This document shows, piece after piece, positions 1 to 64,000 of a stretch of 64,000 nt of DNA. The stretch comes from an uncultured Actinomycetes bacterium (GTDB lineage: Bacteria; Actinomycetota; Thermoleophilia; UBA2241), in contig CAVRZA010000006.1 of the NCBI GenBank assembly GCA_963725665.1, positions 224,001 to 288,000 of the forward strand, read 5' to 3'. The notes under the pieces are model-generated. The model was not told the origin of the DNA, ran no database searches, and worked only from the letters and a program-made list of their open reading frames with translations. How positions within the stretch are numbered: position 1 is the first letter of the stretch; each line of letters starts with the position of its first letter. A program made the position numbers and the translations under genes.

Positions 1-149
1 CCCGTGGGGGTCGTAAGGGCGCCTCGAGAGGCTCACCGGCCGCAACGCGCTGACACCGCCCACGGATGAGGCGTCGACGCGCCGGGTTGCACCGCGTCCC
101 TATTCAGTTAGCATATCCGCGGCACCGGGACGGCTGGTGAGGAGGGTGG

Positions 150-770
150 ATGAGACTCAGCCTGGTTCCGAAAGAACGCGAGTACTTCCGCCTCTTCTCC
201 GAGATGGCTGCCAACGTCGAGAAGGCCGGTGAGCTGCTCGTGGCGCTGATGAACGACTTCGCCGAGGCCAAGTCGATCAGCCGCCAGATCCTTGAGCACG
301 AGCACGTCGGCGACAAGATCGTGCACGACATCGTCCAGCGCCTCAACAAGACGTTCGTGACGCCCCTGGAGCGCGAAGACATCTACGACCTCGCGTCGAC
401 CATGGACGAGATCCTCGACAACATCGAGGCCACGGCCGACATGATGCTCCTCTACAAAGTGTCCGAGGTGGATCCGCGGGCACTAGAGATGGCCGTCGTG
501 ATCTCCAAGGCGACCGCGGTGCTGCGCACGTGTACCGACGGGCTCGAGAAGAGGTCGAAGAACATGCGCGACTACTGGATCGAGGTCAACCGGCTCGAGA
601 ACGACGGCGACCGGCTCTACCGCGACGCGGTCGCCGAGCTCTTCGACGACGACATGAAGTGCACCGACATCATCAAGTGGAAGGACATCTACGCCACACT
701 CGAGAGTGCGATCGACGAATGCGAGCACGTCGCCAACATCCTCGAGAGCATCGTTCTGAAGAACACCTGA
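150..770 (+). CDS. DUF47 / PhoU-like phosphate transport regulator
   Basis: EHVGD...LNKTFVTPLEREDIY and ENDGD...WKDIY...DECE motifs; stop overlaps the PiT start. Confidence 0.92.
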   Translation: MRLSLVPKEREYFRLFSEMAANVEKAGELLVALMNDFAEAKSISRQILEHEHVGDKIVHDIVQRLNKTFVTPLEREDIYDLASTMDEILDNIEATADMMLLYKVSEVDPRALEMAVVISKATAVLRTCTDGLEKRSKNMRDYWIEVNRLENDGDRLYRDAVAELFDDDMKCTDIIKWKDIYATLESAIDECEHVANILESIVLKNT

Positions 771-1759
771 TGCTCCTGCTCGTCGTCATCGTCGCCGTGG
801 CGCTCGCCTTCGACTTCACCAACGGTTTTCACGACTCGGCCAACGCCATCGCCACATCGGTGTCGACGCGCGCCCTCTCGCCACGCCTCGCCCTGCTCAT
901 GGCCGCGGTGCTCAACATGGCCGGCGCATTCGCGGGGCAGAAGGTCGCCCAGACGGTCGGCAAGGGCATCGTCACCCTCCCGGCCGACTCGCAGACGGTT
1001 GTGCTCGCCGCCCTCATCGGCGCCATCAGTTGGAACCTAGTTACTTGGTATTTCGGACTCCCCTCGAGCTCTTCTCACGCCCTCATCGGCGGTCTCATCG
1101 GAGCCACGCTCGTCGCGGTTGGCACCAGTGGGGTGAATTGGAAAGGCGTTTGGGACAAGGTCATCATCCCGATGATCGGCTCGCCGATTATCGGCTTCGC
1201 CGTCGCGCTCGCGATCATGAACGTCCTGCTCCTGATCGTGCACCGTTGGTCGCCCCGACCGGTGAACCGAACGTTTCGCCTTATCCAGCCCATCTCGGCC
1301 GGGGCCGTCGCCTTCGCTCACGGCTCCAACGACGCACAGAAGACGATGGGCATAATCACCCTTGCCCTCGTGACCACGGGGCATCTCTCCGGTACGGCGC
1401 CCATCCCAACGTGGGTGATCATGCTGGCGGCAACGGCGATGGCGTTCGGCACCTACTTCGGCGGCTGGCGCATCATCCACACGCTCGGGACGAAGGTCAT
1501 CAAGCTCGACCCGATCCACGGCGTTGCCGCCGAGACAAGCGCCGCCGGTGTCATCTACGGCGCCGGCCACTTCTTCGGCTTCCCGATCTCGACCACACAG
1601 ACGATCACCGCCTCGATCATGGGCGCGGGTGCCACGGGGGGCCTGTCCGCCGTGAGATGGGGCGTGGCGGGGAACATCGCCTGGGCATGGGTGCTGACCC
1701 TGCCGGCCGCTGCGGGCGTCGCAGCCCTCGTCTACCTCCCGTTGAACGCCGTCCTCTAG
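770..1759 (+). CDS. pit: inorganic phosphate transporter (PiT family)
   Basis: NGFHDSANAIAT and HGSNDAQK signatures, GLPSSSSHA; ATG at 770 overlaps the upstream TGA. Confidence 0.95.
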   Translation: MLLLVVIVAVALAFDFTNGFHDSANAIATSVSTRALSPRLALLMAAVLNMAGAFAGQKVAQTVGKGIVTLPADSQTVVLAALIGAISWNLVTWYFGLPSSSSHALIGGLIGATLVAVGTSGVNWKGVWDKVIIPMIGSPIIGFAVALAIMNVLLLIVHRWSPRPVNRTFRLIQPISAGAVAFAHGSNDAQKTMGIITLALVTTGHLSGTAPIPTWVIMLAATAMAFGTYFGGWRIIHTLGTKVIKLDPIHGVAAETSAAGVIYGAGHFFGFPISTTQTITASIMGAGATGGLSAVRWGVAGNIAWAWVLTLPAAAGVAALVYLPLNAVL

Positions 1760-1948
1760 AACCGGCGCCGCTGCGCGCCGCGGCCGTCGCGAGCGCCGGC
1801 CGGCACAGGCAGAGTCCTTCGCGCTCGTCCGTTCCTGGCGAGAAGGGATGCGCCCAAGTCCTCGAACCTCCTCGTTTGGCGTACCCGGCCGCTGGGTATC
1901 GGACGGTCACGCGGTCCGGAGGTCGGGCCGGCACGAAGCGGGGGGATC

Positions 1949-2209
1949 ATGGGCGACGAGCGAGATCTCGAGATTCTGCACTGGTTCAGAAGGAGCCCGC
2001 GTCGGCAACGGGGCGAGCTCATTGAGGGAGCGGTCCGCGAGGGAGAGGCGCTGGCCAGGGTCTGGGGCATCGAGGCCTGCGACGTCTGCGGGCGCACGAT
2101 CCTGCTTGGCGAGGGCATCTCTCGCTTCAGGAGCAGTGAGCGGGTCCTGAAGGTATGCCCGACCTGCGAGGCGAAGGCCGTCTCGGACGGCTTTCAGCGG
2201 GCCGCCTGA
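1949..2209 (+). CDS. small hypothetical protein with CxxC...CxxC (possible Zn finger)
   Basis: CDVC and CPTC motifs; G-rich RBS upstream. Confidence 0.55.
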   Translation: MGDERDLEILHWFRRSPRRQRGELIEGAVREGEALARVWGIEACDVCGRTILLGEGISRFRSSERVLKVCPTCEAKAVSDGFQRAA

Positions 2210-2409
2210 GGCCGTTGCGACGGGGGGACCCGCGGTCTACCTACCGAGCAAGACCCCGGTTTCCACTATCAGCAACGGACAAAGGCTTGCGCTCGCGGCT
2301 AGCGCTTTAGTAGCGTTACGGGCGCCGGTCAGCGACGTGTCGCGGTGACACTCGCCCCAGTGTGAGCTCGCACCAATCGCGAGCGGCGTGATGGGCGGCA
2401 GGGAGTAGC

Positions 2410-3813
2410 GTGAAAATCCGTCTCATCGAGCCTGAGCCGCCGGGCATGAACGTCTACAGCTTCGTCATGATGCCGCGTCTCGGCCTGCCCATCATCGGCT
2501 CCGTTCTGCGCAGCCGGGGGCACGACGTCAAGATCTACGCGCCGCACATCGGAGCGATCGACTGGAACGACGTCCTCAGCGCCGACCTCGTCGGCATCTC
2601 CACCACGACGTCGACGGCGACGGCGGGCTACGAGTTCGCCGATCGGGCGCGCACGAAGGGCATCCCGGTCGTCATGGGCGGCACGCACGTCACCTTCATG
2701 TACGAGGAAGCGCTGGAGCACGCCGATTTCGTGGCGCGCGGCGAGGGCGGCGAGGCGCTCATGGTGGAGCTCATCGAGGCGCTCGGAGGCGGCCGCAGCT
2801 TCGAGGACATCGACGGGCTCGTCTTCCGCCGCGACGGCGGGACCGTCGTGAACAAGTTGCGCGACCGCCTCGCGGACCTCGATGAGCTCCCCTTCCCCGA
2901 CCTGACCCTCATCGCCGGCAACGAGCGCATCGGAACAACGCCGATGATGACGAGCTGGGGATGCCCGTTCGACTGCAACTTCTGCTCGGTCACGGCCATG
3001 TTCGGCAAGAAGTACCGTTTCCGCAGCGCCGACAGCATCCTCGCTGAGATCCGCGAGAAGCGGCCGCGCAAGATCTTCTTCTACGACGACAATATCGCCG
3101 CCAACAGGGGGCGCCTCAAGACGCTGCTACGGCGCATGATCGAGGAGGATCTGGTCGTCCCCTGGTCGGCCCAGATGCGCATAGACGTCACCCGCGACCC
3201 CGAGCTCCTCGACCTGATGCGCCGCGCGAAGTGCCTGATCGTGTACCTCGGCTTGGAGTCGATCCACCAGGAGACCCTCGACCGCTTCGACAAGCGACAG
3301 ACGGTCGACGACATCGTGCTCGCACTGCGCACCTTCCGGAAGCACGGGTTGAAGACACACGGCATGTTCGTCCTTGGGGCCGACACCGACGACCGCCAGA
3401 CGGTGCGCGACACGGTCGATTTCTGCATGAAGAACCACGTCGACACCATCCAGCTCAACATCCTGACGCCGCTGCCGGGCACGCCGGTGTTCGATGACCT
3501 CGATGCGCAGGGACGCATCTTCGAGAAGCGCTGGCACCTCTACGACGCGCACCATGTGGTCTTCACGCCGAAGCAGATGACCCCCTACGAGCTGCAGCTC
3601 GAGACCCTGCGGGGGTTCATGCGCTTCTACTCGCTGCGCCAGTGGCTCAAGTACTTCTTCACCTTCCGCTTCACCAAGCTGCTCTTCCAGGGCTGGGGCT
3701 GGTGGATCGTGCGGACCTGGCGCAAAGACAAGCGCAACCGAGCCTTCATGCGCACCCTGAAGCGCTTCCGCTGGCCATCCGAGGCCGTCAAGGTCGCCGA
3801 TTCTCAGCGGTAG
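2410..3813 (+). CDS. B12-binding domain radical SAM protein
   Basis: N-terminal cobalamin-binding region (GGTHVT, RGEGG) and CPFDCNFC radical SAM motif. Confidence 0.93.
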   Translation: MKIRLIEPEPPGMNVYSFVMMPRLGLPIIGSVLRSRGHDVKIYAPHIGAIDWNDVLSADLVGISTTTSTATAGYEFADRARTKGIPVVMGGTHVTFMYEEALEHADFVARGEGGEALMVELIEALGGGRSFEDIDGLVFRRDGGTVVNKLRDRLADLDELPFPDLTLIAGNERIGTTPMMTSWGCPFDCNFCSVTAMFGKKYRFRSADSILAEIREKRPRKIFFYDDNIAANRGRLKTLLRRMIEEDLVVPWSAQMRIDVTRDPELLDLMRRAKCLIVYLGLESIHQETLDRFDKRQTVDDIVLALRTFRKHGLKTHGMFVLGADTDDRQTVRDTVDFCMKNHVDTIQLNILTPLPGTPVFDDLDAQGRIFEKRWHLYDAHHVVFTPKQMTPYELQLETLRGFMRFYSLRQWLKYFFTFRFTKLLFQGWGWWIVRTWRKDKRNRAFMRTLKRFRWPSEAVKVADSQR

Positions 3814-3887
3814 CCTCACGTCCGACTGAGCGGCGCGGCGTCAGACGGAGAGACGGCTCGCCGGACGGAGGGGCGGCGCCGTCGGGG

Positions 3888-4475
3888 TCAGGAAAGACGG
3901 GCTATGAAGACCGCCTGGTACAACACCACCAGGCCGTAGAAGAGGGTCAGGCTCACGCTGGAAGCCACCGCCAAGCGGTGGTGTCGATACCTCCACAGTA
4001 CCAGCACGCCGAAAGTCACCACGCCCACCTTGAACACGACGGCCGGAAGCCAACCCATCCCGATCAGAAGGTTCATCAGGCTGTTCGCCTCACTGGCCAT
4101 GCCGCTCTGCAGAGCGTGGCGGGTGAGCAGTAGATCCCAAAGGTTCAACATCCAGAGCGCCGCCAACGCTGCGACCACGACTGGACGCGGTCTGATCCCG
4201 TGGGAGACGAGCCAGCTTGTGCGGCCGGGACAGAGGCAGTCGTTGTCGGCGAGCGCCGCGACGTAGGAGCGGGCGAAGCCGCGCTCGAACGGCACGCGGT
4301 GCAGTGTGCCGCAGTGCGGACACGCGTAGCGCAGAAGAAGGGTGTCGGCTTCGCGGCTCACGAAAGGCGCTGGCCGTGCGCGGCGCTCGCCGCGCCGCAG
4401 CCCGCCCGCACCCGGCCGCAGGCGCCGCTCACGCACGCGCCGATCGACCAGGTAGACATCGCCTATGAGGCTCAA
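3888..4475 (-). CDS. DUF5658-like membrane protein with N-terminal Cys-containing extension
   Basis: LNLWDLLLT...G..EANSLM...FKV pattern; CPHC and CLC upstream. Confidence 0.7.
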   Translation of the reverse strand: MSLIGDVYLVDRRVRERRLRPGAGGLRRGERRARPAPFVSREADTLLLRYACPHCGTLHRVPFERGFARSYVAALADNDCLCPGRTSWLVSHGIRPRPVVVAALAALWMLNLWDLLLTRHALQSGMASEANSLMNLLIGMGWLPAVVFKVGVVTFGVLVLWRYRHHRLAVASSVSLTLFYGLVVLYQAVFIARLS

Positions 4476-4839
4476 CGCGTTACCGCGCAGACCCCGGTCT
4501 ATGACGATCCTCGCCTCGATCGGTTACCCCCCCAACCGCGCATGTAGGCCAAGCAACGCTTACGCTATACCCTGCCGGTCTGGGTGCGCACTCCGTTGGC
4601 GTACTCGCCCCGGGCAACGCAACTCCCCGCGCGACTCCGACAGAAGAGAACGGCAGCACGGACAGAGACGGGCGCCGCATGAGGCTGAAGCGAGCCCGGA
4701 GCCACCCAGGGAGAGAGCAGGGCGGGTTGAATAAGTGCGGGACGGGTGCTAGGGTTCCCCGAGTTTGGAAATAGGGCGCTCACCTTGAGGGCGCGCGCAG
4801 GTGTGCAACGGCGCGACGCGCCTCGAAAGGAGGCGATGA

Positions 4840-5856
4840 ATGACCAGTAGACGACTCGTCCCGGCCGTCATCGCCATCACCACCATCCTCCTCCTCCTCG
4901 TCACCGCCTCTCCGTCGCTAGCCACTCCCTCCCTGTCGGCGCGCGCGCGCAAGATCCAGCGCCAGCTGGATGCGCTCTACATGCGCATGGACGTGGTCAC
5001 CGACCAGTACAACAGCGCCAACGACCGGCTGACCAAGGTCCGTGGCGAGATCCGCGAGAACGAGCACAACATCGCGATCGCCCGATACAACCTCGCCGTC
5101 GCCAAGGACACGCTGCACGACCGCATCGTCGCCATGTACAAGGAGCGTCCCGTCGATCTCCTCGATGTGATCTTGCAGACCAGGAGCTTCGACGACATGC
5201 TCACGCAACTCGACCTGCTGCAGAAGCTGGGCGCGAGCGACGCCAAGGTCGTGAGCTCGATCAAGACCTGGGAAGCCGACATCGCGAAGCGGCGCGTGGC
5301 GCTCAACAAGCAGCGGACGACCGCAGCCAAGCTGGTGAGCGAGGTCGCCGCCAAGCGGGCGCTCATCCATGCGGACATCACCAAGAGCGAGCGGATGCTG
5401 CGCGGCGTCAAGGCCCAGATCGCCCGCTACGAGGCGGCGCAGGCCGCGGCGGCGCGGGCGCGAGCCCTCGCGGCGGGGGTCCCTCAGGTTCTGCCTCGCG
5501 GCGTAGTCATCGACAACTCCGGCCCCGGTCACCCCGGGGTGATCGCCGTCGCGCAGCAGTACCTTGGCGTCGCCTATGTGTACGGCGGCTCCACACCGTC
5601 GGGTTTCGATTGCTCAGGCTTCACCATGTTCTGCTACGCGCAGATCGGCATCGGCCTGCCGCACAATGCGGCCGCCCAACAGGCCTCGGTGACGGCCGTC
5701 TCGTCGCCGCAGCCCGGAGACCTCGTCTTCTTCGGCTATCCGGCCTACCACGTGGGGCTCTACGTCGGGGGCGGCAGCATGATCCACGCCCCGCACACCG
5801 GCGCCGTCGTCAGCTACGGCTCGACGGCCGGCGCGAGCGGCTACGGCCGGCCGTAG
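4840..5856 (+). CDS. NlpC/P60 peptidoglycan endopeptidase with coiled coil (CwlO/RipA-like)
   Basis: Signal peptide, long coiled coil, GFDCSG, PGDLVFF, HVGLY, MIHAP. Confidence 0.93.
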   Translation: MTSRRLVPAVIAITTILLLLVTASPSLATPSLSARARKIQRQLDALYMRMDVVTDQYNSANDRLTKVRGEIRENEHNIAIARYNLAVAKDTLHDRIVAMYKERPVDLLDVILQTRSFDDMLTQLDLLQKLGASDAKVVSSIKTWEADIAKRRVALNKQRTTAAKLVSEVAAKRALIHADITKSERMLRGVKAQIARYEAAQAAAARARALAAGVPQVLPRGVVIDNSGPGHPGVIAVAQQYLGVAYVYGGSTPSGFDCSGFTMFCYAQIGIGLPHNAAAQQASVTAVSSPQPGDLVFFGYPAYHVGLYVGGGSMIHAPHTGAVVSYGSTAGASGYGRP

Positions 5857-6016
5857 CGCGCAGCCTCACCTGGCCGCGCTCTGGGAGCGCTCCCACTAGC
5901 TGTCGCCCCCGCGCCGTCGGCCGTCGCCCTTTCCCTGCTCGAGGCACAACAGGGTAAACATTTTCGCTCCGCGTCCGAATAAGGGTATGGAGATCCGGTG
6001 GCGACGGAGGGCGAAC

Positions 6017-7108
6017 GTGAAACCTATCGATGAGCTCCTGCAAGAGATGACCTCACGGAAGGCGTCCGACCTGCACGTGAAGGCCGGCAGCCCCCCCGTG
6101 ATCCGCGTCGACGGTGAGCTCTTCCTCCTCGACGCCCCGCCCATGACCCCCGAGGATACCAAGGACGTCGCAGCGTCGATCATGACCGACAAGCAGATCC
6201 GCCGCTTCTCCGAGCACAACGAGATCGACTTCGCCTACTCGGCCCCGCAGCTCGGCCGTTTCCGCGTCAACGTGTTCCGCCAGCGCGGCAGCATCAGCAT
6301 GGCCATGCGCCAGGTCGCGACGCAGATCCCCAGCTTCGAGGAGCTGCACCTGCCGGAGATCATCAAGCGTCTAGCCCTCGAGCCTCGCGGCCTCGTGCTC
6401 GTGACGGGGACGACCGGGTCGGGCAAGACGACGACGCTGGCGGCCATGATCGACCACATCAACTCGAGCCTCCGCCGGCACGTCGTGACGATCGAGGACC
6501 CGATCGAGGTGCTGCACAAGGACCGCAAAGCGATCATCAACCAGCGCGAGATCGGCCTCGACACAGAGACCTACGCCAGCGCACTCAAGTACGTCCTGCG
6601 CCAGGACCCGGACGTCATCCTCATCGGCGAGATGCGCGACATCGAGACGGTGTCGGCGGCGCTCACCGCGGCCCAGACCGGTCACCTCGTCATGAGCACC
6701 TTGCACACGATAGACGCGCAGGAGACCGTCAACCGAGTCATCGACTTCTTCCCCCTGCACGAGCAGAAGCAGGTGCGCATCATGCTCGCCGGCACGCTCA
6801 AGGGCATCGTCTCGCAGCGCCTCCTCCCCCGGGCCGACGGGAACGGCCGCGTCCCGGCCGTCGAGGTCCTCATCATGACCAACCGCATCCGCGACTTCGT
6901 GCTCGAGCCCGAGCAGACCGGCATGATCGTCCAGGCGCTCAAAGAGGGTGAGTTCTACGGCATGCAGACGTTCGACCAGGCCCTCTTGAAGCTCTACGAG
7001 GACGGCATGATCACTCTGCACGACGCGGCTCAGGTCGCCTCGAACCCGCACGACTTCAAGCTCATGATCCAGGCCCAGGGTCACGACGTGAGCCTGATGA
7101 CGTTCTAG
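6017..7108 (+). CDS. pilT: type IV pilus retraction ATPase PilT/PilU
   Basis: ASDLH, GTTGSGKTTT, TIEDPIE, LRQDPDVILIGEMRD, GHLVMSTLHT, GMQTFDQ. Confidence 0.93.
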   Translation: MKPIDELLQEMTSRKASDLHVKAGSPPVIRVDGELFLLDAPPMTPEDTKDVAASIMTDKQIRRFSEHNEIDFAYSAPQLGRFRVNVFRQRGSISMAMRQVATQIPSFEELHLPEIIKRLALEPRGLVLVTGTTGSGKTTTLAAMIDHINSSLRRHVVTIEDPIEVLHKDRKAIINQREIGLDTETYASALKYVLRQDPDVILIGEMRDIETVSAALTAAQTGHLVMSTLHTIDAQETVNRVIDFFPLHEQKQVRIMLAGTLKGIVSQRLLPRADGNGRVPAVEVLIMTNRIRDFVLEPEQTGMIVQALKEGEFYGMQTFDQALLKLYEDGMITLHDAAQVASNPHDFKLMIQAQGHDVSLMTF

Positions 7109-7343
7109 CGGCGCCAGCTTCCTCTCGCCGCCCCCGACGACGCGGCGGCCGTACCGGCCGCCGCCGCCGAGCGCCCACCTCGCCTGTCGCGTCAGCCCCG
7201 ACCTCCTGGGAGCACCTCATGAGGTCCTTCGTATGCAGGTCTTTCGCGTTGCTGAGCGGCGTGCTCCCGGCTACAGTTGACCATCGTGCACGCGACGAAG
7301 CACACCCGCCTTCTGTGACCCGCGCCCTCGGAGGCAGCGAGTC

Positions 7344-10300
7344 TTGACGGACCACGGGCGCGGCGATCACTCCCGAGCGGTCGAGGACCGGGAGCACGAC
7401 GCTTGCGGCGTCGGCTTCGTAGCCTCCGCAAGCGGCCCGGTCGATCACGGCCTCGTCGATCTCGCGCTGACCGCGATCGAGCGCCAGGAGCACCGGGGAG
7501 CACTGGGCGCCGACGGCGAATCGGGCGACGGCGCCGGCATCCTGACCGCCGTGCCTTGGCAGCTACTCGAGAGAGAGCTCGCGTCGGCTGGCGCGCGCCT
7601 GGCGCCGAGGGAGTCGCTCGCCGTCGGCATGCTCTTCCTGCCCCGCGACGAAACCAAACGCCGCCTCGCTCGACAGCTCGTGGAGAAGGTCCTCACCGAT
7701 GAGGCCTTCACAGTGACCTGCTGGCGGACGGTGCCGGTGCGACCGGAGGCGCTGGGGCCGCTGGCCCGGCGCCACCGGCCGCACATCGAGCAGATCATCG
7801 TCTCGTCGCCGCACTTGCGCGGCGAGCCGATGGAGCGCAGCCTGCTCCTCGCCAGACGCGGCATAGGCAGAGCGCTGCAGCGGCAGTCCGTCGTACGGCG
7901 GTTCGACGACCTCTACGTCTGCTCGCTGTCGTCGCGCACGATCGTCTACAAAGGCATGGTGCGCGGCGGCGGTCTGGGCGACTTCTACGCAGACCTGCGC
8001 GACCCCGCGTTTCTCACGCGGTTCGCCGTCTTCCACCGCCGTTTCAGCACCAACACCCTGCCGAAGTGGAGCCTGGCGCAGCCGATGCGTCTCCTGGCCC
8101 ACAACGGCGAGATCAACACGCTTCCCGGCAACCTCGCCTGGACAAGGGCCCGCGACGCGGAGCTCGAGCATCCCGTGTGGGGCGAGCGCGTGGCGGAGCT
8201 GCTCCCGACGGTGCACGCCGACGGCAGCGACTCGGGGAGCCTCGACAAGATGCTCGAGCTCCTCGTCCGCTCCGGGCGCGATCCGCTGGAGGCGTTGATG
8301 ATGATGATCCCCGAGGCCTACGAGGGCAGCGCGCGTCTCGCCGTCGGCCCGGCGACCGTCGACTTCTACGAGTACTTCAGCGCCGTCCAGGAAGCGTGGG
8401 ACGGACCGGCCATGGTGGCCTTCGGCGACGGGCGTGACCGTCGGCGCCTGTGTGGATCGCAACGGCCTGCGGCCGGCACGTTACGTGACCACGCACGACG
8501 GCCTGGTGCTGGTGGCCTCAGAGGCCGGCGTCAGCGACCTGGGCGACCGCGAGATCGCCGAGAAGGGACAGCTGGGCCCGGGACAGATGCTGGCCGTCGA
8601 CCTGCAGGCAGGAAGGGTGCTCCGCGATGCGGAGATCAAGTCGCGCGTGGCTTCGCGGCGGCCCTATGGGCGCTGGCTGCGCGAGCAGCGCCTGCGCCTG
8701 CCTCACGTACCGGCGCCGCGCCGCGAGTTGCGGGCCGAGGAGCTCCTCCAGCTCCAGACAGCCTTCGGCTATACGGCGGAGGATGTCGAGGTGATCCTGC
8801 GTCCCATGGGCCTGCACGGCCGCGAACCGGTCTTCTCGATGGGAGACGACATCCCGCTGGCCGTCCTGTCGGACAAGCCGCACACCCTCTACGACTACTT
8901 CAAGGAGCGCTTCGCGCAGGTCACCAATCCGCCGATCGACCCGCTGCGGGAACGTCTCGTCATGTCGCTGGCCATGCCGGTCGGCCGGCGTGGCAACGTG
9001 CTCGACGCCTCCCCTGGACACGCGCGCGTGGCCAAGCTCGCCTCGCCGCTGCTCGACGAGACACAGCTCGAGGGACTGGCGCATTCGGGACTCGAAGTCG
9101 CCCGCCTGTCGACGCTGTTCGCCGTCTCCAGCGGGCCCTGGGGGTTGCGCGACGCCGTCGAACGGCTCTGCCGCGACGTCGTCGCGGCGGTGCGCGGCGG
9201 CGCCGAGGTCGTCATCCTCAGCGACAGGCTCGGCGAGCCTGGCGTGGAGCTGACCTACGTGCCCCCTCTTCTAGCGGTAGGCGCGGCGCACCACCGCCTG
9301 CTCGATGAAGGCTTGCGCTGCCGGGCCTCGCTCGTCGTCGACAGCGCGCAGTGCTGGAGCGTGCACCACGTGGCCTGCCTGGTATCGTACGGGGCGTCGG
9401 CGGTCTGTCCCTACCTCGCGCTCGAGACCGTGCGCCGCCTCGCCACCGACACCCTGGCCCGAGATCCGCGGCGGGAGTGGCGCGATCCCGCGGTCCCACC
9501 GGCGAAGGCCGTCGCCAACTACCGCGCCGCTCTCGAGTCGGGGCTCCTGAAGGTCCTCTCCAAGGTCGGCATCTCCCTGCTCGCCAGCTACCACGGTGCG
9601 CAGCTACAGGAGGCGGTGGGCATCGGTGACGACCTGCTGGCACTCGCCTTCGCGGGGACGACGTCGCGCGTCGGCGGTCTCAGCGTCGAGGAGCTGGCGC
9701 AAGAGACGATCTGGACGCACCAGCGCGCCTTCCCCGAGCTGACCGTCGAGAGGCTGCAGAACTACGGCTTCGTCCGCTACCGGTCGGGAGGCGAGCACCA
9801 CGTCAATACGCCCGAGGTGGCCAAGACGCTGCGCCGAGCGGTCGTGGCGAACGACGCGACCCTCTACGAGGACTACCGTCGAACGCTGGTCGACCGGCCC
9901 TGCACCACCATTCGCGACCTTCTGGAGCTCAGGAGCGAGCGCGCCCCGATCCCGCTGACGGAGGTCGAACCGGCCGAGCGGATCATGCGGCGCTTCTGCA
10001 GCGGCGGCATGTCCCTGGGCGCCCTGTCGGTCGAAGCGCACGAGACGCTGGCCATCGCCATGAACCGCCTCGGGGGAAAGGCGAACTCAGGCGAGGGCGG
10101 GGAGGATCCGGCGCGCCGAGAGCCGCTCGACGACGTCGACGAGAGCGGCCGCTCGGCGCGCCTCCCCGGGCTCAGCGGTCTGCGCAACGGGGACCGTCCG
10201 GCGACGGCCATCCGCCAAGTCGCATCGGGACGCTTCGGCGTCACGGCCGAGTACCTCGTGGCAGCCGAGCAGATCGAGATCAAGGTGGCTCAGGGCGCCA

Positions 10301-11910
10301 AGCCCGGCGAGGGCGGCCAGCTCCCCGGCGACAAGGTCACGCCGTTCATCGCGCGTCTGCGCGGCGCGACGCCAGGCACGACCCTGATCTCCCCCCCACC
10401 GCACCACGACATCTACTCCATCGAGGACCTCGCGCAGCTCATCTTCGACCTGCGCCGCGTCAACCCAGCCGCGTCGATCTGCGTCAAGCTCGCCGCCGGA
10501 CCCGGAGTGGGGACCATCGCCGCCGGGGTCGCCAAGGCCGGCGCCGACGTGATCCACATCGCCGGGCACAGCGGGGGCACGGCCGCCGCGGCGCTCAACT
10601 CGATCAAACACACGGGGATCCCCTGGGAGCTGGGGCTGACGGAGACGCACCGACAGCTTTCGCGCACCCGTCTGCGCACACGCGTCTCGCTGCGGGTCGA
10701 TGGCGACCTGCGCACGGGACGCGACGTCGTCGCCGCGGCCGCCATGGGGGCGCAGGAGTTCGCCTTCGGCTCGGTGGCGATGATGGCGGAGGGGTGCATC
10801 ATGGCCCGTGTCTGCCACACCAACGACTGCCCGGCCGGAGTGGCCACGCAGCGTGAGGATCTGCGCCGCCGGTTCGCGGCTACGCCGGAGCACGTCGTGA
10901 ACCTCTTTCGCTTTATCGCCGAGGACGTGCGCGCGCTGCTCGCCGCGCTGGGCTTCCGCTCCCTCGAGGAGCTGATCGGGCGCAGCGACCTGCTCGCAGC
11001 GCGCGCCGACCGCCGTCTCACCAAGACGGCCGCGATCGACACGAGCTGGCTGAGCGACGCCGGCGATAGCGACGATCCTTTCGCCCTCGACGCAGGCGCC
11101 TCTGCCGCCGACCCCGCGACCCCGCGTACACCCGCAGCGGCGAGTGAGCCGCAACTGGACGAGGCGATCGCCACGCACCCGCGCGTGCGCGCAGCAGTCG
11201 AGACTCACGGGCGAGCGCACCTCGTCCGGTCCGTGGCCAACACCGACCGCTCCGTGGGTGCCGGCCTCGCCGGCCGCATCGCCGCCCTCCACGGGGACCG
11301 GGGGTTCGAGGGCGATATCGCCGTCGAGCTGTCGGGCACGGCCGGTCAGAGCTTCGGCGCCTTCCTGCTTGCGGGCATGCGCTTCCGACTCGTCGGCGAT
11401 GCCAACGACTACGTCGGCAAGGGCATGGCCGGAGGCGAGATCGTCCTCGTGCCTCCGGGGGACGCCGCCTTCGACCCGTCGCGCAGCCTCATCGCCGGCA
11501 ACACCTGTCTCTACGGCGCCACGGGCGGCAGTCTCTTCGCCCACGGTCTCGTGGGGCAGCGCTTCGCGGTGCGCAACTCCGGCGCCAGCGCGGTCGTCGA
11601 GGGTGCGGGTCATCACTGCTGCGAGTACATGACCGCCGGCACCGTCGTGGTCCTCGGCGAGGTCGGCCCCAACGCGTGCGCGGGCATGACGGGAGGCCTC
11701 GCCTTCCTTCTCGACGAGGACGGCACCGCCGCTTACCGGGTCAACCTGGAGACCGTGACCTTGAGAGCCGTCGCCGGCAGTCACTTCGAGGGCGAGCTGC
11801 GCGAGCGGGTCGCGCAGCATTTGGAGCGCACGGACAGCCCACGGGCCGGGGCCGCGCTCGCGTCGTGGGATCGTTTCGTCGCTACCTGCCGCGTCGTCGT
11901 TCCTCGCTGA
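7344..11910 (+). CDS. gltB: glutamate synthase large subunit, ferredoxin-dependent type; split by a frameshift near 8430
   Basis: CGVGF amidotransferase start, HNGEIN, FAQVTNPPIDP, GGMSLGALS, QGAKPGEGGQLPG, CIMARVCHTNDC; ORFs 7344-(8430) and 8434-11910 are contiguous halves. Confidence 0.9.
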
Positions 11911-12152
11911 GGGCCGACCACTGACGAGCTGACGCGCAGCCCTACGATTCCCGCGCACGCCTGCGCATCAACGTGACCGGCGGGCATGCGCCAGCTTGCG
12001 CCACGCCGACGACCTCGAAGCCGTGACGCTCACAGAAAGGAATGGTGTGTGGATTAGGGGCTTCGAGGTAGGCGGGCCGGTGACTCGCGTCGACGATCCT
12101 GAGGCAATGCTCCATCAACTGACCACCGAGGCCCCTTCCCTGCAGAGCGGCG

Positions 12153-12566
12153 TCAGGCGATGGCCTCGACGACCTGCTTGAAGGCCTCGAGATCGGACTC
12201 GACGCGCCTCCTCATCCAGTGGCGCACGGTGTCGGCTTTGCCATGCCAAGTGGCGGGGTCGTACTCGAGCTGGTAGTGCACTCGCGTGCTGCCAGCGTCG
12301 ATCTTCTCGAAGCGCACTTGGCCCGTCTCGCGACCGTCCAGGGCATGCCACGTGATGCGTTCCTCGGGGATGTGCTCGATAAGGTCTGCGTCCCACTCCA
12401 CCACATCTTCATCAAAGAAGGCGGCCCAGCGCATTCGGCCCTCTTCGAAGAGGTGTACGTGCTCGACGACATCCATGAACTTGGGGTAGTCCTCGAAGAC
12501 GGTCCACAGTTCGTACACGCGACGGATCTCGGCCCTGACCTCGACAGTCTTGTCGACGAAGGCCAT
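12153..12566 (-). CDS. SRPBCC / polyketide cyclase-dehydrase family protein
   Basis: VYELWTVFEDYPKFM...WDA...PEERITW...DLEAFKQ pattern; RBS GAGGAG. Confidence 0.88.
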   Translation of the reverse strand: MAFVDKTVEVRAEIRRVYELWTVFEDYPKFMDVVEHVHLFEEGRMRWAAFFDEDVVEWDADLIEHIPEERITWHALDGRETGQVRFEKIDAGSTRVHYQLEYDPATWHGKADTVRHWMRRRVESDLEAFKQVVEAIA

Positions 12567-12926
12567 GTCGCTCTCCTCTCAGCGAAGACGCGGGGTGGCA
12601 GGAGTGCAAGCCAACACGAGACTACCCGTACGCTCCTTCTTCCACTCTCTGCCGGGAAGCTCAGCCCGTTCGAGATCGTCGCCATCGTCGCGGTGATGAT
12701 CGCCGCCGCGGGGGCGAGCTGGACCGGGGCGAAGTCCCGGCTCAGGTGCCCACCGTGGTGCTCGATGACGTGCCCGTTGATGAGGACCCGGCCGGCGGGA
12801 CGTAGGGCGTCCGGTCCAGCCACATAACACCCAGTTGTGTCTGGCCGGGAAACCGTGCCGTGTGCTGGCGGTTCTCTCGTCCCGCCGACGCAAGGCCGAC
12901 GCAGCTGAGCTTCAAGGCACGTCCGC

Positions 12927-13275
12927 TTAGCCGATGACCAGACAATGCAGCCACACGGCCTCGGCTCGCCGCGTGGAGCCCTCAAGTCCATCGAGACCGA
13001 TGCTCTCAAGATAGTGCATCGCGCTCGCCGAGAGATTGGGTCGCACGGGCTCGCCTGCCTCGAGAAGATCGATCTGCGAGTCGTCGGCTCGCAGCAGCTC
13101 CAGCGGAATCAAGTAGGCGTCCTTGTGGAGAGCGTGCTGATCGGCAAGTGAGCTACTCATGCAGAAGGCCGCGCCGTCCATGACTTTCGGAGCTCGGCAA
13201 CGAGCCATGAGGAAGCGGCTCTCGGAGGCGGCGCGTTGGACTAGGGCTGGTCGAGACTCGTTCCACGTAGGCGGA
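12927..13275 (-). pseudogene. internal fragment of a Type ISP restriction-modification enzyme (C-terminal specificity region)
   Basis: WNESRP...PNLSASAMHYL...VWLHCLVIG resembles Type ISP C-terminal region from memory; truncated at both ends. Confidence 0.55.
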
Positions 13276-13439
13276 CAGTCAACGTTGGGGGAAGGGCCAG
13301 CACAGACCTGAACACCGAGCCGGCTGCGCGACGCTACGGGAGGTGCGCCAGACCCCCACAGACCACTTTGATGCCGCACTGAGCCACCCTCGCCGACCCA
13401 ATGTCGACGGGAAGTGAGCGTGCCCGGAGGCCGGCGAAG

Positions 13440-14081
13440 CTACTCCCAGTACTCGGGCGGGTGGCGTACCGCCTCATCGGCGGCGGCCAGGTCGAACTCC
13501 TCGGGCTGGAAGTAGGGACACCAGGCGCGCAGCTCGGCGTACTCGTCGTGGGCCGGGTCGGCGAGAACCTCGAGGAGATGCGCATAGCCCCAAACCCCGC
13601 CGCAGTCCTCCGGCGGTGCTGCGCGGCGGCCGGCCGTGCAGCGTGGGTAGGTCAGCGCCGCCTCGGCAGCGCGCACGTCTTCCACCTGCACCAGGTGGCG
13701 CCAGTCGTCGCCGAAGTCGTAGCGGTAGAGGAAGCGCCTCTCGCCGCTGGCCAGTCCCTGCGCGAGGGTGACGCGAGCCTCGTCCTCCAGCGGCAGCGGC
13801 ACAAGGAGGCCCGCACGCTGCGGGTCAAGCTGGGGAAAGAGGTGGTGCAGCTCCTCGGGCGCCGCTGGCGCCCAGTCATCCTCGTCGGGATCGGGCATGC
13901 CGATGCGCCGGCGGCCGACCTCGAACTCGTGCAGGTGGGAGTTGGTCCAGCCGAAGGCGGCCAGGATGACGTCGCTCAGGCGCGCGAAGGTGAAGTCCAG
14001 GGGCACCTCGAGGCGCCGCCAGATGGGCGGCCGGATGTCCTTCACGGTCACCTTGATGCGCGCGATCTCTGCTCCTGCCAC
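13440..14081 (-). CDS. plasmid pRiA4b ORF-3 family protein
   Basis: PPIWRRL, AFGWTNSHLHEF, YRYDFGDDW, PPEDCGGVWGY. Confidence 0.92.
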   Translation of the reverse strand: MAGAEIARIKVTVKDIRPPIWRRLEVPLDFTFARLSDVILAAFGWTNSHLHEFEVGRRRIGMPDPDEDDWAPAAPEELHHLFPQLDPQRAGLLVPLPLEDEARVTLAQGLASGERRFLYRYDFGDDWRHLVQVEDVRAAEAALTYPRCTAGRRAAPPEDCGGVWGYAHLLEVLADPAHDEYAELRAWCPYFQPEEFDLAAADEAVRHPPEYWE

Positions 14082-14321
14082 GGTGCCCTTCCCCCAGCTC
14101 GCGTGCGCCGACTACGCCAGCGATTCTACCCCGGCCGATGCGCGAGCGCAGGCGAGACTGCCCGAGCGCCGATTCCCGCTGCACTGAGCCGCCGGGGCCT
14201 ATCGAAGCGACGCACCACAGCGGTTCGCCGCGGTGCTCTTTTCCGTGCCTTCGGTGCGCCCATCTGCGTTGCTGGATGTCTTGACCAGAGCCATGGTGTT
14301 CTACAAAAAGAGGAGAGCGCC

Positions 14322-15158
14322 ATGCAGGGTCACATCCGCAGGAGGGGCAAGGCCAGTTTCGAGTACATCGTCGATGTTGGCATCTCGCCGGCGCAGCGCT
14401 GCCAGGCTTGTGGCAAGAGGTTCCGGGTCGAGCGCAAGGCCGAGGAGAGCTGCCCCTCCTGCGGCGGCAGGCTTCTCGAGACCGAGGAGCGCCGCAGAGA
14501 GACCAGGGCCGGCTTCAAGACGAGAAGGGAAGCCCAAGCGGCCATGGCCAGGGTGCTCGTGGCGGTCGAGGAACGAAGCTACGTCGTTCCCACCAAGGTC
14601 ACCGTGCGCGAGTACCTGCAGAAGGAGTGGCTACCCTCGATCGAGGCCACCATCAGACCGACCACCTACCGCTCCTACGTGCAGCACGTCGACTGTCACA
14701 TCGTGCCCCACATCGGCAACGTGCGGCTCGAGAAGCTCAGGGGCGCCACCATCAAAGGCTTGTACGCCAAGCTTGCCCAGAGCGGCAAGAAGAACGGCAC
14801 CAGCGGCCTCTCCGCGCTCTCCATCCGCCACGTGCACGCTGTCCTGCATCGGGCGCTCAGCTGGACCGATACTGGGCTCATCTTCACGCGCGACGATGGC
14901 AAGGCCTTGCACCCCGAGGTCGTGAGCCGGTTCTTTCGTCGGGCCGTGAAGAAGGCTACGTTGCCGGCGATCAGGCTGCACGACCTTAGGCACGCCCATG
15001 CCACCCTGGCCTTGCGGGCCGGCATTCATCTCAAGGTCGTCAGAGAGCGCCTCGGGCATGCCACCATCTCAATCACGCTCGACACCTACTCGCACGCCAT
15101 CCCGGCGATGCAGGAGGAGGCGGCGGCGAGGATCACAAGCCTTGTACTCAGAAGCTGA
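14322..15158 (+). pseudogene. tyrosine integrase with an in-frame internal deletion removing box I
   Basis: Near-identical to 45787-47020, but LHRAL joins directly to SWTDTG (junction ~14860); HDLRH and LGH...Y retained, GLRRGE lost. Confidence 0.88.
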
Positions 15159-15495
15159 TCACCTTGTCGCTTGCGTGCACCACCCTCGCGAAGTCATGGA
15201 TGTTGCCGCTCACCACCCCCTCGATGAGGTCGGATTCCCGCAGGCCGCGGGTCTGGCAGCAGGTGCCGCACAAGGTGACGTCGACGCCCTTCTCGATGAG
15301 CTCGATCAGCAGCGCCTCCAAGGACGCATGCGCACCTCGCGGGTCCTGGCCTTGGCGCGCCACGTTCACGGCGTCACCCATGAAGAGCAGCTCCACGGTC
15401 TCCCCGGCCAGCTCCAGGGCCTGGGCAAGGCGCAGGGCGTTGAACGGCTGCTCCGTCCCGTAGGGCGACGCATTGACGAGCATGGCGACTGACAT
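15148..15495 (-). CDS. DsrE/YchN family sulfur-relay protein
   Basis: SPYGTE...LRLA...LMGDAV...CGTC..RG...SDKVISF. Confidence 0.88.
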   Translation of the reverse strand: MSVAMLVNASPYGTEQPFNALRLAQALELAGETVELLFMGDAVNVARQGQDPRGAHASLEALLIELIEKGVDVTLCGTCCQTRGLRESDLIEGVVSGNIHDFARVVHASDKVISF

Positions 15496-15587
15496 TCTTT
15501 CTCCCTTCGAGAGTCAGCCACCTCGGCCGACTCAGACCAAGTTGCGTTTCCGACTGTGGCACAGCGGTCTCTGCACAACGTCCGTAC

Positions 15588-16340
15588 CTAGGCGGGGTCG
15601 CACATTGCGCGCAGCGCTGCTCCCAGGGCGCCGACTGTCTGCGGGTCCGGCGCAACCAGCACCTCGCCGTCCATGCCGGCGCCGATAAGCTCCACCAAGG
15701 CAGGGTTGCGGGCGCCGCCGCCGGCGAAGAGCAGTGGCGGCTCGGCGCGTACGCGCCGCAGGGCGGAGAGCGTGCGCCGTGCGACCCCCTCATGCAGGCC
15801 GCGGGCGATGCTGTCGCGCGGCTCGCCGCGATGCAGCAGCCCGATGACCTCGCTCTCTGCGAACACCGTGCACATCGAGCTGACGGTGGCCGCGTCCTTC
15901 GAAGCGAGAGCCGCCTCGCCGAGCTCGTCGATCTCGCAGCCCAGCGCCTTGGCCATCACCTCCAGGAAACGGCCGGTGCCAGCCGCGCACTTGTCGTTCA
16001 TCTCGAAGTCGAGCACGCGGCCCGCGGGACCGAGGCGGATCACCTTGGTGTCCTGGCCGCCGATGTCGAGGATTGAGCGCACCTCCGGGAAGAGGCGGGT
16101 GGCGCCCAGCGCGTAGGCGGTGATCTCCGTGGTGACCTCAGCGCCGAAGCGCTCCGCCGCGGCGTGGCGGCCGTAGCCGGTGGCGACCACGCGGTCGACG
16201 ACCGCACGGTCGACCAGCCGCGCGGCGACCTCCTGCGGCTCGACGCCGACGTCGAGGACGGCGCGGTCCACCACCACGCCGTCCTTGAGCCACACGGCGT
16301 CCACCGTCCGCGAGCCGACGTCCAGACCCAGGACGCGCAT
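15588..16340 (-). CDS. CoA-substrate-specific enzyme activase (HgdC-like ATPase, double-cubane reductase partner)
   Basis: GLDVGS, ATGYGR, DIGGQDTK, MNDKCAAGTGRF, CTVFAESE. Confidence 0.92.
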   Translation of the reverse strand: MRVLGLDVGSRTVDAVWLKDGVVVDRAVLDVGVEPQEVAARLVDRAVVDRVVATGYGRHAAAERFGAEVTTEITAYALGATRLFPEVRSILDIGGQDTKVIRLGPAGRVLDFEMNDKCAAGTGRFLEVMAKALGCEIDELGEAALASKDAATVSSMCTVFAESEVIGLLHRGEPRDSIARGLHEGVARRTLSALRRVRAEPPLLFAGGGARNPALVELIGAGMDGEVLVAPDPQTVGALGAALRAMCDPA

Positions 16341-17626
16341 CAGGCTGTCAGCATTTCGAGGAACGCCTCGACACGCGTCGCCAACTGACCGACGTCCTCC
16401 ATCGAGTAGTCGGTATCCACGCGGAGTACGGGGATGCGGGCCTGCTCGGCGGCGCGCTCGACCGAGGTCGCCTCGATCTGGTAAGGGGCGCAGAACTGCA
16501 GCGCGTAGTGCAGAATGCCGTCGGCCTTGTACTCCTTGGCCAGCCGGAGCACGTCCTCAATGCGGCCAGGGTTGGGCGTGAAGCAGGCGCAGTTGATGTC
16601 GAGGTACTTCTCGGCGATGTCGTCGAGCAGGCCCTCGACACTGGTCGCGTCCACCACGACGAGCTTCTCGTAGTAGCGCGAGCCGGTGCAGAGCTCCTCA
16701 GAGACGACGATCCCGCCGGCCTTCTCGACCAGGTCGTGGACCTTCCAGTTGGGGATGCTCATCGGGCTGCCGGTGATGAGCACGCGCGGCGCGTCGGCGG
16801 GCGCCACGCCGTGGCCGGCGGCCACGCGCTGCTCGAGCTCGTCGGCGATCTTCTCAACCATCTGCGTGAAGCGCGGCACGTCGTCGTAGAAAGCAACCTG
16901 GACGGCGAGCAACGCGTCCTTGCCGCTGATCGGCGCCGGCGACGCGACGCGCGCGGCGTTGAGCCGCTGGAGCGCGCGGCGCTTGTCGTTCACTTCCTTG
17001 GTCGCCTTCTGCAGCGCTTCGAACGTGAGCGCGCGGCCGCTGACCTCCTCGAGCTTGGCAACGAGGCCGTCCAGCTCGCCGCGCCAGAGCTCGAGGTCCT
17101 GCGGCCGCTTCATCTGCGGCAGCTCCATCACGTAGACGGGAGCGAGGTCGCCGAAGAGCTCGTAGGCCTTCTTCTTGCCGTCGCAGGTGGTCTCGCCGAT
17201 CACCAGGTCGGCCGACTCGACGTAGGGGCAAACCTTGCCCATCTTGAAGCCCATGGCCGACTTGATGAGGGCGCACGTGTTCCTCGGCAGCAGCTGCTCG
17301 ACCTGGTCGTAGGCCCACTCGGCGCCGGCGCAGAGACCGACCGAGAGCCCTCCGAGTGCGCGGATGATCTCCTCCGGCACGTAGAGGCAGAAGGTGCCGA
17401 TGACGGTGCCGCCGGCGGCCTTGTGGTCCTGAAGTTCCTTGATGCGCAGCCCGTGGATCTCGCTCATCACGAAGTCGAAGTAGGCCATGCCCTCCGGTCG
17501 GCCTTGCTGGCCGAGATAGGCGTCGGCGTAGAGCTGGGGGATAGCCGCCAGGAGCGTGTCGTGGGCCTCGAGATCGAGACCGAGCTCGGTCCACATGGAG
17601 CGGTAGTCGATGGTGGGCTCGCTCAT
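16340..17626 (-). CDS. double-cubane cluster anaerobic reductase / 2-hydroxyacyl-CoA dehydratase family
   Basis: GTFCLYVPEE, LC, NTCALIKS, CPY, ETTCDGKKK, ELCTG, CACF, QFC, TDYS, RVEAFLE. Confidence 0.88.
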   Translation of the reverse strand: MSEPTIDYRSMWTELGLDLEAHDTLLAAIPQLYADAYLGQQGRPEGMAYFDFVMSEIHGLRIKELQDHKAAGGTVIGTFCLYVPEEIIRALGGLSVGLCAGAEWAYDQVEQLLPRNTCALIKSAMGFKMGKVCPYVESADLVIGETTCDGKKKAYELFGDLAPVYVMELPQMKRPQDLELWRGELDGLVAKLEEVSGRALTFEALQKATKEVNDKRRALQRLNAARVASPAPISGKDALLAVQVAFYDDVPRFTQMVEKIADELEQRVAAGHGVAPADAPRVLITGSPMSIPNWKVHDLVEKAGGIVVSEELCTGSRYYEKLVVVDATSVEGLLDDIAEKYLDINCACFTPNPGRIEDVLRLAKEYKADGILHYALQFCAPYQIEATSVERAAEQARIPVLRVDTDYSMEDVGQLATRVEAFLEMLTA

Positions 17627-17639
17627 GCGATGTCCTTTC

Positions 17640-17841
17640 CTGTAGGGCGCCGCAGAGCGGAGAGCGAGCCGCCTCGCCGTCGGGTGAAGGCAGCGGTTCT
17701 AAGTCACAACGAACTCGCGGCGCCGATGAACGGGGAGCCCGGACCGGGCTCCTGCCAGGGACGCCGCTGGGCGGCGACCGTGGCGGCACACGAGACTCAG
17801 ATCCGGCCTTGTGCCGGAATCGTCACGTCATGGAACGCCAT
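17640..17841 (-). pseudogene. HMA/CopZ-like small protein with in-frame UGA (U-V-S-C), frameshifted after the motif; candidate selenoprotein
   Basis: RBS AAGGAGGT then MAFHDVTIPAQGRI*VSCAATV; shifted frame continues SGVPG...VRCD...SPD like an HMA C-terminus. Confidence 0.5.
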
Positions 17842-18031
17842 GGTCACCTCCTTTCGCCTCTCGGACCCGCAAAGCATAGCAGGGAGGGCGACCAGTAACG
17901 GCCGCAAACAAGAGGGAGGGCCTCCCGCCACCGCCTGGTGGAGTTCGCATGTCGGCGCGAACGTCGGCAATCGGGGTCAAGGACGGAGAAGCAGCGACCT
18001 CCGAAAGGTCAGGTAGGCAGGCAGAAAGGCT

Positions 18032-18075
18032 TGGAGGCGGCGACCGGAGTCGAACCGGTGATGGAGGTTTTGCAG
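18032..18075 (-). repeat. tRNA-Cys(GCA) 3' half, att-like duplication
   Basis: Reverse complement CTGCAAAACCTCCATCACCGGTTCGACTCCGGTCGCCGCCTCCA; no D arm or 5' acceptor strand. Confidence 0.9.
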
Positions 18076-18200
18076 TGGTCATGGGCAAGGCCAGAGGAGG
18101 CTAGAAGAGGGTTATTCTTCAATTTGCCTCTGTTTTGAGAGTCGCGTCCATGGCCTGGGCGCGAACCGGAGCGAATGAGCAGACGCGGCCCACGATCGGG

Positions 18201-18785
18201 CTACCCTTCGTCGGGCACGTCTACGAGCGGCGGCGGGGCAAGCTGCGGACCGCGGCGCCGCAGGTTCTCCAGGGTCCTGCTGCCCGCGTTGGGGCGCCCA
18301 CAGTGGCAGATCTCGAGCCGCACGAGGGCGAGCAGGATCTTGTCGCCGCTCGCCACCGCGAGACCCTCCAGCTGACGCCACGCCCCGCTCTGCCACAACA
18401 GGCGCCCAGCCGCCCTGATGTGTGGGCGCGGATCGGAGCCCGGGGCTCCGCGAAGGGCTGCATCGTAGCCGTCGGATGGTGGACCCGCCACGAGGGCCGC
18501 GGTCCACTTATCCAGCGGCCTGTGCGGCAACGCGGCGAGCAAGGACGCGCGCCGGGCCGTGAGTCGCGCGATCTCGGAGAGCACCTCAAGGTCCTTGCGT
18601 CTCGCCTCGCGCTGGGCCTGAGCCTCGGACGGCTCCGCGGCGCCTGCCTTGGCGGCTGGGTTCGTTGTGGGCGCAGCGCCGAGCGCGTGTCTCCTCAGCG
18701 TGTGACTGACCTTGGCTTGTGCCGCGTGTGCCGTGCGCGCGGCGCGGCGCAGAGCGGCTGGCCTTGTGTGGTTTGGCTTGCTCAT
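18201..18785 (-). CDS. hypothetical protein
   Basis: ATG with a purine-rich upstream tract; no recognisable family. Confidence 0.4.
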   Translation of the reverse strand: MSKPNHTRPAALRRAARTAHAAQAKVSHTLRRHALGAAPTTNPAAKAGAAEPSEAQAQREARRKDLEVLSEIARLTARRASLLAALPHRPLDKWTAALVAGPPSDGYDAALRGAPGSDPRPHIRAAGRLLWQSGAWRQLEGLAVASGDKILLALVRLEICHCGRPNAGSRTLENLRRRGPQLAPPPLVDVPDEG

Positions 18786-18910
18786 TATCGGTTCTCTCTA
18801 TCGTAACTCTCCAGGCCGATCTGACCTGACCCCGTTCGTCGGTCCAGTTTCCCCGATAGAGCCGGAGTCCACTCGATGCCTGACTTGTCGCCCACCCGGA
18901 GAGGCTCCGG

Positions 18911-19090
18911 ATCCTCAACGATGTCGTTGGGACCCCGTTCTTCGTGCTTCAGCGCATGTTGCTGTGGGACGTGCTGCCCCAACTGGCAAGACTCGTAGAC
19001 TCGCCCCAGACCGGCCGGAGGCAGAATCTCACTCTGCAGTCACTGCCCTCACTCATCTCGGATGCGCGTCTCCGCAAGGCCGTCGAGGAC
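18911..19090 (+). pseudogene. fragment of an AbiU2-like HEPN protein
   Basis: ILND...FFVLQRMLLWDVL.QLARLVD.P..G..NLTL..LP resembles this family from memory; no start or C-terminus. Confidence 0.45.
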
Positions 19091-19318
19091 CACTCAGAAA
19101 CGGCCCCATGTAGTTCTGGAGGGGACTCCCTGTGCAGTCGCGGGTTGCAGGGTGGCTGCACTGTGACAGGGAGAGGGGAGGATCCCCCCTTCCCTCCACG
19201 CTCACTGAGGCGTCCCGATAACTACTTCGTTACTGCCCCGGCGGGGCGGTACGGGAGATGCCGAAGCCGGCGGCGGCGCTGATGACGTGGCCGCCCTCCG
19301 GCGCTCGTAGGGAAGCAC

Positions 19319-19897
19319 TCAGGAGCCTCCGGGCCCCATCTCCAGCTCTGCCTCCTTCTCGATCTCCTTCTCGGGAACCTCCGCCTCAACGAACTCGGCC
19401 TCGACGATCATCTTCACGTCGTCGCCGACCAAGCTGCCCGCCTCAGTCACGACATCCCAGTCCAAGCCGAAGTCGTGGCGGTTGAGTCGACCTTCGGCAC
19501 TCAGCCCAAGCCTGGTCGCGCCGAACGGGTCGACGACGGGACCCCGTATTTCGGCCTCCAGAGAGACCTCTCGCGTAAGGCCGCGGATGGTGAGGTCGCC
19601 GGTGACGCGGTAACGGTCGGAGGTCCGCCGCTCCACGGACTTCATCGCAAAGGTCATCGTGGGGAAGCGCTCCACGTCGAAGAAGTCGGCGGAGCGCAGA
19701 TGCGCATCGCGACGCGCCTCACGGGTGTCGAGGCTTGCCACGTCTACGGCGACCGTGCCACGCGACTTTGTCATGTCCTCTTGGTCTATGTCCGACTCGA
19801 CGGCGAACGCGGAGAAGGTTCCCTTGATGGTCGAGACGACCATGTGTCGCACCGCGAACTCGAGGCTGCTGTGAGCCGGGTCAATATCCCACGCCAT
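19319..19897 (-). CDS. YceI family protein
   Basis: WDIDPAHSS.EFAVRHM, RDAHLRSADFFD, GDLTIRG. Confidence 0.93.
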   Translation of the reverse strand: MAWDIDPAHSSLEFAVRHMVVSTIKGTFSAFAVESDIDQEDMTKSRGTVAVDVASLDTREARRDAHLRSADFFDVERFPTMTFAMKSVERRTSDRYRVTGDLTIRGLTREVSLEAEIRGPVVDPFGATRLGLSAEGRLNRHDFGLDWDVVTEAGSLVGDDVKMIVEAEFVEAEVPEKEIEKEAELEMGPGGS

Positions 19898-20282
19898 CGT
19901 GCCCCCTTCCTGTTTGTCGCGCCCTGAAGAGTACGGCCACTTTCGGAGAGGTTCTACCCTCCATGGCTGCGGTCGAAGCTACTGGGACGACGGGTCTTCG
20001 GGGGCCAGCAGCGCCGTGCCGGCATCCCAGGCCGGTACATCACGGCGGATCAGTGTGACCGAAGATCGTGCTGCAGGAGCCGACGTCGCCGATGCGCCTC
20101 CTGACAAGGGAGCGCGCATCAACAGGGAGATGAATGCGAGCCGTGCGACAACCCGTTCGCAAACAGACTGAGCGCGCGTTGGAGGACTTCGGTGGACGAC
20201 AGTGGGACATGCTTCTCAAAGAAGCCCTGTAAATGTCGGCTTCAGTGGTCCTCAATGGACCTGTGGCGGGCGTAGTAGTCAG

Positions 20283-20328
20283 CCTTGCACGGCGGAGGTC
20301 AGGGGTTCGACTCCCCTGCGGTCCACCA
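20283..20328 (+). repeat. tRNA-Ala(TGC) 3' half, att-like
   Basis: CCTTGCACGGCGGAGGTCAGGGGTTCGACTCCCCTGCGGTCCACCA; T arm, U70 and CCA present, 5' half absent. Confidence 0.85.
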
Positions 20329-20576
20329 ACCCACCCCGACGCTCGTGCGATTCTCCGTTGCCTTCCCGCGCTCTCTGACTTCTGAGACGGCCCAGAATAC
20401 CCCTCTATTTCTCAGAGCGCCTCGGAGATACCTTCCGTGGGTCACGGAAGGCCTCTCCGAAGTGAGGCGTAGGTGGATGTCAGCCCAGCGAGAGCGACAG
20501 CAAATGGCTCCGGTGTAGCGTTTGCTGCCTGGTCCGCAACGTTTGCTGATCGCATGATCGGAGAACACTGAACTCT

Positions 20577-20915
20577 ATGGTTCAGTATCCGCCCCAACTG
20601 GATAGCACCTTCGCGGCCCTCTCGGACCCGACTCGTCGTGGCATCCTCGAGCGCCTCGGGCGTGGAGACGCTTCGATCAGCGAGCTTGCCGCGACCTTCG
20701 GGATGACCCTCACGGGCGTCAAGAAACACGTACGCGTCCTTGAGGGAGCGGGGCTGGTGACCACGGAGAAGGTCGGCCGGGTGCGGTACTGCAGGCTGGG
20801 CCCGCGCCGGCTGGACGATGAGGCAACCTGGATAGCCGCCTACCGGCAGATGCTGGAAGCGAAGCTCGACCGGCTCGCCGACTTCCTCGAGCGGCAGAAA
20901 GGATCGCTGTCATGA
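20577..20915 (+). CDS. ArsR/SmtB family transcriptional regulator (SRPBCC-associated type)
   Basis: FAALSDPTRRGIL...KHVRVLEGAGLV..EKVGR. Confidence 0.9.
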   Translation: MVQYPPQLDSTFAALSDPTRRGILERLGRGDASISELAATFGMTLTGVKKHVRVLEGAGLVTTEKVGRVRYCRLGPRRLDDEATWIAAYRQMLEAKLDRLADFLERQKGSLS

Positions 20916-21415
20916 GCACACCTCTAAGAGAGCCGGAGCCGGAACCGATGGGCCTGGCGACGGTGAGCACCCCGGCGGATCGTGAGATCCGCATCGAGCG
21001 CATCTTCAACGCCCCTCGCGAGCGCGTGTGGCGCGCCTTCACCGACCCCGAGCTGCTGGCGCAGTGGTGGGGCCGCGGCAACAGGCTAGACATCGAGCGC
21101 AATGAGGTCGAGCGCGGTGGCCACTGGCGCTTCGTCGAGCACGGCCCCGAGGGCGTGTCCGGCTTCGAGGGACGCTACCGCGAGGTGACGCCGCCGGAGC
21201 GTATCGTGCAGACCTTCGAGTGGGACGGCATGCCAGGCTACGTCGCGATCAACAGCGCGACCTTCGAGGATCTCGGCGACGGCCGCACGAGGGTCGTCAC
21301 GACGTCGCTGTTCCACACGATCGAGGAGCGCGACGGCATGCTGAGCTCAGGCATGGAGCAGGGCCTCAACCAGAGCTACGCGGCCCTCGACCGACTCCTC
21401 CCAGAGCTGGCATGA
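20912..21415 (+). CDS. SRPBCC / AHSA1-like protein
   Basis: REIRIERIFNAPRERVWRAFTDP, GMEQG...LD. Confidence 0.9.
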   Translation: MSTPLREPEPEPMGLATVSTPADREIRIERIFNAPRERVWRAFTDPELLAQWWGRGNRLDIERNEVERGGHWRFVEHGPEGVSGFEGRYREVTPPERIVQTFEWDGMPGYVAINSATFEDLGDGRTRVVTTSLFHTIEERDGMLSSGMEQGLNQSYAALDRLLPELA

Positions 21416-21809
21416 GGGAACGAACGTACGGCACCGAGGGGCTCCGACTGGAGCCCCTCGGCTTTGAGGCTGCTTGTGCGGCTTGCCATCGGAGACAGCC
21501 TGGAGTACGGGAAGCATCAGCCGGCGGTGCTGGTCGCGGGGCTGGTGTTCGCCAAGTCGTAGTCCGCATGCGTGAGCGCAGCCGCCTGTTGACCAGGGCA
21601 AGCCGAGCGCCGCAGGTGGGCTTCAGTATTCGGCCGGTCGCGGCGACGAGAACGCGGCGGTGAGCGTCTGCTTCACCTTGTGGCTGCCGCACTTTTGGCA
21701 GACCATCCGTGAGAAGGCTGCATGGCGACGACCAACGGTGGCGCACGAGTGCCGTAGTCGTCGGCGCTGCTATCGTACCGTCGTCGAGCAAGAAGGGAGG
21801 AGCTACGCG

Positions 21810-22454
21810 ATGATCGACGTGGTGGTCTGGTCCGACATCGTCTGACCGTGGTGCTTTGTCGGCGTGGAGCGCTGGCGAGCAGCACTGGGACGGCTCGGCG
21901 CGGACTCCGAGGTGTTCATATGGAGATACGGCGCGTTCGAGCTCGACCCGAACGTGCCGCCCGAAGGCATGGATCGCGACGCCTACATGGAGGGCAGGTA
22001 TGACCCGGCCACGGTGAAGGCGATGGGAGAGAGGCTGGCGCAGATCGCCCGCCGGGAGGGTCTGGAGATGGCGGACCCGGCGACGCTGGTGGTCCGCCCC
22101 AACACATTCGCTGCGCACCGGCTGATGACGGCCGCCCTGGGCGCCGGCGTGGGCGTGCAGCAGGCACTCGGCGATGCGCTCTTCGCGGCCTATTGGGGCC
22201 GCAGCGAGGACATCGGCGACCGCGGTGTCCTCGCGGCGGCCGCACGGGCGGCGGGGATGGACGCCGGCGTGTCCGTCGAAGTGCTCGCCGGCGACGCGTT
22301 CGCGACCGACGTGCGCGCCCAGGAGCGCGAGGCCGCGCGGCTGGGCATCCACGCCGTACCGACCTTCGTCTTCGACGGCCGTTCCGGCGTCAGCGGCGCC
22401 CAGGACCCGGCGGTGCTGGCCCAGGTGGCGCGACGGGCGCTGAACGGCGGCTGA
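21810..22454 (+). CDS. DsbA/FrnE family oxidoreductase with in-frame UGA (U-P-W-C); predicted selenoprotein
   Basis: RBS GGGAGG, MIDVVVWSDIV*PWCFVG (TGA 21843-21845), FELDP, NTFAAHRL, GIHAVPTFVF, SGAQ; hairpin directly after UGA. Confidence 0.85.
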
Positions 22455-22519
22455 CCGGCCAGGCGCGAATCTCGAGGGGGTGTGACGGAGCAACAACCGG
22501 ATGCGACCGCTGGCGTAAG

Positions 22520-22682
22520 CTGGGAACCAGCCACCTGCATCACCCTCGAGGCTGCGCGCCCAATAGCCGCCCGCCGAGCCGGCCATGCCCTGCAGCATCG
22601 CAACACCCCTCTCAGCGATCATCACGAGCGCCTCGTCCGCCCGGTCCGGCTTGATCTTGACCCGTCCGATGACTGCGTGCAT
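22520..22682 (-). pseudogene. truncated N-terminus of an ABM-like / hypothetical protein
   Basis: RBS AGGAG then MHAVIGRVKIKPDRADEAL...GGYWARS, after which the frame degenerates. Confidence 0.4.
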
Positions 22683-22725
22683 CGGTCTCCTTCCGGCTAC
22701 TCACGTTTCGTGAATGCTCATCCTC

Positions 22726-24207
22726 TAGACGCTATGGCGGTTCTTTGACCGCCGAGCTTGCTGACGAAGGCCGGACCCTGTTCGCATATCTCGGGGGTTT
22801 GTCTGGCCGGAGACGAGCTCCGGCTGACCCCATACGAAGGGAGGGTCCGACCATGACCACGTTGACATGGGTTGGGTTGGATGTCCACGCCCGCTCCGTC
22901 GAAGCCGCTGCTCTGGACGCCCTGACGGGCGAGATCAGGCGAGCTCGCTTTGGTGGCAGTGCGGAGCCGGTCGTTGAGTGGCTTGCCAGGCTGCCCGCTC
23001 CGGTGCACGCTTGCTACGAGGCGGGACCGACGGGCTACGGCCTCTACCGAGCCGCTCAGCGGGCCGGTATTGAGGTCGATGTCGTCGCCCCCAGCAAGAC
23101 GCCCCGGGCCAGTGGCGACCGCGTCAAGAGCGACCGCAAGGACGCCCAGCTGCTCGTGCGCCTGCTCTCTGCCGGCGCGCTCACCGTTGTCAGCGTGCCG
23201 CCGCCCACCTTGGAGGCCGCCCGCGACCTGGCGCGGGCTCGCGAGCAGCTGCGAGGCGACCTCATGCGCGCCCGCCACCGCGTCTCCAAGCTGCTTCTGC
23301 GTCACGGCCGCCTCTATGAGCGCCAGAGCAGCACCTGGACGCAGGCGCACCATCGCTGGCTTGCCGCCCAGCGCTTCGATGAGCCGGCGACCGAGCTCGC
23401 CTACCTCGACTCCCTGGCCGCCGTGGACGGCCTTATCGCGCGCAAGGCGGCCCTCGAGGAGCGCCTCTCGCAGCTGGCCGTGGCGCCCGAGATCTGGCCC
23501 ACGGTGGCCCGCCTGCGCGCCTTCCGCGGCATCGACACCCTCTCGGCCCTGGTGCTGCACCTGGAGGTGTGCGACTGGGGGCGCTTCGCGCGCGCCCCGC
23601 AGCTGGCCGCCTGGCTGGGCCTGGTGCCCTCGCTGTGCCAATCGGGCGAGAGCGCCACACAGGGGGCGATCACCAAGACCGGCTCGCGCTACGCCCGCCG
23701 CATCCTGGTCGAGGCCGCCTGGCACTACGCCCGCCCACCGCGCATCGGCGCCACCCTGACCAATCGCCAGCAGGGCCAGCCCGACCACGTGCTGCAGATC
23801 GCCTGGCGGGCCCAGCTCCGCCTGTGGCACCTGCAGCGGCGCCTTGCGCAGCGCGGCAAACCGGCCAACGTGGTGACGGTCGCCCTGGCACGCGAGCTGG
23901 CCTGCTTCTTGTGGGCGGCAGCCGTGGCCCCCTAAGGGCGGCTGATCGACCCCCCGTTCGGAGGGCAGGCGTCGGGCCGGCAGTCTGCCGGCATGCGCGA
24001 CCGTACTATGGGCAGCCGCAAGGCAGCACCCGTTCCTAGAGAAGCGCCAAGCCGGTGACGAAGTAGCGCACCGGGGTAGCCAACCCCCGCATATCAGATT
24101 GACCGACCGTCGTATCCGCGCCCGGCGCCTGCCATCCGAACTCCTCGCTACCCGCGTCGAACGGGAGGTTCAGCCCTGCCTGCTTGACAGGATGAGCGCC
24201 ATATCAG
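22726..24207 (+). mobile_element. IS110 family element (IS1111-like); ends approximate
   Basis: Subterminal IR TATGGCG (22733-22739) / CGCCATA (24197-24203); TTGACA at the right end; ~270 bp non-coding region after the transposase. Confidence 0.8.
22853..23935 (+). CDS. IS110 family transposase
   Basis: VGLDVH, YEAGPTG, KSDRKDA, GLVP...QSG...G.ITKTG, ARELA. Confidence 0.95.
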   Translation: MTTLTWVGLDVHARSVEAAALDALTGEIRRARFGGSAEPVVEWLARLPAPVHACYEAGPTGYGLYRAAQRAGIEVDVVAPSKTPRASGDRVKSDRKDAQLLVRLLSAGALTVVSVPPPTLEAARDLARAREQLRGDLMRARHRVSKLLLRHGRLYERQSSTWTQAHHRWLAAQRFDEPATELAYLDSLAAVDGLIARKAALEERLSQLAVAPEIWPTVARLRAFRGIDTLSALVLHLEVCDWGRFARAPQLAAWLGLVPSLCQSGESATQGAITKTGSRYARRILVEAAWHYARPPRIGATLTNRQQGQPDHVLQIAWRAQLRLWHLQRRLAQRGKPANVVTVALARELACFLWAAAVAP

Positions 24208-24284
24208 TACGACGTCGCTGTCGGGCGCCACAGCTCGACGCCGCCTCCCAGCAAGAGAGAGCTCGCGCTGCCGCTGAAGGCAGG

Positions 24285-24635
24285 CTAGGGCTCGGCGAGC
24301 GGCTTGCTGAGAACCCAGAACTCCTTGAAGTCGGGCGTTAGGTGCCAGGTCGTCGTCGCTCCCTCGGGCAGCGACGCCATGGCGCCCGGCTTCAGCTCCA
24401 GCGTCGGGCCGCCCTCGATCTCGATGCGGGCCCGCCCTTCGAGGACCAGAATGGCCTCGCGGGCCGGCAGCGTCCAGCGCACGGGGTCAGGCGTCAAGCC
24501 GGCAAGCGGTCGCCATAGCCCGGCCTGGAACTCGGTATCGGCGCACAGGACATGCACCTCACCGGGTGGGTCCGAATCCCGCTCCCAGGTCTCCGTCAGG
24601 GTGCTCGACGAGTAGACTCCGGGTCCGACTTCCAT
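24285..24635 (-). CDS. cupin domain protein (DUF861/EutQ-like)
   Basis: AGLW...EAILVLEGRA...LKPG.MASLP.G..TTW; RBS GGAGGG. Confidence 0.8.
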   Translation of the reverse strand: MEVGPGVYSSSTLTETWERDSDPPGEVHVLCADTEFQAGLWRPLAGLTPDPVRWTLPAREAILVLEGRARIEIEGGPTLELKPGAMASLPEGATTTWHLTPDFKEFWVLSKPLAEP

Positions 24636-25192
24636 GCTGCTCCCCTCCGTTAACAACGACGCCACCACGCAGCACCAACGCGGCGCTCCTCGCCTGCTGA
24701 CATTGCCGTACCTGCGGCCCTTCCCGTTGTGAGAGAGCCGCGAACCGTTGTGTTGGATGCAGATGTCGCTGTCGCGCGCGCCTGTGGTCCAATCGATTCG
24801 CGCGAAGGCGAGCGTGCCGGCGACGGTGGGCCGCCCACGACGGTCAGCATCTCGAGGTCGGTCTGCTTGATGAGCCTCATGACGTCGCGGAGAATCCTCA
24901 AAGGCGGAGGCCGTCGACACGGAGGAAAATGCTCGAGCAGCGGAGGCGACCTTCAACCAGCTCCGCAACATGCCCGATGCGCCAGCGACGTTCGTCAGCG
25001 TCGATGTTTGTGAGGTTGTCGGGCACGCTTAGGACTGCCGTCGGAAGCGCGCTCATCTCGCCGGCTCGTTCACTGTGACCAGGGGTGGGAAGGCATGATC
25101 TGCCGTCCCGTGTCGGCACGAATGTCGGCATTCCGGGCTTGAAGGCGAGAGGCAGCCGCCAGCCGAAAGCGCCAGGTGCAGGAGGAAAGGCT

Positions 25193-25226
25193 TGGAGGCG
25201 GCGACCGGAGTCGAACCGGTGATGGA
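25193..25226 (-). repeat. tRNA-Cys 3' end fragment (34 bp), att-like
   Basis: Identical to 18032-18065 and 58548-58581. Confidence 0.88.
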
Positions 25227-25687
25227 CGAGCTCTTCTCGCATCCCCTCGATGCGCTGCGCTACCTGCTCCTAAACCTGCCGGGGCCGGGCACCTCCCCCT
25301 ACACGGTGCCGGAGCCCTCGCCCGGTCCTTTGTCGGGGCTGTACGGGCGCGAGTGGTGAACGCCGCGAGCTCGCCACCTTTGCCTGCGCTGCTCCCCCCG
25401 GGGCTCATGCCGCCTAATTCCTGTGGTGGAGGACTCTCAAGGACGTGACTCCAATTCCGGAGGTCGCCAGACCTCGCCGCCCCCTCAGCTCACTGCAGGA
25501 GAGGCTGCATGGTGACCGAGATATCCCGCGCGAGCGCCAGGCCGGCCGCAGCGACGCCTCCCCTCTCAGACCCATGGCTCGCGCGACGAGCCGACCTCAT
25601 CGCTTTCATCCAGCGGGACAATCGCGAGGGACGTCCACGAGTTGGGCCTGCTCGGGCCGGGCCGGTCTCGCCCACAGAGTGCCGCTG

Positions 25688-26041
25688 TTATGCGGGCTCA
25701 ACGGCATCCTTCGAGATCTCGATGACGACCTCTTTCGGCAGAGCGAGTCCTGCGGCGACCTGCATGGCCTTGAAGACGCCCACGGGGACGGCGCAGCCCG
25801 AGCAGCAGCCATGAAGATGCTCGCGCACGATGGGCATGAGGGCGCCCTCGGTGCGCGGGTCGATCTCATCGTAGGCGTCGAATGCGCCGTGCTCGCGGAT
25901 CGCGTCCGCTAGGCCGGCGATCGTCTCGCAGTCCGAATCCAGGGCCAGATCCACCCGGCGACCGCGTTCGGATGTGGCTGCCACCGAGGTGGTGAAGCCG
26001 CAGATGCCGGCCTCGATATGAGCATGCGCACGCGTCTCCAT
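25688..26041 (-). CDS. DUF6951-like Cys-rich protein
   Basis: AGICGF, SDC, CCSGCAVP.G..KA.QVAAGLALP. Confidence 0.75.
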   Translation of the reverse strand: METRAHAHIEAGICGFTTSVAATSERGRRVDLALDSDCETIAGLADAIREHGAFDAYDEIDPRTEGALMPIVREHLHGCCSGCAVPVGVFKAMQVAAGLALPKEVVIEISKDAVEPA

Positions 26042-26130
26042 CACGACCCTCCGGGGATCAGTTCGGTCTAGTTCAAGGGGCACCGCACGTGACTCACTGT
26101 CTTGCCCGCGCCACGATACCCCGTCCGCAG

Positions 26131-26937
26131 TCAGTCTTCGCAGGCTTCAGCCACGCCGAGGCCAGCGCAGATGGCGAAGAAGGCGTCCTTCAGGTCGGCG
26201 CGCTCGCCCGCGAACACCGGCACGCAACCGCGCGGGTCGGCGTCGCCGCGCCACACCGACCAGGCGAAGGCCATGCAGGCCGCCTCGCCGCACTGACCGC
26301 AGTTGGTGCCCGGCAGGCGCTTGTAGATCTCGAGCGCCGGCGGCCGGCGACGCAGTTCGAACGAGGGCGTGATCTCTCCGCGGCGCGCCCACACGTCGTT
26401 GGCGAGACAGCGCACGCGCTCGAGGCTCGCCCAGGCGTCCACGATGTCGTCTGCCTTGGCGATCCCGATGCGGTCGCGAAAGAGCGACACCATGCGGTGA
26501 CCATCCATGAAGGTGAACACCGGCATGGTGGCCACATACGAGCCATGCCCGACGTCCGCGTTCAGGTACGGCAGGACCTCGGCGACATCACCGGAGAAGT
26601 GCGCGATCAGGCGCAGGCGAGCGGAATCGGCGATGCATGTCGCCAGCACGACGATCGCGACGCGGCCGACGATGTCCTCAGCAAACGCTCGTGGCGCCGT
26701 CTCGGGGACGCCGTCCGCGGCCGGCCGGTAGTCGACCCAGCCGGCGTTCACGATATCGACGCCGCCGCTTTCCATGAACGCTGCCCTGGCCTCGGCGGTG
26801 AGCAGCAGGGCCGGAGAAGCCACGGCTGCATAGGCTGGATCGGGAGAGACCACCGAGTGCGTCGCTCCGAGCCGCGCGAGCAGCGCTACCGCGCGTTCGA
26901 ACTCGTTGCGGTCACCGAACGTGGTCAGCGTGTCCAT
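26131..26937 (-). CDS. (Fe-S)-binding protein with C-terminal putative Fe-S domain
   Basis: CIAD...VLPYLNA and LPGTNCGQCGEAACMAFA...C. Confidence 0.82.
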   Translation of the reverse strand: MDTLTTFGDRNEFERAVALLARLGATHSVVSPDPAYAAVASPALLLTAEARAAFMESGGVDIVNAGWVDYRPAADGVPETAPRAFAEDIVGRVAIVVLATCIADSARLRLIAHFSGDVAEVLPYLNADVGHGSYVATMPVFTFMDGHRMVSLFRDRIGIAKADDIVDAWASLERVRCLANDVWARRGEITPSFELRRRPPALEIYKRLPGTNCGQCGEAACMAFAWSVWRGDADPRGCVPVFAGERADLKDAFFAICAGLGVAEACED

Positions 26938-26955
26938 GTCACCTCTCGCCCCACG

Positions 26956-27696
26956 TCAAGATGCTGGTGGACCGGCGAAGCTCGTGATCAGTGACGTCGC
27001 CGCCATCTCGACGAGTAGCCGCTCGTAGTCGTACGGCACGCGCACGAACTCGACGAAGCCATCGGCCCCGTGCAGCCGTGACGGGTGGATGATCGCGTAG
27101 CACACCCGCCAGTCGCCGTCCTTGGGACGCCCTGCGCTACCGACGTTCACGAAGGTGGTCTCGCCCACCCGGCGGGCATACGGCACGTGCGTGTGCCCGA
27201 ACAGGATGGCCGGGTACGGGTATGCACGCGCCATGCGCTCCATCGCGGAGGCCGGGCGGTTCTCGAAGAGGTACTCGTTGATGCGGCGCGGACTCCCATG
27301 AACGGCGAGGATGTCGCCGCCGGGGGTCTGCAGAACGAAATGATCCTCAAGCGTGCGGAGGAACGCCTTGACCTCGTCGCTGACGGCGCTCTGTGTCCAC
27401 GCCAGGGAGGCCGCTCCCTCGGCGCGCTGCTCGTCGGTCTTGTACACGCAGCCGCAGTCGCCGGTCTCGAAGCCGATGCCCTGGTCGTAGTTGCCCATGA
27501 GCGACGGGATGCCCGAGTCGCGAACCAGCAGGGCGACCTCGTTGGGCGAGGGTCCGTAGCCGACGAGGTCGCCCAGGCACAGCGTCTGCGCGACGCCGCG
27601 GCCCTCGATATCGGCAAGGATGGCCTCGAGCGCCGGCAGATTGCCGTGGACGTCAGAGAACACGGCGAACGGCTGCTCGATCTGGATGGTCTTCAC
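26956..27696 (-). CDS. metallophosphoesterase family protein
   Basis: SDVHGN, GDLVGYG, GNYD, HGSP, GHTH, NVGS; extra DCGC motif. Confidence 0.9.
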   Translation of the reverse strand: MKTIQIEQPFAVFSDVHGNLPALEAILADIEGRGVAQTLCLGDLVGYGPSPNEVALLVRDSGIPSLMGNYDQGIGFETGDCGCVYKTDEQRAEGAASLAWTQSAVSDEVKAFLRTLEDHFVLQTPGGDILAVHGSPRRINEYLFENRPASAMERMARAYPYPAILFGHTHVPYARRVGETTFVNVGSAGRPKDGDWRVCYAIIHPSRLHGADGFVEFVRVPYDYERLLVEMAATSLITSFAGPPAS

Positions 27697-27715
27697 GTGG
27701 CCTGCCTCTCAGTGG

Positions 27716-29464
27716 TCACGAACGCGTGGCTGACAGTGGCAATGCGCGCGCTTCAGCTCGCGTCGCTTCCGTCGCCCAGGGCTCGAGCACCACGTCGCCG
27801 GCATGCGCTACAAGCTCGCGCAGATGCGGGCCCTCGTGAGCGCGGCGTGAGAGCAACACCGGGTCGGTCACTGCGAGCGGTATCAGGCTCTGATTCACGA
27901 CCCAGGCGAACGGCTGGATGCCGGCGCGGGCCAAGTCGCCCTCGAGCTGCATCGCCTCGTGGATCGGAGTGGCCTCCGGAAGGGTGACCAGGATGACGCT
28001 AGTGAACGTCGCGTCACGCAGGCGCGGCAACAGCTTCTGAACGGCCTCGGGGCTGCCACTGGCCTTGCGTAGCACCTCGCGATGATACGCCTCGGCCGCG
28101 TCGAGGAGCAGCAGGGTGTGGCCGGTCGGCGCCGTGTCGATGACGACGAACTGCTCGCTGCCTTGAGCGACGGTCTCGGCGAAGGCCCGGAAGACCGCTA
28201 TCTCCTCCGTGCATGGTGAGCGCAGATCCTCTTCGAGCAGTGCCAGGCCTTGGGCGTCAAGACCCGGGCCGACTGAGGCGAGCACTTCCTCGCGGTAGCG
28301 CCTCGTCTCAAGTGCCGGATCGATGCGTGTCACGCGAAGCGTCTCCGGCCTCTCGCCGACCGCTTCTTCGACGTGCGCCGCGGGATCGGTCGTCGTCAGC
28401 GTGACGCTGAAGCCTCGTCGAGCCACCTCGGTCGCTATGCGAGCTGCGACAGTCGTCTTGCCGACGCCGCCTTTGCCCATCGTCATGACGACGCCCTTGC
28501 GATGAGCAGCCAGCTTCTCCACGAGGTCGGCGAGGCTGTCGCCGTGGAAGCCGTTCGAGAAGACCGCATCGGCCACGGGAGCAGCAGGAGCGTCCTTGCC
28601 CATGTTCCTCAGCGCGTCGATGCCGACGAGGTCAAAGGGCAGGAGCGGCACCTCCACGCGGGCAAGTCCGCGAAGCTGCCAAGGCATGGCCGCGAGCGCT
28701 GCCTCGCCGCGAGCCTGCATCGAGAGTGCGGTCGCATCGCTCGGGTCGGCCGCCCGGAACACCCCGTTGACGATCAGCCGGACATTGACGATCCCGAGCT
28801 GGGCCAGTTCGTCCCGCGTGCGCTCAGCCTCGCGCAGCGAGGAGCGCTCCGGTCGCGCCACCAGGACGAGGGTCGTCCGCCTTGCGTCGCGCAGCGCGGC
28901 GTTGGTCGCGGCATACAGGTGCTTCTGCGCCTCCAGTCCGACGAGCGGACCCAGACACGACGTGCCGCCCACGTTCGTCTCGATGAAGTCGGACCAGGCC
29001 GCCGGCAGCTCCAGCAGGCGCAGAGTGTGCCCGGTGGGGGCGGCGTCGAAGACCACGTAGGCGAACGCCGCGGTCGCGGCCTCGTCTCCGAGCAGCTTGG
29101 AAAACTCGTCGAAGGCGGCGATCTCTACCGTGCAGGCTCCCGAGAGCTGTTCCTCGATGCTCGCCACCGCGGCCTCCGGCAGTACGCCGCGATAGGGGCC
29201 GACCACGCGCTCACGGTAGTCGCGGGCGGCCGCCTCGGGATCGATGTTGAGGGCCGACAATCGCGGGACCCGCGGAACCTGTCTCGGCGTCCCGGAGAGT
29301 CCGACGCCGAGCACCTCGTCGAGGTTCGACGCCGGGTCGGTGCTGACCAGGAGCACACGGCTGCCGACATCAGCGAGGTCGATGGCCGTGGCGCAAGCGA
29401 TCGACGTCTTGCCGGCGCCGCCTTTGCCGGTGAAGAACAGGATCGGCGTGGGACAGTCGATCAC
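27716..29464 (-). CDS. arsA: arsenical pump-driving ATPase
   Basis: Two deviant Walker A motifs (GKGGAGKTS, GKGGVGKTT), SGACT, SCLGP, SPCTEE, DTAPTGHT. Confidence 0.95.
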   Translation of the reverse strand: MIDCPTPILFFTGKGGAGKTSIACATAIDLADVGSRVLLVSTDPASNLDEVLGVGLSGTPRQVPRVPRLSALNIDPEAAARDYRERVVGPYRGVLPEAAVASIEEQLSGACTVEIAAFDEFSKLLGDEAATAAFAYVVFDAAPTGHTLRLLELPAAWSDFIETNVGGTSCLGPLVGLEAQKHLYAATNAALRDARRTTLVLVARPERSSLREAERTRDELAQLGIVNVRLIVNGVFRAADPSDATALSMQARGEAALAAMPWQLRGLARVEVPLLPFDLVGIDALRNMGKDAPAAPVADAVFSNGFHGDSLADLVEKLAAHRKGVVMTMGKGGVGKTTVAARIATEVARRGFSVTLTTTDPAAHVEEAVGERPETLRVTRIDPALETRRYREEVLASVGPGLDAQGLALLEEDLRSPCTEEIAVFRAFAETVAQGSEQFVVIDTAPTGHTLLLLDAAEAYHREVLRKASGSPEAVQKLLPRLRDATFTSVILVTLPEATPIHEAMQLEGDLARAGIQPFAWVVNQSLIPLAVTDPVLLSRRAHEGPHLRELVAHAGDVVLEPWATEATRAEARALPLSATRS

Positions 29465-29480
29465 GGTGTCTCCCCGCCCG

Positions 29481-30116
29481 TCAGCAGCATCCGCCGGCCT
29501 TCGCCTCTGGCTGTGCCCCGCCGCAACAAGAGCTGGCCGCAGTCGCCGACGCCTGCGGCGCTTCGGCCACGGCCTCGTCGGCGTCGCCTTCGGACTTCAG
29601 GTAGCGATCGGCGAGATTGAGGATCGACTGAGCCGGCGTGTCCTTGACTCCTCGAGCGGTCGTGACCGCACATGCCATGTCCTCGCGCGAGACGCCCAGC
29701 TTCCGCGCGGCGGCGTAGTGGAACTTGAAGCAGGGCTCGCAGTTGGAGGCGATTGCAGCACCGATGGCCACGAGCTCGGCGACCGCATCAGTGAAGAGAC
29801 TCGCGGCGGGTGCTCCGACGCCAGCCCAGACGGCGAGTTCGTCGCGCGTTGGGTAGATGCCGCGGCTCTTGACGTCGCCGTCGACCTGCACCAGTGGCAG
29901 CGCCGCTTCGCCGGCATCCTCGAGGGCGCCTTTCGCGGCCGCGTTCTCGGCGAACGCGCGCGGCTCCTGGGCGAGGTTGAAGCGCTCGACCGAGACCCCC
30001 TGGTTCTTCAGCCAGTCGAGGTCGGCGGCAAAGCGCACCAGCTGCGGGTCGACCGAAGGCCCGCAGACTCCCGTTGAGCAGCACATGGCAGGGTCGAACA
30101 CTTGCACGAGCGTCAC
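29481..30116 (-). CDS. arsD: arsenite metallochaperone ArsD fused to a CMD/AhpD-like domain
   Basis: DPAMCCSTGVCGP N-terminus; C-terminal ELVAIGAAIASNCEPC..H; CC tails. Confidence 0.9.
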   Translation of the reverse strand: MTLVQVFDPAMCCSTGVCGPSVDPQLVRFAADLDWLKNQGVSVERFNLAQEPRAFAENAAAKGALEDAGEAALPLVQVDGDVKSRGIYPTRDELAVWAGVGAPAASLFTDAVAELVAIGAAIASNCEPCFKFHYAAARKLGVSREDMACAVTTARGVKDTPAQSILNLADRYLKSEGDADEAVAEAPQASATAASSCCGGAQPEAKAGGCC

Positions 30117-30145
30117 GACGACCTCCTCGTCTTGATGGAGAGCAA

Positions 30146-30190
30146 TTTATATAAAACTAGCTTGACCATAAACAGAAGTCAATGTAGCCT
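30146..30190. promoter_or_regulatory. overlapping divergent sigma70-type promoters with an inverted-repeat operator
   Basis: + strand TTGACC(30162)-17-TAGCCT(30185); - strand TTGACT(30182)-17-TAGTTT(30159); IR TTGAC-N11-GTCAA at 30162-30182. Confidence 0.7.
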
Positions 30191-30238
30191 CAACGGTAGG
30201 GATTCTGACAGGCACGCGCTTCGAGGAGGAGTCACTCA

Positions 30239-31355
30239 ATGGCCGAAGGCACGATCAAACGACTCTCGTTCCTCGACCGGTACCTCACCGCCTGGATCTT
30301 CCTGGCGATGGCGATCGGCGTGCTTCTGGGCTGGGCTTTCCCGGGAGTGCCTGACTTCATCAACCAGTTCCAGGTCGGCACGACCAACATCCCCATCGCC
30401 ATCGGCCTGATCCTGATGATGTATCCGCCGCTGGCCAAGGTGAAGTACGAGGAGCTGGGCGACGTCTTTCGCAACTACAAGATGCTCGGCCTGTCGCTCG
30501 TGCAGAACTGGGTGATCGGCCCGATCCTGATGTTCGTCCTGGCCATCGTCTTCCTGCCCGACTACCCGGAGTACATGGTCGGGCTGATCATGATCGGCCT
30601 GGCGCGCTGCATCGCCATGGTGATCGTCTGGAACGAGCTGGCCCACGGCGACACCGAGTACGCCGCCGGCCTGGTGGCCTTCAACAGCGTCTTCCAGGTG
30701 CTCTTCTACAGCGTCTACGCCTGGGTCTTCATCACCGTGCTGCCGCCGCTGTTCGGCCTCCACGGCGTCGCCGTCGACGTCAGCATCGGGCAGATCGCCA
30801 AGAGCGTCTTCATCTACCTCGGCATCCCGTTCATCGCCGGCATGCTCACGCGCTATCTGCTGACTCAAATACAAGGGCCGCGAGTGGTACGAGCAGAAGT
30901 TCATCCCGCGCATCAGCCCGATCACCCTGATCGCGCTGCTGTTCACGATCGTCGTCATGTTCAGCCTCAAGGGCGAGCTCATCGTGCAGCTCCCCCTCGA
31001 CGTGGTGCGCATCGCCATCCCGCTGCTCATCTACTTCGTCGTCATGTTCCTCGTGAGCTTCTTGATGGGGCGCAAGATCGGCGCCGACTACTCGAAGACG
31101 GCCACGCTCTCGTTCACCGCCGCCAGCAACAACTTCGAACTGGCCATCGCCGTAGCCGTGGCCGTGTTCGGCATCAACTCGGGCGTCGCCTTCGCGGCCG
31201 TCATCGGGCCGCTGGTCGAGGTGCCGGTGATGATCGGACTGGTCAACGTGGCCCTGTGGATGGGCCGCAAGTATTGGGGCATGACCGACGCCTCCGTGCC
31301 GGCGGCGGTGGCCGCCGGCGTCGACGAGGTCGCCTGCGACCCACCGAGGAGCTGA
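30239..31355 (+). CDS. acr3: ACR3 family arsenite efflux transporter; frameshift near 30870
   Basis: [53 protein letters not shown] spread across two frames. Confidence 0.93.
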
Positions 31356-31356
31356 C

Positions 31357-31743
31357 ATGAAGATCGCGAAAGACCCCGCAGAAGCCGGCAGCATGGTCGA
31401 CTTCGTCCCATTCTTCAAGGCATTCTGCAACTCGACGCGCGCGCAGATCATCGAGTTCCTGCTCGGCGGCGAGCGCTGCGTCTGCGAGATGACCGGGCCG
31501 CTCGACCAGAGTCAGCCGCTGGTCTCGCACCACCTTGCCCTACTGCGCGAAGCAGGGCTAGTGCACATGCGCAACGAGGGCGCGCGGACCTACTATTCCA
31601 TCGACTGGAACCGCTTCGACGGCGATCTCAAGGGCTTCCTCGAGTACGTCGAACGCCTGCGCAGCGCTCCGCCGGACCTCGACAGGACCGAGAGCGCCTG
31701 CGCGACCGCCGCGAAGAAGCCGGCGCAGCGCAACGCCTCGTGA
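31357..31743 (+). CDS. arsR: ArsR family arsenic-responsive repressor
   Basis: [19 protein letters not shown]...[15 protein letters not shown]. Confidence 0.9.
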
Positions 31744-33035
31744 CGCCAGGAGAAGGGCGCGCCATGGACGACGAACGGATCCGCCGGCGCGAAGCCGGCG
31801 AGGAACTGCCCGCGGGACAGAGCTGCTGTCGTCCATCGCCGCAGCCTGGCGGCTCGTGTTGCAGTAGCGCTGTCGAGTCCGCACTCTCTGACCAGCGGAG
31901 TGCGTGTTGTGATGCATCAACGCAGGAGGCGGAGCCGGAGCGCCGGCAAGGTTTCTGTTGCGGCGCCCCGTCGGTCCCCCCCGCCGACTATCCCTATGGC
32001 CCCGCCGCCTACGTCACCGGTACGGTGGAGACGCCGGTCGACGCAGTCCCACGGGTGTCCCGTGTCATCACGCGCGCCGACCGCATGGGCGCCTGGCGCG
32101 TGCGCTGGGGAATCGGCCGCGGCGACTACCGCGTCAAGCCCGGCCTCTACGCCGTGGGAGAGCCAGTGGCGACCTCCCCCGTGCTCGTGACCGCAAACTA
32201 CAAGCTGACGTTCGACCAGGTGCGCTCTTCGCTCGACGAGCTCGACGCCTGGCTCGTGGTCGTTGACACCCGCGGAATCAACGTCTGGTGTGCGGCAGGG
32301 AAGGGCACGTTCTGCGCCGATGAGGTTGCCCGCGTGGTTCGCGAGACACGCCTGACTGAGATCGTCAGCCACCGGCGCCTGGTTCTGCCGCAGCTCTCGG
32401 CGCCCGGAGTGGCAGCCCACCTGGTCAAGGAAGCTTGTGGCTTTCGCGTGTCCTTCGGACCGGTGCGCGCTGCCGACCTGCCCGCGTTCATCACCGCCGG
32501 CATGAAGGCCGACGCCGAGATGCGCAGGGTGACCTTCGACGTGCGCGAGCGCGCCGTGCTCACGCCCGTCGAGCTTGCCGTCGCCTGGGATCGCCGCATG
32601 TTGCTGGCCTACGGCGGCATTCTGGCGGCCTCGGCGATCGGTCGCGACGGGGTCTCGCTGCGTCGCTCCCTGCGCAGCGGGGCGCCAGTGATCGGCGCCG
32701 CATGGCTCGCCCTGCTGGCCGGCGGCGCCGTGACGCCGCTGGCGCTGCCTTGGTTGCCCGGCCGCGCCTTCTCGCTGAAGGGCGCCGTGGCCGGAGGACT
32801 GCTGGCAGCTGCTGCCACAGCGACGTTCCGAAAGCGTCTCTCTCCCGCCGCCAAGCTCGCTCTTCTTGCGGGCGTCCCGGCGGTCTCCTCGTATGCCGCC
32901 ATGAACTTCACCGGCACCTCGCCGATTACCTCGCCCTCCGGCGTGGAGCTTGAGATGCGCAAGGCGCTACCTTTACAGGGCGCGGCATCCGTGGTGGCGA
33001 TCGGCGCTTGGCTGGCCAGCAGAATGGGAAGGTGA
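31740..33035 (+). CDS. hgcA: mercury methylation corrinoid protein HgcA
   Basis: ANYKLTFD, GINVWCAAGKG cap helix, PQLSAPGVAAH, GPVRA, C-terminal TM helices, MNFTG.S..TS.SGV..EM; start is 31740 (GTG) or 31764 (ATG). Confidence 0.95.
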   Translation: MTPGEGRAMDDERIRRREAGEELPAGQSCCRPSPQPGGSCCSSAVESALSDQRSACCDASTQEAEPERRQGFCCGAPSVPPADYPYGPAAYVTGTVETPVDAVPRVSRVITRADRMGAWRVRWGIGRGDYRVKPGLYAVGEPVATSPVLVTANYKLTFDQVRSSLDELDAWLVVVDTRGINVWCAAGKGTFCADEVARVVRETRLTEIVSHRRLVLPQLSAPGVAAHLVKEACGFRVSFGPVRAADLPAFITAGMKADAEMRRVTFDVRERAVLTPVELAVAWDRRMLLAYGGILAASAIGRDGVSLRRSLRSGAPVIGAAWLALLAGGAVTPLALPWLPGRAFSLKGAVAGGLLAAAATATFRKRLSPAAKLALLAGVPAVSSYAAMNFTGTSPITSPSGVELEMRKALPLQGAASVVAIGAWLASRMGR

Positions 33036-33040
33036 GGGCG

Positions 33041-33317
33041 ATGTCCGAGTTGCGCTACATCGACGACGCCGTGACTTTGCAGCTCGACCCCACCCGCTGC
33101 AACGGCTGCGGGCTGTGCGTCGCCGTCTGCCCGCGAGGCGTCTTTGCCATCGCCGATGGCCGCGCCACGCTCGTGGACCGCGGCGCCTGCATCGAGTGCG
33201 GCGCCTGCGCCCTCAACTGCGCTGCCCGGGGCCATCGGTGTCGAGCCCGGCGTCGGCTGCGCGCAGGCGATCATCAACGGGTGGCTGACCGGTCGCGAGC
33301 CAAGCTGCGACTGTTAG
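33041..33317 (+). CDS. hgcB: mercury methylation ferredoxin HgcB; apparent +1 frameshift near 33226
   Basis: CNGCGLCVAVCP and CIECGACALNC; the corrected frame continues GAIGVEPGVGCAQAIINGWLTGREPSCDC*. Confidence 0.9.
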
Positions 33318-33644
33318 ACGCCACGCTCGCAGTCCTCGCCGCTGCCGTATTGCTTGACTCTGATGACTCGTCCCGTCTCTCTCAGTCCGTGCCCTGAGGC
33401 TACGGGAGATCGGACTGTTGCCGTGTCGGTCTCCGCGCGTGCGTGGGGTGAGCGGATTCGGGGTGGGCCATGAACGAAGAGTCGAAGTGCACGGACCTCG
33501 GGTGTGGTTTCAGCCCCGAGATCCGCGACGACGGCCGATGAGAGCAGCGCAGGTTCCGACACCTCTTTCGGAGCAAGATTCGGCGGGCGGCCGCGCTGAC
33601 CGCGGAGAGGCTCAGGTCGGGCGCGACCCAGTGGACTGTGGCTG

Positions 33645-33752
33645 GGAGCTGTAGAGGACGCCGTGGGCTTCCTCGATAGGGATTCGAGGACTGGACGCCG
33701 CTTCGATAGGGTCGCGCGTCTGGTCGAAGGGTTCGAGACACCCTTCGGTCTC
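33645..33752 (+). pseudogene. C-terminal fragment of a DarG-like macrodomain antitoxin
   Basis: GAVEDAVGFL...RFDRVARLVEGFETPFGL matches the remembered DarG C-terminal motif. Confidence 0.55.
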
Positions 33753-33794
33753 GGCGATGACTCGTGCTCGCCTGGGCGGCGACCGTGTCTGCGC

Positions 33795-34310
33795 TCAGAC
33801 GATCTCGACCTCGACGGAAGTCACCGGAGATTCGCGCACGGTGCACGCCACGGGTGAATGAGCGTCGCCCCATGTGGCGAGTGCGCGCAAGTCGTCGGGT
33901 GCCACGTTGTCTGCCCCGATCCTGACTCGTATGCGCATCGTGGTGAATGCCGCCGAGACGCCCTCATCTAGACCGAGCAGGCCGCGTTGATCTTGCTCGC
34001 TCTCGACGGTGGTCTCAAGCGTCGTCAGGTGGACGCCAATCCGTGCCGCGCGCATGGCGATGACGGTGGCTGTGCAAGAAGCGATTGCTCCACGGAGCAA
34101 CCACCCCGGGGCCGGCGCGCTTGCCGCACCGCCCAGCGCCGCCGGCATGTCGGTGAAGGCGATCTCACCCGTCGGGCCGGTCACTTCGAATCGAAGCTCC
34201 TCCACTAGGCGTGCTGTTGCGGGAGTGCCCTTCGTGTGCGCCTTCTCCGGGTCGGCGACGAATACGTCGCTGACCTTCTGCAGCGCATCGCTGATGCTTG
34301 TGGTGCTCAT
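33795..34310 (-). CDS. OsmC family protein
   Basis: DMPAALGG...P.PG.LL..AIASC...HSPV. Confidence 0.88.
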   Translation of the reverse strand: MSTTSISDALQKVSDVFVADPEKAHTKGTPATARLVEELRFEVTGPTGEIAFTDMPAALGGAASAPAPGWLLRGAIASCTATVIAMRAARIGVHLTTLETTVESEQDQRGLLGLDEGVSAAFTTMRIRVRIGADNVAPDDLRALATWGDAHSPVACTVRESPVTSVEVEIV

Positions 34311-34437
34311 GTCATCTCCTTGAGGTGGGCGAACCCCGGACTCGCCGGCCGATGTTCGGTTCTCGTCTCTCTCTTGTGCTGGCCGACGGGCACTTTACGC
34401 AAACCGTAAGGAGGAAACCTCGGCGCTGTCATCCGAC

Positions 34438-34788
34438 TCAGAAGACGAGCACCTTCTCCGCCGAGCGCGTGCGCTGGGCAAGCTCGTCCATCGAGCTGCG
34501 CCGCGCCCCGCTCATGGTCTCATCTTCGCCCATGCCGCGAGCGTCCATGCACGTGCCGCAAAGCAGCACCTCGCCCTTGCGCGCCAGGGGCTTGAGCATG
34601 CGCTCGAGGTTGTAGTACCCATCCGGCGTCTGCTGGCCCGTCTTCGCGCACACCACCGCATCGCCCATGAGAAAGACGGTGATCTCGGCCTCGGGCTCCG
34701 GCCTCTGCAGGTTCATCGCCAGGCGCAGAGCGCTGTAGCTGCGCTCCGTGCCGTACGCCGCGTCGTTAAGGACGAAAAGGTAGTTCAC
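34438..34788 (-). CDS. DsrE/YchN family protein
   Basis: YGTERSY.ALRLA, GQQTPDGYYNLERML, CGTCMDARG. Confidence 0.92.
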   Translation of the reverse strand: MNYLFVLNDAAYGTERSYSALRLAMNLQRPEPEAEITVFLMGDAVVCAKTGQQTPDGYYNLERMLKPLARKGEVLLCGTCMDARGMGEDETMSGARRSSMDELAQRTRSAEKVLVF

Positions 34789-34799
34789 GCGCCCTCCTT

Positions 34800-35327
34800 T
34801 CAACCGCCTTGGGAGGCTTCCACGCGGGTCACGAGCGGCATCGGGTTGCGGATGCAGTAGACGCCCGGGCAGCGCTCGTCGGCGCGCGACTTGAGGTTGT
34901 CGAGGACCTCCGGCGAGGCGTCCGCGACCGCCTCAAGCGTCCAGGTGATCTGCTCGACGGGCGGGCGTTCGCTGATACCCAAGGCGCGCGACATGTCGAC
35001 CACGGTCGTGATCCGACCGTGCAGGGCCTTCAGCTCGACGCCCTCACGGGCGGCCTCGATGGCGAAGGTCATGGCGTAGCAGGCCAGGCCTCCCCAGAGG
35101 CAGTAGGCGAGCGGGTTCGGCGCTGCGCCGCTGCCTCCTAAGGCGGCAGGAAAGTCGCAGAGGAACTCGACCTCCCCCTTGGGATAGGGAATCGTGCCGC
35201 GGAACTGTGGTCCGCCCGTACCGGCGTTCCACTCTCCCCTGAGGTCGACTGGCTGCAGTACGGCGCTCGGGTCCTGACGGCCCTTGTCCGCCGTCTGCTC
35301 GAGGGCCTCGACATCGACGTTGTGCAT
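34800..35327 (-). CDS. OsmC family protein
   Basis: DFPAALGGSG.APNP..Y.L.G..AC, ADERCP. Confidence 0.85.
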   Translation of the reverse strand: MHNVDVEALEQTADKGRQDPSAVLQPVDLRGEWNAGTGGPQFRGTIPYPKGEVEFLCDFPAALGGSGAAPNPLAYCLWGGLACYAMTFAIEAAREGVELKALHGRITTVVDMSRALGISERPPVEQITWTLEAVADASPEVLDNLKSRADERCPGVYCIRNPMPLVTRVEASQGG

Positions 35328-35528
35328 GGTTCCTCCTTCGGCGAAGAGCACCAATCATGTCTCGGGGCAACTGGCGAGACAACTGTTGATCAGACCGGCG
35401 TGGGCGCGCGGTCGAGCGCCTAACACCAGCCCCGACACTAGTGACGCGAAGAGAACCGGAGGGGAGCACAGGTCTCGCGGGCGACGCGGTGGTCGCCGCT
35501 AGGCGGCGGGCAGTGGCACTTGGTCGCC

Positions 35529-36185
35529 CTAGTGGTCATCCGAGCAGTCGTCGCACCGGCGCCCGGTCCTCGCCGCCTCCAGGGCCTCGTTGGCCTCGCC
35601 CCTGATCCACCAGATCATCGCCAGGCCGGCGAGTGGGTCGGCCCACCACCAGCCGAAAGCACGGTTCAGCAGCAGGCCGAAGAGCAGAACGGCCGCCATG
35701 TAGATGCAGACCAGGGAGCAGGCCGCATCGCCGCGCAGGGCCGGACTGTCCAGGCGCCCGGCAAGGCCGAGCCTCCAGCGCCAGAGCACCGGCATGACGA
35801 TCAGCGCCGCCATCGCGAGGACGATACCCACGGTCGACGCCTCCGGCTCGCTGCGGGTGAGAAGGCTCCACGCGGAGGAGACGACGATGTAGCCGATGAG
35901 GCCATACAGGCCCCAGCCGACCAGCCGGGAGGCCTGCCTCTCGCGCCCGTCGAGCTCCTCGTCGGTCGCCCGGTCTGTGTGGAGGAGCAGCTGCCGCAGG
36001 ACGATTAGAGACGTGAAGATCTCGATGCCGCTATCGACGCCGAACGTGGTCAGGGCCACCGAGCGGGCGGCGATGCCGGCGACAAGGGCGACGACGAGCT
36101 CGATGACCATCCAGCCGGCGGTGAGGGTCTGGGCCAAACGGGCCTGGCGGATCAGCTCGATCTTCGGCTGGGCGATGGTACTCAC
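35529..36185 (-). CDS. cation efflux (CDF-like, TM-only) transporter
   Basis: SVAL..FG.DS.IE, SPALRGDA....C.Y, GWWWADP. Confidence 0.85.
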   Translation of the reverse strand: MSTIAQPKIELIRQARLAQTLTAGWMVIELVVALVAGIAARSVALTTFGVDSGIEIFTSLIVLRQLLLHTDRATDEELDGRERQASRLVGWGLYGLIGYIVVSSAWSLLTRSEPEASTVGIVLAMAALIVMPVLWRWRLGLAGRLDSPALRGDAACSLVCIYMAAVLLFGLLLNRAFGWWWADPLAGLAMIWWIRGEANEALEAARTGRRCDDCSDDH

Positions 36186-36377
36186 GCCGTGGACGATACC
36201 CGCTTGGCAACGTATCCAGCGCGACAGACTGGCGACCTCGTCGTGCGCTCACGAGGAGGACAGGCGATGCGACGGCGCGGAAGGTGATCGCTGAGACCAC
36301 CGGTGCGCGGATTCGACGTCGAGGCCGGCGCCCGTTCCCGCCCCGGGCGAAACCCAATGCTGCCTGCCCGGGCGCGC

Positions 36378-36899
36378 CTAGTGGAGCGTCTTCAGGTAGG
36401 CGAGCAGGTCGGCCCATTGAGGACCGGTGAGCTGCCATTGCGGCATGGGCGACTCCAGGCGGCTGCCCTGCGGGTCGAGGCCCTGCGTGACGGCCGTGCG
36501 CAGCGTGGCATCCGTGTACGTGGGGCCGCGCGTGCCGTCCGGCTGCAGCATGCCCTGCGGGTCGGTCAGGTTGCTGTAGGTGATGTTCGGCGCAGTGAAC
36601 GCCAGCGTGGTGCGTCCGTGACCGTCGGAGCCATGGCAGGTCGCGCAGCCGGCGCGCATCATGCCGCCGCTCGCTCCGCTGCCGCCCATCCCACCGCCGT
36701 TCATCATGCCACCGCCGCCGCTGCTCGCTCGCGGTATTGGCTGTCCGTCAAGGACGCCCGTTTGGTAGATGGTCTTACCCGCGGCCAGCGGGGTCGTCGA
36801 GGTCCCCGGGGACAGGGCGACTACGAGGAAGATGACCGCCGCCACGACAGCTACAACAAGCGCGCTCGCGGCAATCCACAGGTCCCTCGGTCGATGCAT
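36378..36899 (-). CDS. membrane-anchored c-type cytochrome
   Basis: N-terminal TM segment, Gly/Met-rich linker, CATCH, distal MP. Confidence 0.88.
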   Translation of the reverse strand: MHRPRDLWIAASALVVAVVAAVIFLVVALSPGTSTTPLAAGKTIYQTGVLDGQPIPRASSGGGGMMNGGGMGGSGASGGMMRAGCATCHGSDGHGRTTLAFTAPNITYSNLTDPQGMLQPDGTRGPTYTDATLRTAVTQGLDPQGSRLESPMPQWQLTGPQWADLLAYLKTLH

Positions 36900-36937
36900 G
36901 CTCCCCCCAATGGCCTCGAGCGCAGCGCAGTCCGCAG

Positions 36938-37189
36938 CTAGAGGTCCTGCAGCTTCTGCTGGTACTCCTCACGGTCGATCTCGCCGGCGGCATAGCGCCG
37001 CTTGAGGATATCGCGCGGCGACTCCGAAGTCCCTCCTGCCATGCTCGCGCTGCTCGTTCCTGAAGCCGCACGCACGAAGTAGATGACCGCTACCACCACG
37101 GCAACGACGATCACCACCATGAGGACGAAGAGCAGCCACGCTTCCCAGGAAGTGCCTCCGTGCCACGGGCTGTGCCAATTGTCCATCAT
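36938..37189 (-). CDS. SHOCT domain membrane protein
   Basis: TM helix then ILKRRYAAGEIDREEY. Confidence 0.88.
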   Translation of the reverse strand: MMDNWHSPWHGGTSWEAWLLFVLMVVIVVAVVVAVIYFVRAASGTSSASMAGGTSESPRDILKRRYAAGEIDREEYQQKLQDL

Positions 37190-37560
37190 CGCAATGGACT
37201 CCCTTCGCCGGCGCCGGTCGATCTCGTGGTCTCCACAACGAGGTGCGGATGCGACTTCCTTACCGTCTTCTCATGCCACCCGGAGGATATTCCCACACTC
37301 TTGGCCTAGTGCTGGCCCCGCCCCTCCGGGGCGATGGCGACATCGTTGAGCGTGGGAGCCGACGATCGCGTACCACTCTGTGCTCTGCCGTCACCACCAA
37401 GTCTCGTCGGCAGAAGGCGGCAAGAGGCCGATATCGGGCCAGGCGTCTCGGGCGACGTCGGAAGAGTCCGTCACCGTCCGCTCGTCGCTCAGGCAGCGTC
37501 ACAGGTTATGGAGTTCTGTCGAGCAAGAGAATCATTCGCACGTGCAGCTGCTTCAAGGCA

Positions 37561-37580
37561 AACGCCGACGTGGTGCCGAC
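37561..37580 (+). repeat. 20-bp repeat, copy 1 (AACGCCGACG-N3-TGCCGAC)
   Basis: 18/20 identical to 38924-38943. Confidence 0.65.
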
Positions 37581-37592
37581 GGGTGAGTGCTG

Positions 37593-38864
37593 GAATGCCA
37601 TGAAGAGGGGCCTCATGGTGGCAAGCTCCGCGTGTCAGCGACGGAGCGACCAAGGAGGCCCCAGCGATGTTGTACGCCGGATTGGACCTGTCAAGGAAGC
37701 GCTTGGACGTTTGCCTGCTCGACGAGCGCGGTGAGAAGCTGGCGGTCACAGCGGCGCCACCCGACGGCGACGGCCTGCGCGGCCTGGCGGCGCGTCTCGC
37801 CGTGCACGGCGACGCCGGTGCGCGCCGCCATCGAGTCGATGAACGGCGCCCGCTTCATCCACGACACCCTCGAGCTCTGCGGCTGGCAGGTCACGGTCGC
37901 CGACGCCCAGAGGGTCAAGGGCCTCGCGCCCCTGGCCTGCAAGACCGACCGCATCGACGCCTGGGTGCTGGCCGAGCTGAGCCGCCTCGATCTGGTGCCG
38001 GCCATCTGGCTGCCCTCCCCGGAGGTGCGCGCCGAGCGCGAGCGGGCCCGCTTTCGCCTCCACCTCGTGCGTCACTGCGGGGCCTTAAAGAACCGCATCC
38101 ACGCCACGCTGTTTGCCTTCGGCTGCCCCTGTCCAGTCGCCGACCTCTTCGGCGAGTCGGGACGCCGGCTGCTGGCGCGCCTTGAGCTGCCCGAGTCCTG
38201 GGCTGCGACCACCCAGGCCAGCCTGCGCCTCATCGAGGAGCTCGACGAGGAGATCGCTGACTGCGAGGCCGAGCTGCGCACCCTGGGCGCCGACCACCCC
38301 TACGTGCCCCTGCTCATGACGGCCCCCGGGATCGCCTGGGTGCTGGCCTACACGATCGCCGCCGAGATCGGCGAGATCGAGCGCTTCGCTTCCCCCAAGA
38401 AGCTCTGCGGCTACAGCGGCCTCTGCCCGCGCGTCTACCAGTCGGGCGGCAAGGACTACCGCGGGCCGCTGGCCAAGAACGGTCCCGCCTACCTGCGCTG
38501 GGCCTTGATCGAGGCCACCGTGCACGCCTGCCGCCATCCCGCCTACGCCGCCCACTACGCGCACACCAAGCGGCGCCTCGGCCGCCAGCGCGGCGCCAAG
38601 GTCGCCCACGTCGAGATCGCCCGCAAGCTGGCCGAGGCGATCTGGTACATGCTCACCCGCAGCCAACCGTTTGCCCCGGCAGGCCCCGCAAGACCTCTGG
38701 TCGCCTAGACGACCCCTGTTGGAGATGGGCCACCGCGGCAAGCTCCCACCCGACCTGATCCTCCCGCCACGAGGAGGCGATAGAGAGATGAGCACCACTC
38801 GCCGGCGTATCCGCGCGCCGACCGAGAGCACGCAGTGGGTTGCGTGACGGCCCCTCTTCATAGA
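37593..38864 (+). mobile_element. IS110 family element, IS1111 subgroup
   Basis: Perfect 13-bp subterminal IR ATGAAGAGGGGCC (37600-37612) / GGCCCCTCTTCAT (38849-38861); non-coding region after the transposase. Confidence 0.88.
37667..38708 (+). CDS. IS110 family transposase; frameshift near 37815
   Basis: YAGLDLS, IESM, KTDRIDA, GLCP...QSG...GPLAK.G, ARKLA. Confidence 0.9.
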
Positions 38865-38923
38865 GAGGTCTTGTTGTCGTGCCCCCAAGAGGGAAGTGGC
38901 GGATTTGCGCGCGGTCTACACGC

Positions 38924-38943
38924 AACGCCGACGCGATGCCGAC
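38924..38943 (+). repeat. 20-bp repeat, copy 2
   Basis: AACGCCGACGCGATGCCGAC. Confidence 0.65.
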
Positions 38944-39080
38944 TCACGGCCGCGCCAATCTGCCGACCTCGTTCCATGAGCATCGCGCCAGCAGGGCGGC
39001 GGAGTACCGAGGGGTCAGCCGGATCGGTTTGGCCGTCGCGCTGCAGCCCGTACGAAGCCTTCAAACGGCGTCCCGCACCC

Positions 39081-41537
39081 TCAGTCGACACACTCCGCGA
39101 CTCTGAGTCGACCGGCGATCAGGCGGCGACACTCCTCGCCCGGCTGCGGCCGGCCAAGGAGGTAGCCCTGCGCGGCGTCGCAGCCGAGCTCGCGCAAGAA
39201 GGCCAGCTGCTCCGCTGTCTCGACCCCCTCGGCCACCGCACCTAGCCCGAGGCTCTCGCTCAGACCGACGACGCCGGAGACGATCGCCCCCGCCCCCTCG
39301 TCGTCGCAAAGGCGCGCCACGAAGGAGCGGTCGATCTTGACACGGTCGATAGGCAGTCGGTGGAGACGGCTCAAAGAGGAGTAGCCCGTGCCGAAGTCAT
39401 CCAGGGCGACGGTCACGCCCATGTCGTGCAGCTCGCCCAGCAGTCTGGCAGCAAGCTGTTCGTCGGCCATGATGGCCGTCTCAGTGAGCTCCAGCTCGAG
39501 CTGTTGTGGGGCAAGGCCGCTCGCCTCTAGGGCCGCCGTGATCGAGCGCACAAGGCCGGGTCGCTGCAAGCGCCGGGCCGAGACGTTGACGGCCAGGCGC
39601 AGTGGGCGGGCCGCGAGATCCCGCCAGAGCGAAGCTTCGTGACAGGCCATCTGCAGCACCCAGTCGTCCAGCGAGGCAAGCAGGCCGATCTCTTCCGCGA
39701 CGGGGATGAACTCGCCCGCCGCGAGCAGGCCACGCGCGGGGTGCTGCCAGCGTAGGAGGGCCTCCAGGGCCACGATCTCGCCGCTGCCGAGCTCCACCAC
39801 GGGTTGGTAGTGGAGGGTGAACTCGCCCCGCTCCAGGGCGGCGCGCAGCTCATGCTCCAGTGTCAGCCGTTCGCCTGCCCGGGGGTTCATGGCAGCGTCA
39901 TAGAAGCGGCAGCTGTCGCCGCCAACCGCCTTCGCCCGGCGCATCGCCGTGTCGGCGTTCTCTAGCAGCGTCTGGGCATCGCCAGCGTCGGCCGGGTAGA
40001 AGGCGACGCCGGCACTGACCGTAGTAAAGAAGGCATGCCCCTCGACTTCCCAGGGCTCGCGGAAGGCGGCGAGGATCTTCTCCGCGACCAGGGGCACGTC
40101 CTTGGACCTACGCAGCCCGGGCATGAGGACAGCGAACTCGTCGCCGCCGGAGCGTGCCACTGTGTCGCCGGTGCGCACCGTCTCGCTCAGGCGAGCCGCA
40201 ACACGCTGCAGGAGAGCATCGGCGGCGGCCTGACCGATGGTGTCGTTGACGTCCTTGAAGCGGTCCAGGTCGACCACGATGAGCGCCACCCTGTAGCCAT
40301 CCCGCTCCGCTACGTCGATCGCCTGCCGCGCGCGGTCGCGCAGCAGGCCTCGGTTGGGCAGGCCCGTGAGCGCATCGTGGAAGGCCAGCCGCTCGATCAG
40401 GTCCTCGGCTCGCTTGCGGTCGCTAAGATCGGTGACCACAGCGATTGCGCCACTCACCTCGCGCCTCGAGCCCAGAAGCGGGGAGGCGGTGAGATTGATC
40501 CAGCGCTCCTCATCTCCGGCGCCGCGATAGGGGCCTTCGTAGGAGCCCACACCGCCGGCCAGCGCCTCGCCTATCGCCGCCGTGGCGCGCTGATCGAGCG
40601 CGCGTCGCTGGTCGAGACCGAGAAGCTCTTCCCGCGACAAGCAGGCGAGGGACGCGAAGCTCTCGTTGCAGTCACTGATGCCCAGATTCCGGTCGAAGAG
40701 GACGATGCCCAGCGGAGAGCGCTCAAAGAGTGTGCGCCGATGATGTTCGGAGGCCTTGAGCGCGGCCTTGACGTGCCTGCGCTCGGCCTCGGCCTTGCGG
40801 CGTGCGGCGATGTCGCTCTCCAGGTCGGCGGCTGTTCTCTGCAGCGCCCTCACCGTCCACTCAAGAGTGCTCGCCACCAGCCAGGCGACGATAGCGATGC
40901 CGAAGTAGGCGAGGGCAACCTGGAGCTCGAGCAGCCGCTCGCCGCCGTGGAATGCGTTCAGGGCTGCAAAAGAGGCCGCCGAGACGCCCGCCATGGGGAA
41001 GGTCGCCCAGGGCCGCAGAACGAAGGCCGCCACGACCACGGGCTCGACGAAGAGGATCTCGATGCGCTGCGGAGCGGTGTAGAGAAAGAAGACGTCCAGC
41101 CCGAACGACAGCAGGGCCAGGTGAGCCACCGCCGCCAGGGTGACGCGGCCACGACGGTTGATCAGCCAGATGGTGACGATGGCCGCGCAGAAGGCGAGGT
41201 CGGTGAGCAGGTCATAGACGGCGTTGGCGGCGCCGGCGATGAGCCATCCCCAGGTGTCGAAGACTGCGAAGCCGAGCCCCATGGGCAGCAGAGCGACGAG
41301 CAGGACGGCGAGGATCTGGCCGCGGCGACGTTGGTCTGCGTTGTCGGTCGAGACGCGTACGATCTCGGCGGCGATCAGCCTCAGGGTACGCCTCGAGACC
41401 GCCTGCCAGGGCAAAGCATCGCCGGCCAGGGCTCCGGCTCTCAATGCGTCGTTAGTCACGCACGCTCTCCCGCCATGGGGCAACTCGTCGCCCGGCGCGA
41501 GCCCTAGCGACATGCGGCCGCGCCAAGTGCAAGTCAA
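39081..41537 (-). CDS. membrane PAS-GGDEF-EAL diguanylate cyclase/phosphodiesterase
   Basis: TM region, PAS, SGGDEF, EALLRW, DDFGTGYSS, KIDRSF, EGVE; start uncertain. Confidence 0.93.
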   Translation of the reverse strand: MTCTWRGRMSLGLAPGDELPHGGRACVTNDALRAGALAGDALPWQAVSRRTLRLIAAEIVRVSTDNADQRRRGQILAVLLVALLPMGLGFAVFDTWGWLIAGAANAVYDLLTDLAFCAAIVTIWLINRRGRVTLAAVAHLALLSFGLDVFFLYTAPQRIEILFVEPVVVAAFVLRPWATFPMAGVSAASFAALNAFHGGERLLELQVALAYFGIAIVAWLVASTLEWTVRALQRTAADLESDIAARRKAEAERRHVKAALKASEHHRRTLFERSPLGIVLFDRNLGISDCNESFASLACLSREELLGLDQRRALDQRATAAIGEALAGGVGSYEGPYRGAGDEERWINLTASPLLGSRREVSGAIAVVTDLSDRKRAEDLIERLAFHDALTGLPNRGLLRDRARQAIDVAERDGYRVALIVVDLDRFKDVNDTIGQAAADALLQRVAARLSETVRTGDTVARSGGDEFAVLMPGLRRSKDVPLVAEKILAAFREPWEVEGHAFFTTVSAGVAFYPADAGDAQTLLENADTAMRRAKAVGGDSCRFYDAAMNPRAGERLTLEHELRAALERGEFTLHYQPVVELGSGEIVALEALLRWQHPARGLLAAGEFIPVAEEIGLLASLDDWVLQMACHEASLWRDLAARPLRLAVNVSARRLQRPGLVRSITAALEASGLAPQQLELELTETAIMADEQLAARLLGELHDMGVTVALDDFGTGYSSLSRLHRLPIDRVKIDRSFVARLCDDEGAGAIVSGVVGLSESLGLGAVAEGVETAEQLAFLRELGCDAAQGYLLGRPQPGEECRRLIAGRLRVAECVD

Positions 41538-41619
41538 CCCTGTCTCGGTCTCTCACATCCTCCTCCTGGTGGCTCAATCGGCTGCACGCTCGCCGGGGGG
41601 GAGGGAACGTTCGTCCAGT

Positions 41620-41736
41620 TGTGCCCCCTCTCGATCGCGCGACGCAGGTCCGACTCCAGGGAGAGACGCTCGATGGCCGCGGTATGCCTGCTCGACTCGA
41701 ACACCTTGAGGCGGCCCTTGCTGTTGGGCTTGGCCA
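41620..41736 (-). pseudogene. GGDEF-EAL linker remnant
   Basis: AK...KGRLKVFE....AAIERLSLESDLRRAIERG isolated in an intergenic region. Confidence 0.55.
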
Positions 41737-41837
41737 CGCAGCGACGAGAATCCGTGGCGGCCCGGGCCGGCTGCGTGATAGCCTTTGCGGGCCTAGGAGC
41801 AGGTAAGGGGGGCTCTTTGCGGGCCGTTGCCGAATTC

Positions 41838-43034
41838 ATGGAGATCGTCGCTGCAGCCAACGCTATGCCCGAGGTGAGGGTCATTCAGGGCGCCTCGACC
41901 GAGCCTGTGGTTACCGTCGATGGTCGCGAGGTGCTGCTCTTCTGTTCGAGCAACTACCTTGGCCTTGCCACCCACGCCGAGATCAAGCAGGCGGTCATCG
42001 ATGCGGTGGAGGAGTACGGCCTCGGAGCCAACGGCTCGCGCCTGGTCTCGGGGACCACTGACCTCCATCTCGCCCTCGAGGAAGCCACGGCAGACTACAA
42101 AGGGACGGAGGCGGCGATCGCCTTCTCCACCGGCTTCATGGCCAACACGGGTACCATCCCCGCCTTAGCCTACGTCCCCTACTTCGCCCGCATGGCGGGC
42201 TTGCCCCTGCACTCGGCGACCTCCGAGATGGCTATCCTGAGCGACGTCCTGAACCACGCCAGCGTCGTCGAAGGCTGCCGCGCGGCGCGGGCCAAGCACG
42301 TGCACTACGCCCACTGCGACCTAGACGACCTCACTGACAAGCTGCGCCACAACTGGGGCGCTCGCCTGCTCATCGTCACTGACGGCGTCTTTTCGATGGA
42401 CGGCGACATCGCCCCCCTGCCGGGCATCCTCAGCCTGGCGGAGGAGTACGGCGCCACGCTGCTGCTAGACGATGCCCACGCCACCGGTGTGCTCGGCTCA
42501 AACGGTCGCGGCACGCTGGAGCACTTCGGCCTTGAGAGCAGCGCCAACGTGCTGCAGATGGGCACCTACTCGAAATCGTTCGGCGCCCTGGGGGGGTTCG
42601 TCGGGGCCGACCGACAAACCGTGGACTACCTTCGGGTGGCGGCGGGCACCTACATGTTCTCGGGTGCGTTGCCGCCTTGCCTCGCTGCCGGCATCATCAA
42701 GTCGATGGAGGTCGCGCAGCGCGAGCCGCAGCGCCGCGTCAGGCTGTGGCGCAACCGCGACTACCTCGCCGGCAGCCTCGAGAATCTCGGCTTCGACACC
42801 CTAGGCAGCGAGACGCCCATAGTGCCCCTCTTCATCGGCGATGACGAGGCGGCGACGGCCATCTCCTGTGAGCTCTTCGAGCGCGGCATCTTCGCGCCCT
42901 CTGTCCGCTGGCCCGCCGTCGCGCGCGGCCAGAGCAGGGTGCGCATCACGCTGATGGCAAGCCACGAGCGCGGCCACCTCGACCGGCTGATTGAAGCGCT
43001 GGCCGACCTCGGTGCGAAGTACGGCGTGCTGTAG
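41838..43034 (+). CDS. class II PLP alpha-oxoamine synthase (BioF/AONS-like)
   Basis: SSNYLGLA, NHAS, TDGVFSMDGD, DDAH, GTYSK. Confidence 0.88.
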   Translation: MEIVAAANAMPEVRVIQGASTEPVVTVDGREVLLFCSSNYLGLATHAEIKQAVIDAVEEYGLGANGSRLVSGTTDLHLALEEATADYKGTEAAIAFSTGFMANTGTIPALAYVPYFARMAGLPLHSATSEMAILSDVLNHASVVEGCRAARAKHVHYAHCDLDDLTDKLRHNWGARLLIVTDGVFSMDGDIAPLPGILSLAEEYGATLLLDDAHATGVLGSNGRGTLEHFGLESSANVLQMGTYSKSFGALGGFVGADRQTVDYLRVAAGTYMFSGALPPCLAAGIIKSMEVAQREPQRRVRLWRNRDYLAGSLENLGFDTLGSETPIVPLFIGDDEAATAISCELFERGIFAPSVRWPAVARGQSRVRITLMASHERGHLDRLIEALADLGAKYGVL

Positions 43035-43623
43035 TTCGCACGACGCGTTGTCGCCGCTAGGCCGTCTCTGCAAGACGGGCGTAATCAAGCCTCTCACTTA
43101 CTGGCTGCCGCCGGGCCTTCGGCAGATGCCCTGCAGTTATCTGCGGCGTCGGCCCGGCTCGCCCTTCCGCCGATGCTCCTCTCGGCGCCGGCCTGCAAAG
43201 TCATGCCTAGAGAAGTCGCTGCCGATACTTCGCAGTGTGATGCTGGGCGAACTCAGCTTGCCGAGCGCGGTGGCGAGGGGCAGCACTCGAACGGTCGCGG
43301 CCTTGAATAACTGAGCCGGCCGAGCCTGAGGCCCGGTCTGGTCGCGCCCACTCTGACGCCGCTCGCCCGGCCACAGAGAGATAGCCCATGCCGGTCGGTC
43401 CGCCGCGTCGCCAAGGTGCCTGGGTCCGAGTCTCGCATCGGACGCCGAGTCAGCGGTTCCAGGCAGATCTCTGGCTCAGCCGACGCACCGCCGACGCTGC
43501 ACGTCCGGCGCGACGGCTGCACCTTACTGCTGCTTCTCGGTCGGCGCCGGCGCGTTGCCGACGCCAGGCCGAGATCGACGCCGGATTCCGCAGCGACGCC
43601 GAGGCGGGCAATGAAGAGCATCG

Positions 43624-44628
43624 TCAGCCAGCGCCCCCGACCGCGCCGCCTCCCTCTCCGCCGAAGAGTGGCGCACAGACCGCGGCGATGTGCGCGATGT
43701 GGCGGTGATCGGTGCCGCAGCACCCGCCGAACACGTTCAGCTGCGGCAGCCGCCACTTTAGCCGCGCGTACTCGCGGCCCAGTTCCTCGGGATCGCCCGC
43801 GTCGGGCTCAGCCAGTGCGTCGAGCTCAGCGTGGCTCAGACGCGAAGCGTTCGCCCGCAGCCCCCGGACCCTCTCCACCCACGATCCGCCGTCGGTCAGC
43901 ACGGCCTCGAAATGGCTGGGGTGCGCGCAGTTGACCATGTAGTAGCTTGGGTACGCCGAGGTGGCCTCGTCGACCTGCTCGACCGCCCCCTTCAGCGACT
44001 GGCCGGTCGCGAGCCTGCCGTCGGTCTCGACGGTGAACGAGATCGCGACTGGCATCCCCGCTCCCTCGGCCGCCGAGACGATACCCACCGCCTCCTCGGC
44101 ATTGTCGATGGTCAGGGCGCCGATCATGTCGGCGGCGGCGCCCGCAAAGGTCTCGATCTGCTCCCGGTGATAGGCCTCGGCCTCTCTCTCGGACATCGCC
44201 GAGGCCGGGTCGTAGCCGCCGCCGCGAGGACCCAGGCACCCGCTGATCACCACCTCGGTCCTCCGGTCCTCGCGCTCATCCCGGACCTGTTCGTACTCCT
44301 CCCGCACCTCCTCGAGGAGCCGGACCGCCTTCAGGTTCACGCCCCTCAGCGTCTCGCGCGTGAAGCCGAGCCTCGCCCCCCAGTCCGCGCTGGCTCGCCA
44401 CGTCGCGCTCTCGAGGACCAGCCCGGCGCGGGAGCGCCGTGCGATCTCGCCGTACGTGCTGAAGTACCTGCGCAGCGCCGCCTCGCCCTCCGGCGTCGAG
44501 AGCAGCGGGAAGACGGCGAACTCCGGTAAGTCCAGCCCTTCGTGGGCAATCATACTGGTCTCGATGCCACCGTCCGTCAGGAACAGGCGTCCGCCCAACT
44601 GCGGCAGCGCGTACCGGTACCTCGCCAT
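43624..44628 (-). CDS. homocysteine S-methyltransferase family protein
   Basis: LTDGGIET, VNCAHP, GGCCGTD. Confidence 0.9.
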   Translation of the reverse strand: MARYRYALPQLGGRLFLTDGGIETSMIAHEGLDLPEFAVFPLLSTPEGEAALRRYFSTYGEIARRSRAGLVLESATWRASADWGARLGFTRETLRGVNLKAVRLLEEVREEYEQVRDEREDRRTEVVISGCLGPRGGGYDPASAMSEREAEAYHREQIETFAGAAADMIGALTIDNAEEAVGIVSAAEGAGMPVAISFTVETDGRLATGQSLKGAVEQVDEATSAYPSYYMVNCAHPSHFEAVLTDGGSWVERVRGLRANASRLSHAELDALAEPDAGDPEELGREYARLKWRLPQLNVFGGCCGTDHRHIAHIAAVCAPLFGGEGGGAVGGAG

Positions 44629-44761
44629 GAGACCCCTCCCGCTCGCCACTACGCCCTCCCTGCTTCGGGATCCGGCTCGTTTGGACGCTCCGGAACAGGC
44701 TGCTGCGCGTGCAGCGCCAGCTCCTCTCCGAGATCGGTCGTGATCCGCTCAGAGTCCGTCC

Positions 44762-45493
44762 TCAGAAGACTTGCGTCAGCGTCTCATCGACGCCGGCGAT
44801 GAGCTGCCGCACTGCCTTGCGAGCCGGTCTGCGCTTGTTGTCGCGCATGCAGAGATCGCCCACCTCGGCGAGATGCTCGATGCGGCGCCACCGTGGCCGG
44901 GGATAGACACCAGCCTTCATGAGGGCCCGATTGAGCTTGCCTACGCCCGGCGTCTTCTTCTTGACGGTGACGTTGTGGTGGCGCGCCACTGCCAGCAGGT
45001 GGCGTTCCAGGGCGAGGTGCGCGAGCGTACCTGCCGCCCGGCGCTGGCCTCTTCTGAGAAGCGCCCGCGCGGCGGCCAGGTCGGTGTCTAAGAACCCGCC
45101 CTGTGGCTCGAGCAGCGGCAGGGCTGAGGCGAGGATAGCGAGCTGGATACCGAGCAGGTGGAGAAAGGTCTGCGTCATGCCGGGGTCAAACAGCAGCGCA
45201 AGGCCGCCTCCTTGCTCGGCCGGCGTTGGCGCGCTGCTCGGGCCGCTCAGGATGTCCGAGATGGTGGTCGGCCGTCCTTCGCCACCACGCCTGGAGCGGT
45301 AGTAGGCGGCGAACTCGCGGCGGCGCTCGGGTACGACCTGACGCACCGCGCGCAGCGCCTGCGTATACCAGCCCTGGTAGCTGTCGTTGACGACGCGCGG
45401 GTCGAGATTCTCAGCCACGATACGCTGGGACAGCTCTCTGCCCATCGCCATGAGCTTGCCTACCTCATCGCGCAGCAAGCCTCTCACCTCCAT
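44762..45493 (-). CDS. HEPN/DUF4145-like protein with degenerate active site
   Basis: YQGWYTQAL..V....PER..EF...Y; RAAG..A..ALERHL...WRRIEHLAEVGDLC. Confidence 0.55.
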   Translation of the reverse strand: MEVRGLLRDEVGKLMAMGRELSQRIVAENLDPRVVNDSYQGWYTQALRAVRQVVPERRREFAAYYRSRRGGEGRPTTISDILSGPSSAPTPAEQGGGLALLFDPGMTQTFLHLLGIQLAILASALPLLEPQGGFLDTDLAAARALLRRGQRRAAGTLAHLALERHLLAVARHHNVTVKKKTPGVGKLNRALMKAGVYPRPRWRRIEHLAEVGDLCMRDNKRRPARKAVRQLIAGVDETLTQVF

Positions 45494-45786
45494 CAGGATG
45501 CTCTCCGCTCGCAGCCAGTGTACAGGCGGCGAGGTCGGCTGGCCTTCACGGCCCAGAGTACCGCTTCGGGATTGCTGGAGGTCAGCCAGTCTTCCACGGC
45601 CAGCATCGACGCTGCACTGAGCCAGCTCCGCCGACGCTGCGCCGACCGACACTGCGCCGACCGGACGCACCACACAGGTTCGTCTCTCGCCTGAATCCCG
45701 TGCTTCCGGTGCGCCGTCCGGCGTTGCCTGACGAGCGCCCCCAGAGCGACGCTGGTTCACACCAGACACGCGTCAAGGGGAAGCGC

Positions 45787-47020
45787 ATGCAGGGCCACAT
45801 CCGCCGCCGAGGACCACACAGCTACGAGTACATCGTCGATGTGGGCACCGCAGCGGCGCAGCGCTGCCAGAGCTGCGGCAAGCGGTTCTGGGTCGAGCGT
45901 AAGCCCAAGGAGAGCTGTCCCTCCTGCGGCGGCAGGCTCATTGAGACCGAGGAGCGCCGCCGCGAGACCAAGGCCGGCTTTGCCACGCGCAAGGAGTGCC
46001 AGGCGGCCATGGCCAAGGTGCTGGTGGCGGTCGAGGAGAGAAGCTACGTCGTGCCCACCAAGGTCACCGTGCGCGAGTTCCTGCAGAAGGAGTGGCTGCC
46101 GGCCATCCGCTCCACGATCAGGCCGACGACCTACCGCTCCTACGTGCAGCACGTCGAGTGTCACATCGTGCCCCACATCGGCAGCGTGAAGCTGGAGAAG
46201 CTCAGCGGAGCGACGATCAACGCCCTCTACGCCAAGCTCGCCCAGAGCGGCAAGACGAACGGCACGAAGCGGCCTCTCGGCGCTCTCCATCCGCCACGTG
46301 CACGCCGTCCTGCACCGGGCACTCAAGGACGCCGTCAGATGGGGTCGGCTCTCGCGCAACCCCATCGAGGCCGCCGACCCACCCAGAGTGAATGGCTCTG
46401 GTCACGAGATGAGGACCTGGAGCGCCGAGCAGCTGGCGGCCTTCCTTGCGGCAACCAAAGACGATCGCCTGCACGCCCTCTGGCACCTGCTCGCCCTGAC
46501 CGGCCTGAGAAGGGGCGAGGCCCTGGCGCTCACCTGGGACGACGTCGACCTCGAGGCAGGATCGCTCTCGGTCAGACGGGCGCTGATCCCCAACGGCAGA
46601 GAGGTGGTCGTCTGCGAGCCCAAGACGGCTCGCGGACGCAGAGTGGTCGCCTTGGACCCGCAGACGATCGAGGTGCTCAAGGGCCAGGCCGCCCGTCAGC
46701 TCGTGGAGCAGGCGAAGGCCAAGAGCTGGACCGACACGGGCTTGATCTTCACGCGCGAGGACGGCGAGGCGCTGCACCCCGAGGTCGTCAGTCGCTTCTT
46801 CCGTCAGGCGGTCAAGAGAGCCGCACTGCCGACGATCCGCCTGCACGACCTGCGCCACACCCACGCCACCCTCGCCCTGCGCGCCGGCATCCATCCAAAG
46901 GTGGTCTCCGAGCGCCTCGGGCACGCCACCGTCTCCATCACCCTCGACACCTACTCGCACGCCATCCCGGCGATGCAGGAAGAGGCCGCGACGAGGATCG
47001 CCGAGCTCGTGTTCGGCTAG
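45787..47020 (+). CDS. tyrosine integrase with a Zn-ribbon insertion in the arm-binding domain; frameshift near 46270
   Basis: CQSC...CPSC, TGLRRGE, PKT, HDLRH, LGH...TLDTY. Confidence 0.9.
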
Positions 47021-47077
47021 CGCCTCGTCAAGACCGGCCCGTTGGGCATCGCGTGACACGCCCTCGCGCAGCAGCGA

Positions 47078-47104
47078 TCAGGGGTTCGAATCCCCTGCGG
47101 TCCA
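47078..47104 (+). repeat. tRNA-Ala 3' fragment (27 bp), att-like
   Basis: TCAGGGGTTCGAATCCCCTGCGGTCCA, 26/27 identical to 20299-20325; starts 58 bp after the integrase stop. Confidence 0.85.
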
Positions 47105-47317
47105 ACCGAGCCGGCGTCATCTGCGCCGCGGGGTATTGCGATCGGCGAAAGAGCGAACACCCGCGAGAGGCCACGTTCTGGGGAGGCAGATTCTCATTGC
47201 CGCGGCCGAGCGGCTGACGCTTCGCGGTCAACACCTTCTCGACCGGCACATGCAGTCGCTGGCTGGTGCTTGTGAGGTGCGGACGAAACGAGTCCGTTGC
47301 AGACGATTGCCGGTGAT

Positions 47318-47770
47318 CTATGGACCGATTTCGATACCCACTCCGCAGTTCTCGATTCGGTTGTCCGAGAACTGACTGTGTCCAATCCACAGCGAAGTGC
47401 TGTCCCCGTGGATGTCGAAACCGAGAGGCCGCAGATCAAGCCAGGAGACGACGGCTGAATCCTCACCAACTTCTCTTGCCGTCAGCACTTTTGTTTGAGC
47501 GGCGAAGATCTCCAAGGTGCCCTCTGATGTCTTGCTCACATGAACGTCAGAAAGCTGAGATTCGTTGTCTACAACGACGGAAAGCCACTGCTTTGGGTCA
47601 CCGCTAACTGGTGCTGAGAGCCACACACGCGGTCCATTACCCTTGCCAACAAGCAGGGGAGCATGACCTGCCACTTCAACAGCAACCGGGGTGTTCACGA
47701 AGTGGTTGCCGCAGAACTGCAATTCTCTGTAGGGCACGTGATCGACGGGAGAGTTCTCAGTCCTGTTCAT
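47318..47770 (-). CDS. hypothetical beta-rich protein
   Basis: Overlaps the upstream ORF; visibly more A/T-rich than the flanks. Confidence 0.6.
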   Translation of the reverse strand: MNRTENSPVDHVPYRELQFCGNHFVNTPVAVEVAGHAPLLVGKGNGPRVWLSAPVSGDPKQWLSVVVDNESQLSDVHVSKTSEGTLEIFAAQTKVLTAREVGEDSAVVSWLDLRPLGFDIHGDSTSLWIGHSQFSDNRIENCGVGIEIGP

Positions 47771-48200
47771 CGACCCGTCTCACGATCAGATGCTCCGGTG
47801 GATGGCTCTCAAAGTGCGCCTTCATCTTCTTCAGCAATGCCCGTTTCTCGTTGGGCACCAAGCGAGAGATGATAAAGAGAATGCACGCGACGGCGACTCC
47901 GAGGCCCAGCGCCCAGTACTCCCAGTTCTGCACCGTCACCGTCGTGTGACTCCACCAGCCGGACATGAGTTTCGCAGCTATTGAGAAGCCCCAACCCAGG
48001 GACAACAGCAGGCATGCGAGGGCTGCGTCTTTGAACCACGATCCTTGCGCGGTTAGCCGAACGTAGTCTGCTTCGCACAGCGCGAACGTGCACTGGAGTG
48101 AGCGGACAATCGGCTCGACGCCAACGTCCGCGACGAGCCCATAGGTCCGCGTGATGGTCTGGCCTTCAACTCTAACACCGTCTGTCGGCACCAAGTCCAC
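47757..48200 (-). CDS. hypothetical 2-TM membrane protein
   Basis: Two hydrophobic segments; RBS GGAG; more A/T-rich than the flanks. Confidence 0.65.
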   Translation of the reverse strand: MDLVPTDGVRVEGQTITRTYGLVADVGVEPIVRSLQCTFALCEADYVRLTAQGSWFKDAALACLLLSLGWGFSIAAKLMSGWWSHTTVTVQNWEYWALGLGVAVACILFIISRLVPNEKRALLKKMKAHFESHPPEHLIVRRVDEQD

Positions 48201-48377
48201 CTGACTCCATGGTGGGCGTCTGGCACTGATAGTTCAGCCAGCGCAACCGGACAGAGGAGCGTCGTCCACCTTGACTTTTAGCCTACTCCAAGTCCTGCCT
48301 TTGCGCAGCGGCACCTGGCAGATGCGCCAAAGCTTGGCCGTCCCACGGGGCACCGCCCCTGCCGCCTCACTCGTCGC

Positions 48378-48960
48378 TCAGCCGGTCCCGAGGCCGAGCC
48401 TCTCGGCCATGGACCGGCCCAGGGCCCGCGCCTCGGCCATGAGCTGCGCGTCGGCGGCGGCGTCGCCCGGGCTTGTCCGCGCAGCCGCCCAGGCTTACGA
48501 CGGGCAGCTCCTCCGGGTTCGACAGGGCCACGAAGCGGCGCATGGCGGCCAGGGTGTCGTCGAGACCGGTCTCCGCGGCGACGGCGATCAGGCCGACGAC
48601 CTTCGGAGTCAGCCACTGGTCGTGGTAGTAGCGGGTCGCGTTGCGGTCGATGAACGTCTTCATCTGGCCCGAGACGTTCTCGTAGTAGACCGGCGAGGCC
48701 AGGATGAGGCCGTCGGCCGCGTACACCTGCTCGAGGACGCCGGCCATGTCGTCGTCGTGCGGGCACGCCGCCCGCTCGCCGCAGTTCTCGTGCCCGTCGC
48801 AGGCGTCGATGCGCAGTGCGGCGAGCGTGATTCGCGTGCAGCGGCAGCCGCAGCGCTCAAGCTCCTTAAGGGCGGCGTCGACGAGGGCGACGGTGTTGCC
48901 CTGGCGATGCGGACTGCCGATGACGGCGACGACGTGGGGCTGAGAGTCGGTAGCGCACAT
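48378..48960 (-). CDS. flavodoxin / iron-sulfur flavoprotein family; frameshift near the C-terminus
   Basis: GSPHRQGNT, CDGHENC....C..DDDM, ASPVY...SGQMKTFIDR. Confidence 0.85.
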
Positions 48961-49139
48961 GTGGGGACCTCCACGTGATCGCCGGATGGGGTGAGCACGA
49001 GAGGCGAACGACCGAGACGAGGCCGCGCACCCGGCGTGCTGCTCGAGGCTACAGGGGGGCAGCACGCGAGGCAAGCGCGGGCCACCGCGCGGACGGTCGC
49101 GCCTCACCAAGAGCATCCCGGAGCTCGTCTTTGCCGAAG

Positions 49140-49437
49140 TGTGGGGTCCCAGTACCCGTGTTACAGATCAATCACTCTGCTGCAGCAACGCTTACGAGAC
49201 CTCCCTTTGGAGCGCTTTCGTATGTGCGTGGCCTGCCCTTGGCGATGGCGAAGGCGCCTTGGATCTTGTCGGGGTCGTGGCGGGCGGCGTGCGTGCGCAG
49301 GATCCTGCCGGCCAGCGAGATCTGCACCGTCTCGCCCACGAGGCGGACCTCGACGCGGGCGGCGCGATGGCGCCGCCCCACGGGGTAACCTCCACCAGAC
49401 ACTGATGCTGAACTGCGAGCAGGTTCGAGCTGCACCG
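49140..49437 (-). mobile_element. IS481-like remnant (transposase C-terminus plus terminal sequence)
   Basis: VGR......VEVRL....VQI...GR.LRTH..RHD..K..GA....GRPR; terminus ...GTAACACGGGTACTGGGACCCCACA. Confidence 0.55.
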
Positions 49438-50128
49438 ACTGGCCGGCGCGGCCGAGGGTACGCACCTTGGGGTTCACGCCCCCGCGACAAGCGACCCACG
49501 CGTCGAAGCCGGTGGGCTCGGCGCAGAGGCCGGCATCGGCCTTCACGCCCCTCGCGGCGCACGCGTAGGCGCCGGCGCCGCTCGACTCCTCGTCCGTGTC
49601 GGTGCAGAAGACGACGTCGCCGGCCAGACGCACGTCGAGCCGGCGCATGGTCTCGAGCGCGAACAGCATGCCGCCCATGCCGCCCTTCATGTCGCAGCTT
49701 CCGCGGCCGTAGAGCAGGCCGTCGCGCACCTCTGGACGATGCGGGTGGCTCGTCCAGAGACCGACCGGTTCGGCGGAGACGGCGTCGATGTGGCCATTGA
49801 GCAACAGGGAGCGGCCGCCGCCCGCGCCGCGCAGGCGCGCGGCGAGCTGCGGCCGCCCCTCGAAGTCGAGATCGTCCGGCACGAAGCGGCTGCCGGAACC
49901 TGTGGGCTCCGGCTCCCAGACGTCGGTCTCGGCCTCGATCGTCTCGAGGCGCTCCCGCAGATACTCCTGCAGCTCGGCCTCCTGCCGCGGCGGGTCGCCT
50001 ACGTTGCGCGCCGTCGTGTCGAACGTGACCAGGTCCGAGACGAGGGCGACGAGCTCGTCCTTGCCGCCACGCACGGCGTCGACCACGCGCTCCTCGAGGA
50101 CCGAACGCAGCGCGCCGGGGTCGGTCAT
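49438..50128 (-). pseudogene. ArgE/DapE family M20 deacylase, 3'-truncated
   Basis: LLNGHIDAV, GRGSCDMKGG, DEE, EPT; ends at the IS remnant. Confidence 0.85.
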
Positions 50129-50193
50129 CGCGTCCTCCTTCAGAAGGGTGTGACCGGGACCGGGCCTCGGCCCGGCCCCGGTCACAGGATGCG

Positions 50194-51783
50194 TCACTCA
50201 GGCGGCAGCTCGCCGAACGTGACACTCAGGTCGATGCCCTGCTTGGCACCGCGCCAGCGCCAGACGTAGTACCAGATCATGCCGGCCGCCCACGCCGCCG
50301 CGAAGACGAAGAGGTTCTTGCCCGTGACGTCGCGCGACGTCGGGTCGATGAACGAGAAGTAGAGGAACGTGATGATGAACATCAGGTACAGGACCCCGCC
50401 GATGGTGACCAGCGGGATGCCGGCGATCCTCCACGAGTGGTAAGGCGAGGCCTCCCAGATGCCGCGCACTTTCTTGCGGTACGGGAAGAACACCGCCGAG
50501 ATGCCGGTCACGAGGAACACCGAGATGAACTGCATGCCGCCGCCGATAAGGCCGCTCAGGCTGCTGGTGAGCCAGAGCACGTACACGGCCACGCCGACTG
50601 CGAAGATGACCATCGCCACGGTCAGGTTCTTGATCGGCGAGGCGTGCGTCGGACTCACGTCGGTGAACCACTTCGGCCCCATGCGGTCGAGACCCCAGGC
50701 AAGCCACGCGCGCCCGATGATGAGGATGGCGATCGTGATCTCGAGCCAGATGACGGCGATGAAGGCGAGGAGGATCGACCAGGCCACGATGCCGCTCTGC
50801 GCCGCTCGCGATCCACGACAGGGTCAGGACATCGGGCGAGTAGGGCGCCGTGTAGCCCGGGACTCCGGCCCCGAAGCTGGCCTGCGCGCTCGCGCTGAGG
50901 AAGTTGAAGTCGACCATCCGGTAGAGCCCGGTGGCCAGCAGCAGGCCGAGCACGATCGGCACCCAGACGGCGAGTACGTTGCCGGTGAGCAGCGTCTTGT
51001 CGGGCCGCTTGACCTCGCCGCTCAGGTAGGCGATGGCGTAGTTGTAGACGAATAGCGCGTAGACGCCACTGAAGGCCCCGATCGTGTCGTGCCAGTTCCA
51101 CGTGGTCGGCAGTCGCCGGCCGCCTTGATGAAGGCGTTATAGTCGAGCGACTTGTACTGGGTGGCGATGGCGTTCCAGTGCGCGATGAAGTCGCCCTTGC
51201 TCGTCATCCAAATAGCGGCGATGAGCACGATGCAGCCGCCGATGGCGGGGATCAGCATGATCTTCTGGATGATCGCGTAGCTCCTCATGCTGAAGGCGAC
51301 CGAGAGGTAGCCGATGACGGTGATCATCACGCCGAGGATGAACAGCCCCTGCTTCGATGCGACCCAGTCGGTGAACCCCGCCCAGCCCATGTACTGTCCG
51401 AAGAGCTGAAGAGCAGGGACGCCCAACCAGGTGGCGATGAACCAGTTCCAGTAGAAGATGGCGAGGATGTTGGTAAAGACGGCCCCGAGCGCGACCGCCG
51501 GGTGCAGGATGCGTGAGTTGTAGACGTACTCACCGCCGGCACGCGGCATCGACCCGCTTAGGATGCCCCAGACGAGCGGTGCGCCGAGACCGGCCGTGAG
51601 CGCACCGATGATGATGGCGATGGTGAGGTTGCCGCCGGGGAACAGCGACAGGGCGATGCCCACCATCAGCCAGAGCGTGGCGATCGGCTGGCAGGTCATG
51701 AGCCCGGCGCCGAACGCATCCCACATGTCCAGGCCACGCACGAGGCCACTCGCTTTTCGTGCGAAGGCAAGTTCTTCAGGCAT
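50194..51783 (-). CDS. APC family amino acid/amine permease; two frameshifts (~51110 and ~50790)
   Basis: FARKASGLVR, MPRAGGEYVYNSR, C-terminal GIDL...FGELPPE. Confidence 0.85.
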
Positions 51784-51885
51784 TAAGTCCTCCTGACCGC
51801 TTGGAAACTGGACTGCTTTGGGCCCCGCCCGCAGCAGCCCCTGCCTCAAACCGTGCGTGCTCGCGGACTCATGCCATAGCACCCC

Positions 51886-52876
51886 CTAGATGATTGATTC
51901 CACGCCGTCAGGCACAGTAGCAGACCAAAGAACGGCTGGGACGGCCGAGACGATGGTTGAGCGTGACACACGCGGCCAGGCAGCAGAAGCGCTGCAGAAG
52001 ACGCTCGCGCAGGCCCGCCATCGTGCGCGCCCCGTGACGCTCCAGGGTGAGCAGGTCCTTGGCCGTCCAGAAGATCGACTCGATGCGCTGGCGGATGGGT
52101 GCCAGGTGAGGCCCCCGGCGCTGTTCGTCCTGGCGGGCGGGACGCACGATGAGCACGCCCAGCTCGGCCACGGCGCCGGCGAAGTCGCCTCCGGCGTAGC
52201 CCTTGTCGCAGAGAAGGACCTCACCGCCCGCCAACCCGCACCTCTCCAGCAGCCCCAGGCCGACCTCGCGCTCGTCACGGCCCGGCGCGGCCAGCTCGAG
52301 GGCCCTGGGGGTGCCGTCGGGGGCGAAGATGGCGTGCAGGCGCAGGCCCCAGAACCAGCGCGAGTGCGCGGCACACCAGCCGTAGCCGGCCACCTCGGCG
52401 AGGGCGGAGCGTCTGACGGTCTCGCGGCTGCGCGCGCACTCCACGGGGGTGGAGTCCATGAGCAGAAGGTCGTCCCTCGCACCCGGGCTCTGGGCGGCGA
52501 AGTGCGCCATCAGCCACTCGATCGCATCGGCCAGGCGGCGGCGGCGTTTGAAGTAGGCGGGCTGGGAGGGCAGGCGGGGAAAGAGGTGGTCAAGGCGCTT
52601 GCGGGCCACGGCCAGGAAGCGGCGGTCGGAGCAGATGCCCATGATGGCCTGGGCCACGCAGAGGGTGACGACCTCAGCGTCGGAGACGCGCCGGCGGGCG
52701 TTGCCCTTCGCCTCTGGCAGAAGATCGTCGGCTGTGCAATAAACGACCGTGCAGAGAGTGTCGAGGTTGGCGTCCATCGTGGCCTCCGGGTCGACGGTGT
52801 CTTAGGCACCGTCGGCTTCGACCTCTCTGCGTTTCTTTCCTTGCGCAGGCTCAAATTCGTGGAATCAGTCATCTAG
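51886..52876 (-). mobile_element. IS982 family element
   Basis: 18/19-bp inverted ends CTAGATGA(T/C)TGATTCCACG, where CTAG may be the target duplication. Confidence 0.9.
51908..52777 (-). CDS. IS982 family transposase
   Basis: SDAEVVTL, DSTPV, G.RLH, DKGY, RQRIES. Confidence 0.92.
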   Translation of the reverse strand: MDANLDTLCTVVYCTADDLLPEAKGNARRRVSDAEVVTLCVAQAIMGICSDRRFLAVARKRLDHLFPRLPSQPAYFKRRRRLADAIEWLMAHFAAQSPGARDDLLLMDSTPVECARSRETVRRSALAEVAGYGWCAAHSRWFWGLRLHAIFAPDGTPRALELAAPGRDEREVGLGLLERCGLAGGEVLLCDKGYAGGDFAGAVAELGVLIVRPARQDEQRRGPHLAPIRQRIESIFWTAKDLLTLERHGARTMAGLRERLLQRFCCLAACVTLNHRLGRPSRSLVCYCA

Positions 52877-52973
52877 TGCGTCGCCCCCTGCCCCTGTCGC
52901 GGCACACAGACCGACTGCGTGCTTTCCTTGCTTCCCTGCATCACGTGCCGACAGGGAGCTTCTGGACACCACT

Positions 52974-54176
52974 TCACGCGCTCTTGATCTTCTGCCAGGC
53001 CTCGGCCCACTTCTCCGTGAAGGCACCGAGGTCGGTCTCCTGCTGGCCCCGCTTCAGCTCCTCCTCGTTGGGTTCGAAGGAAAGCACGATCTTGTCGACC
53101 CACGCCTTCGCCTGCGGGATCGGCGTGTGGTACCAGGTGTAGTTGATGGTCTCCGCCGCGACCTTGGGGTCCATCAAGAAGTTCATGAGCAGGTGCGCGG
53201 CGTACGGGCTCGGCGCCCCCACGGGGATGCAGTAGCAGTCCTGGTAGATGTTGTAACCCTCGAGGGGCAGCACGTACTGCAGCCGCTTGGCGCCCAGGGT
53301 GGGCAGCGCCATGAGCAGCCAGCCGTCCCAGCCCTGCACCAGGGGCACGCCGGAGATGATGGCGCGCTTCATGTTGATCGAATCGTAGGCACGCACGAGC
53401 GGCTTCTGCTCGATGCACTTCTGGGTCGCCTGATCGAGCTCCGCCTGGTTGGTGCAGTTCTCCTTGCAGCCGAGCATGATGAGGGCCGACATCAGGAGCT
53501 CGCGCTGGTCGTTTAGCATGTTGATCCGGCCTTTGTAGTTCGGGTTCCAGAGGTCGGCCCACTTGGTGATGGGCTCCTTGATCATGTCGATGCGCACGCC
53601 GATGCCGGTGGTCCCCCAGTCGTAGGGGATGCTGTACTTCTTGCCGCCGTTCTCGTCCGGGTTGTCGTAGAGCGGCTTCTGGAAGCGCTCGGCCAAAGTG
53701 CGGAAGTTGGGCAGGTACGCCATATGCAGCGGCTGGATGAGGCCCGTCTTCATGAGGACGTGCACCATGTAGTCGGAGGGCACGATGAGGTCGTAGCCGC
53801 GGGCGCCCGCCTTGAGCTTGGAGAGCAGCGCCTCGTTGTCGTCGAAGTACGTCTGCTTGACCTTGATGCCGTACTTCTTCTCGAACCGCGAGATGACGTT
53901 GGGCGCCGTGTAGTCGGCCCAGTTGTAGAGGTGCAGCGTGCTCGGCAGCGTGGTGTCGAGCGGTGTGGGCGAGGCCGATGTGGTCGTCGGGACCTTGCCG
54001 CCGCAGGCCGCCAACACGGCGCCAGCGGCGGAGAGCGATAGGCCCAGAGCGGTCGCGCGGACAAGAAACTGCCGGCGGCTGATGCGCTCCTCTGCGAGGT
54101 CGGCAACGAGCGCCTCGAGACGCCGGTCCCTCAGTGACGTGGATGGTTCGGCGGAATCGCCGGAGAAGCCGTTCAT
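52974..54176 (-). CDS. polyamine ABC transporter substrate-binding protein (PotD/PotF-like, Tat lipoprotein)
   Basis: SRRQFL...LAAC, YNWADY, YDLIVPSDY, PYDWGTTGI. Confidence 0.92.
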   Translation of the reverse strand: MNGFSGDSAEPSTSLRDRRLEALVADLAEERISRRQFLVRATALGLSLSAAGAVLAACGGKVPTTTSASPTPLDTTLPSTLHLYNWADYTAPNVISRFEKKYGIKVKQTYFDDNEALLSKLKAGARGYDLIVPSDYMVHVLMKTGLIQPLHMAYLPNFRTLAERFQKPLYDNPDENGGKKYSIPYDWGTTGIGVRIDMIKEPITKWADLWNPNYKGRINMLNDQRELLMSALIMLGCKENCTNQAELDQATQKCIEQKPLVRAYDSINMKRAIISGVPLVQGWDGWLLMALPTLGAKRLQYVLPLEGYNIYQDCYCIPVGAPSPYAAHLLMNFLMDPKVAAETINYTWYHTPIPQAKAWVDKIVLSFEPNEEELKRGQQETDLGAFTEKWAEAWQKIKSA

Positions 54177-54764
54177 GGCTCTTGCCCCTCTGTGTAACGT
54201 CGCGTGCCAGAGGGCCCAAGAGGCCGTCTGGCCTCACAAGGATTATACTCCTGACCCGCTTCGACAACCATCCATTGGCCCCTAGGGCTACTGTCTGCGA
54301 GGGCCCTCAGGCAGCCGGCCGGCTAGTCGCCTGACGTTCTCCTTGCCGCGATCACTCTGGAGGCCATCGACCGCGAGATCGGCAGGCTGGAGGCGCAACT
54401 CGGCCAGCGGGAGCAGTGAGCAGAGACGGCCGGCGGCGCGCTCGGCAGTCTGTCGGCAGTAGCCACGACGGGCAGGACAAGGGGAGCAGCTGGAGGTTCC
54501 GCCGTGATGTGCCAGCCAGACGGCCCTCTCCCGCAGGCTTCGCCTCCGCTAGCAATGCCCCTTGAAGGACAGAGCAGCGATAGACTGCGAGCCCTGATCC
54601 CGCAGATGTTCGCGTGTCCTGTCGGCGGCCTAATACCGTGGCAAGTAGTGGGCTTCATCAGGTCAGTCGGCTGTCAGCATCGATCTCCCTTCTCCCTCCT
54701 CCCTGATGTGCAGGTGGCTCATCGGGGAACACTCCTTAGTGCCACCGACGAAGGAGGTGAGGTC

Positions 54765-55055
54765 ATGATGGCAGTGAGTCCACAGGACCTTGTCGGGCGT
54801 GAGGTTTTCGCACGCGATGGCGACAAGATGGGGACCATCAAGGAGCTGGTCTACGAGGGGGACTACGTCGTCGTTCGGCGGCTGCTGTCCAGGCTCGTCG
54901 TGCCGGTCAGGGCGATCGAAAGCTCGGGCGACCGGCTGCTGATACCACACACCTCGTCGTACCTTGACATGGCTCCGAAGGTCGACACCAAGCACCCCCT
55001 GTCTGCGGAGGACAGGAGCCTGCTCGAGGACTTCTACATGCCGCACGCGGCGTAG
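54765..55055 (+). CDS. PRC-barrel domain protein
   Basis: RBS AGGAGG; LVGREV...DGDKMG.I..L...VP...AP.......LS.E....L..FY. Confidence 0.8.
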   Translation: MMAVSPQDLVGREVFARDGDKMGTIKELVYEGDYVVVRRLLSRLVVPVRAIESSGDRLLIPHTSSYLDMAPKVDTKHPLSAEDRSLLEDFYMPHAA

Positions 55056-55369
55056 CAGTTGCGCCCCCGTCGCCCGGCGGGGGCGTCTTTACAGGGGCCA
55101 CGGGCTATCCGGACGGTTCAGGCGTTCCGAGCGGAAGTGGAACATCGTGGGTCTTATGGTGTTCATCGCCGAGAACGGTAGTCAGACACTCAGATGGAAC
55201 GGGGCTGGAAGAGGTTCGGGGGCGCTCTTCGGGGGTCAGTGGATTTGCCGGGGGACCTGGGGCCTGCATGTGCTCGATCCTCGCCTCGCTTCGCCCGCCG
55301 GGAGTCTTCGAAGCAGACTGCGATCCGCCGCCTCCGTTCGCAACCAGGGAATCGTCAGGGGGTCACGCC

Positions 55370-56542
55370 GTGAATGAGAACGAGATCGCCAGACTCGTGC
55401 AAGAGTCCGCCCGTGGCAGCTGCACCCGCGGCCAATTCATCCGCGGTGCTGTGGCTGCCGGGCTTTCCGTGCCGGCGGCTGCCGCCCTCTTGGCGGCCTG
55501 TGGCAGCGCTGGCACGAGCGGGACGACGTCGCAGCCCACGGCGATGGACACCACAAAGCCCGCCAAACTCTTCCTCTACAACTGGGCCGATTATCTCGCG
55601 CCCTCCGTGCAGAAGGGCTTCGAGCGCACGTACGGCATCAAGGTGGTGCAGACCTACTTCGACGACAACGAGGCCATGCTTACGAAGCTCAAGGCCGGAG
55701 CCACGGGGTACGACGTCATCGTGCCCACCGGCTACATGTCCACCATCCTCGCCAAGACCGGCTTGATCCAGCCCTTGAACGCCGACCTGCTGCCCAACCG
55801 CGAGTACATTCCGCCCAAGTACGAGAACCCGGCCTACGACCCGGTGACGAACGGCAAGTTCTACACCGTGCCCTACATGTGGGGCACCACCGGCATCTGC
55901 TTGCGCACGGACAAGATAAAGGACGAGCTCACACGCTGGGCAGATCTCTGGAACCCCAAGTACAAGAACATGATCGCGATGATGAACGACGAGAGAGAGG
56001 ACCTGGGGGCTGCCCTGAAGCTCCTGGGCTACTCCCTCAACACGACCGATCCCGGCGAGATCAGACAGGCGGCCGACAAGCTCATCGAGCAGAAGCCGCT
56101 CGTGCGCAAGTACGTCGTCACGTCGGTGTGGCGGGAGATCGCCGCGGGAACGCCGATCTGTCACTCGTGGAACGGGGAGGTAGCCCTGGCCGTGAACGGA
56201 CTAGGCAAGGGCAGCGAGAAGCTCGTCAAGTTCGTGCTCCCGCAGGAGGGCTTCACGGTCTGGACGGACACCCTGGCCATACCGGTAGGAGCGCCGAGCC
56301 CCTACGGAGCGCATCTGTTCATGAACTACGTGATGGATCCCAAGGTGGCCGAGAAGAACGCCCTCTTCACCGGCTATCTTCCTGGCAATGTGCCGGCGAT
56401 GGCTGGGGTGCAGGAGAAGAACCCGGTGGCCGCGATGATAACTCCGACCGACCAGGAGCTTGAGCGTGGCGAGTTCCTCCTCGACCCCGGCGTCGCGACG
56501 CAGTACTACTCGTCAGAGTGGCAACGGGTGAAGTCAGCCTAG
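55370..56542 (+). CDS. polyamine ABC transporter substrate-binding protein (PotD/PotF-like lipoprotein)
   Basis: LAAC, YNWADY, YDVIVPTGY, PYMWGTTGI; paralog of 52974-54176. Confidence 0.92.
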   Translation: MNENEIARLVQESARGSCTRGQFIRGAVAAGLSVPAAAALLAACGSAGTSGTTSQPTAMDTTKPAKLFLYNWADYLAPSVQKGFERTYGIKVVQTYFDDNEAMLTKLKAGATGYDVIVPTGYMSTILAKTGLIQPLNADLLPNREYIPPKYENPAYDPVTNGKFYTVPYMWGTTGICLRTDKIKDELTRWADLWNPKYKNMIAMMNDEREDLGAALKLLGYSLNTTDPGEIRQAADKLIEQKPLVRKYVVTSVWREIAAGTPICHSWNGEVALAVNGLGKGSEKLVKFVLPQEGFTVWTDTLAIPVGAPSPYGAHLFMNYVMDPKVAEKNALFTGYLPGNVPAMAGVQEKNPVAAMITPTDQELERGEFLLDPGVATQYYSSEWQRVKSA

Positions 56543-57033
56543 CCCTTTCGCACTACTGCAGCGTCATGAAGCCCGCCGCCTCGGCAGCGCTCAGCATCCG
56601 CCGGACAGAGGCCCGAGTCACCGCAGTGGCAGCGGGCCCCAGCCCCTCTTGTGGCGGTGAGGAGGGACCCCTCGTGCCTGATCGGGGGGTCACGGCCGCA
56701 GGAGGCCATCCTCTCGCCACGCGTGCAAGCCCAAAGGAGTACGCGCGCCTGCCGAGTTGTGCCGCCAGGACGTCTCGAGGTCAGGGCCTGTGGCTAGAGG
56801 AGCACACCGCCAGTTCTCAGGACGCAGCCGCCACTGCAGCCACTGCAGCCGACTTTCGTCCGGCCATGAAAATCCACCTGGGAGGCCCGCGTTGTGTCCA
56901 GCGGTAGCGGTGGTTGTAGGCTGCCATGACCGGGCCAGGGGCTTCCGGGAGAACGCAGGACGGGCAGGCCGCGCAATGCCGTGGGCTACAAGCCCGATCT
57001 TGTCTGTGGCCGCCCCTGCGACTGCACCCGGGT

Positions 57034-58470
57034 GTGCTTATGAGCACGAATCCGTCGGTGTCGATTCGCCCGCCTGCGCTCCGCGGTCAAGCGAGCCAGA
57101 AAGGAGTGCCCATGCGAGCGATCGGCATCGACGTCCACCGCGACTTCTGCGAGCTGGCGATCTCGGAGGACGGACGCCTGCGCTCGGCCGGGCGCGTCGC
57201 CTCGACCCCGGCCGAGCTTGCGCTGCTGGCCGCCAGTCTGCAAGCCGACGACGTGGTGGCCCTGGAGACGACCGGCAACGCACTGGCCATCGCGCGCATC
57301 CTCGAGGGACACGTGGCGCGCGTGGTGGTGGCCAGCGCCAAGGAGCTGCACGCGATCTCAGACGCCAAGGCCAAGACCGACCGCAGAGACGCGCGCACCC
57401 TGGCCAGGCTGCTGGCGGCCGGCATGCTGGAGGGTACCTGGCTGCCCGACGAGGCCACACGCGCCCTGCGCCGTCGGCTGCAGCGTCGGGAGCAGCTCGT
57501 GCGCCAGCGCAGCCGTCTCAAGAACGAGATCCACGCCACCCTGTATCGCAACCTCTCGGGTGCCGGTCCGGCCAGCGATCTCTTCGGGACGGCGGGGCGG
57601 CGCTGGCTGGCCGGCCTTGCGCTGCCCGCCGACGAGCGCGAGACGGTCGACGGCTGCCTGCGCGTGCTCGACTTCCTCGGTGACGAGGTCGACCACCTGG
57701 AGCAGGCCGTCGCTTGCCAGGCGCTGGCCTCGCCCGAGATCCGCCGCCTCGTGACGATCCCCGGCGTCAACCTGATCACCGCCGCCACCCTGATGGCCGT
57801 GATCGGCGACGTGGGGCGCTTTGCCTCGGCGCGTAAGCTGGTCGGTTACCTGGGCCTCGATCCGCGCGTGCGCCAGTCGGGCTCCGCTGCGGCGCGCATG
57901 GGACGGATCTCCAAGGAGGGCGCCGCCAGCGCGCGCCGCGTGCTCTGCGAGGCCGCCCAGGCGGCCATGCGCACCCCGGGGCCGCTGCGCGCCTTCGGGC
58001 AGCGCGTAGGAGCCCGGCGCGGCCACCAGGTGGCCGTCGTGGCCGTCGCCCGCAAGCTGGCCAGCCTCGCCTGGCGGCTGCTTGACAAGCGGCCAGGACT
58101 ACGCCTTTGCCAGCCCCTCGCGGGTGGCCTTGAAGCTGCGCCGCATCGAGCTGCGCGCCGGTGCGCCGCGCCAGCGCGGACGCCGCTCGAACGCGACACT
58201 GAACGCCCGGCGGGAACGCGAACGAGAGCTCGCCTTGGCCGCCGAGCGCGCCTACCAGCGCCTGGTCTCAGACTGGCAGGCCGGCGCCAAGAAGGACAAG
58301 GGCGCGGGCGCCGCAGCGGGGCGCGCATCCTAGGAAGGCCCGCGCAGGACCGAGCAGCGCGGCAGACTCACAAGCCCCGACGTCTGCGCTTGAGCTCGCG
58401 GTCACCCGCACCCAAGAGATTACGTTCGCACAGGGAGGTCGGGCTGTCGAGAAGGACTTGACTTTCATCC
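57034..58470 (+). mobile_element. IS110 family element; ends approximate
   Basis: Transposase plus downstream non-coding region ending TTGACTTTCATCC. Confidence 0.7.
57112..58333 (+). CDS. IS110 family transposase; frameshift near 58083
   Basis: IGIDVH, LETTG, KTDRRDA, GLDP...QSG...GRISK.G, ARKLA. Confidence 0.9.
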
Positions 58471-58547
58471 GTCGGCAATATGTCGGCAAAGGGACAGACT
58501 GGCCAAAACAGGCGCAGACCGAGAGTGGCTATGTGCAGGGAAAAGCT

Positions 58548-58597
58548 TGGAGGCGGCGACCGGAGTCGAACCGGTGATGGAGGTTTTGCAGACCTCC
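58548..58597 (-). repeat. tRNA-Cys(GCA) 3' two-thirds; 5' part degenerate
   Basis: Full anticodon arm GAGGT-CTGCAAA-ACCTC, T arm and CCA; 5' acceptor strand does not pair. Confidence 0.85.
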
Positions 58598-58631
58598 CGC
58601 CCCTTCCGTGCCTACGAGAGGACCATGCCTT

Positions 58632-59393
58632 CTACGAAAGGACCTTGCGGCTCTCCAGGTGCAGATCGACCTTGCGCTTGATGCGCTGCAGCGCGTTGTC
58701 GACGGTCTTGCAGTCGCAGTCGAGCTCGCGCGCGATCTTCTCGTAGGAGAGGCCGCGCAGGTAGAGCCTGAGCACGCGGCTCTCGAGGTTGGAGAGCAGA
58801 CGCGTCAGGCAGTGTTTGAGGCTCTCGACCTCTTCCGAGGAGATCACCTGGTTCACGGGGTCGTGGACGGTGGGACCGGGCAGGATGTCGGCGAGAGAGC
58901 ACTCGCCCTCGTCGCCGGCATCGCCCGGCGTATGGCTGAAGGACAGGTACCCATTGAGGGGAACGTGCTTCTGCCGCGTCGCCGTCTTGATCGCGGTGAT
59001 TATCTGGCGCGTTATGCAGAGCTCGGCGAAACTGCGAAAGGACGCCTGCCTGTCTTCACGGTAGTCACGCACGGCCTTGTAGAGACCGAGCATCCCCTCC
59101 TGGACCAGGTCCTCGGCGTCGCCGCCGGCGAGAAAGTACGAGCTGGCCTTCAGACGCACGAACTGGTGGTAACGCAACATCAGGGCGTCGAGCGCCGGCG
59201 TGTTGCCGCGACGATACGCGTTGACCAACGCAAGGTCTGAACTCTCGTGGAAGGGTTGAGGGTTCTGGAGGTGGGTCGAGGCCCTGCCGGGCTCCGCTTG
59301 GCGCGCCGGCTTCGTACCCCTCACCTCTTGGCTTTTTCGCTGCATACGAGGAACTACTGCCCCTGGGTCCTCATCCTTTCGAGCCTGCGCCAA
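58632..59393 (-). CDS. sigH: RNA polymerase sigma factor SigH
   Basis: YFLAGGD.EDLVQEGM.GLYKAVRDY, FAELCITRQIITAIKTATRQKH, DNALQRIKRK; start uncertain. Confidence 0.93.
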   Translation of the reverse strand: MAQARKDEDPGAVVPRMQRKSQEVRGTKPARQAEPGRASTHLQNPQPFHESSDLALVNAYRRGNTPALDALMLRYHQFVRLKASSYFLAGGDAEDLVQEGMLGLYKAVRDYREDRQASFRSFAELCITRQIITAIKTATRQKHVPLNGYLSFSHTPGDAGDEGECSLADILPGPTVHDPVNQVISSEEVESLKHCLTRLLSNLESRVLRLYLRGLSYEKIARELDCDCKTVDNALQRIKRKVDLHLESRKVLS

Positions 59394-59866
59394 GTCTCAA
59401 GGTCAACTTTATCCTCAAGGCTCCCCGGCATTCTAGTCGAATCGTCGGACTTTGCAAGGTCTTTTGAGAGGAAGTCGATGTCGAGGCCGAGCTCGCGCGG
59501 CGTCATGCGCCGTACCCCGGCCCGAGCCGCCGTTCGCTGCACCTCCTGGTCTGCCGACACCACGACCACCGAGACGTCGGGCGGCTGCTCGGCGATACGC
59601 CGTGCTATGAGCGTGTCGGCCGAGAACTTGCCCCCGGCGAAGCACACCTCGACACGCGTGCCCGTCAGCGGCTCGCAGGCCGGCCTCGGCTTGCCGTGCG
59701 CATCCCACACGAGGACCACGTCGGCCTCGCGCAGAGCCGCGAAGCTCGCGAGCTGATCGGCCAGCCAGTCCCGACGACGGGCCAGCTCGCTGGCGGACAT
59801 CTCCGCGAACAGGGCGTGCAGCACGTTGTAGCCGTCGACGACGTAGAGCAGACGGGACGCGTTCAC
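59354..59866 (-). CDS. NYN domain RNase (YacP/Rae1-like)
   Basis: VDGYNV, VWDA, SADT.I, VVSAD; conserved position between rlmB and sigH. Confidence 0.9.
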   Translation of the reverse strand: MNASRLLYVVDGYNVLHALFAEMSASELARRRDWLADQLASFAALREADVVLVWDAHGKPRPACEPLTGTRVEVCFAGGKFSADTLIARRIAEQPPDVSVVVVSADQEVQRTAARAGVRRMTPRELGLDIDFLSKDLAKSDDSTRMPGSLEDKVDLETWRRLERMRTQGQ

Positions 59867-60639
59867 CGACGATCCTCCGAGCTGCTGCCGCCGTCGGGCC
59901 GCGACGCGCCCGTCGCGGCCCGACGGCGGCGCGCACCGGTCTCCTCGTGGCGGCGCCGGAGCTCGAAGAGCACGACCGCCGCCGCCACGCTCACGTTGAG
60001 GCTCTCGACCGGTCCCTCGATGGGGATCGCCGCGACGCCGTCGCACGTGCGCGCCACCAGCGGACGCAGGCCGCGACCCTCCGAGCCGAAGACGAGCGCC
60101 ACCTTGCCCCCGAGATCGAGCTCGAGGTACGAGGTCGCCGCGTCGCCGGCGGCGCCGTAGACCCAAAACCCGGCTTTCTTGAGCTGCCCGAGGAAGCCGG
60201 CGACGTTGGTGACGTGAGCGATGGGCAGGTGCTCGGTCGCGCCGGCCGCCGCCTTCACGGCGGCCGGCGTGACCGAGGCCGAGCGGTGCCGGGGCAGCGC
60301 GAGACCGTCGGCGCCTGCCGCAAGGGCGCTGCGAGCGACGGCCCCCAGGTTGCGCGGGTCGCTGACCTCGTCGAGGACGACGACGAGTGACCCGCCAAGG
60401 AGCCGCTCGGGCGGCGCGTACGGGTAGTCCCCGACCAGCATGGCGAGTCCTTGATGCTCACGCGAGCCGGTGAGCCGTTCGAGCTCGCGGGGCTCGGTCG
60501 CCTGCAGCTCGAGGCCCTGGGGCAACAGGCCTGCGACGACGCGCCGGGCGGCAGGCGTCACGGCGAGCTTGTGCGGCCGGCGCAGGGCGCCGGGCATCAG
60601 AGCGAGCCGCACCGCCTGCCGCCCGTAGATCCATTCCAT
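59863..60639 (-). CDS. rlmB: 23S rRNA (Gm2251)-methyltransferase
   Basis: HQG, DPRNLGA.AR, GSEG.G, ESLNVSVA. Confidence 0.93.
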   Translation of the reverse strand: MEWIYGRQAVRLALMPGALRRPHKLAVTPAARRVVAGLLPQGLELQATEPRELERLTGSREHQGLAMLVGDYPYAPPERLLGGSLVVVLDEVSDPRNLGAVARSALAAGADGLALPRHRSASVTPAAVKAAAGATEHLPIAHVTNVAGFLGQLKKAGFWVYGAAGDAATSYLELDLGGKVALVFGSEGRGLRPLVARTCDGVAAIPIEGPVESLNVSVAAAVVLFELRRRHEETGARRRRAATGASRPDGGSSSEDRR

Positions 60640-60747
60640 GGTCGGGTTGTCCCCCTCGCGAGGGTGACGTAACGAAAGACGCAACCACCTTCGCCGCGGC
60701 CGCCGGCGAACCCTGCGGGGTCGCGATGCGGGGGGCGCGGGACGCGC

Positions 60748-62316
60748 TTACTGACGCGGCACGACCTGCGTCCCCTGAGGCGTGTCGCGCACCTCGAAGC
60801 CGGCCGCCTGGATCTCGTCGCGCAGGGCGTCGGCCCGGCTCCAGTTCTTCATCGCCCGCTCGTGGTCGCGCAGCGCGGCAGCGTAGGTCGCGTCTCCTCG
60901 CACGAGCGCGCCGGTGTAGAGCAGTTCGATCTCGTCCCAGGCGCCCTCGGCGGCGAGATCCTGCGCCTGCGGCGCGACTGTTTCGCCGCCGTTTGGCCCA
61001 GTCAGCGTGGCGGAGCCAGCCGCCTCCGCGGTGCGGGTCGTGTGGGTTCCGCCGCCCGTGACGTCGTCGGGCAGGCCGATGAGCAGCACGCCGAGCCGCT
61101 CCTCTAGGAGCGTGCGGGCCTCGCTGAGCGCCACGACGTCGAGCGGCTCGAGACCCTCGTCGACGGCGGTCAGGTGGCGGTACGCTCCGGCGACGAGAGC
61201 GAAGAGGGAGCCGATGGCGCCCGCGGTGTTGAGGTCGTCGTCCATGTACTCGTCGAACTCCGCCCGCGCGCGCGCCAACGTCTCGCGGAGGTGCGCGACC
61301 TCGCCCCTCCGACGCGCCTTGTTGGCCGTCGCCAGTCTGAAGGTGACGTCGCGCAGGGCCCCGACGAGACGCTCGTACGACGCCTTTGCTTCGTCGAGCT
61401 TCTCCACGGAGAACTCCAGTGGGCTGCGGTAGTGCGTCGTTAGGAAGTACGTCATGACGACCGCGGCGGAGTAGCGGTCGAGGCTCTCGCGCAGCAGCGT
61501 GATGTTGCCCACCGACTTGGCCATCTTCTCTCCCTCGGTGCGCAGCATCCCGTTGTGCATCCAGACGCGCGCGAACGGCAGACCGGCCGCCTCGGACTGG
61601 GCGATCTCGTTCTCGTGGTGGGGGAAGATGAGGTCGCGGCCACCGCCGTGGATGTCGAAGCCGGCCCCGAGGTAGCGCAGCCCCATCGCCGAGCACTCGA
61701 TGTGCCAGCCGGGACGGCCCTCTCCCCAGGGGCTTGCCCACGAGGGCTCGCCCGGCTTGGCCGCCTTCCAGACGGCGAAGTCGAGAGGGTCCTCCTTGCC
61801 CGGCTCGACACCGACGCGGGCACCCTCTTCCAGCTCCTCGATGCGCTGTCTCGAGAGCTTGCCGTACTGCGGGAAGCTGCGCACGCGGAAGTACACGCTT
61901 CCCTGTGCCTCGTAGGCGTGGCCGCCGGCGATCAGCTGGCAGCAAAGGTCGATGATCTCGGGGATGGTCTCGGTGGCCCGCGGCTCGATGTCGGGCCGCG
62001 GCAGGCCGAGCCGGTCGGTGTCGTCGAGGTACGCCTGCGTGAACTCGACCGCCACCTCAGACGCGGGGCGTCCCTCGGCGTTGGCCTTGGTGATGATCTT
62101 GTCGTCGACGTCGGTGATGTTCTCGACCAGCGTCACCTCGTAGCCGCGCTGGCGCAGCCAGCTGCGCAGCACGGCGAAGACCACATAGGGGCGCGCGTTG
62201 CCCACGTGAACGAGGTTGTAGACGGTGGGTCCGCAGGCGTAGATGCCGACCTTGCCGGGGTCGCGAGGGACGAAGTCCTCTTTGCGCTGCGTGAGCGAGT
62301 TGAACAACCGGATCAC
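60748..62316 (-). CDS. cysS: cysteine--tRNA ligase
   Basis: [40 protein letters not shown]. Confidence 0.97.
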
Positions 62317-63836
62317 GTCTCTCCTCCCTCTGGCGCGCCCGGTATCCGGGGAGATGGTGGGCTGGTGGCAGGGTCGTCGGTCGCCGCAGAATCAACAGGC
62401 CGGGAATCCACCCCCTCCGCGCCGGCCGCCACGAGCGCACGGTCGAGACGGCGCAGTGCCTCGGCCCGGTCGAGCGCGGCGAGGACGAAGGGAAGCTCGG
62501 GGCCGTGCTCGCGTCCGGTCAGGGCGATGCGCAGTGGCCGCAAGAGTCCACGCGCGTTGAGCCCCAGCTCGGGACCGAGGGCCCGGTAGTCGGCGAGGAG
62601 GCTGCGCGCGGCGGCGGGCGACACCCAGTCGCCCGCCGCCGCGCGCAGCCCCGCGAAACGGCCCAGCGCCGTCGCCGCCGCCGCGACCTCGCCGAGCAGC
62701 TCAGGCGGCGGCGGCGGCGCGTCGAGCACCTCCGCAGCCAGGCGCGCGGCATCCCCGTAGCGGACCAGCGACGGCTTGAACGCCTCGGCCAGGGCGCGAG
62801 CCGCAGGCTCGGCTACGCCGGCCAGCAGCCTAGCGGCGAAAAGGCGCTCGTGCTCGGCCTCGTCGAGGGCCAGGACGTGTTCGTGATCGAGCCAGTCGAG
62901 CTTGCCGGCGTCGAAGATCGCGGGGCTCCCCGACAGCGCGGCAAGGTCGAACTCGGCGATCAGCTCCCCCATGCCGAGGACCTCGCGCTCACCGTGTGAC
63001 CAGGAGAGCAGGGCGAGGTAGTTGGTCACGGCTTGCGGCAGGTATCCGAGCTCGCGGAACTCGCCCACCGCCGTCGCCCCGTGGCGCTTGGAGAGCTTCG
63101 CGCCGTCGGGGCCCAGGATGAGCGAGTGATGCGCGTAGCGCGGCTGCGGAGCATCGAGGGCACGCAGCAACAGGACCTGACGCGCGGTGTTCGTCAAGTG
63201 GTCCTCGCCACGGATGACGTGACTTACGCGCATCTCGGCGTCGTCGACGGCGGCGGCGAAGTTGTAGCCGGCGCGTCCATCGGAGCGCAGGATGATGAAA
63301 TCGCCGATGACGTCGCTGGTGAAGGCGACGCGGCCGCGGATGAGGTCTTCGACGACGATCTCGCCCTCGGGGACGGCGAAGCGCAGCGCCGCCGGCTCGC
63401 CGGCGGCGAGCCGGCGCCCGACCTCCCCGCCCGACAGCTCGTGGCAGCGCCGGTCGTACTTCGGCATGAGGCCGGCGGCCAGTCGCTCCTCGCGCAGCGA
63501 GTCGAGGCGCTCCTGGGAGCAGAAGCAGCGGTAGGCGATGCCTCGCTCGAGCAAGTCGAGCGCGGCGGCCTGGTAGAGCCCTTGACGTTCGCTCTGGCGG
63601 TAGGGCCCTGTCGGGCCGCCGCGCGCGGGCCCCTCGTCCCACTGCAGACCCAGCCAGGCCAGGTCCTCGAGGATGCCGGCCTCGTAACGGGCTTCAGAGC
63701 GCGCCACATCGGTGTCTTCGACGCGCACGATGAAGCTCCCGCCGTGACGACGGGCGAAGAGGAAGTTGTAGAGCGCCGTGCGCGCCGAGCCGATGTGCAG
63801 AGAACCCGTCGGGCTCGGCGCGAAGCGCACTCTCAC
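62313..63836 (-). CDS. gltX: glutamate--tRNA ligase
   Basis: RFAPSPTG.LHIG, RVEDTD, HVIRGEDH, KLSKR. Confidence 0.96.
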   Translation of the reverse strand: MRVRFAPSPTGSLHIGSARTALYNFLFARRHGGSFIVRVEDTDVARSEARYEAGILEDLAWLGLQWDEGPARGGPTGPYRQSERQGLYQAAALDLLERGIAYRCFCSQERLDSLREERLAAGLMPKYDRRCHELSGGEVGRRLAAGEPAALRFAVPEGEIVVEDLIRGRVAFTSDVIGDFIILRSDGRAGYNFAAAVDDAEMRVSHVIRGEDHLTNTARQVLLLRALDAPQPRYAHHSLILGPDGAKLSKRHGATAVGEFRELGYLPQAVTNYLALLSWSHGEREVLGMGELIAEFDLAALSGSPAIFDAGKLDWLDHEHVLALDEAEHERLFAARLLAGVAEPAARALAEAFKPSLVRYGDAARLAAEVLDAPPPPPELLGEVAAAATALGRFAGLRAAAGDWVSPAAARSLLADYRALGPELGLNARGLLRPLRIALTGREHGPELPFVLAALDRAEALRRLDRALVAAGAEGVDSRPVDSAATDDPATSPPSPRIPGAPEGGET

Positions 63837-64000
63837 GCTTGAGTCGAGGTTTATCGTTCGTCCTTTGTCGGCGCGCCCCAGCCGCTGACCCGGCCGGAGT
63901 CTATCGGCGCCTCCCCGGCACGGCAACCAGCCCCGTGCCTGATAGACTCGCGGCCCGACCGCGATGGCGAGCCTCGAGGAGGGCAGGCCTGATGCGCGAC

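Follow-up and report, generated by a model that had tools for sequence, protein, structure and literature searches.

The window, a 64,000-nucleotide stretch of contig C6 from an uncultured Thermoleophilia genome (G000; its contigs are numbered C1, C2, C3 and onwards, and other G numbers denote genomes of relatives), contains hgcA and hgcB next to arsenic genes, together with integrase genes, insertion sequences and tRNA fragments (Table 1). The initial annotation had named ArsD, ArsA, ACR3, ArsR, HgcA and HgcB from translations, and Pfam and NCBIfam matches bear out all six identities. Two genes of this group are interrupted as assembled, which the initial annotation had not noted. The N-terminal piece of acr3 matches the NCBIfam acr3 family, and related contigs are 1 nt shorter at position 30860. 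The extra base in hgcB is absent from all five relatives in a DNA alignment; both CX2CX2CX3C motifs lie upstream of the break, beyond which the Cys-rich tail continues in a different frame. The nearest IS110 element is 4.2 kb from hgcB.

Table 1. Features of the island and its flanks (window positions).
Feature	Position	Strand	Basis or remark
PilT/T2SSE-like ATPase gene, core left flank	5987..7108	+	Pfam T2SSE
Lineage-specific insertion of ~51.5 kb, likely a mosaic genomic island	~7142..58631		Empty site in relatives
gltB-like glutamate synthase large-subunit gene, two frames	7302..11910	+	Pfam hits 8434-11907
Int1, tyrosine integrase, internal deletion of ~450 nt	14322..15158	+	Pfam; alignment with Int2
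tRNA-Cys(GCA) 3' fragment A	18024..18075	-	GTCGGC(A/G) arm repeats 17951-17969
tRNA-Ala(TGC) 3' fragment 1, with CCA; left repeat of the initial annotation	20285..20328	+	44/44
IS110-family element a	22725..24210	+	Pfam; blastn, 99.9% copy at C8:216402-217887
tRNA-Cys 3' fragment B, inside the element first proposed	25185..25226	-	Arm repeats 25112-25130
Fe-S protein gene, beside metallophosphoesterase gene	26131-26937		
Metallophosphoesterase gene, first of the hgcAB cassette	26956..27696	-	Pfam; position kept in related loci
arsA	27716-29464	-	NCBIfam ArsA, 756 bits (cut-off 650); Pfam
arsD-AhpD fusion	29481-30116	-	NCBIfam ArsD, 128 bits (cut-off 90); Pfam
acr3, arsenite efflux, frame change ~30860-30877	30209..31360	+	tblastn with C4 paralogue, two frames
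arsR-type regulator gene, directly upstream of hgcA	31357..31743	+	Pfam HTH_5; NCBIfam metalloregulator
hgcA, apparently intact, GINVWCAAGKG cap-helix motif	31740..33035	+	NCBIfam HgcA_corrinoid, 410 bits (cut-off 275)
hgcB, 1-nt insertion ~33222	33041..33317	+	Three-frame translation against four relatives
IS110-family element b	37587..38873	+	Pfam; blastn, 92% copy at C3:5012-6296
Int2, tyrosine integrase (zinc ribbon, SAM-like, catalytic domains)	45787..47020	+	Pfam
tRNA-Ala 3' fragment 2, no CCA; right repeat of the initial annotation	47078..47104	+	26/27; 84% over 47062-47104
DDE transposase gene	51908..52777	-	Pfam DDE_Tnp_1
IS110-family element c, abuts arm repeats of fragment C	56856..58488	+	Pfam; extent from G008 match
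tRNA-Cys 3' fragment C, right end of island	58540..58596	-	Arm repeats 58471-58488
Sigma-70-family factor gene, core right flank	58632..59393	-	Pfam

Homology to the junction loci of 14 relatives stops at 7099-7113 (7141 in G011) and resumes at 58638-58642, which delimits the insertion between the PilT-like and sigma-factor genes; rlmB-like, cysS and gltX genes follow beyond the latter. The two flanking genes are immediate neighbours in all 16 family relatives in which a single contig carries the pair. The spacers between them measure 7-183 nt and many contain hairpins; a tRNA is found in none of the 16. In G019 and G024 the genes are likewise adjacent, separated by about 123 and 20 nt respectively, and on metagenome contigs encoding a sigma factor at least 70% identical, a PilT-like gene lies 31-325 nt away in 25 of 26 cases. 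The initial annotation had drawn the borders of a candidate mobile element at two tRNA-Ala repeats 26.8 kb apart; the empty site instead gives about 51.5 kb and places both repeats in the interior. The idea of a mobile-type island with hgcAB and ars genes holds up insofar as lineage-specific DNA rich in integrases and insertion sequences lies where relatives have a clean empty site, whereas the 26.8-kb unit does not. We consider it likely that a decayed, mosaic genomic island carries hgcAB, and the proposed 27-kb element is probably only an inner part of this larger, probably immobile structure. Counting against the island model, no recognisable att scar was found at the left end (7142-7400), relatives have no tRNA gene at the site, and there is no shift in GC content.

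An insertion of this kind could also be a chimera within C6, with the 51.5 kb joined in through IS110 copies, att scars or integrase copies. The assembly consists of 12 contigs with an estimated contamination of 5%, it contains many dispersed repeats, and some genes are split by single-base indels. We nevertheless hold such an artefact to be very improbable. The sequence leaves and re-enters the PilT-sigma locus at exact gene ends and in the right orientation, making a random mis-join unlikely, and short near-identical pieces occur in independent public runs, none of them bridging a junction.

The direct repeats that had suggested the shorter element are present as described, with 26 of 27 positions identical between 20299-20325 and 47078-47104; a search allowing up to three mismatches returned 2 matches in the window, where 100 shuffles gave an expectation of 0.00. 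It had also been recognised that neither is a full tRNA, and ARAGORN and Rfam detect no tRNA within the window. The source of both is the genome's own tRNA-Ala(TGC) on a different contig (C1:120397-120472). The left copy is longer than first reported, corresponding to tRNA positions 33-76, and with about 18 nt of downstream flank is 90% similar across 62 nt; the right copy comprises 27 nt and is 84% identical when extended to 43 nt. At the genuine tRNA-Ala on C1 there are two segments in tandem, of 24 and 11.7 kb, bordered by 49-nt repeats of the same kind, which shows that recombination of the tRNA-Ala type has taken place in G000. On either side of the left repeat the sequence resembles both arms of these C1 repeats, whereas the right repeat is short and diverged and lacks their flank features. 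Of about 24 ORFs in the C1 segments, the 10 that were checked include no integrase, indicating that tRNA-Ala-type repeats occur here without a cognate integrase. A composition shift at the repeats had been suggested as a check, and GC content proved unchanged at both. Within the island model we favour reading the two repeats as genuine tRNA-derived attachment-site scars that are internal to the island rather than its borders.

Both integrase genes in the island are damaged as assembled. The deletion in Int1 removes part of the catalytic domain, as an alignment with Int2 reveals (14308-14859 aligns to 45775-46325 and 14859-15134 to 46724-46999). Int2 does change frame, near 46264, as had been reported, and 1 nt is missing at this position in one related contig (run X7). 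Its stop codon lies 57 nt upstream of the right tRNA-Ala repeat, in agreement with the proximity first noted, but the pairing of this integrase with tRNA-Ala repeats finds no parallel: relatives of Int2 occur at tRNA-Cys and tRNA-Arg, convergent to an intact tRNA-Cys at two of 14 loci and to tRNA-Arg at one, with tRNA-Ala at none. Moreover, the right repeat is co-oriented with Int2, whereas this family is convergent to its tRNA. In G103 the integrase stop is 95 nt from an intact, convergent tRNA-Cys with related arm repeats in between; in G042 an integrase 3' remnant adjoins tRNA-Cys, with a full integrase gene 1.6 kb off; and in G068 the partner is tRNA-Arg(CCT). More distant paralogues in G000 are convergent to tRNA-Arg, tRNA-Pro, tRNA-Leu and tRNA-Thr at distances of about 76-126 nt.

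The island itself holds three tRNA-Cys fragments that the initial annotation had not listed. All three are convergent to Int1 and Int2, and each has its arm repeats on the side facing the integrases. They are 85-98% identical to fragment A (52 nt) and 91-96% identical to the native tRNA-Cys, and fragment C ends 35 nt from the sigma-factor stop codon. These arrangements suggest that the Int1/Int2 family would use as its att site the 3' part of tRNA-Cys(GCA) plus the GTCGGC(A/G) arm repeats. Counting against this pairing, no tRNA occurs within about 2 kb at 11 of the 14 loci with Int2-like genes in relatives, and, unlike in G103, integrase and scar are not adjacent here (Int2 to scar C, 11.5 kb; Int1 to scar A, 2.9 kb).

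These results bear on the reading of positions 20283-47104 as a discrete element in which Int2 would be the integrase and the tRNA-Ala repeats would be attL and attR, able to mobilise hgcAB and ars genes now or recently. We judge it quite improbable, even though the repeats are real, direct and tRNA-derived, Int2 ends beside one of them, and the C1 segments and the left-repeat flanks point to tRNA-Ala-type recombination in G000. Set against it are the 51.5-kb empty site, the lack of an intact tRNA at either repeat, the condition and orientation of the right repeat, the absence of the Int2 family from tRNA-Ala, and C1 repeats without a cognate integrase. Nor is the segment coherent, as it encloses tRNA-Cys scar B and two unrelated IS110 elements, and for its right half (33.4-47.1 kb) no collinear copy was found across 88 other family genomes searched. 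Present mobility is likewise not supported, given the internal deletion in Int1 and the frameshift in Int2. The earlier remark that conjugation genes are not visible stands: a scan of 49 island ORF translations gave no match to a conjugation or relaxase family.

In the gltB-like gene the second frame is open over 7302-8798, and DNA matches in G021 and G013 span 7388-11718. A GGDEF-EAL/aminotransferase pair and an HGD dehydratase operon are each ordinary chromosomal blocks in seven genomes, with no second copy in G000, which counts against the preferred 51.5-kb island. Modules of the island recur at the C2 end and C3 start, another island-like region (integrase 89%, IS110 92%, tRNA-Cys scars). 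The assembly shows both integrase genes, acr3 and hgcB in broken form, although frameshifts of a single base may be errors of assembly, given that 2 of 38 orthologue-like genes elsewhere in G000 are also split.

We compared the surroundings of hgcAB across relatives. The conserved cassette order is metallophosphoesterase-acr3-arsR-hgcA-hgcB, with arsA and arsD located between the phosphoesterase gene and acr3 in G000. All five genes appear in this order at 11 of 21 Thermoleophilia-type hgcA loci, and a contig end truncates a twelfth. Of 24 same-family genomes, 6 have an HgcA orthologue; of 16 genomes from other families, none does. The cassette occupies differing loci in family genomes, several of them directly beside tRNA 3' ends. 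In hgcA-bearing G001, G006, G011, G019 and G024 the PilT-sigma junction is assembled and the cassette is elsewhere; in G005, which also has hgcA, the junction falls at a contig end. Five of the 21 loci have a tRNA within 2 kb of the cassette, its 3' end towards the cassette in every case, and G005 has an intact integrase of 414 aa between tRNA-Ser(CGA) and hgcA. A 5.35-kb block comprising the cassette and a DUF364 gene is common to the congeners G019 and G044 at 88-90% identity; it adjoins tRNA-Glu in the one genome and tRNA-Asn in its counterpart, while the syntenic tRNA-Glu slot of a third congener, G045, contains 2.7 kb of other DNA and no cassette. Two results count against the island model here: none of G005, G019 and G044 yielded a distal att repeat, and the look for the integrase family near hgcA, proposed earlier as a check, gave no Int1/Int2-like gene within 10 kb at any of the 21 related loci.

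A recombination hotspot offers a different account of the locus: hgcAB and most other cargo would be native and vertically inherited, moved into the spacer through att scars, integrase remnants and IS copies with no vehicle for horizontal transfer. The unshifted composition fits this account, as do the cargo blocks that are chromosomal in relatives and single-copy in G000, and the modules common to the C2 end/C3 start. Comparison of HgcA and host trees had been proposed earlier as a check; the family HgcA tree is unresolved, and in AU tests none of the species-tree groupings is rejected (p = 0.097, 0.25 and 0.22), so that vertical descent with relocation may apply. Pairwise identities run the other way. 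HgcA of G000 and G011 is 85.9% identical, against 78-81% among the congeners G011, G001 and G019, whereas six core proteins have the reverse pattern (74% against 84-87%). The restriction of hgcA to a quarter of family genomes, the cassette's position beside unlike tRNA genes in two congeners, its absence from the syntenic slot of a third, and tRNA-Cys scars that are closer to each other than to the host tRNA-Cys, as expected for element-borne copies, further lead us to regard a purely native origin as rather unlikely.

Under the favoured island model, the island in the short spacer between the convergent PilT-like and sigma-factor genes would have grown by serial integration of elements with Int1/Int2-family integrases at the tRNA-Cys-type att site. 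Three unrelated IS110 elements, the DDE transposase, the tRNA-Ala-type att scars and segments that are chromosomal blocks in relatives may have been added later. hgcAB would have arrived, possibly by horizontal transfer, as part of the conserved cassette, which has tRNA-Cys scar B (25.2 kb) on one side and scar C (58.6 kb) on the other. Its integrases are damaged and it retains neither an intact tRNA nor a matched pair of att sites, and the island now looks immobile. It is a useful lead on hgcAB movement and is not demonstrated as a mobile element.

Islands and integrative elements that target tRNA genes through tyrosine integrases include P4-type islands and actinomycete elements of the pSAM2 kind. 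The hgcAB island resembles these in its integrases with arm-binding, SAM-like and catalytic domains, an att core combining a tRNA 3' part with arm-type repeats, an integrase convergent to the tRNA in intact relatives (G103 and G005), tandem scars and an empty site in relatives. It differs in occupying a terminator spacer between protein genes with no tRNA gene, in having a scar at one end only and two defective integrases, and in interleaving scars of two tRNA specificities. Its IS110 elements have the DEDD transposase and Transposase_20 domains of that family, and element a has the near-identical second copy listed in Table 1. The three are only 27-39% identical in protein sequence, arguing against a composite transposon around hgcAB.

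Linkage of hgcAB to ars genes and hgcA-positive Thermoleophilia are both already described in two earlier studies (McDaniel et al., 2020, PMC7438021; Gionfriddo et al., 2022, bioRxiv 10.1101/2022.10.17.512643), and arsenic co-selection of hgcAB is not a new idea in light of them. As at the loci described there, arsR is directly upstream of hgcA with acr3 adjacent. PMC7438021 reports that no hgcA was located close to insertion sequences or transposases; unlike those loci, the hgcAB genes here belong to an insertion that can be delimited and that also holds two integrases, three IS110 elements and one DDE transposase.

The patchy distribution of hgcAB is ascribed to horizontal transfer. In the source genome (G000), of which the window covers C6:224001-288000, the two genes are carried by a decayed, mosaic island of 51.5 kb that lies between two conserved blocks of core genes (see table). 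DNA searches showed that these blocks abut in 14 relatives, with homology ending on the left at 7099-7113 (at 7141 in G011) and restarting on the right at 58638-58642. The junction spacers in those relatives span 7-183 nt, are frequently hairpins and contain no tRNA. Adjacency of the flanking PilT-like ATPase and sigma-factor genes extends to G019 and G024 and holds in all 16 of 16 informative relatives, G005 having been left out of the count because its contig ends there. All relatives compared belong to genera other than that of the source genome. A PilT-like gene lies 31-325 nt away in 25 of the 26 metagenome contigs whose sigma factor is at least 70% identical, and at that range in 23 of 63 when the count takes in every locus that extends 600 nt or more past the sigma-factor stop; the best sigma-factor match in this metagenome scan reached no more than 86% identity. 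The ~51.5 kb at 7142-58631 is therefore a lineage-specific insertion.

Features of the window that delimit or make up the hgcAB island
Feature	Position	Strand	Content or remark	Basis
Left conserved block	151-7108		PhoU-like, radical SAM, DUF5658, NlpC/P60, PilT-like ATPase	DNA searches against relatives
Int1	14322-15158		lacks ~450 nt of catalytic region	
tRNA-Cys(GCA) 3' fragment A	18024-18075	minus		tRNA-fragment search
tRNA-Cys(GCA) 3' fragment B	25185-25226	minus		tRNA-fragment search
Between tRNA-Ala repeats, left part			HTH_20 regulator, AHSA1-like protein, DsbA, IS110, cupin, DUF6951, Fe-S protein	Pfam/NCBIfam
Between tRNA-Ala repeats, cassette region			metallophosphoesterase, ArsA, ArsD-AhpD, ACR3, ArsR, HgcA, HgcB	Pfam/NCBIfam
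Between tRNA-Ala repeats, after hgcB			OsmC, DsrE, OsmC, CDF transporter, cytochrome c, SHOCT protein	Pfam/NCBIfam
Between tRNA-Ala repeats, right part			second IS110, PAS-GGDEF-EAL, aminotransferase, homocysteine S-methyltransferase, one unknown, Int2	Pfam/NCBIfam
tRNA-Cys(GCA) 3' fragment C	58540-58596	minus		tRNA-fragment search
Right conserved block	58639-63859		sigma factor, RlmB-like protein, CysS, GltX	DNA searches against relatives

The initial annotation had proposed an att-bounded mobile hgcAB-ars island of 26.8 kb (20283-47104) between two tRNA-Ala repeats. The repeats and the placement of hgcAB within an island stand; the element as drawn does not, and the findings fall short of demonstrating a working mobile element. 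The empty site expected of an integrative genomic island exists for 7142-58631 and not for 20283-47104 on its own, which makes the latter an inner part of the larger insertion. The shift in composition suggested as a check on the repeats is absent from the composition profile at both 20.3 and 47.1 kb (window GC ~68%). Public reads were consulted as Logan contigs from 13 runs, none of which contains more than 0.13 of the sampled words. The contigs of four runs, in pieces of at most 1.06 kb that cover small shares of the region, show no joint at either repeat position (20.3 and 47.1 kb) and no sequence spanning an excision junction, and the joints listed in them have short sides and 90% likeness. 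No matched direct repeats with one copy in an intact target gene were found at the two island ends, and no att scar was detected at the left end. As first remarked, no conjugation genes are visible: the 49 translated ORFs of the island gave no match at E <= 0.01 to Pfam families for a relaxase, coupling protein or type IV secretion, and the island thus does not qualify as an ICE. A T2SSE-family ATPase gene belongs to the conserved core flank and lies outside the island cargo.

The tRNA-Ala 3' repeats themselves are genuine. The 27-mer at 20299-20325 occurs a second time at 47078-47104 with one mismatch (26/27), against an expectation of 0.00 in shuffled sequences. ARAGORN and Rfam detected no tRNA in the window, Rfam returning no match at all, and the repeats derive from the single tRNA-Ala(TGC) of the genome (C1:120397-120472). 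The left copy matches tRNA positions 33-76, including CCA, at 44/44 nt, with similarity running ~18 nt further downstream, and the right copy lacks CCA and is only 84% identical over 43 nt. The pair is unequal (44 vs 27 nt) and internal to the island. On contig C1, the tRNA-Ala gene is trailed by two more 49-nt copies (144493 and 156248), which delimit two segments (24 and 11.7 kb) with genes for MttB methyltransferases, ABC transporters, an amidohydrolase and aminotransferases; no integrase was present among 10 of their ~24 ORFs checked. C1_120603-121907 was considered as an integrase and rejected, because its sequence reads like that of a zinc-type oxidoreductase, and for the same reason the 'IntAla' match beside hgcB in hgcA locus L052 is not an integrase. 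A ~100-nt intergenic repeat (20352-20468), situated between the left tRNA-Ala fragment and the start of the HTH_20 regulator gene, has counterparts at 75-91% identity in at least five further places on C1, one within a tRNA-Ala-bounded segment. The genome also encodes a tRNA-Pyl (C6:343702-343774), and MttB-family methyltransferase genes (C1:141211-144227) fall within a tRNA-Ala-bounded segment.

A search for tRNA fragments throughout the source genome identified three tRNA-Cys scars in the window. Over 52 nt, fragments C and B are 98% and 85% identical to fragment A, and the identity of the three to the native tRNA-Cys (C4:133689-133762) is 91-96%, with a GTCGGC(A/G) repeat pair 60-80 nt to the left of each. 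The right end of the island carries fragment C, which 35 nt separate from the stop codon of the sigma-factor gene, and scars B and C bracket hgcAB, though C is truncated and a full tRNA is absent. The island encodes two tyrosine integrases on the plus strand, neither of them intact as assembled: Int1 is internally deleted and Int2 changes frame near 46264, a break that could be an assembly error.

The initial annotation had paired Int2 with the tRNA-Ala repeats. None of the 14 Int2-like loci examined in relatives has an adjacent tRNA-Ala, and 11 are without any nearby tRNA. G103 has an intact tRNA-Cys convergent to the integrase gene and 95 nt from its stop, and similar arm repeats occupy the stretch between the two; in G042, a tRNA-Cys with arm repeats adjoins an integrase 3' remnant, a full integrase gene being located 1.6 kb off; and the partner in G068 is tRNA-Arg(CCT). 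Homology between Int2 copies ends at the stop codon, and distant integrase paralogues in the source genome are convergent to intact tRNAs ~76-126 nt away. Because both integrase genes converge on the tRNA-Cys scars, Int2 and the right tRNA-Ala repeat share one orientation and none of the 14 loci pairs such a gene with tRNA-Ala, we regard the proposed pairing as unsupported. The arrangement is compatible with a tandem array of tRNA-Cys-type elements that has decayed, scars B and C lying on either side of hgcAB, although Int2 is 11.5 kb from scar C and the array lies away from any tRNA gene.

Three 45-49-nt tRNA-Arg 3' fragments (495675, 503854 and 551970) follow tRNA-Arg(CCT) within C1:468624-552014, along with more than 25 fragments of Int1/Int2-type integrase 3' ends, all on the same strand; the region has the appearance of decayed integrative elements arrayed in tandem on a very large scale. 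A tRNA-Phe near the end of contig C2 (C2:578775-593061) and a 46-nt tRNA-Phe 3' fragment at C3:35244 (C3:1-35289) suggest an island of ~50 kb across the contig break. This region and the window island have in common an integrase (89% nucleotide identity), IS110 and tRNA-Cys scars.

Island ORFs, picked by third-position GC, were scanned against Pfam and NCBIfam, and the scans agree with the first description of ars genes and hgcA/hgcB between the repeats. The HgcA cap-helix motif is N(V/I)WCA(A/G)GK. HgcA from the window contains GINVWCAAGKG and scores 410 bits against NF040863 (cut-off 275); PMC5255934 gives the motif as NVWCAAGKG. HgcB has both CX2CX2CX3C [4Fe-4S] cluster motifs, but its Cys tail (...GVGC...SCDC) is shifted out of frame by a 1-nt insertion at ~33222 that is absent in all five aligned relatives. 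If the extra base is real, this organism may not methylate mercury even with intact hgcA. The frame of acr3 changes at about 30860-30877, and a gltB-like gene is open in two frames. These single-base breaks and the one in Int2 may be assembly errors, because 2 of 38 orthologue-like genes from other parts of the genome, taken as a rough control, are likewise split.

A composite IS110 transposon around hgcAB was also considered. Such a structure requires near-identical flanking copies, and since the proteins of the three IS110 elements (a, b and c) are 27-39% identical to one another, we rejected this possibility. An IS110 copy on C3 (C3:4944-6323; 92% to 37587-38873) splits a sequence whose window counterpart (18031-18139) is uninterrupted; the break corresponds to 18064/18065, the very edge of tRNA-Cys scar A. 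Element c, in turn, adjoins the arm repeats of scar C, and att-site sequences may be a target of these IS110 elements.

The inner segment does not behave as a unit. Across 88 other family genomes, we found no collinear counterpart of 33400-47104, only separate pieces: many Int2 copies, the GGDEF-EAL/aminotransferase pair side by side in seven genomes and the methyltransferase gene alone. An HGD dehydratase operon (15.1-17.9 kb) occupies another location in seven relatives. No second copy of the gene pair, the methyltransferase or the operon was found in the source genome; as these blocks are single-copy here and sit elsewhere in relatives, part of the island is relocated ordinary family DNA.

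HgcA orthologues are encoded by 6 of 24 same-family genomes versus none of 16 from other families. In the hgcA-bearing genomes with an assembled PilT-sigma junction (G001, G006, G011, G019 and G024), hgcA is absent from this locus; the G005 junction falls at a contig end. A scan of species-representative genomes yielded 56 hgcA loci, the 21 closest of which were analysed; these are titled as Thermoleophilia or Actinomycetota MAGs, with one Deltaproteobacteria. Eleven of the 21 have the complete cassette in the order metallophosphoesterase-acr3-arsR-hgcA-hgcB, and a twelfth is interrupted by a contig end. As to the suggested check for this integrase family near hgcA in other genomes, no Int1/Int2-like gene lies within 10 kb in any of the 21 loci. 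In five loci, a tRNA and the cassette are no more than 2 kb apart, a proportion that by a rough estimate is not clearly above chance; only the orientation of the tRNA 3' end, toward the cassette in all five, is suggestive.

Sites within one genus are more informative. In G019, a 6.7-kb segment comprising the cassette and a DUF364 gene touches the 3' end of tRNA-Glu(TTC). G045, of the same genus, shows synteny to either side at 83-92% identity and has 2.7 kb of other DNA in this slot, including an aldo-keto reductase gene. G044 shares with G019 a 5.35-kb block that holds the cassette (88-90% identity), located 204 nt past tRNA-Asn(GTT); in five congeners, synteny with the upstream flank of G044 stops at that tRNA. 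G005 has an intact 414-aa integrase after tRNA-Ser(CGA) and convergent to it, and a further 5.4 kb separate the integrase from hgcA. No distal att repeat was found for the tRNA-Ser, tRNA-Glu or tRNA-Asn in these three cassette-bearing genomes, nor an integrase at the G019 and G044 sites. The shared block at different tRNAs in two congeners, its absence from the syntenic slot of a third genome, the integrase between tRNA and hgcA in a fourth and the integrase- and IS-rich insertion in the source genome lead us to propose, tentatively and at somewhat less than even confidence, that the cassette is a recurrent cargo of tRNA-linked integration slots in this Thermoleophilia-type family. From these comparative data, such slots would be a credible, if unproven, route for the hgcAB-ars cassette.

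If this proposal is true, such islands would give hgcAB transfer its first concrete class of vehicles. The one survey that sought a vehicle reports no hgcA near insertion sequences or transposases, and it already describes hgcA-positive Thermoleophilia and an hgcAB-ars association (PMC7438021). Control of hgcAB by ArsR, with arsenic proposed as a driver of transfer, is described in another report (bioRxiv 10.1101/2022.10.17.512643), and excerpts of two further papers mention islands or integrases without linking them to hgcAB (PMC5255934; PMC4914508). Literature searches over the main text of papers returned none defining an hgcAB-bearing island. The insertion that carries hgcAB has a precisely defined empty site; this, and the location of the cassette at differing tRNA slots in relatives, provides testable boundaries of gain and loss, and hgcAB, acr3 and arsR form a defined linked unit on which arsenic selection could act.

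Phylogenetic comparisons bear on the history of HgcA. The genera are recovered in a tree built from six core proteins, with G000 as sister to g4 plus g2. The HgcA tree (29 rows) unites all Thermoleophilia-type sequences (support 99) and groups G000 with G011 and locus L036 (support 87); resolution within the family is poor, also in a careful 10-row HgcA tree, and in AU tests on HgcA the species groupings are not rejected (p = 0.097, 0.25 and 0.22). HgcA identity is 85.9% between G000 and G011 vs 78-81% among the congeners G011, G001 and G019, whereas core proteins show the reverse (74% vs 84-87%), a pairwise contrast that is suggestive.

Two further loci sets stand out in the scan. Judging by record titles, one Thermoleophilia MAG has three hgcA loci (L041, L043 and L051), each with phosphoesterase-acr3-arsR and with HgcA 76%, 77% and 85% identical to that of the window. 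Locus L039, binned as Deltaproteobacteria, carries a Thermoleophilia-type cassette in the same gene order (HgcA 75% identical), reflecting either a binning error or inter-phylum transfer.

Follow-up and report, generated by a model that had tools for sequence, protein, structure and literature searches.

The reason for which microbes carry hgcA and hgcB is an open question, and the linkage of that gene pair to arsenic genes is among the few leads towards an answer. The locus described here, in which hgcAB lies directly behind acr3 and arsR in an actinobacterial genome, is considered in three respects: whether the cluster is a genuine one, whether its genes are intact, and whether the expression of hgcAB is likely to be governed by arsenite. 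The relevant features of the window (that is, of the whole 64,000-nucleotide stretch of DNA that was analysed) are as follows.

27716-29464, minus strand: arsA, two-domain anion-transporting ATPase, divergent from the acr3 operon (PF02374 ArsA_ATPase, 287.7 bits)
29481-30116, minus strand: arsD, a metallochaperone with a fused CMD/AhpD-like domain and a C-terminal tail rich in CC (PF06953 ArsD, residues 1-105; PF02627 CMD, residues 110-162; NF033727, 127.9 bits)
30162-30190, plus strand: promoter-like TTGACC-N17-TAGCCT, in the 122-nt divergent intergenic region between arsD and acr3
30239-31355, plus strand: acr3, arsenite efflux permease (TIGR00832 in two frames; one extra base at about 30857-30867)
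31357-31743, plus strand: arsR, ArsR/SmtB repressor with GERCVCEM (PF01022, 54.6 bits; NF033788, 79.6 bits; alignment with 26 ArsR ORFs)
31740 (GTG) or 31764 (ATG) to 33035, plus strand: hgcA, corrinoid protein (NF040863, 410.1 bits, cut-off 275)
33041-33317, plus strand: hgcB, dicluster ferredoxin (NF040864 halves in two frames; one extra base at about 33222)
33329-33345, plus strand: weak terminator-like hairpin, 12 nt past the hgcB stop (pattern scan)

The gene cluster and its host

The genes acr3, arsR, hgcA and hgcB are co-directional and tightly packed, with 1 nt between acr3 and arsR, an overlap of 4 nt between arsR and hgcA, and 5 nt between hgcA and hgcB; this is the layout of a single operon, with no room for an internal promoter or terminator. 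An earlier note, made from the sequence alone, had described these junctions, and a coordinate check reproduced each of them: the acr3 stop codon (TGA) is complete at 31355 and arsR starts with the ATG at 31357, the arsR stop (31741-31743) shares the letters GTGA with a possible hgcA start (GTG, 31740), and the hgcA stop ends at 33035, ahead of the hgcB ATG at 33041. An alternative hgcA start, ATG 31764, is preceded by AGGAGAAGG; in the relatives, hgcA has an ATG at the place of the GTG at 31740, overlapping the arsR stop.

The HgcA protein passes the NCBIfam equivalog NF040863 over profile positions 1-323 of 325, with no internal stops, and the cap helix NVWCAAGKG that had been claimed for it is present at nt 32280 (residue 173, counted from ATG 31764) and is invariant in ten of ten aligned HgcA proteins of the clade. 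Its C-terminal hydrophobic domain, all of which is covered by the NF040863 HMM, displays four clear hydrophobic stretches (residues 302-419, using a 19-residue hydropathy window); the transmembrane domain of HgcA has been described as five helices (PMC7305189). The protein further carries an N-terminal extension of approximately 100 amino acids with four CC pairs, a vicinal-cysteine tail that is conserved in the clade and in which CCGAP is invariant. A literature search on this cysteine-rich region turned up nothing relevant, and the region goes unmentioned in the available passages of the HgcAB papers. Its CC pairs recall those by which ArsD binds As(III). We know of no member of the actinobacterial HgcA clade in which Hg(II) methylation has been assayed.

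The host is an uncultured, Thermoleophilia-like metagenome-assembled genome (MAG) of the Actinomycetota, from soil or sediment; the closest HgcA loci, from MAGs titled Thermoleophilia, Actinomycetes or Actinomycetota, uphold the earlier placement of the locus in a phylum other than Desulfobacterota. Its HgcA is 65-82% identical to that of same-family genomes. For CysS, which the window also encodes, the identity is 68-69% in four such genomes; a fifth gives 80%, the match there being partial. (CysS was substituted for GltB, which was dropped as a lineage marker: the five relatives have only paralogues of 33-38% identity, and one has none.) The order acr3-arsR-hgcA-hgcB recurs in five related genomes (L014, L017, L020, L021 and L023), with all four genes in intact frames in one of them (G019, locus L014) and with acr3, arsR and hgcA intact and the hgcB tail masked by Ns in another (G011, locus L017). 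In a quick IQ-TREE tree, from which five rows with missing or truncated cores (L016, L055, L058, L067 and L069) were left out, the HgcA sequences from these genomes group in a clade of 12 rows with an SH-aLRT value of 100. A search with ArsA gave one match among 86 loci, an iterative ArsD search drifted to 120 matches and was left unused, and a search for tRNAs that might mark an island boundary found none in the 64-kb window.

An estimated contamination of 5.04% in the MAG is the one point that favours a chimeric contig, in which ars genes and hgcAB from different organisms would have been joined by the assembler or binner. The integrity of the contig, which the earlier note had listed as a point to be checked, is supported by several observations: G+C is uniform across the window (0.64-0.72), the locus sits 254 kb inside a 578-kb contig, the gene order is shared by the five other genomes, the CysS of the window agrees with the family placement, and an exact 151-nt contig from sequencing run X2 crosses the arsR/hgcA junction (31602-31752). 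A chimeric origin is accordingly regarded as exceedingly improbable.

Single-base breaks in acr3 and hgcB

As assembled, hgcB is interrupted, and the earlier reading of that break as a one-base shift agrees with a DNA alignment to six relatives, in which the break is a single extra C at about 33222 (GCTG here, against GTG in four relatives and TTG in one). Both of the CxxCxxCxxxC motifs attributed to HgcB were found (CNGCGLCVAVCP and CIECGACALNC), the second being followed in the Thermoleophilia clade by V-P rather than P. The cysteine tail that had been predicted after correction of one base (GVGCAQAI through to PSCDC) is likewise there, but it can be read solely in the +1 frame that takes over at about 33225; GVGC, the candidate for the conserved cysteine expected approximately 12 residues past the second motif, and the terminal SCDC appear only in that frame, after about 33222, and the tail so read is 77-90% identical to those of relatives (five loci). 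The NF040864 match is split into halves (profile 1-56, 74.0 bits; profile 59-87, 32.2 bits), so that only their rough sum would pass the cut-off of 99.

A similar break in acr3, overlooked in the earlier note, shifts the frame by +1 near 30860. Matches to TIGR00832 cover profile positions 1-202 (280.5 bits, 30239-30877) and, in the +1 frame, 201-327 (188.7 bits, 30873-31355), against a cut-off of 282.8; a full-length match in one frame is thus lacking in the window as assembled and is found in three relatives. The C-terminal part in the shifted frame is 84-90% identical to relatives (three loci), and one base at 30859/30860 is missing from all contigs of related strains in runs X1, X2 and X4.

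The two breaks have company elsewhere in the genome. A genome-wide scan for frame switches returned 578 candidates. In 413 of them the previous frame runs on without a stop for over 100 nt past the switch, and of these 345 (84%) are +1; the scan was home-made and had no control genome, and it also picked up some ordinary gene boundaries, for example at 60657 and 62364 of the window. Within the window, Pfam confirmed splits in gltB (GATase_2 profile 1-338 and 339-420) and in an integrase, and two further genes, for an IS110 transposase and for a permease in three pieces, look split as well, with Pfam matching only one piece of each. Because the acr3 and hgcB breaks are single extra bases relative to all relatives, both +1, in a genome with some 413 mostly +1 switches that include gltB, they are most likely insertion errors of long-read assembly rather than signs of gene decay, and a real inactivating frameshift in hgcB is unlikely in view of that genome-wide signature. 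Selenocysteine or an alternative genetic code was dropped as a cause, because the breaks are frame changes and not in-frame stops. One practical consequence of such assembly indels is that hgcB and acr3 would be miscalled as pseudogenes in the record.

The opposing interpretation, that the frameshifts are real, would make acr3 and hgcB pseudogenes in a strain that neither exports arsenite by this Acr3 nor methylates mercury. In its favour, both genes are broken as assembled; hgcA is patchy in the family (above the cut-off in 6 of the 41 genomes searched, including the window's own); and two relatives have an hgcA that looks damaged, with TGA replacing the tryptophan codon of the cap helix in G005 and a change of frame in G001, so that real decay occurs, or seems to occur, in this family. 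Furthermore, no read of the same strain removed the extra bases. The best share of the window's words in any listed run was 0.16, with none reaching half, and in runs X1, X2, X4 and X17 no same-strain read was seen without the extra bases, the contigs at the break points being those of relatives (approximately 88-98% identical) and not of the source strain. Near 33226, where the earlier note had proposed a read check, run X2, at a depth of 13.7, shows no deletion at 33222, in cover that ends before 33237 and that perhaps derives from ferredoxin motifs of other organisms. Elsewhere in the cluster, 151-nt short-read-like contigs from X2 show no differences over 30130-30332, 31378-31528 and 31602-31752. 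Against decay stand the +1 single-base type of both breaks, which is that of 345 of the 413 switches including the large gltB, and the conservation of sequence past each break, which equals that before it; real decay is therefore considered very unlikely.

ArsR and the predicted control of the cluster

The ArsR protein has the winged-helix ArsR/SmtB fold, with PF01022 and NF033788 above their cut-offs. The CVC pair of its GERCVCEM motif (at the alpha-3 position) falls where all ArsR matches have their CxC in the alignment, corresponds to the classical two-cysteine As(III) site, and is conserved in six of six ArsR proteins of the clade. Upstream of acr3, an alignment of the corresponding regions of the window and five relatives revealed a block, TTGACCATAAA, that is conserved in six of six. 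A scan of 29900-33700 for consensus sigma-70 sites found none, so the element at 30162-30190 is termed promoter-like from its conservation and from our own reading of the sequence. No pairs of inverted repeats of at least 8 nt were found in the arsD/acr3 intergenic region from which an operator might be defined, and the hairpin pattern past hgcB, with two sites found against 1.2 expected from shuffles, is not significant by itself. Cover in the RNA run (X17) is limited to conserved acr3 stretches from other organisms.

From this arrangement, an arsenite-inducible co-transcription of the four genes may reasonably be inferred. In such a scheme, an ArsR dimer would repress the conserved candidate promoter in the 122-nt intergenic region; binding of As(III) at the CVC site would free ArsR and permit a single transcript encoding the Acr3 pump, ArsR, HgcA and HgcB; translation of arsR and hgcA would be coupled through the GTGA overlap; and HgcA (a membrane corrinoid protein), together with HgcB (a ferredoxin with two [4Fe-4S] clusters and a cysteine tail), would methylate Hg(II) as known methylators do.

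It might instead be the case that the cluster is intact and hgcAB is not controlled by arsenite, being transcribed from its own promoter or through an ArsR that answers S-adenosylhomocysteine (SAH) or another metal, in which case the neighbourhood would be the coincidence of a metal island. That the ArsR2 linked to hgcAB in ND132 responds to SAH besides arsenic (10.1101/2022.10.17.512643) and that the methyl donor of HgcAB is SAM (PMC11588087) both lend this some weight, as do two members of the clade (G024/L022 and G006/L025) without acr3 or arsR upstream of hgcA and one locus (L020) in which arsR and the hgcA ORF lie approximately 300 nt apart. However, the 4-nt overlap in the window leaves no intergenic space for a promoter and is retained in L014, L017, L023 and L024; a CVC pair is sufficient for As(III) binding in the R773 ArsR (10.1101/2022.10.17.512643); and the closest ArsR relative not linked to hgc genes (L019, 61% identical) belongs to a plain acr3-arsR pair. 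Control by something other than arsenite is thus judged unlikely. The favoured explanation, held to be probable, is that of a genuine ars-type acr3-arsR-hgcA-hgcB operon, divergent from arsD-arsA, presumably controlled by ArsR and As(III) and presumably capable of methylating Hg(II), whose two breaks are assembly errors.

Comparison with known systems

Several elements of this locus are already reported. McDaniel et al. (2020) described four hgcA-positive Thermoleophilia of the GTDB order UBA2241, as well as hgcAB flanked by acr3, arsC, arsM and arsR in diverse phyla (PMC7438021); the host class and the kind of ars-flanked neighbourhood are the same here, where the exact order acr3-arsR-hgcA-hgcB is shared by six clade genomes, the genes overlapping or nearly so. 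The control of hgcAB by an ArsR responsive to arsenic and SAH is also on record (10.1101/2022.10.17.512643). The picture in the literature is unchanged by the locus, which nonetheless represents a case of very tight linkage, with hgcAB behind a complete acr3-arsR pair and a classical arsenite sensor, in an arrangement conserved across an uncultured actinobacterial clade often found in metagenomes of wetlands and sediments. It would also serve as a clean construct for studying arsenite-dependent expression and the action of HgcAB on arsenic.

Among the closest known counterparts is arsR2-hgcA-hgcB of Pseudodesulfovibrio mercurii ND132, in which hgcAB is likewise immediately preceded by a co-directional gene of the ArsR family, there co-transcribed with it and arsenic-responsive (Gionfriddo et al., bioRxiv 10.1101/2022.10.17.512643). 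While the ND132 locus contains no other ars genes and its ArsR2 displays a four-cysteine site (Cys47/49/86/88; same source), the ArsR of the window has the CVC pair only, and its gene follows a complete acr3 with arsD-arsA divergent. The second cysteine pair of the ND132 type (CYC, in the strand before helix 4) is absent, with RTYYS here against TCYC in the delta-proteobacterial group, and the protein is 25-38% identical to the delta-type ArsRs linked to hgcA. The two ArsRs thus fall into different subgroups. A broader proposal, quite unlikely and offered as speculation, is that in the Thermoleophilia clade hgcAB is a structural part of a canonical As(III)-sensing ars operon, recruited, in view of these subgroups, independently of the ArsR2-hgcAB module of Desulfobacterota and kept across several genera, with metalloid handling as the selected function and mercury methylation as a side reaction; in this proposal, to which the ArsD-like CC pairs of HgcA also belong, HgcAB might act, for example, in a corrinoid- and SAM-dependent methylation or in the hand-over of As(III).

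Similar to classical acr3-type ars operons under an R773-type ArsR, the locus combines a permease of the Acr3 family with an ArsR that has CVC in the alpha-3 region, and ArsD and ArsA adjoin; it differs from them in the addition of hgcA and hgcB after arsR and in having no counterpart of the third R773 cysteine (CVCEMT). The plain form of the pair, acr3-arsR, is found in relative G001 (the L019 locus mentioned above). Finally, the same four families are found on one strand in Bacillota, in the order arsR-hgcA-hgcB-acr3 (L090 and L096); there, in contrast, acr3 comes last, ArsR falls in a different subgroup (43% identity across 70 residues), and HgcA belongs to another clade.

The operon, its host and its surroundings

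Four co-directional genes, established from the list of open reading frames together with the sequence and identified by Pfam and NCBIfam profile searches, occupy the plus strand at this locus, with two further ars genes on the opposite strand:

27716-29464, minus strand, arsA (Pfam), upstream of acr3
29481-30116, minus strand, arsD-CMD fusion (Pfam/NCBIfam), directly upstream of acr3
30239-31355 (end of stop codon), plus strand, acr3 (TIGR00832)
31357-31743, plus strand, arsR (PF01022; NF033788, 79.6 bits)
31740 (GTG) or 31764 (ATG) to 33035, plus strand, hgcA (NF040863, 410.1 bits, profile positions 1-323 of 325)
33041 onward, plus strand, hgcB (NF040864)

The GTG at 31740 overlaps the arsR stop codon as GTGA, and the alternative ATG at 31764 has AGGAGAAGG directly on its 5' side. 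The coordinates in the earlier note all agree with the reading-frame list and the sequence, and its identification of hgcA holds, with the cap-helix motif NVWCAAGKG beginning at nucleotide 32280 and a score of 410.1 bits against the NCBIfam cut-off of 275 bits. The locus is real and was correctly read, and it is an ordinary though neat case of a known arrangement.

The actinobacterial host named in that note was borne out by phylogeny. The best HgcA matches among contigs from one genome per species are MAGs titled Thermoleophilia (81, 77, 72 and 65% identity), Actinomycetes (75%) and Actinomycetota (66%); Coriobacteriia follow at 58%, and a large number of matches from Desulfobacterota and further phyla lie at 38-55%. 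In a large protein database, a protein named HgcA by its source (P0097), from a Thermoleophilia MAG, is 68% identical. A quick maximum-likelihood tree (82 rows, 5 dropped) placed the window protein within a 12-row actinobacterial clade with an SH-aLRT support of 100 and a branch of 0.5. The locus is set 254 kb into a contig of 578 kb, and the chimera that had been feared is argued against by the even G+C across the window, by CysS (60760-62364), which is 68-69% identical to four genomes of the same family, by HgcA, which is 65-82% identical across five such genomes including the CysS-matched ones, and by exact 151-nt contigs from the public run X2 that cover 30130-30332, 31378-31528 and 31602-31752, the last spanning the arsR/hgcA junction.

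Several features of the neighbourhood were observed in passing. HgcA carries an N-terminal extension of about 100 residues (31764-32060, residues 1-100) with four Cys-Cys pairs, and all 10 aligned clade proteins share the CCGAP just before the core; CC-rich N-termini also occur in other phyla, such as the four or five CCPP repeats of Desulfuromonadales loci (among L020-L099, the hgcA loci examined), and neither literature searches nor the available portions of two papers on HgcAB structure and enzymology yielded a mention of a Cys-Cys N-terminus. The ArsD-CMD/AhpD-like fusion ends in a CC-rich tail (SSCCGG...GGCC), and the AhpD domain found in ArsM-AhpD selenoproteins is weakly similar to its CMD part. 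Downstream of hgcB, at 33795-36185 on the minus strand, lie OsmC-like, DsrE-like, OsmC-like and cation-efflux (CDF) genes, which with the ars genes look like a stress and metal neighbourhood. For the large glutamate synthase gene (7377-11835, plus strand), five genomes of the family offer nothing close: four hold partial matches of 33-38% identity and one none. A database protein of 511 aa (P0074), 79% identical to the window HgcA and bearing Fer4 domains plus CdhD, is either an HgcA-HgcB fusion within the clade or a read-through call. The window's own genome also has a second, weak match to the HgcA model (G000:C2:407925-408296, minus strand; 72 bits, below the cut-off, in a 475-aa frame); similar matches occur in many relatives, and the protein is most likely the acetyl-CoA pathway's corrinoid iron-sulfur protein.

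Two frame breaks and their origin

Two of the four genes are interrupted, each by a +1 shift. The HgcB model matches profile positions 1-56 at 33041-33220 and 59-87 in the +1 frame, and a DNA alignment with six relatives (two of whose loci, having N runs in or after the region, say nothing about the tail) places one surplus base at about 33222, where the window reads AAC TGC GCTG CCC GGG against AAC TGC GTG CCx GGx in four relatives and a TTG codon in one. In acr3, the frame that opens at 30239 carries TIGR00832 positions 1-202 and the +1 frame carries 201-327, with one surplus base within about 30857-30867; three relatives read through unbroken. The one-base correction of hgcB made in the earlier note agrees with the relatives; the second frameshift, in acr3, had been overlooked. 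Read in the shifted frame, the HgcB tail is 77-90% identical and the C-terminal part of Acr3 84-90% identical to those of relatives.

All contigs of the MAG (12 contigs, 3.73 Mb, 97.5% complete, 5.04% contamination) were scanned with a codon-usage model built from 499 long reading frames of the genome and a seven-state Viterbi segmentation, and same-strand frame switches with no nearby stop in the upstream frame were kept. This produced 578 candidates across the 3.13 Mb of sequence called coding. In 413 of them the old frame runs on without a stop for over 100 nt beyond the switch; 345 of these (84%) are +1 switches, much alike on both strands, and the excess points to systematic single-base insertions, since natural gene boundaries should carry no such bias. 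The scan recovered the acr3 break (30863) independently and missed that of hgcB, a gene too short for the scan to class as coding. Within the window, Pfam confirmed splits in gltB at 8429/8431 (GATase_2 profile 1-338, then 339-420 in the next piece) and in a phage-type integrase at 46269/46271; an IS110 transposase appears split at 58089/58091 and an amino-acid permease appears in three pieces (switches at 50800 and 51111), Pfam matching one piece only in each.

A search of public runs found none that contained half of the stretch's words. Every contig from runs X1, X2 and X4 that covers 30859/30860 is one base shorter there, and base 33222 is missing from two X1 contigs; all of these derive from relatives rather than from the window strain. 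For the hgcB break, where the earlier note suggested a read check, X2 gives a depth of 13.7 at 33222 with no deletion; this cover stops before 33237 and possibly reflects ferredoxin motifs of other organisms. Evidence at read level is thus weak. Real decay of acr3 and hgcB is improbable, and it is very likely that both breaks are assembly artefacts; any pseudogene call in this MAG requires read support.

Conservation of the arrangement

The distribution of hgcA within the family is patchy: of 41 genomes searched, the window's own and 40 relatives, six have an hgcA that scores above the model cut-off, and a seventh (G001) holds it in two pieces or frames. The order acr3-arsR-hgcA-hgcB on one strand recurs in two relatives (G019 and G011, loci L014 and L017) and in three of the 80 loci from the one-genome-per-species set (L020, L021, L023). 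Elsewhere in the clade the pattern varies: in L024 an acr3 of opposite orientation is followed by arsR-hgcA, G001 has hgcAB and then a separate acr3-arsR pair, G005 has an upstream divergent gene with a low-molecular-weight-phosphatase/ArsC-like N-terminus (assigned by eye), and G024/L022 and G006/L025 have hgcA without an adjoining ars gene. The G005 locus (L016) also carries TGA in place of the conserved cap-helix Trp codon (GINI*CAAGKG), which makes its hgcA a pseudogene or an error. In at least 16 of the 80 loci hgcA is immediately preceded, on its own strand, by an ArsR-family frame, a lower bound because several loci begin close to hgcA; an Acr3 frame occurs in eight, including two from Bacillota/Clostridia MAGs (L090, L096) where the same four families stand in the order arsR-hgcA-hgcB-acr3 and ArsR has extra C-terminal cysteines.

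Predicted control and comparison with known systems

The arsD/acr3 spacer (122 nt, A+T-rich) contains TTGACC (30162-30167), 17 nt and then TAGCCT, and the block TTGACCATAAA upstream of acr3 is present in all six sequences compared (the window and five relatives); a generic sigma-70 scan found no site and an inverted-repeat search no repeat. A weak hairpin follows hgcB at 33329-33345, from a scan that returned 2 sites where chance alone would give 1.2. In the proposed mechanism ArsR would repress the acr3 promoter until released by As(III), and a single mRNA would then yield Acr3, ArsR, HgcA and HgcB, with arsR and hgcA translationally coupled. By analogy, HgcAB would act as in the studied system, in which, according to the available portions of two accounts (PMC11588087, PMC7305189), SAM methylates cob(I)alamin on HgcA and the methyl group passes to Hg(II), HgcB supplying electrons and its cysteines perhaps shuttling Hg. 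Judged from sequence, arsenite control of the operon is plausible.

The earlier note set an arsenic-linked hgcAB in a phylum other than the Desulfobacterota; the observation stands, but both of its parts were already in print. The accessible text of PMC7438021 describes 17 hgcA+ Actinobacteria, four of them Thermoleophilia of a new order, and hgcAB regions bordered by acr3, arsC, arsM and arsR in diverse phyla, findings repeated and extended, in the portions available, by PMC10349881 and PMC11984097; in Pseudodesulfovibrio mercurii ND132, hgcAB transcription is described as ArsR-dependent and responsive to As and SAH (bioRxiv 10.1101/2022.10.17.512643, available in part). The contribution of this locus is a conserved and highly compact form of the operon, found in Thermoleophilia and containing an ArsR of the classical kind; that exact gene order may already be drawn in print.

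The available part of the ND132 preprint reports that ArsR of E. coli R773 binds As(III) through Cys32, Cys34 and Cys37, the first two sufficing, and that four cysteines (Cys47/49/86/88) make up a distinct site in the hgcAB-linked ArsR2 of ND132. The window ArsR carries GERCVCEM, whose CxC pair falls at alpha-3 and is kept in six of six clade ArsRs preceding hgcA. Alignment of hgcA-linked ArsRs from delta-proteobacteria revealed CxC plus TCYC, in agreement with the description of ArsR2, whereas the window protein has RTYYS at the position of the second pair; it is 25-38% identical to those regulators and 61% identical to the ArsR of the plain acr3-arsR pair in G001. The CVC pair without TCYC, together with these identities, indicates that the regulator ahead of hgcAB here is an ordinary ars-operon repressor rather than one of the ND132 type, and suggests that the link between hgcAB and ArsR control may have arisen more than once.
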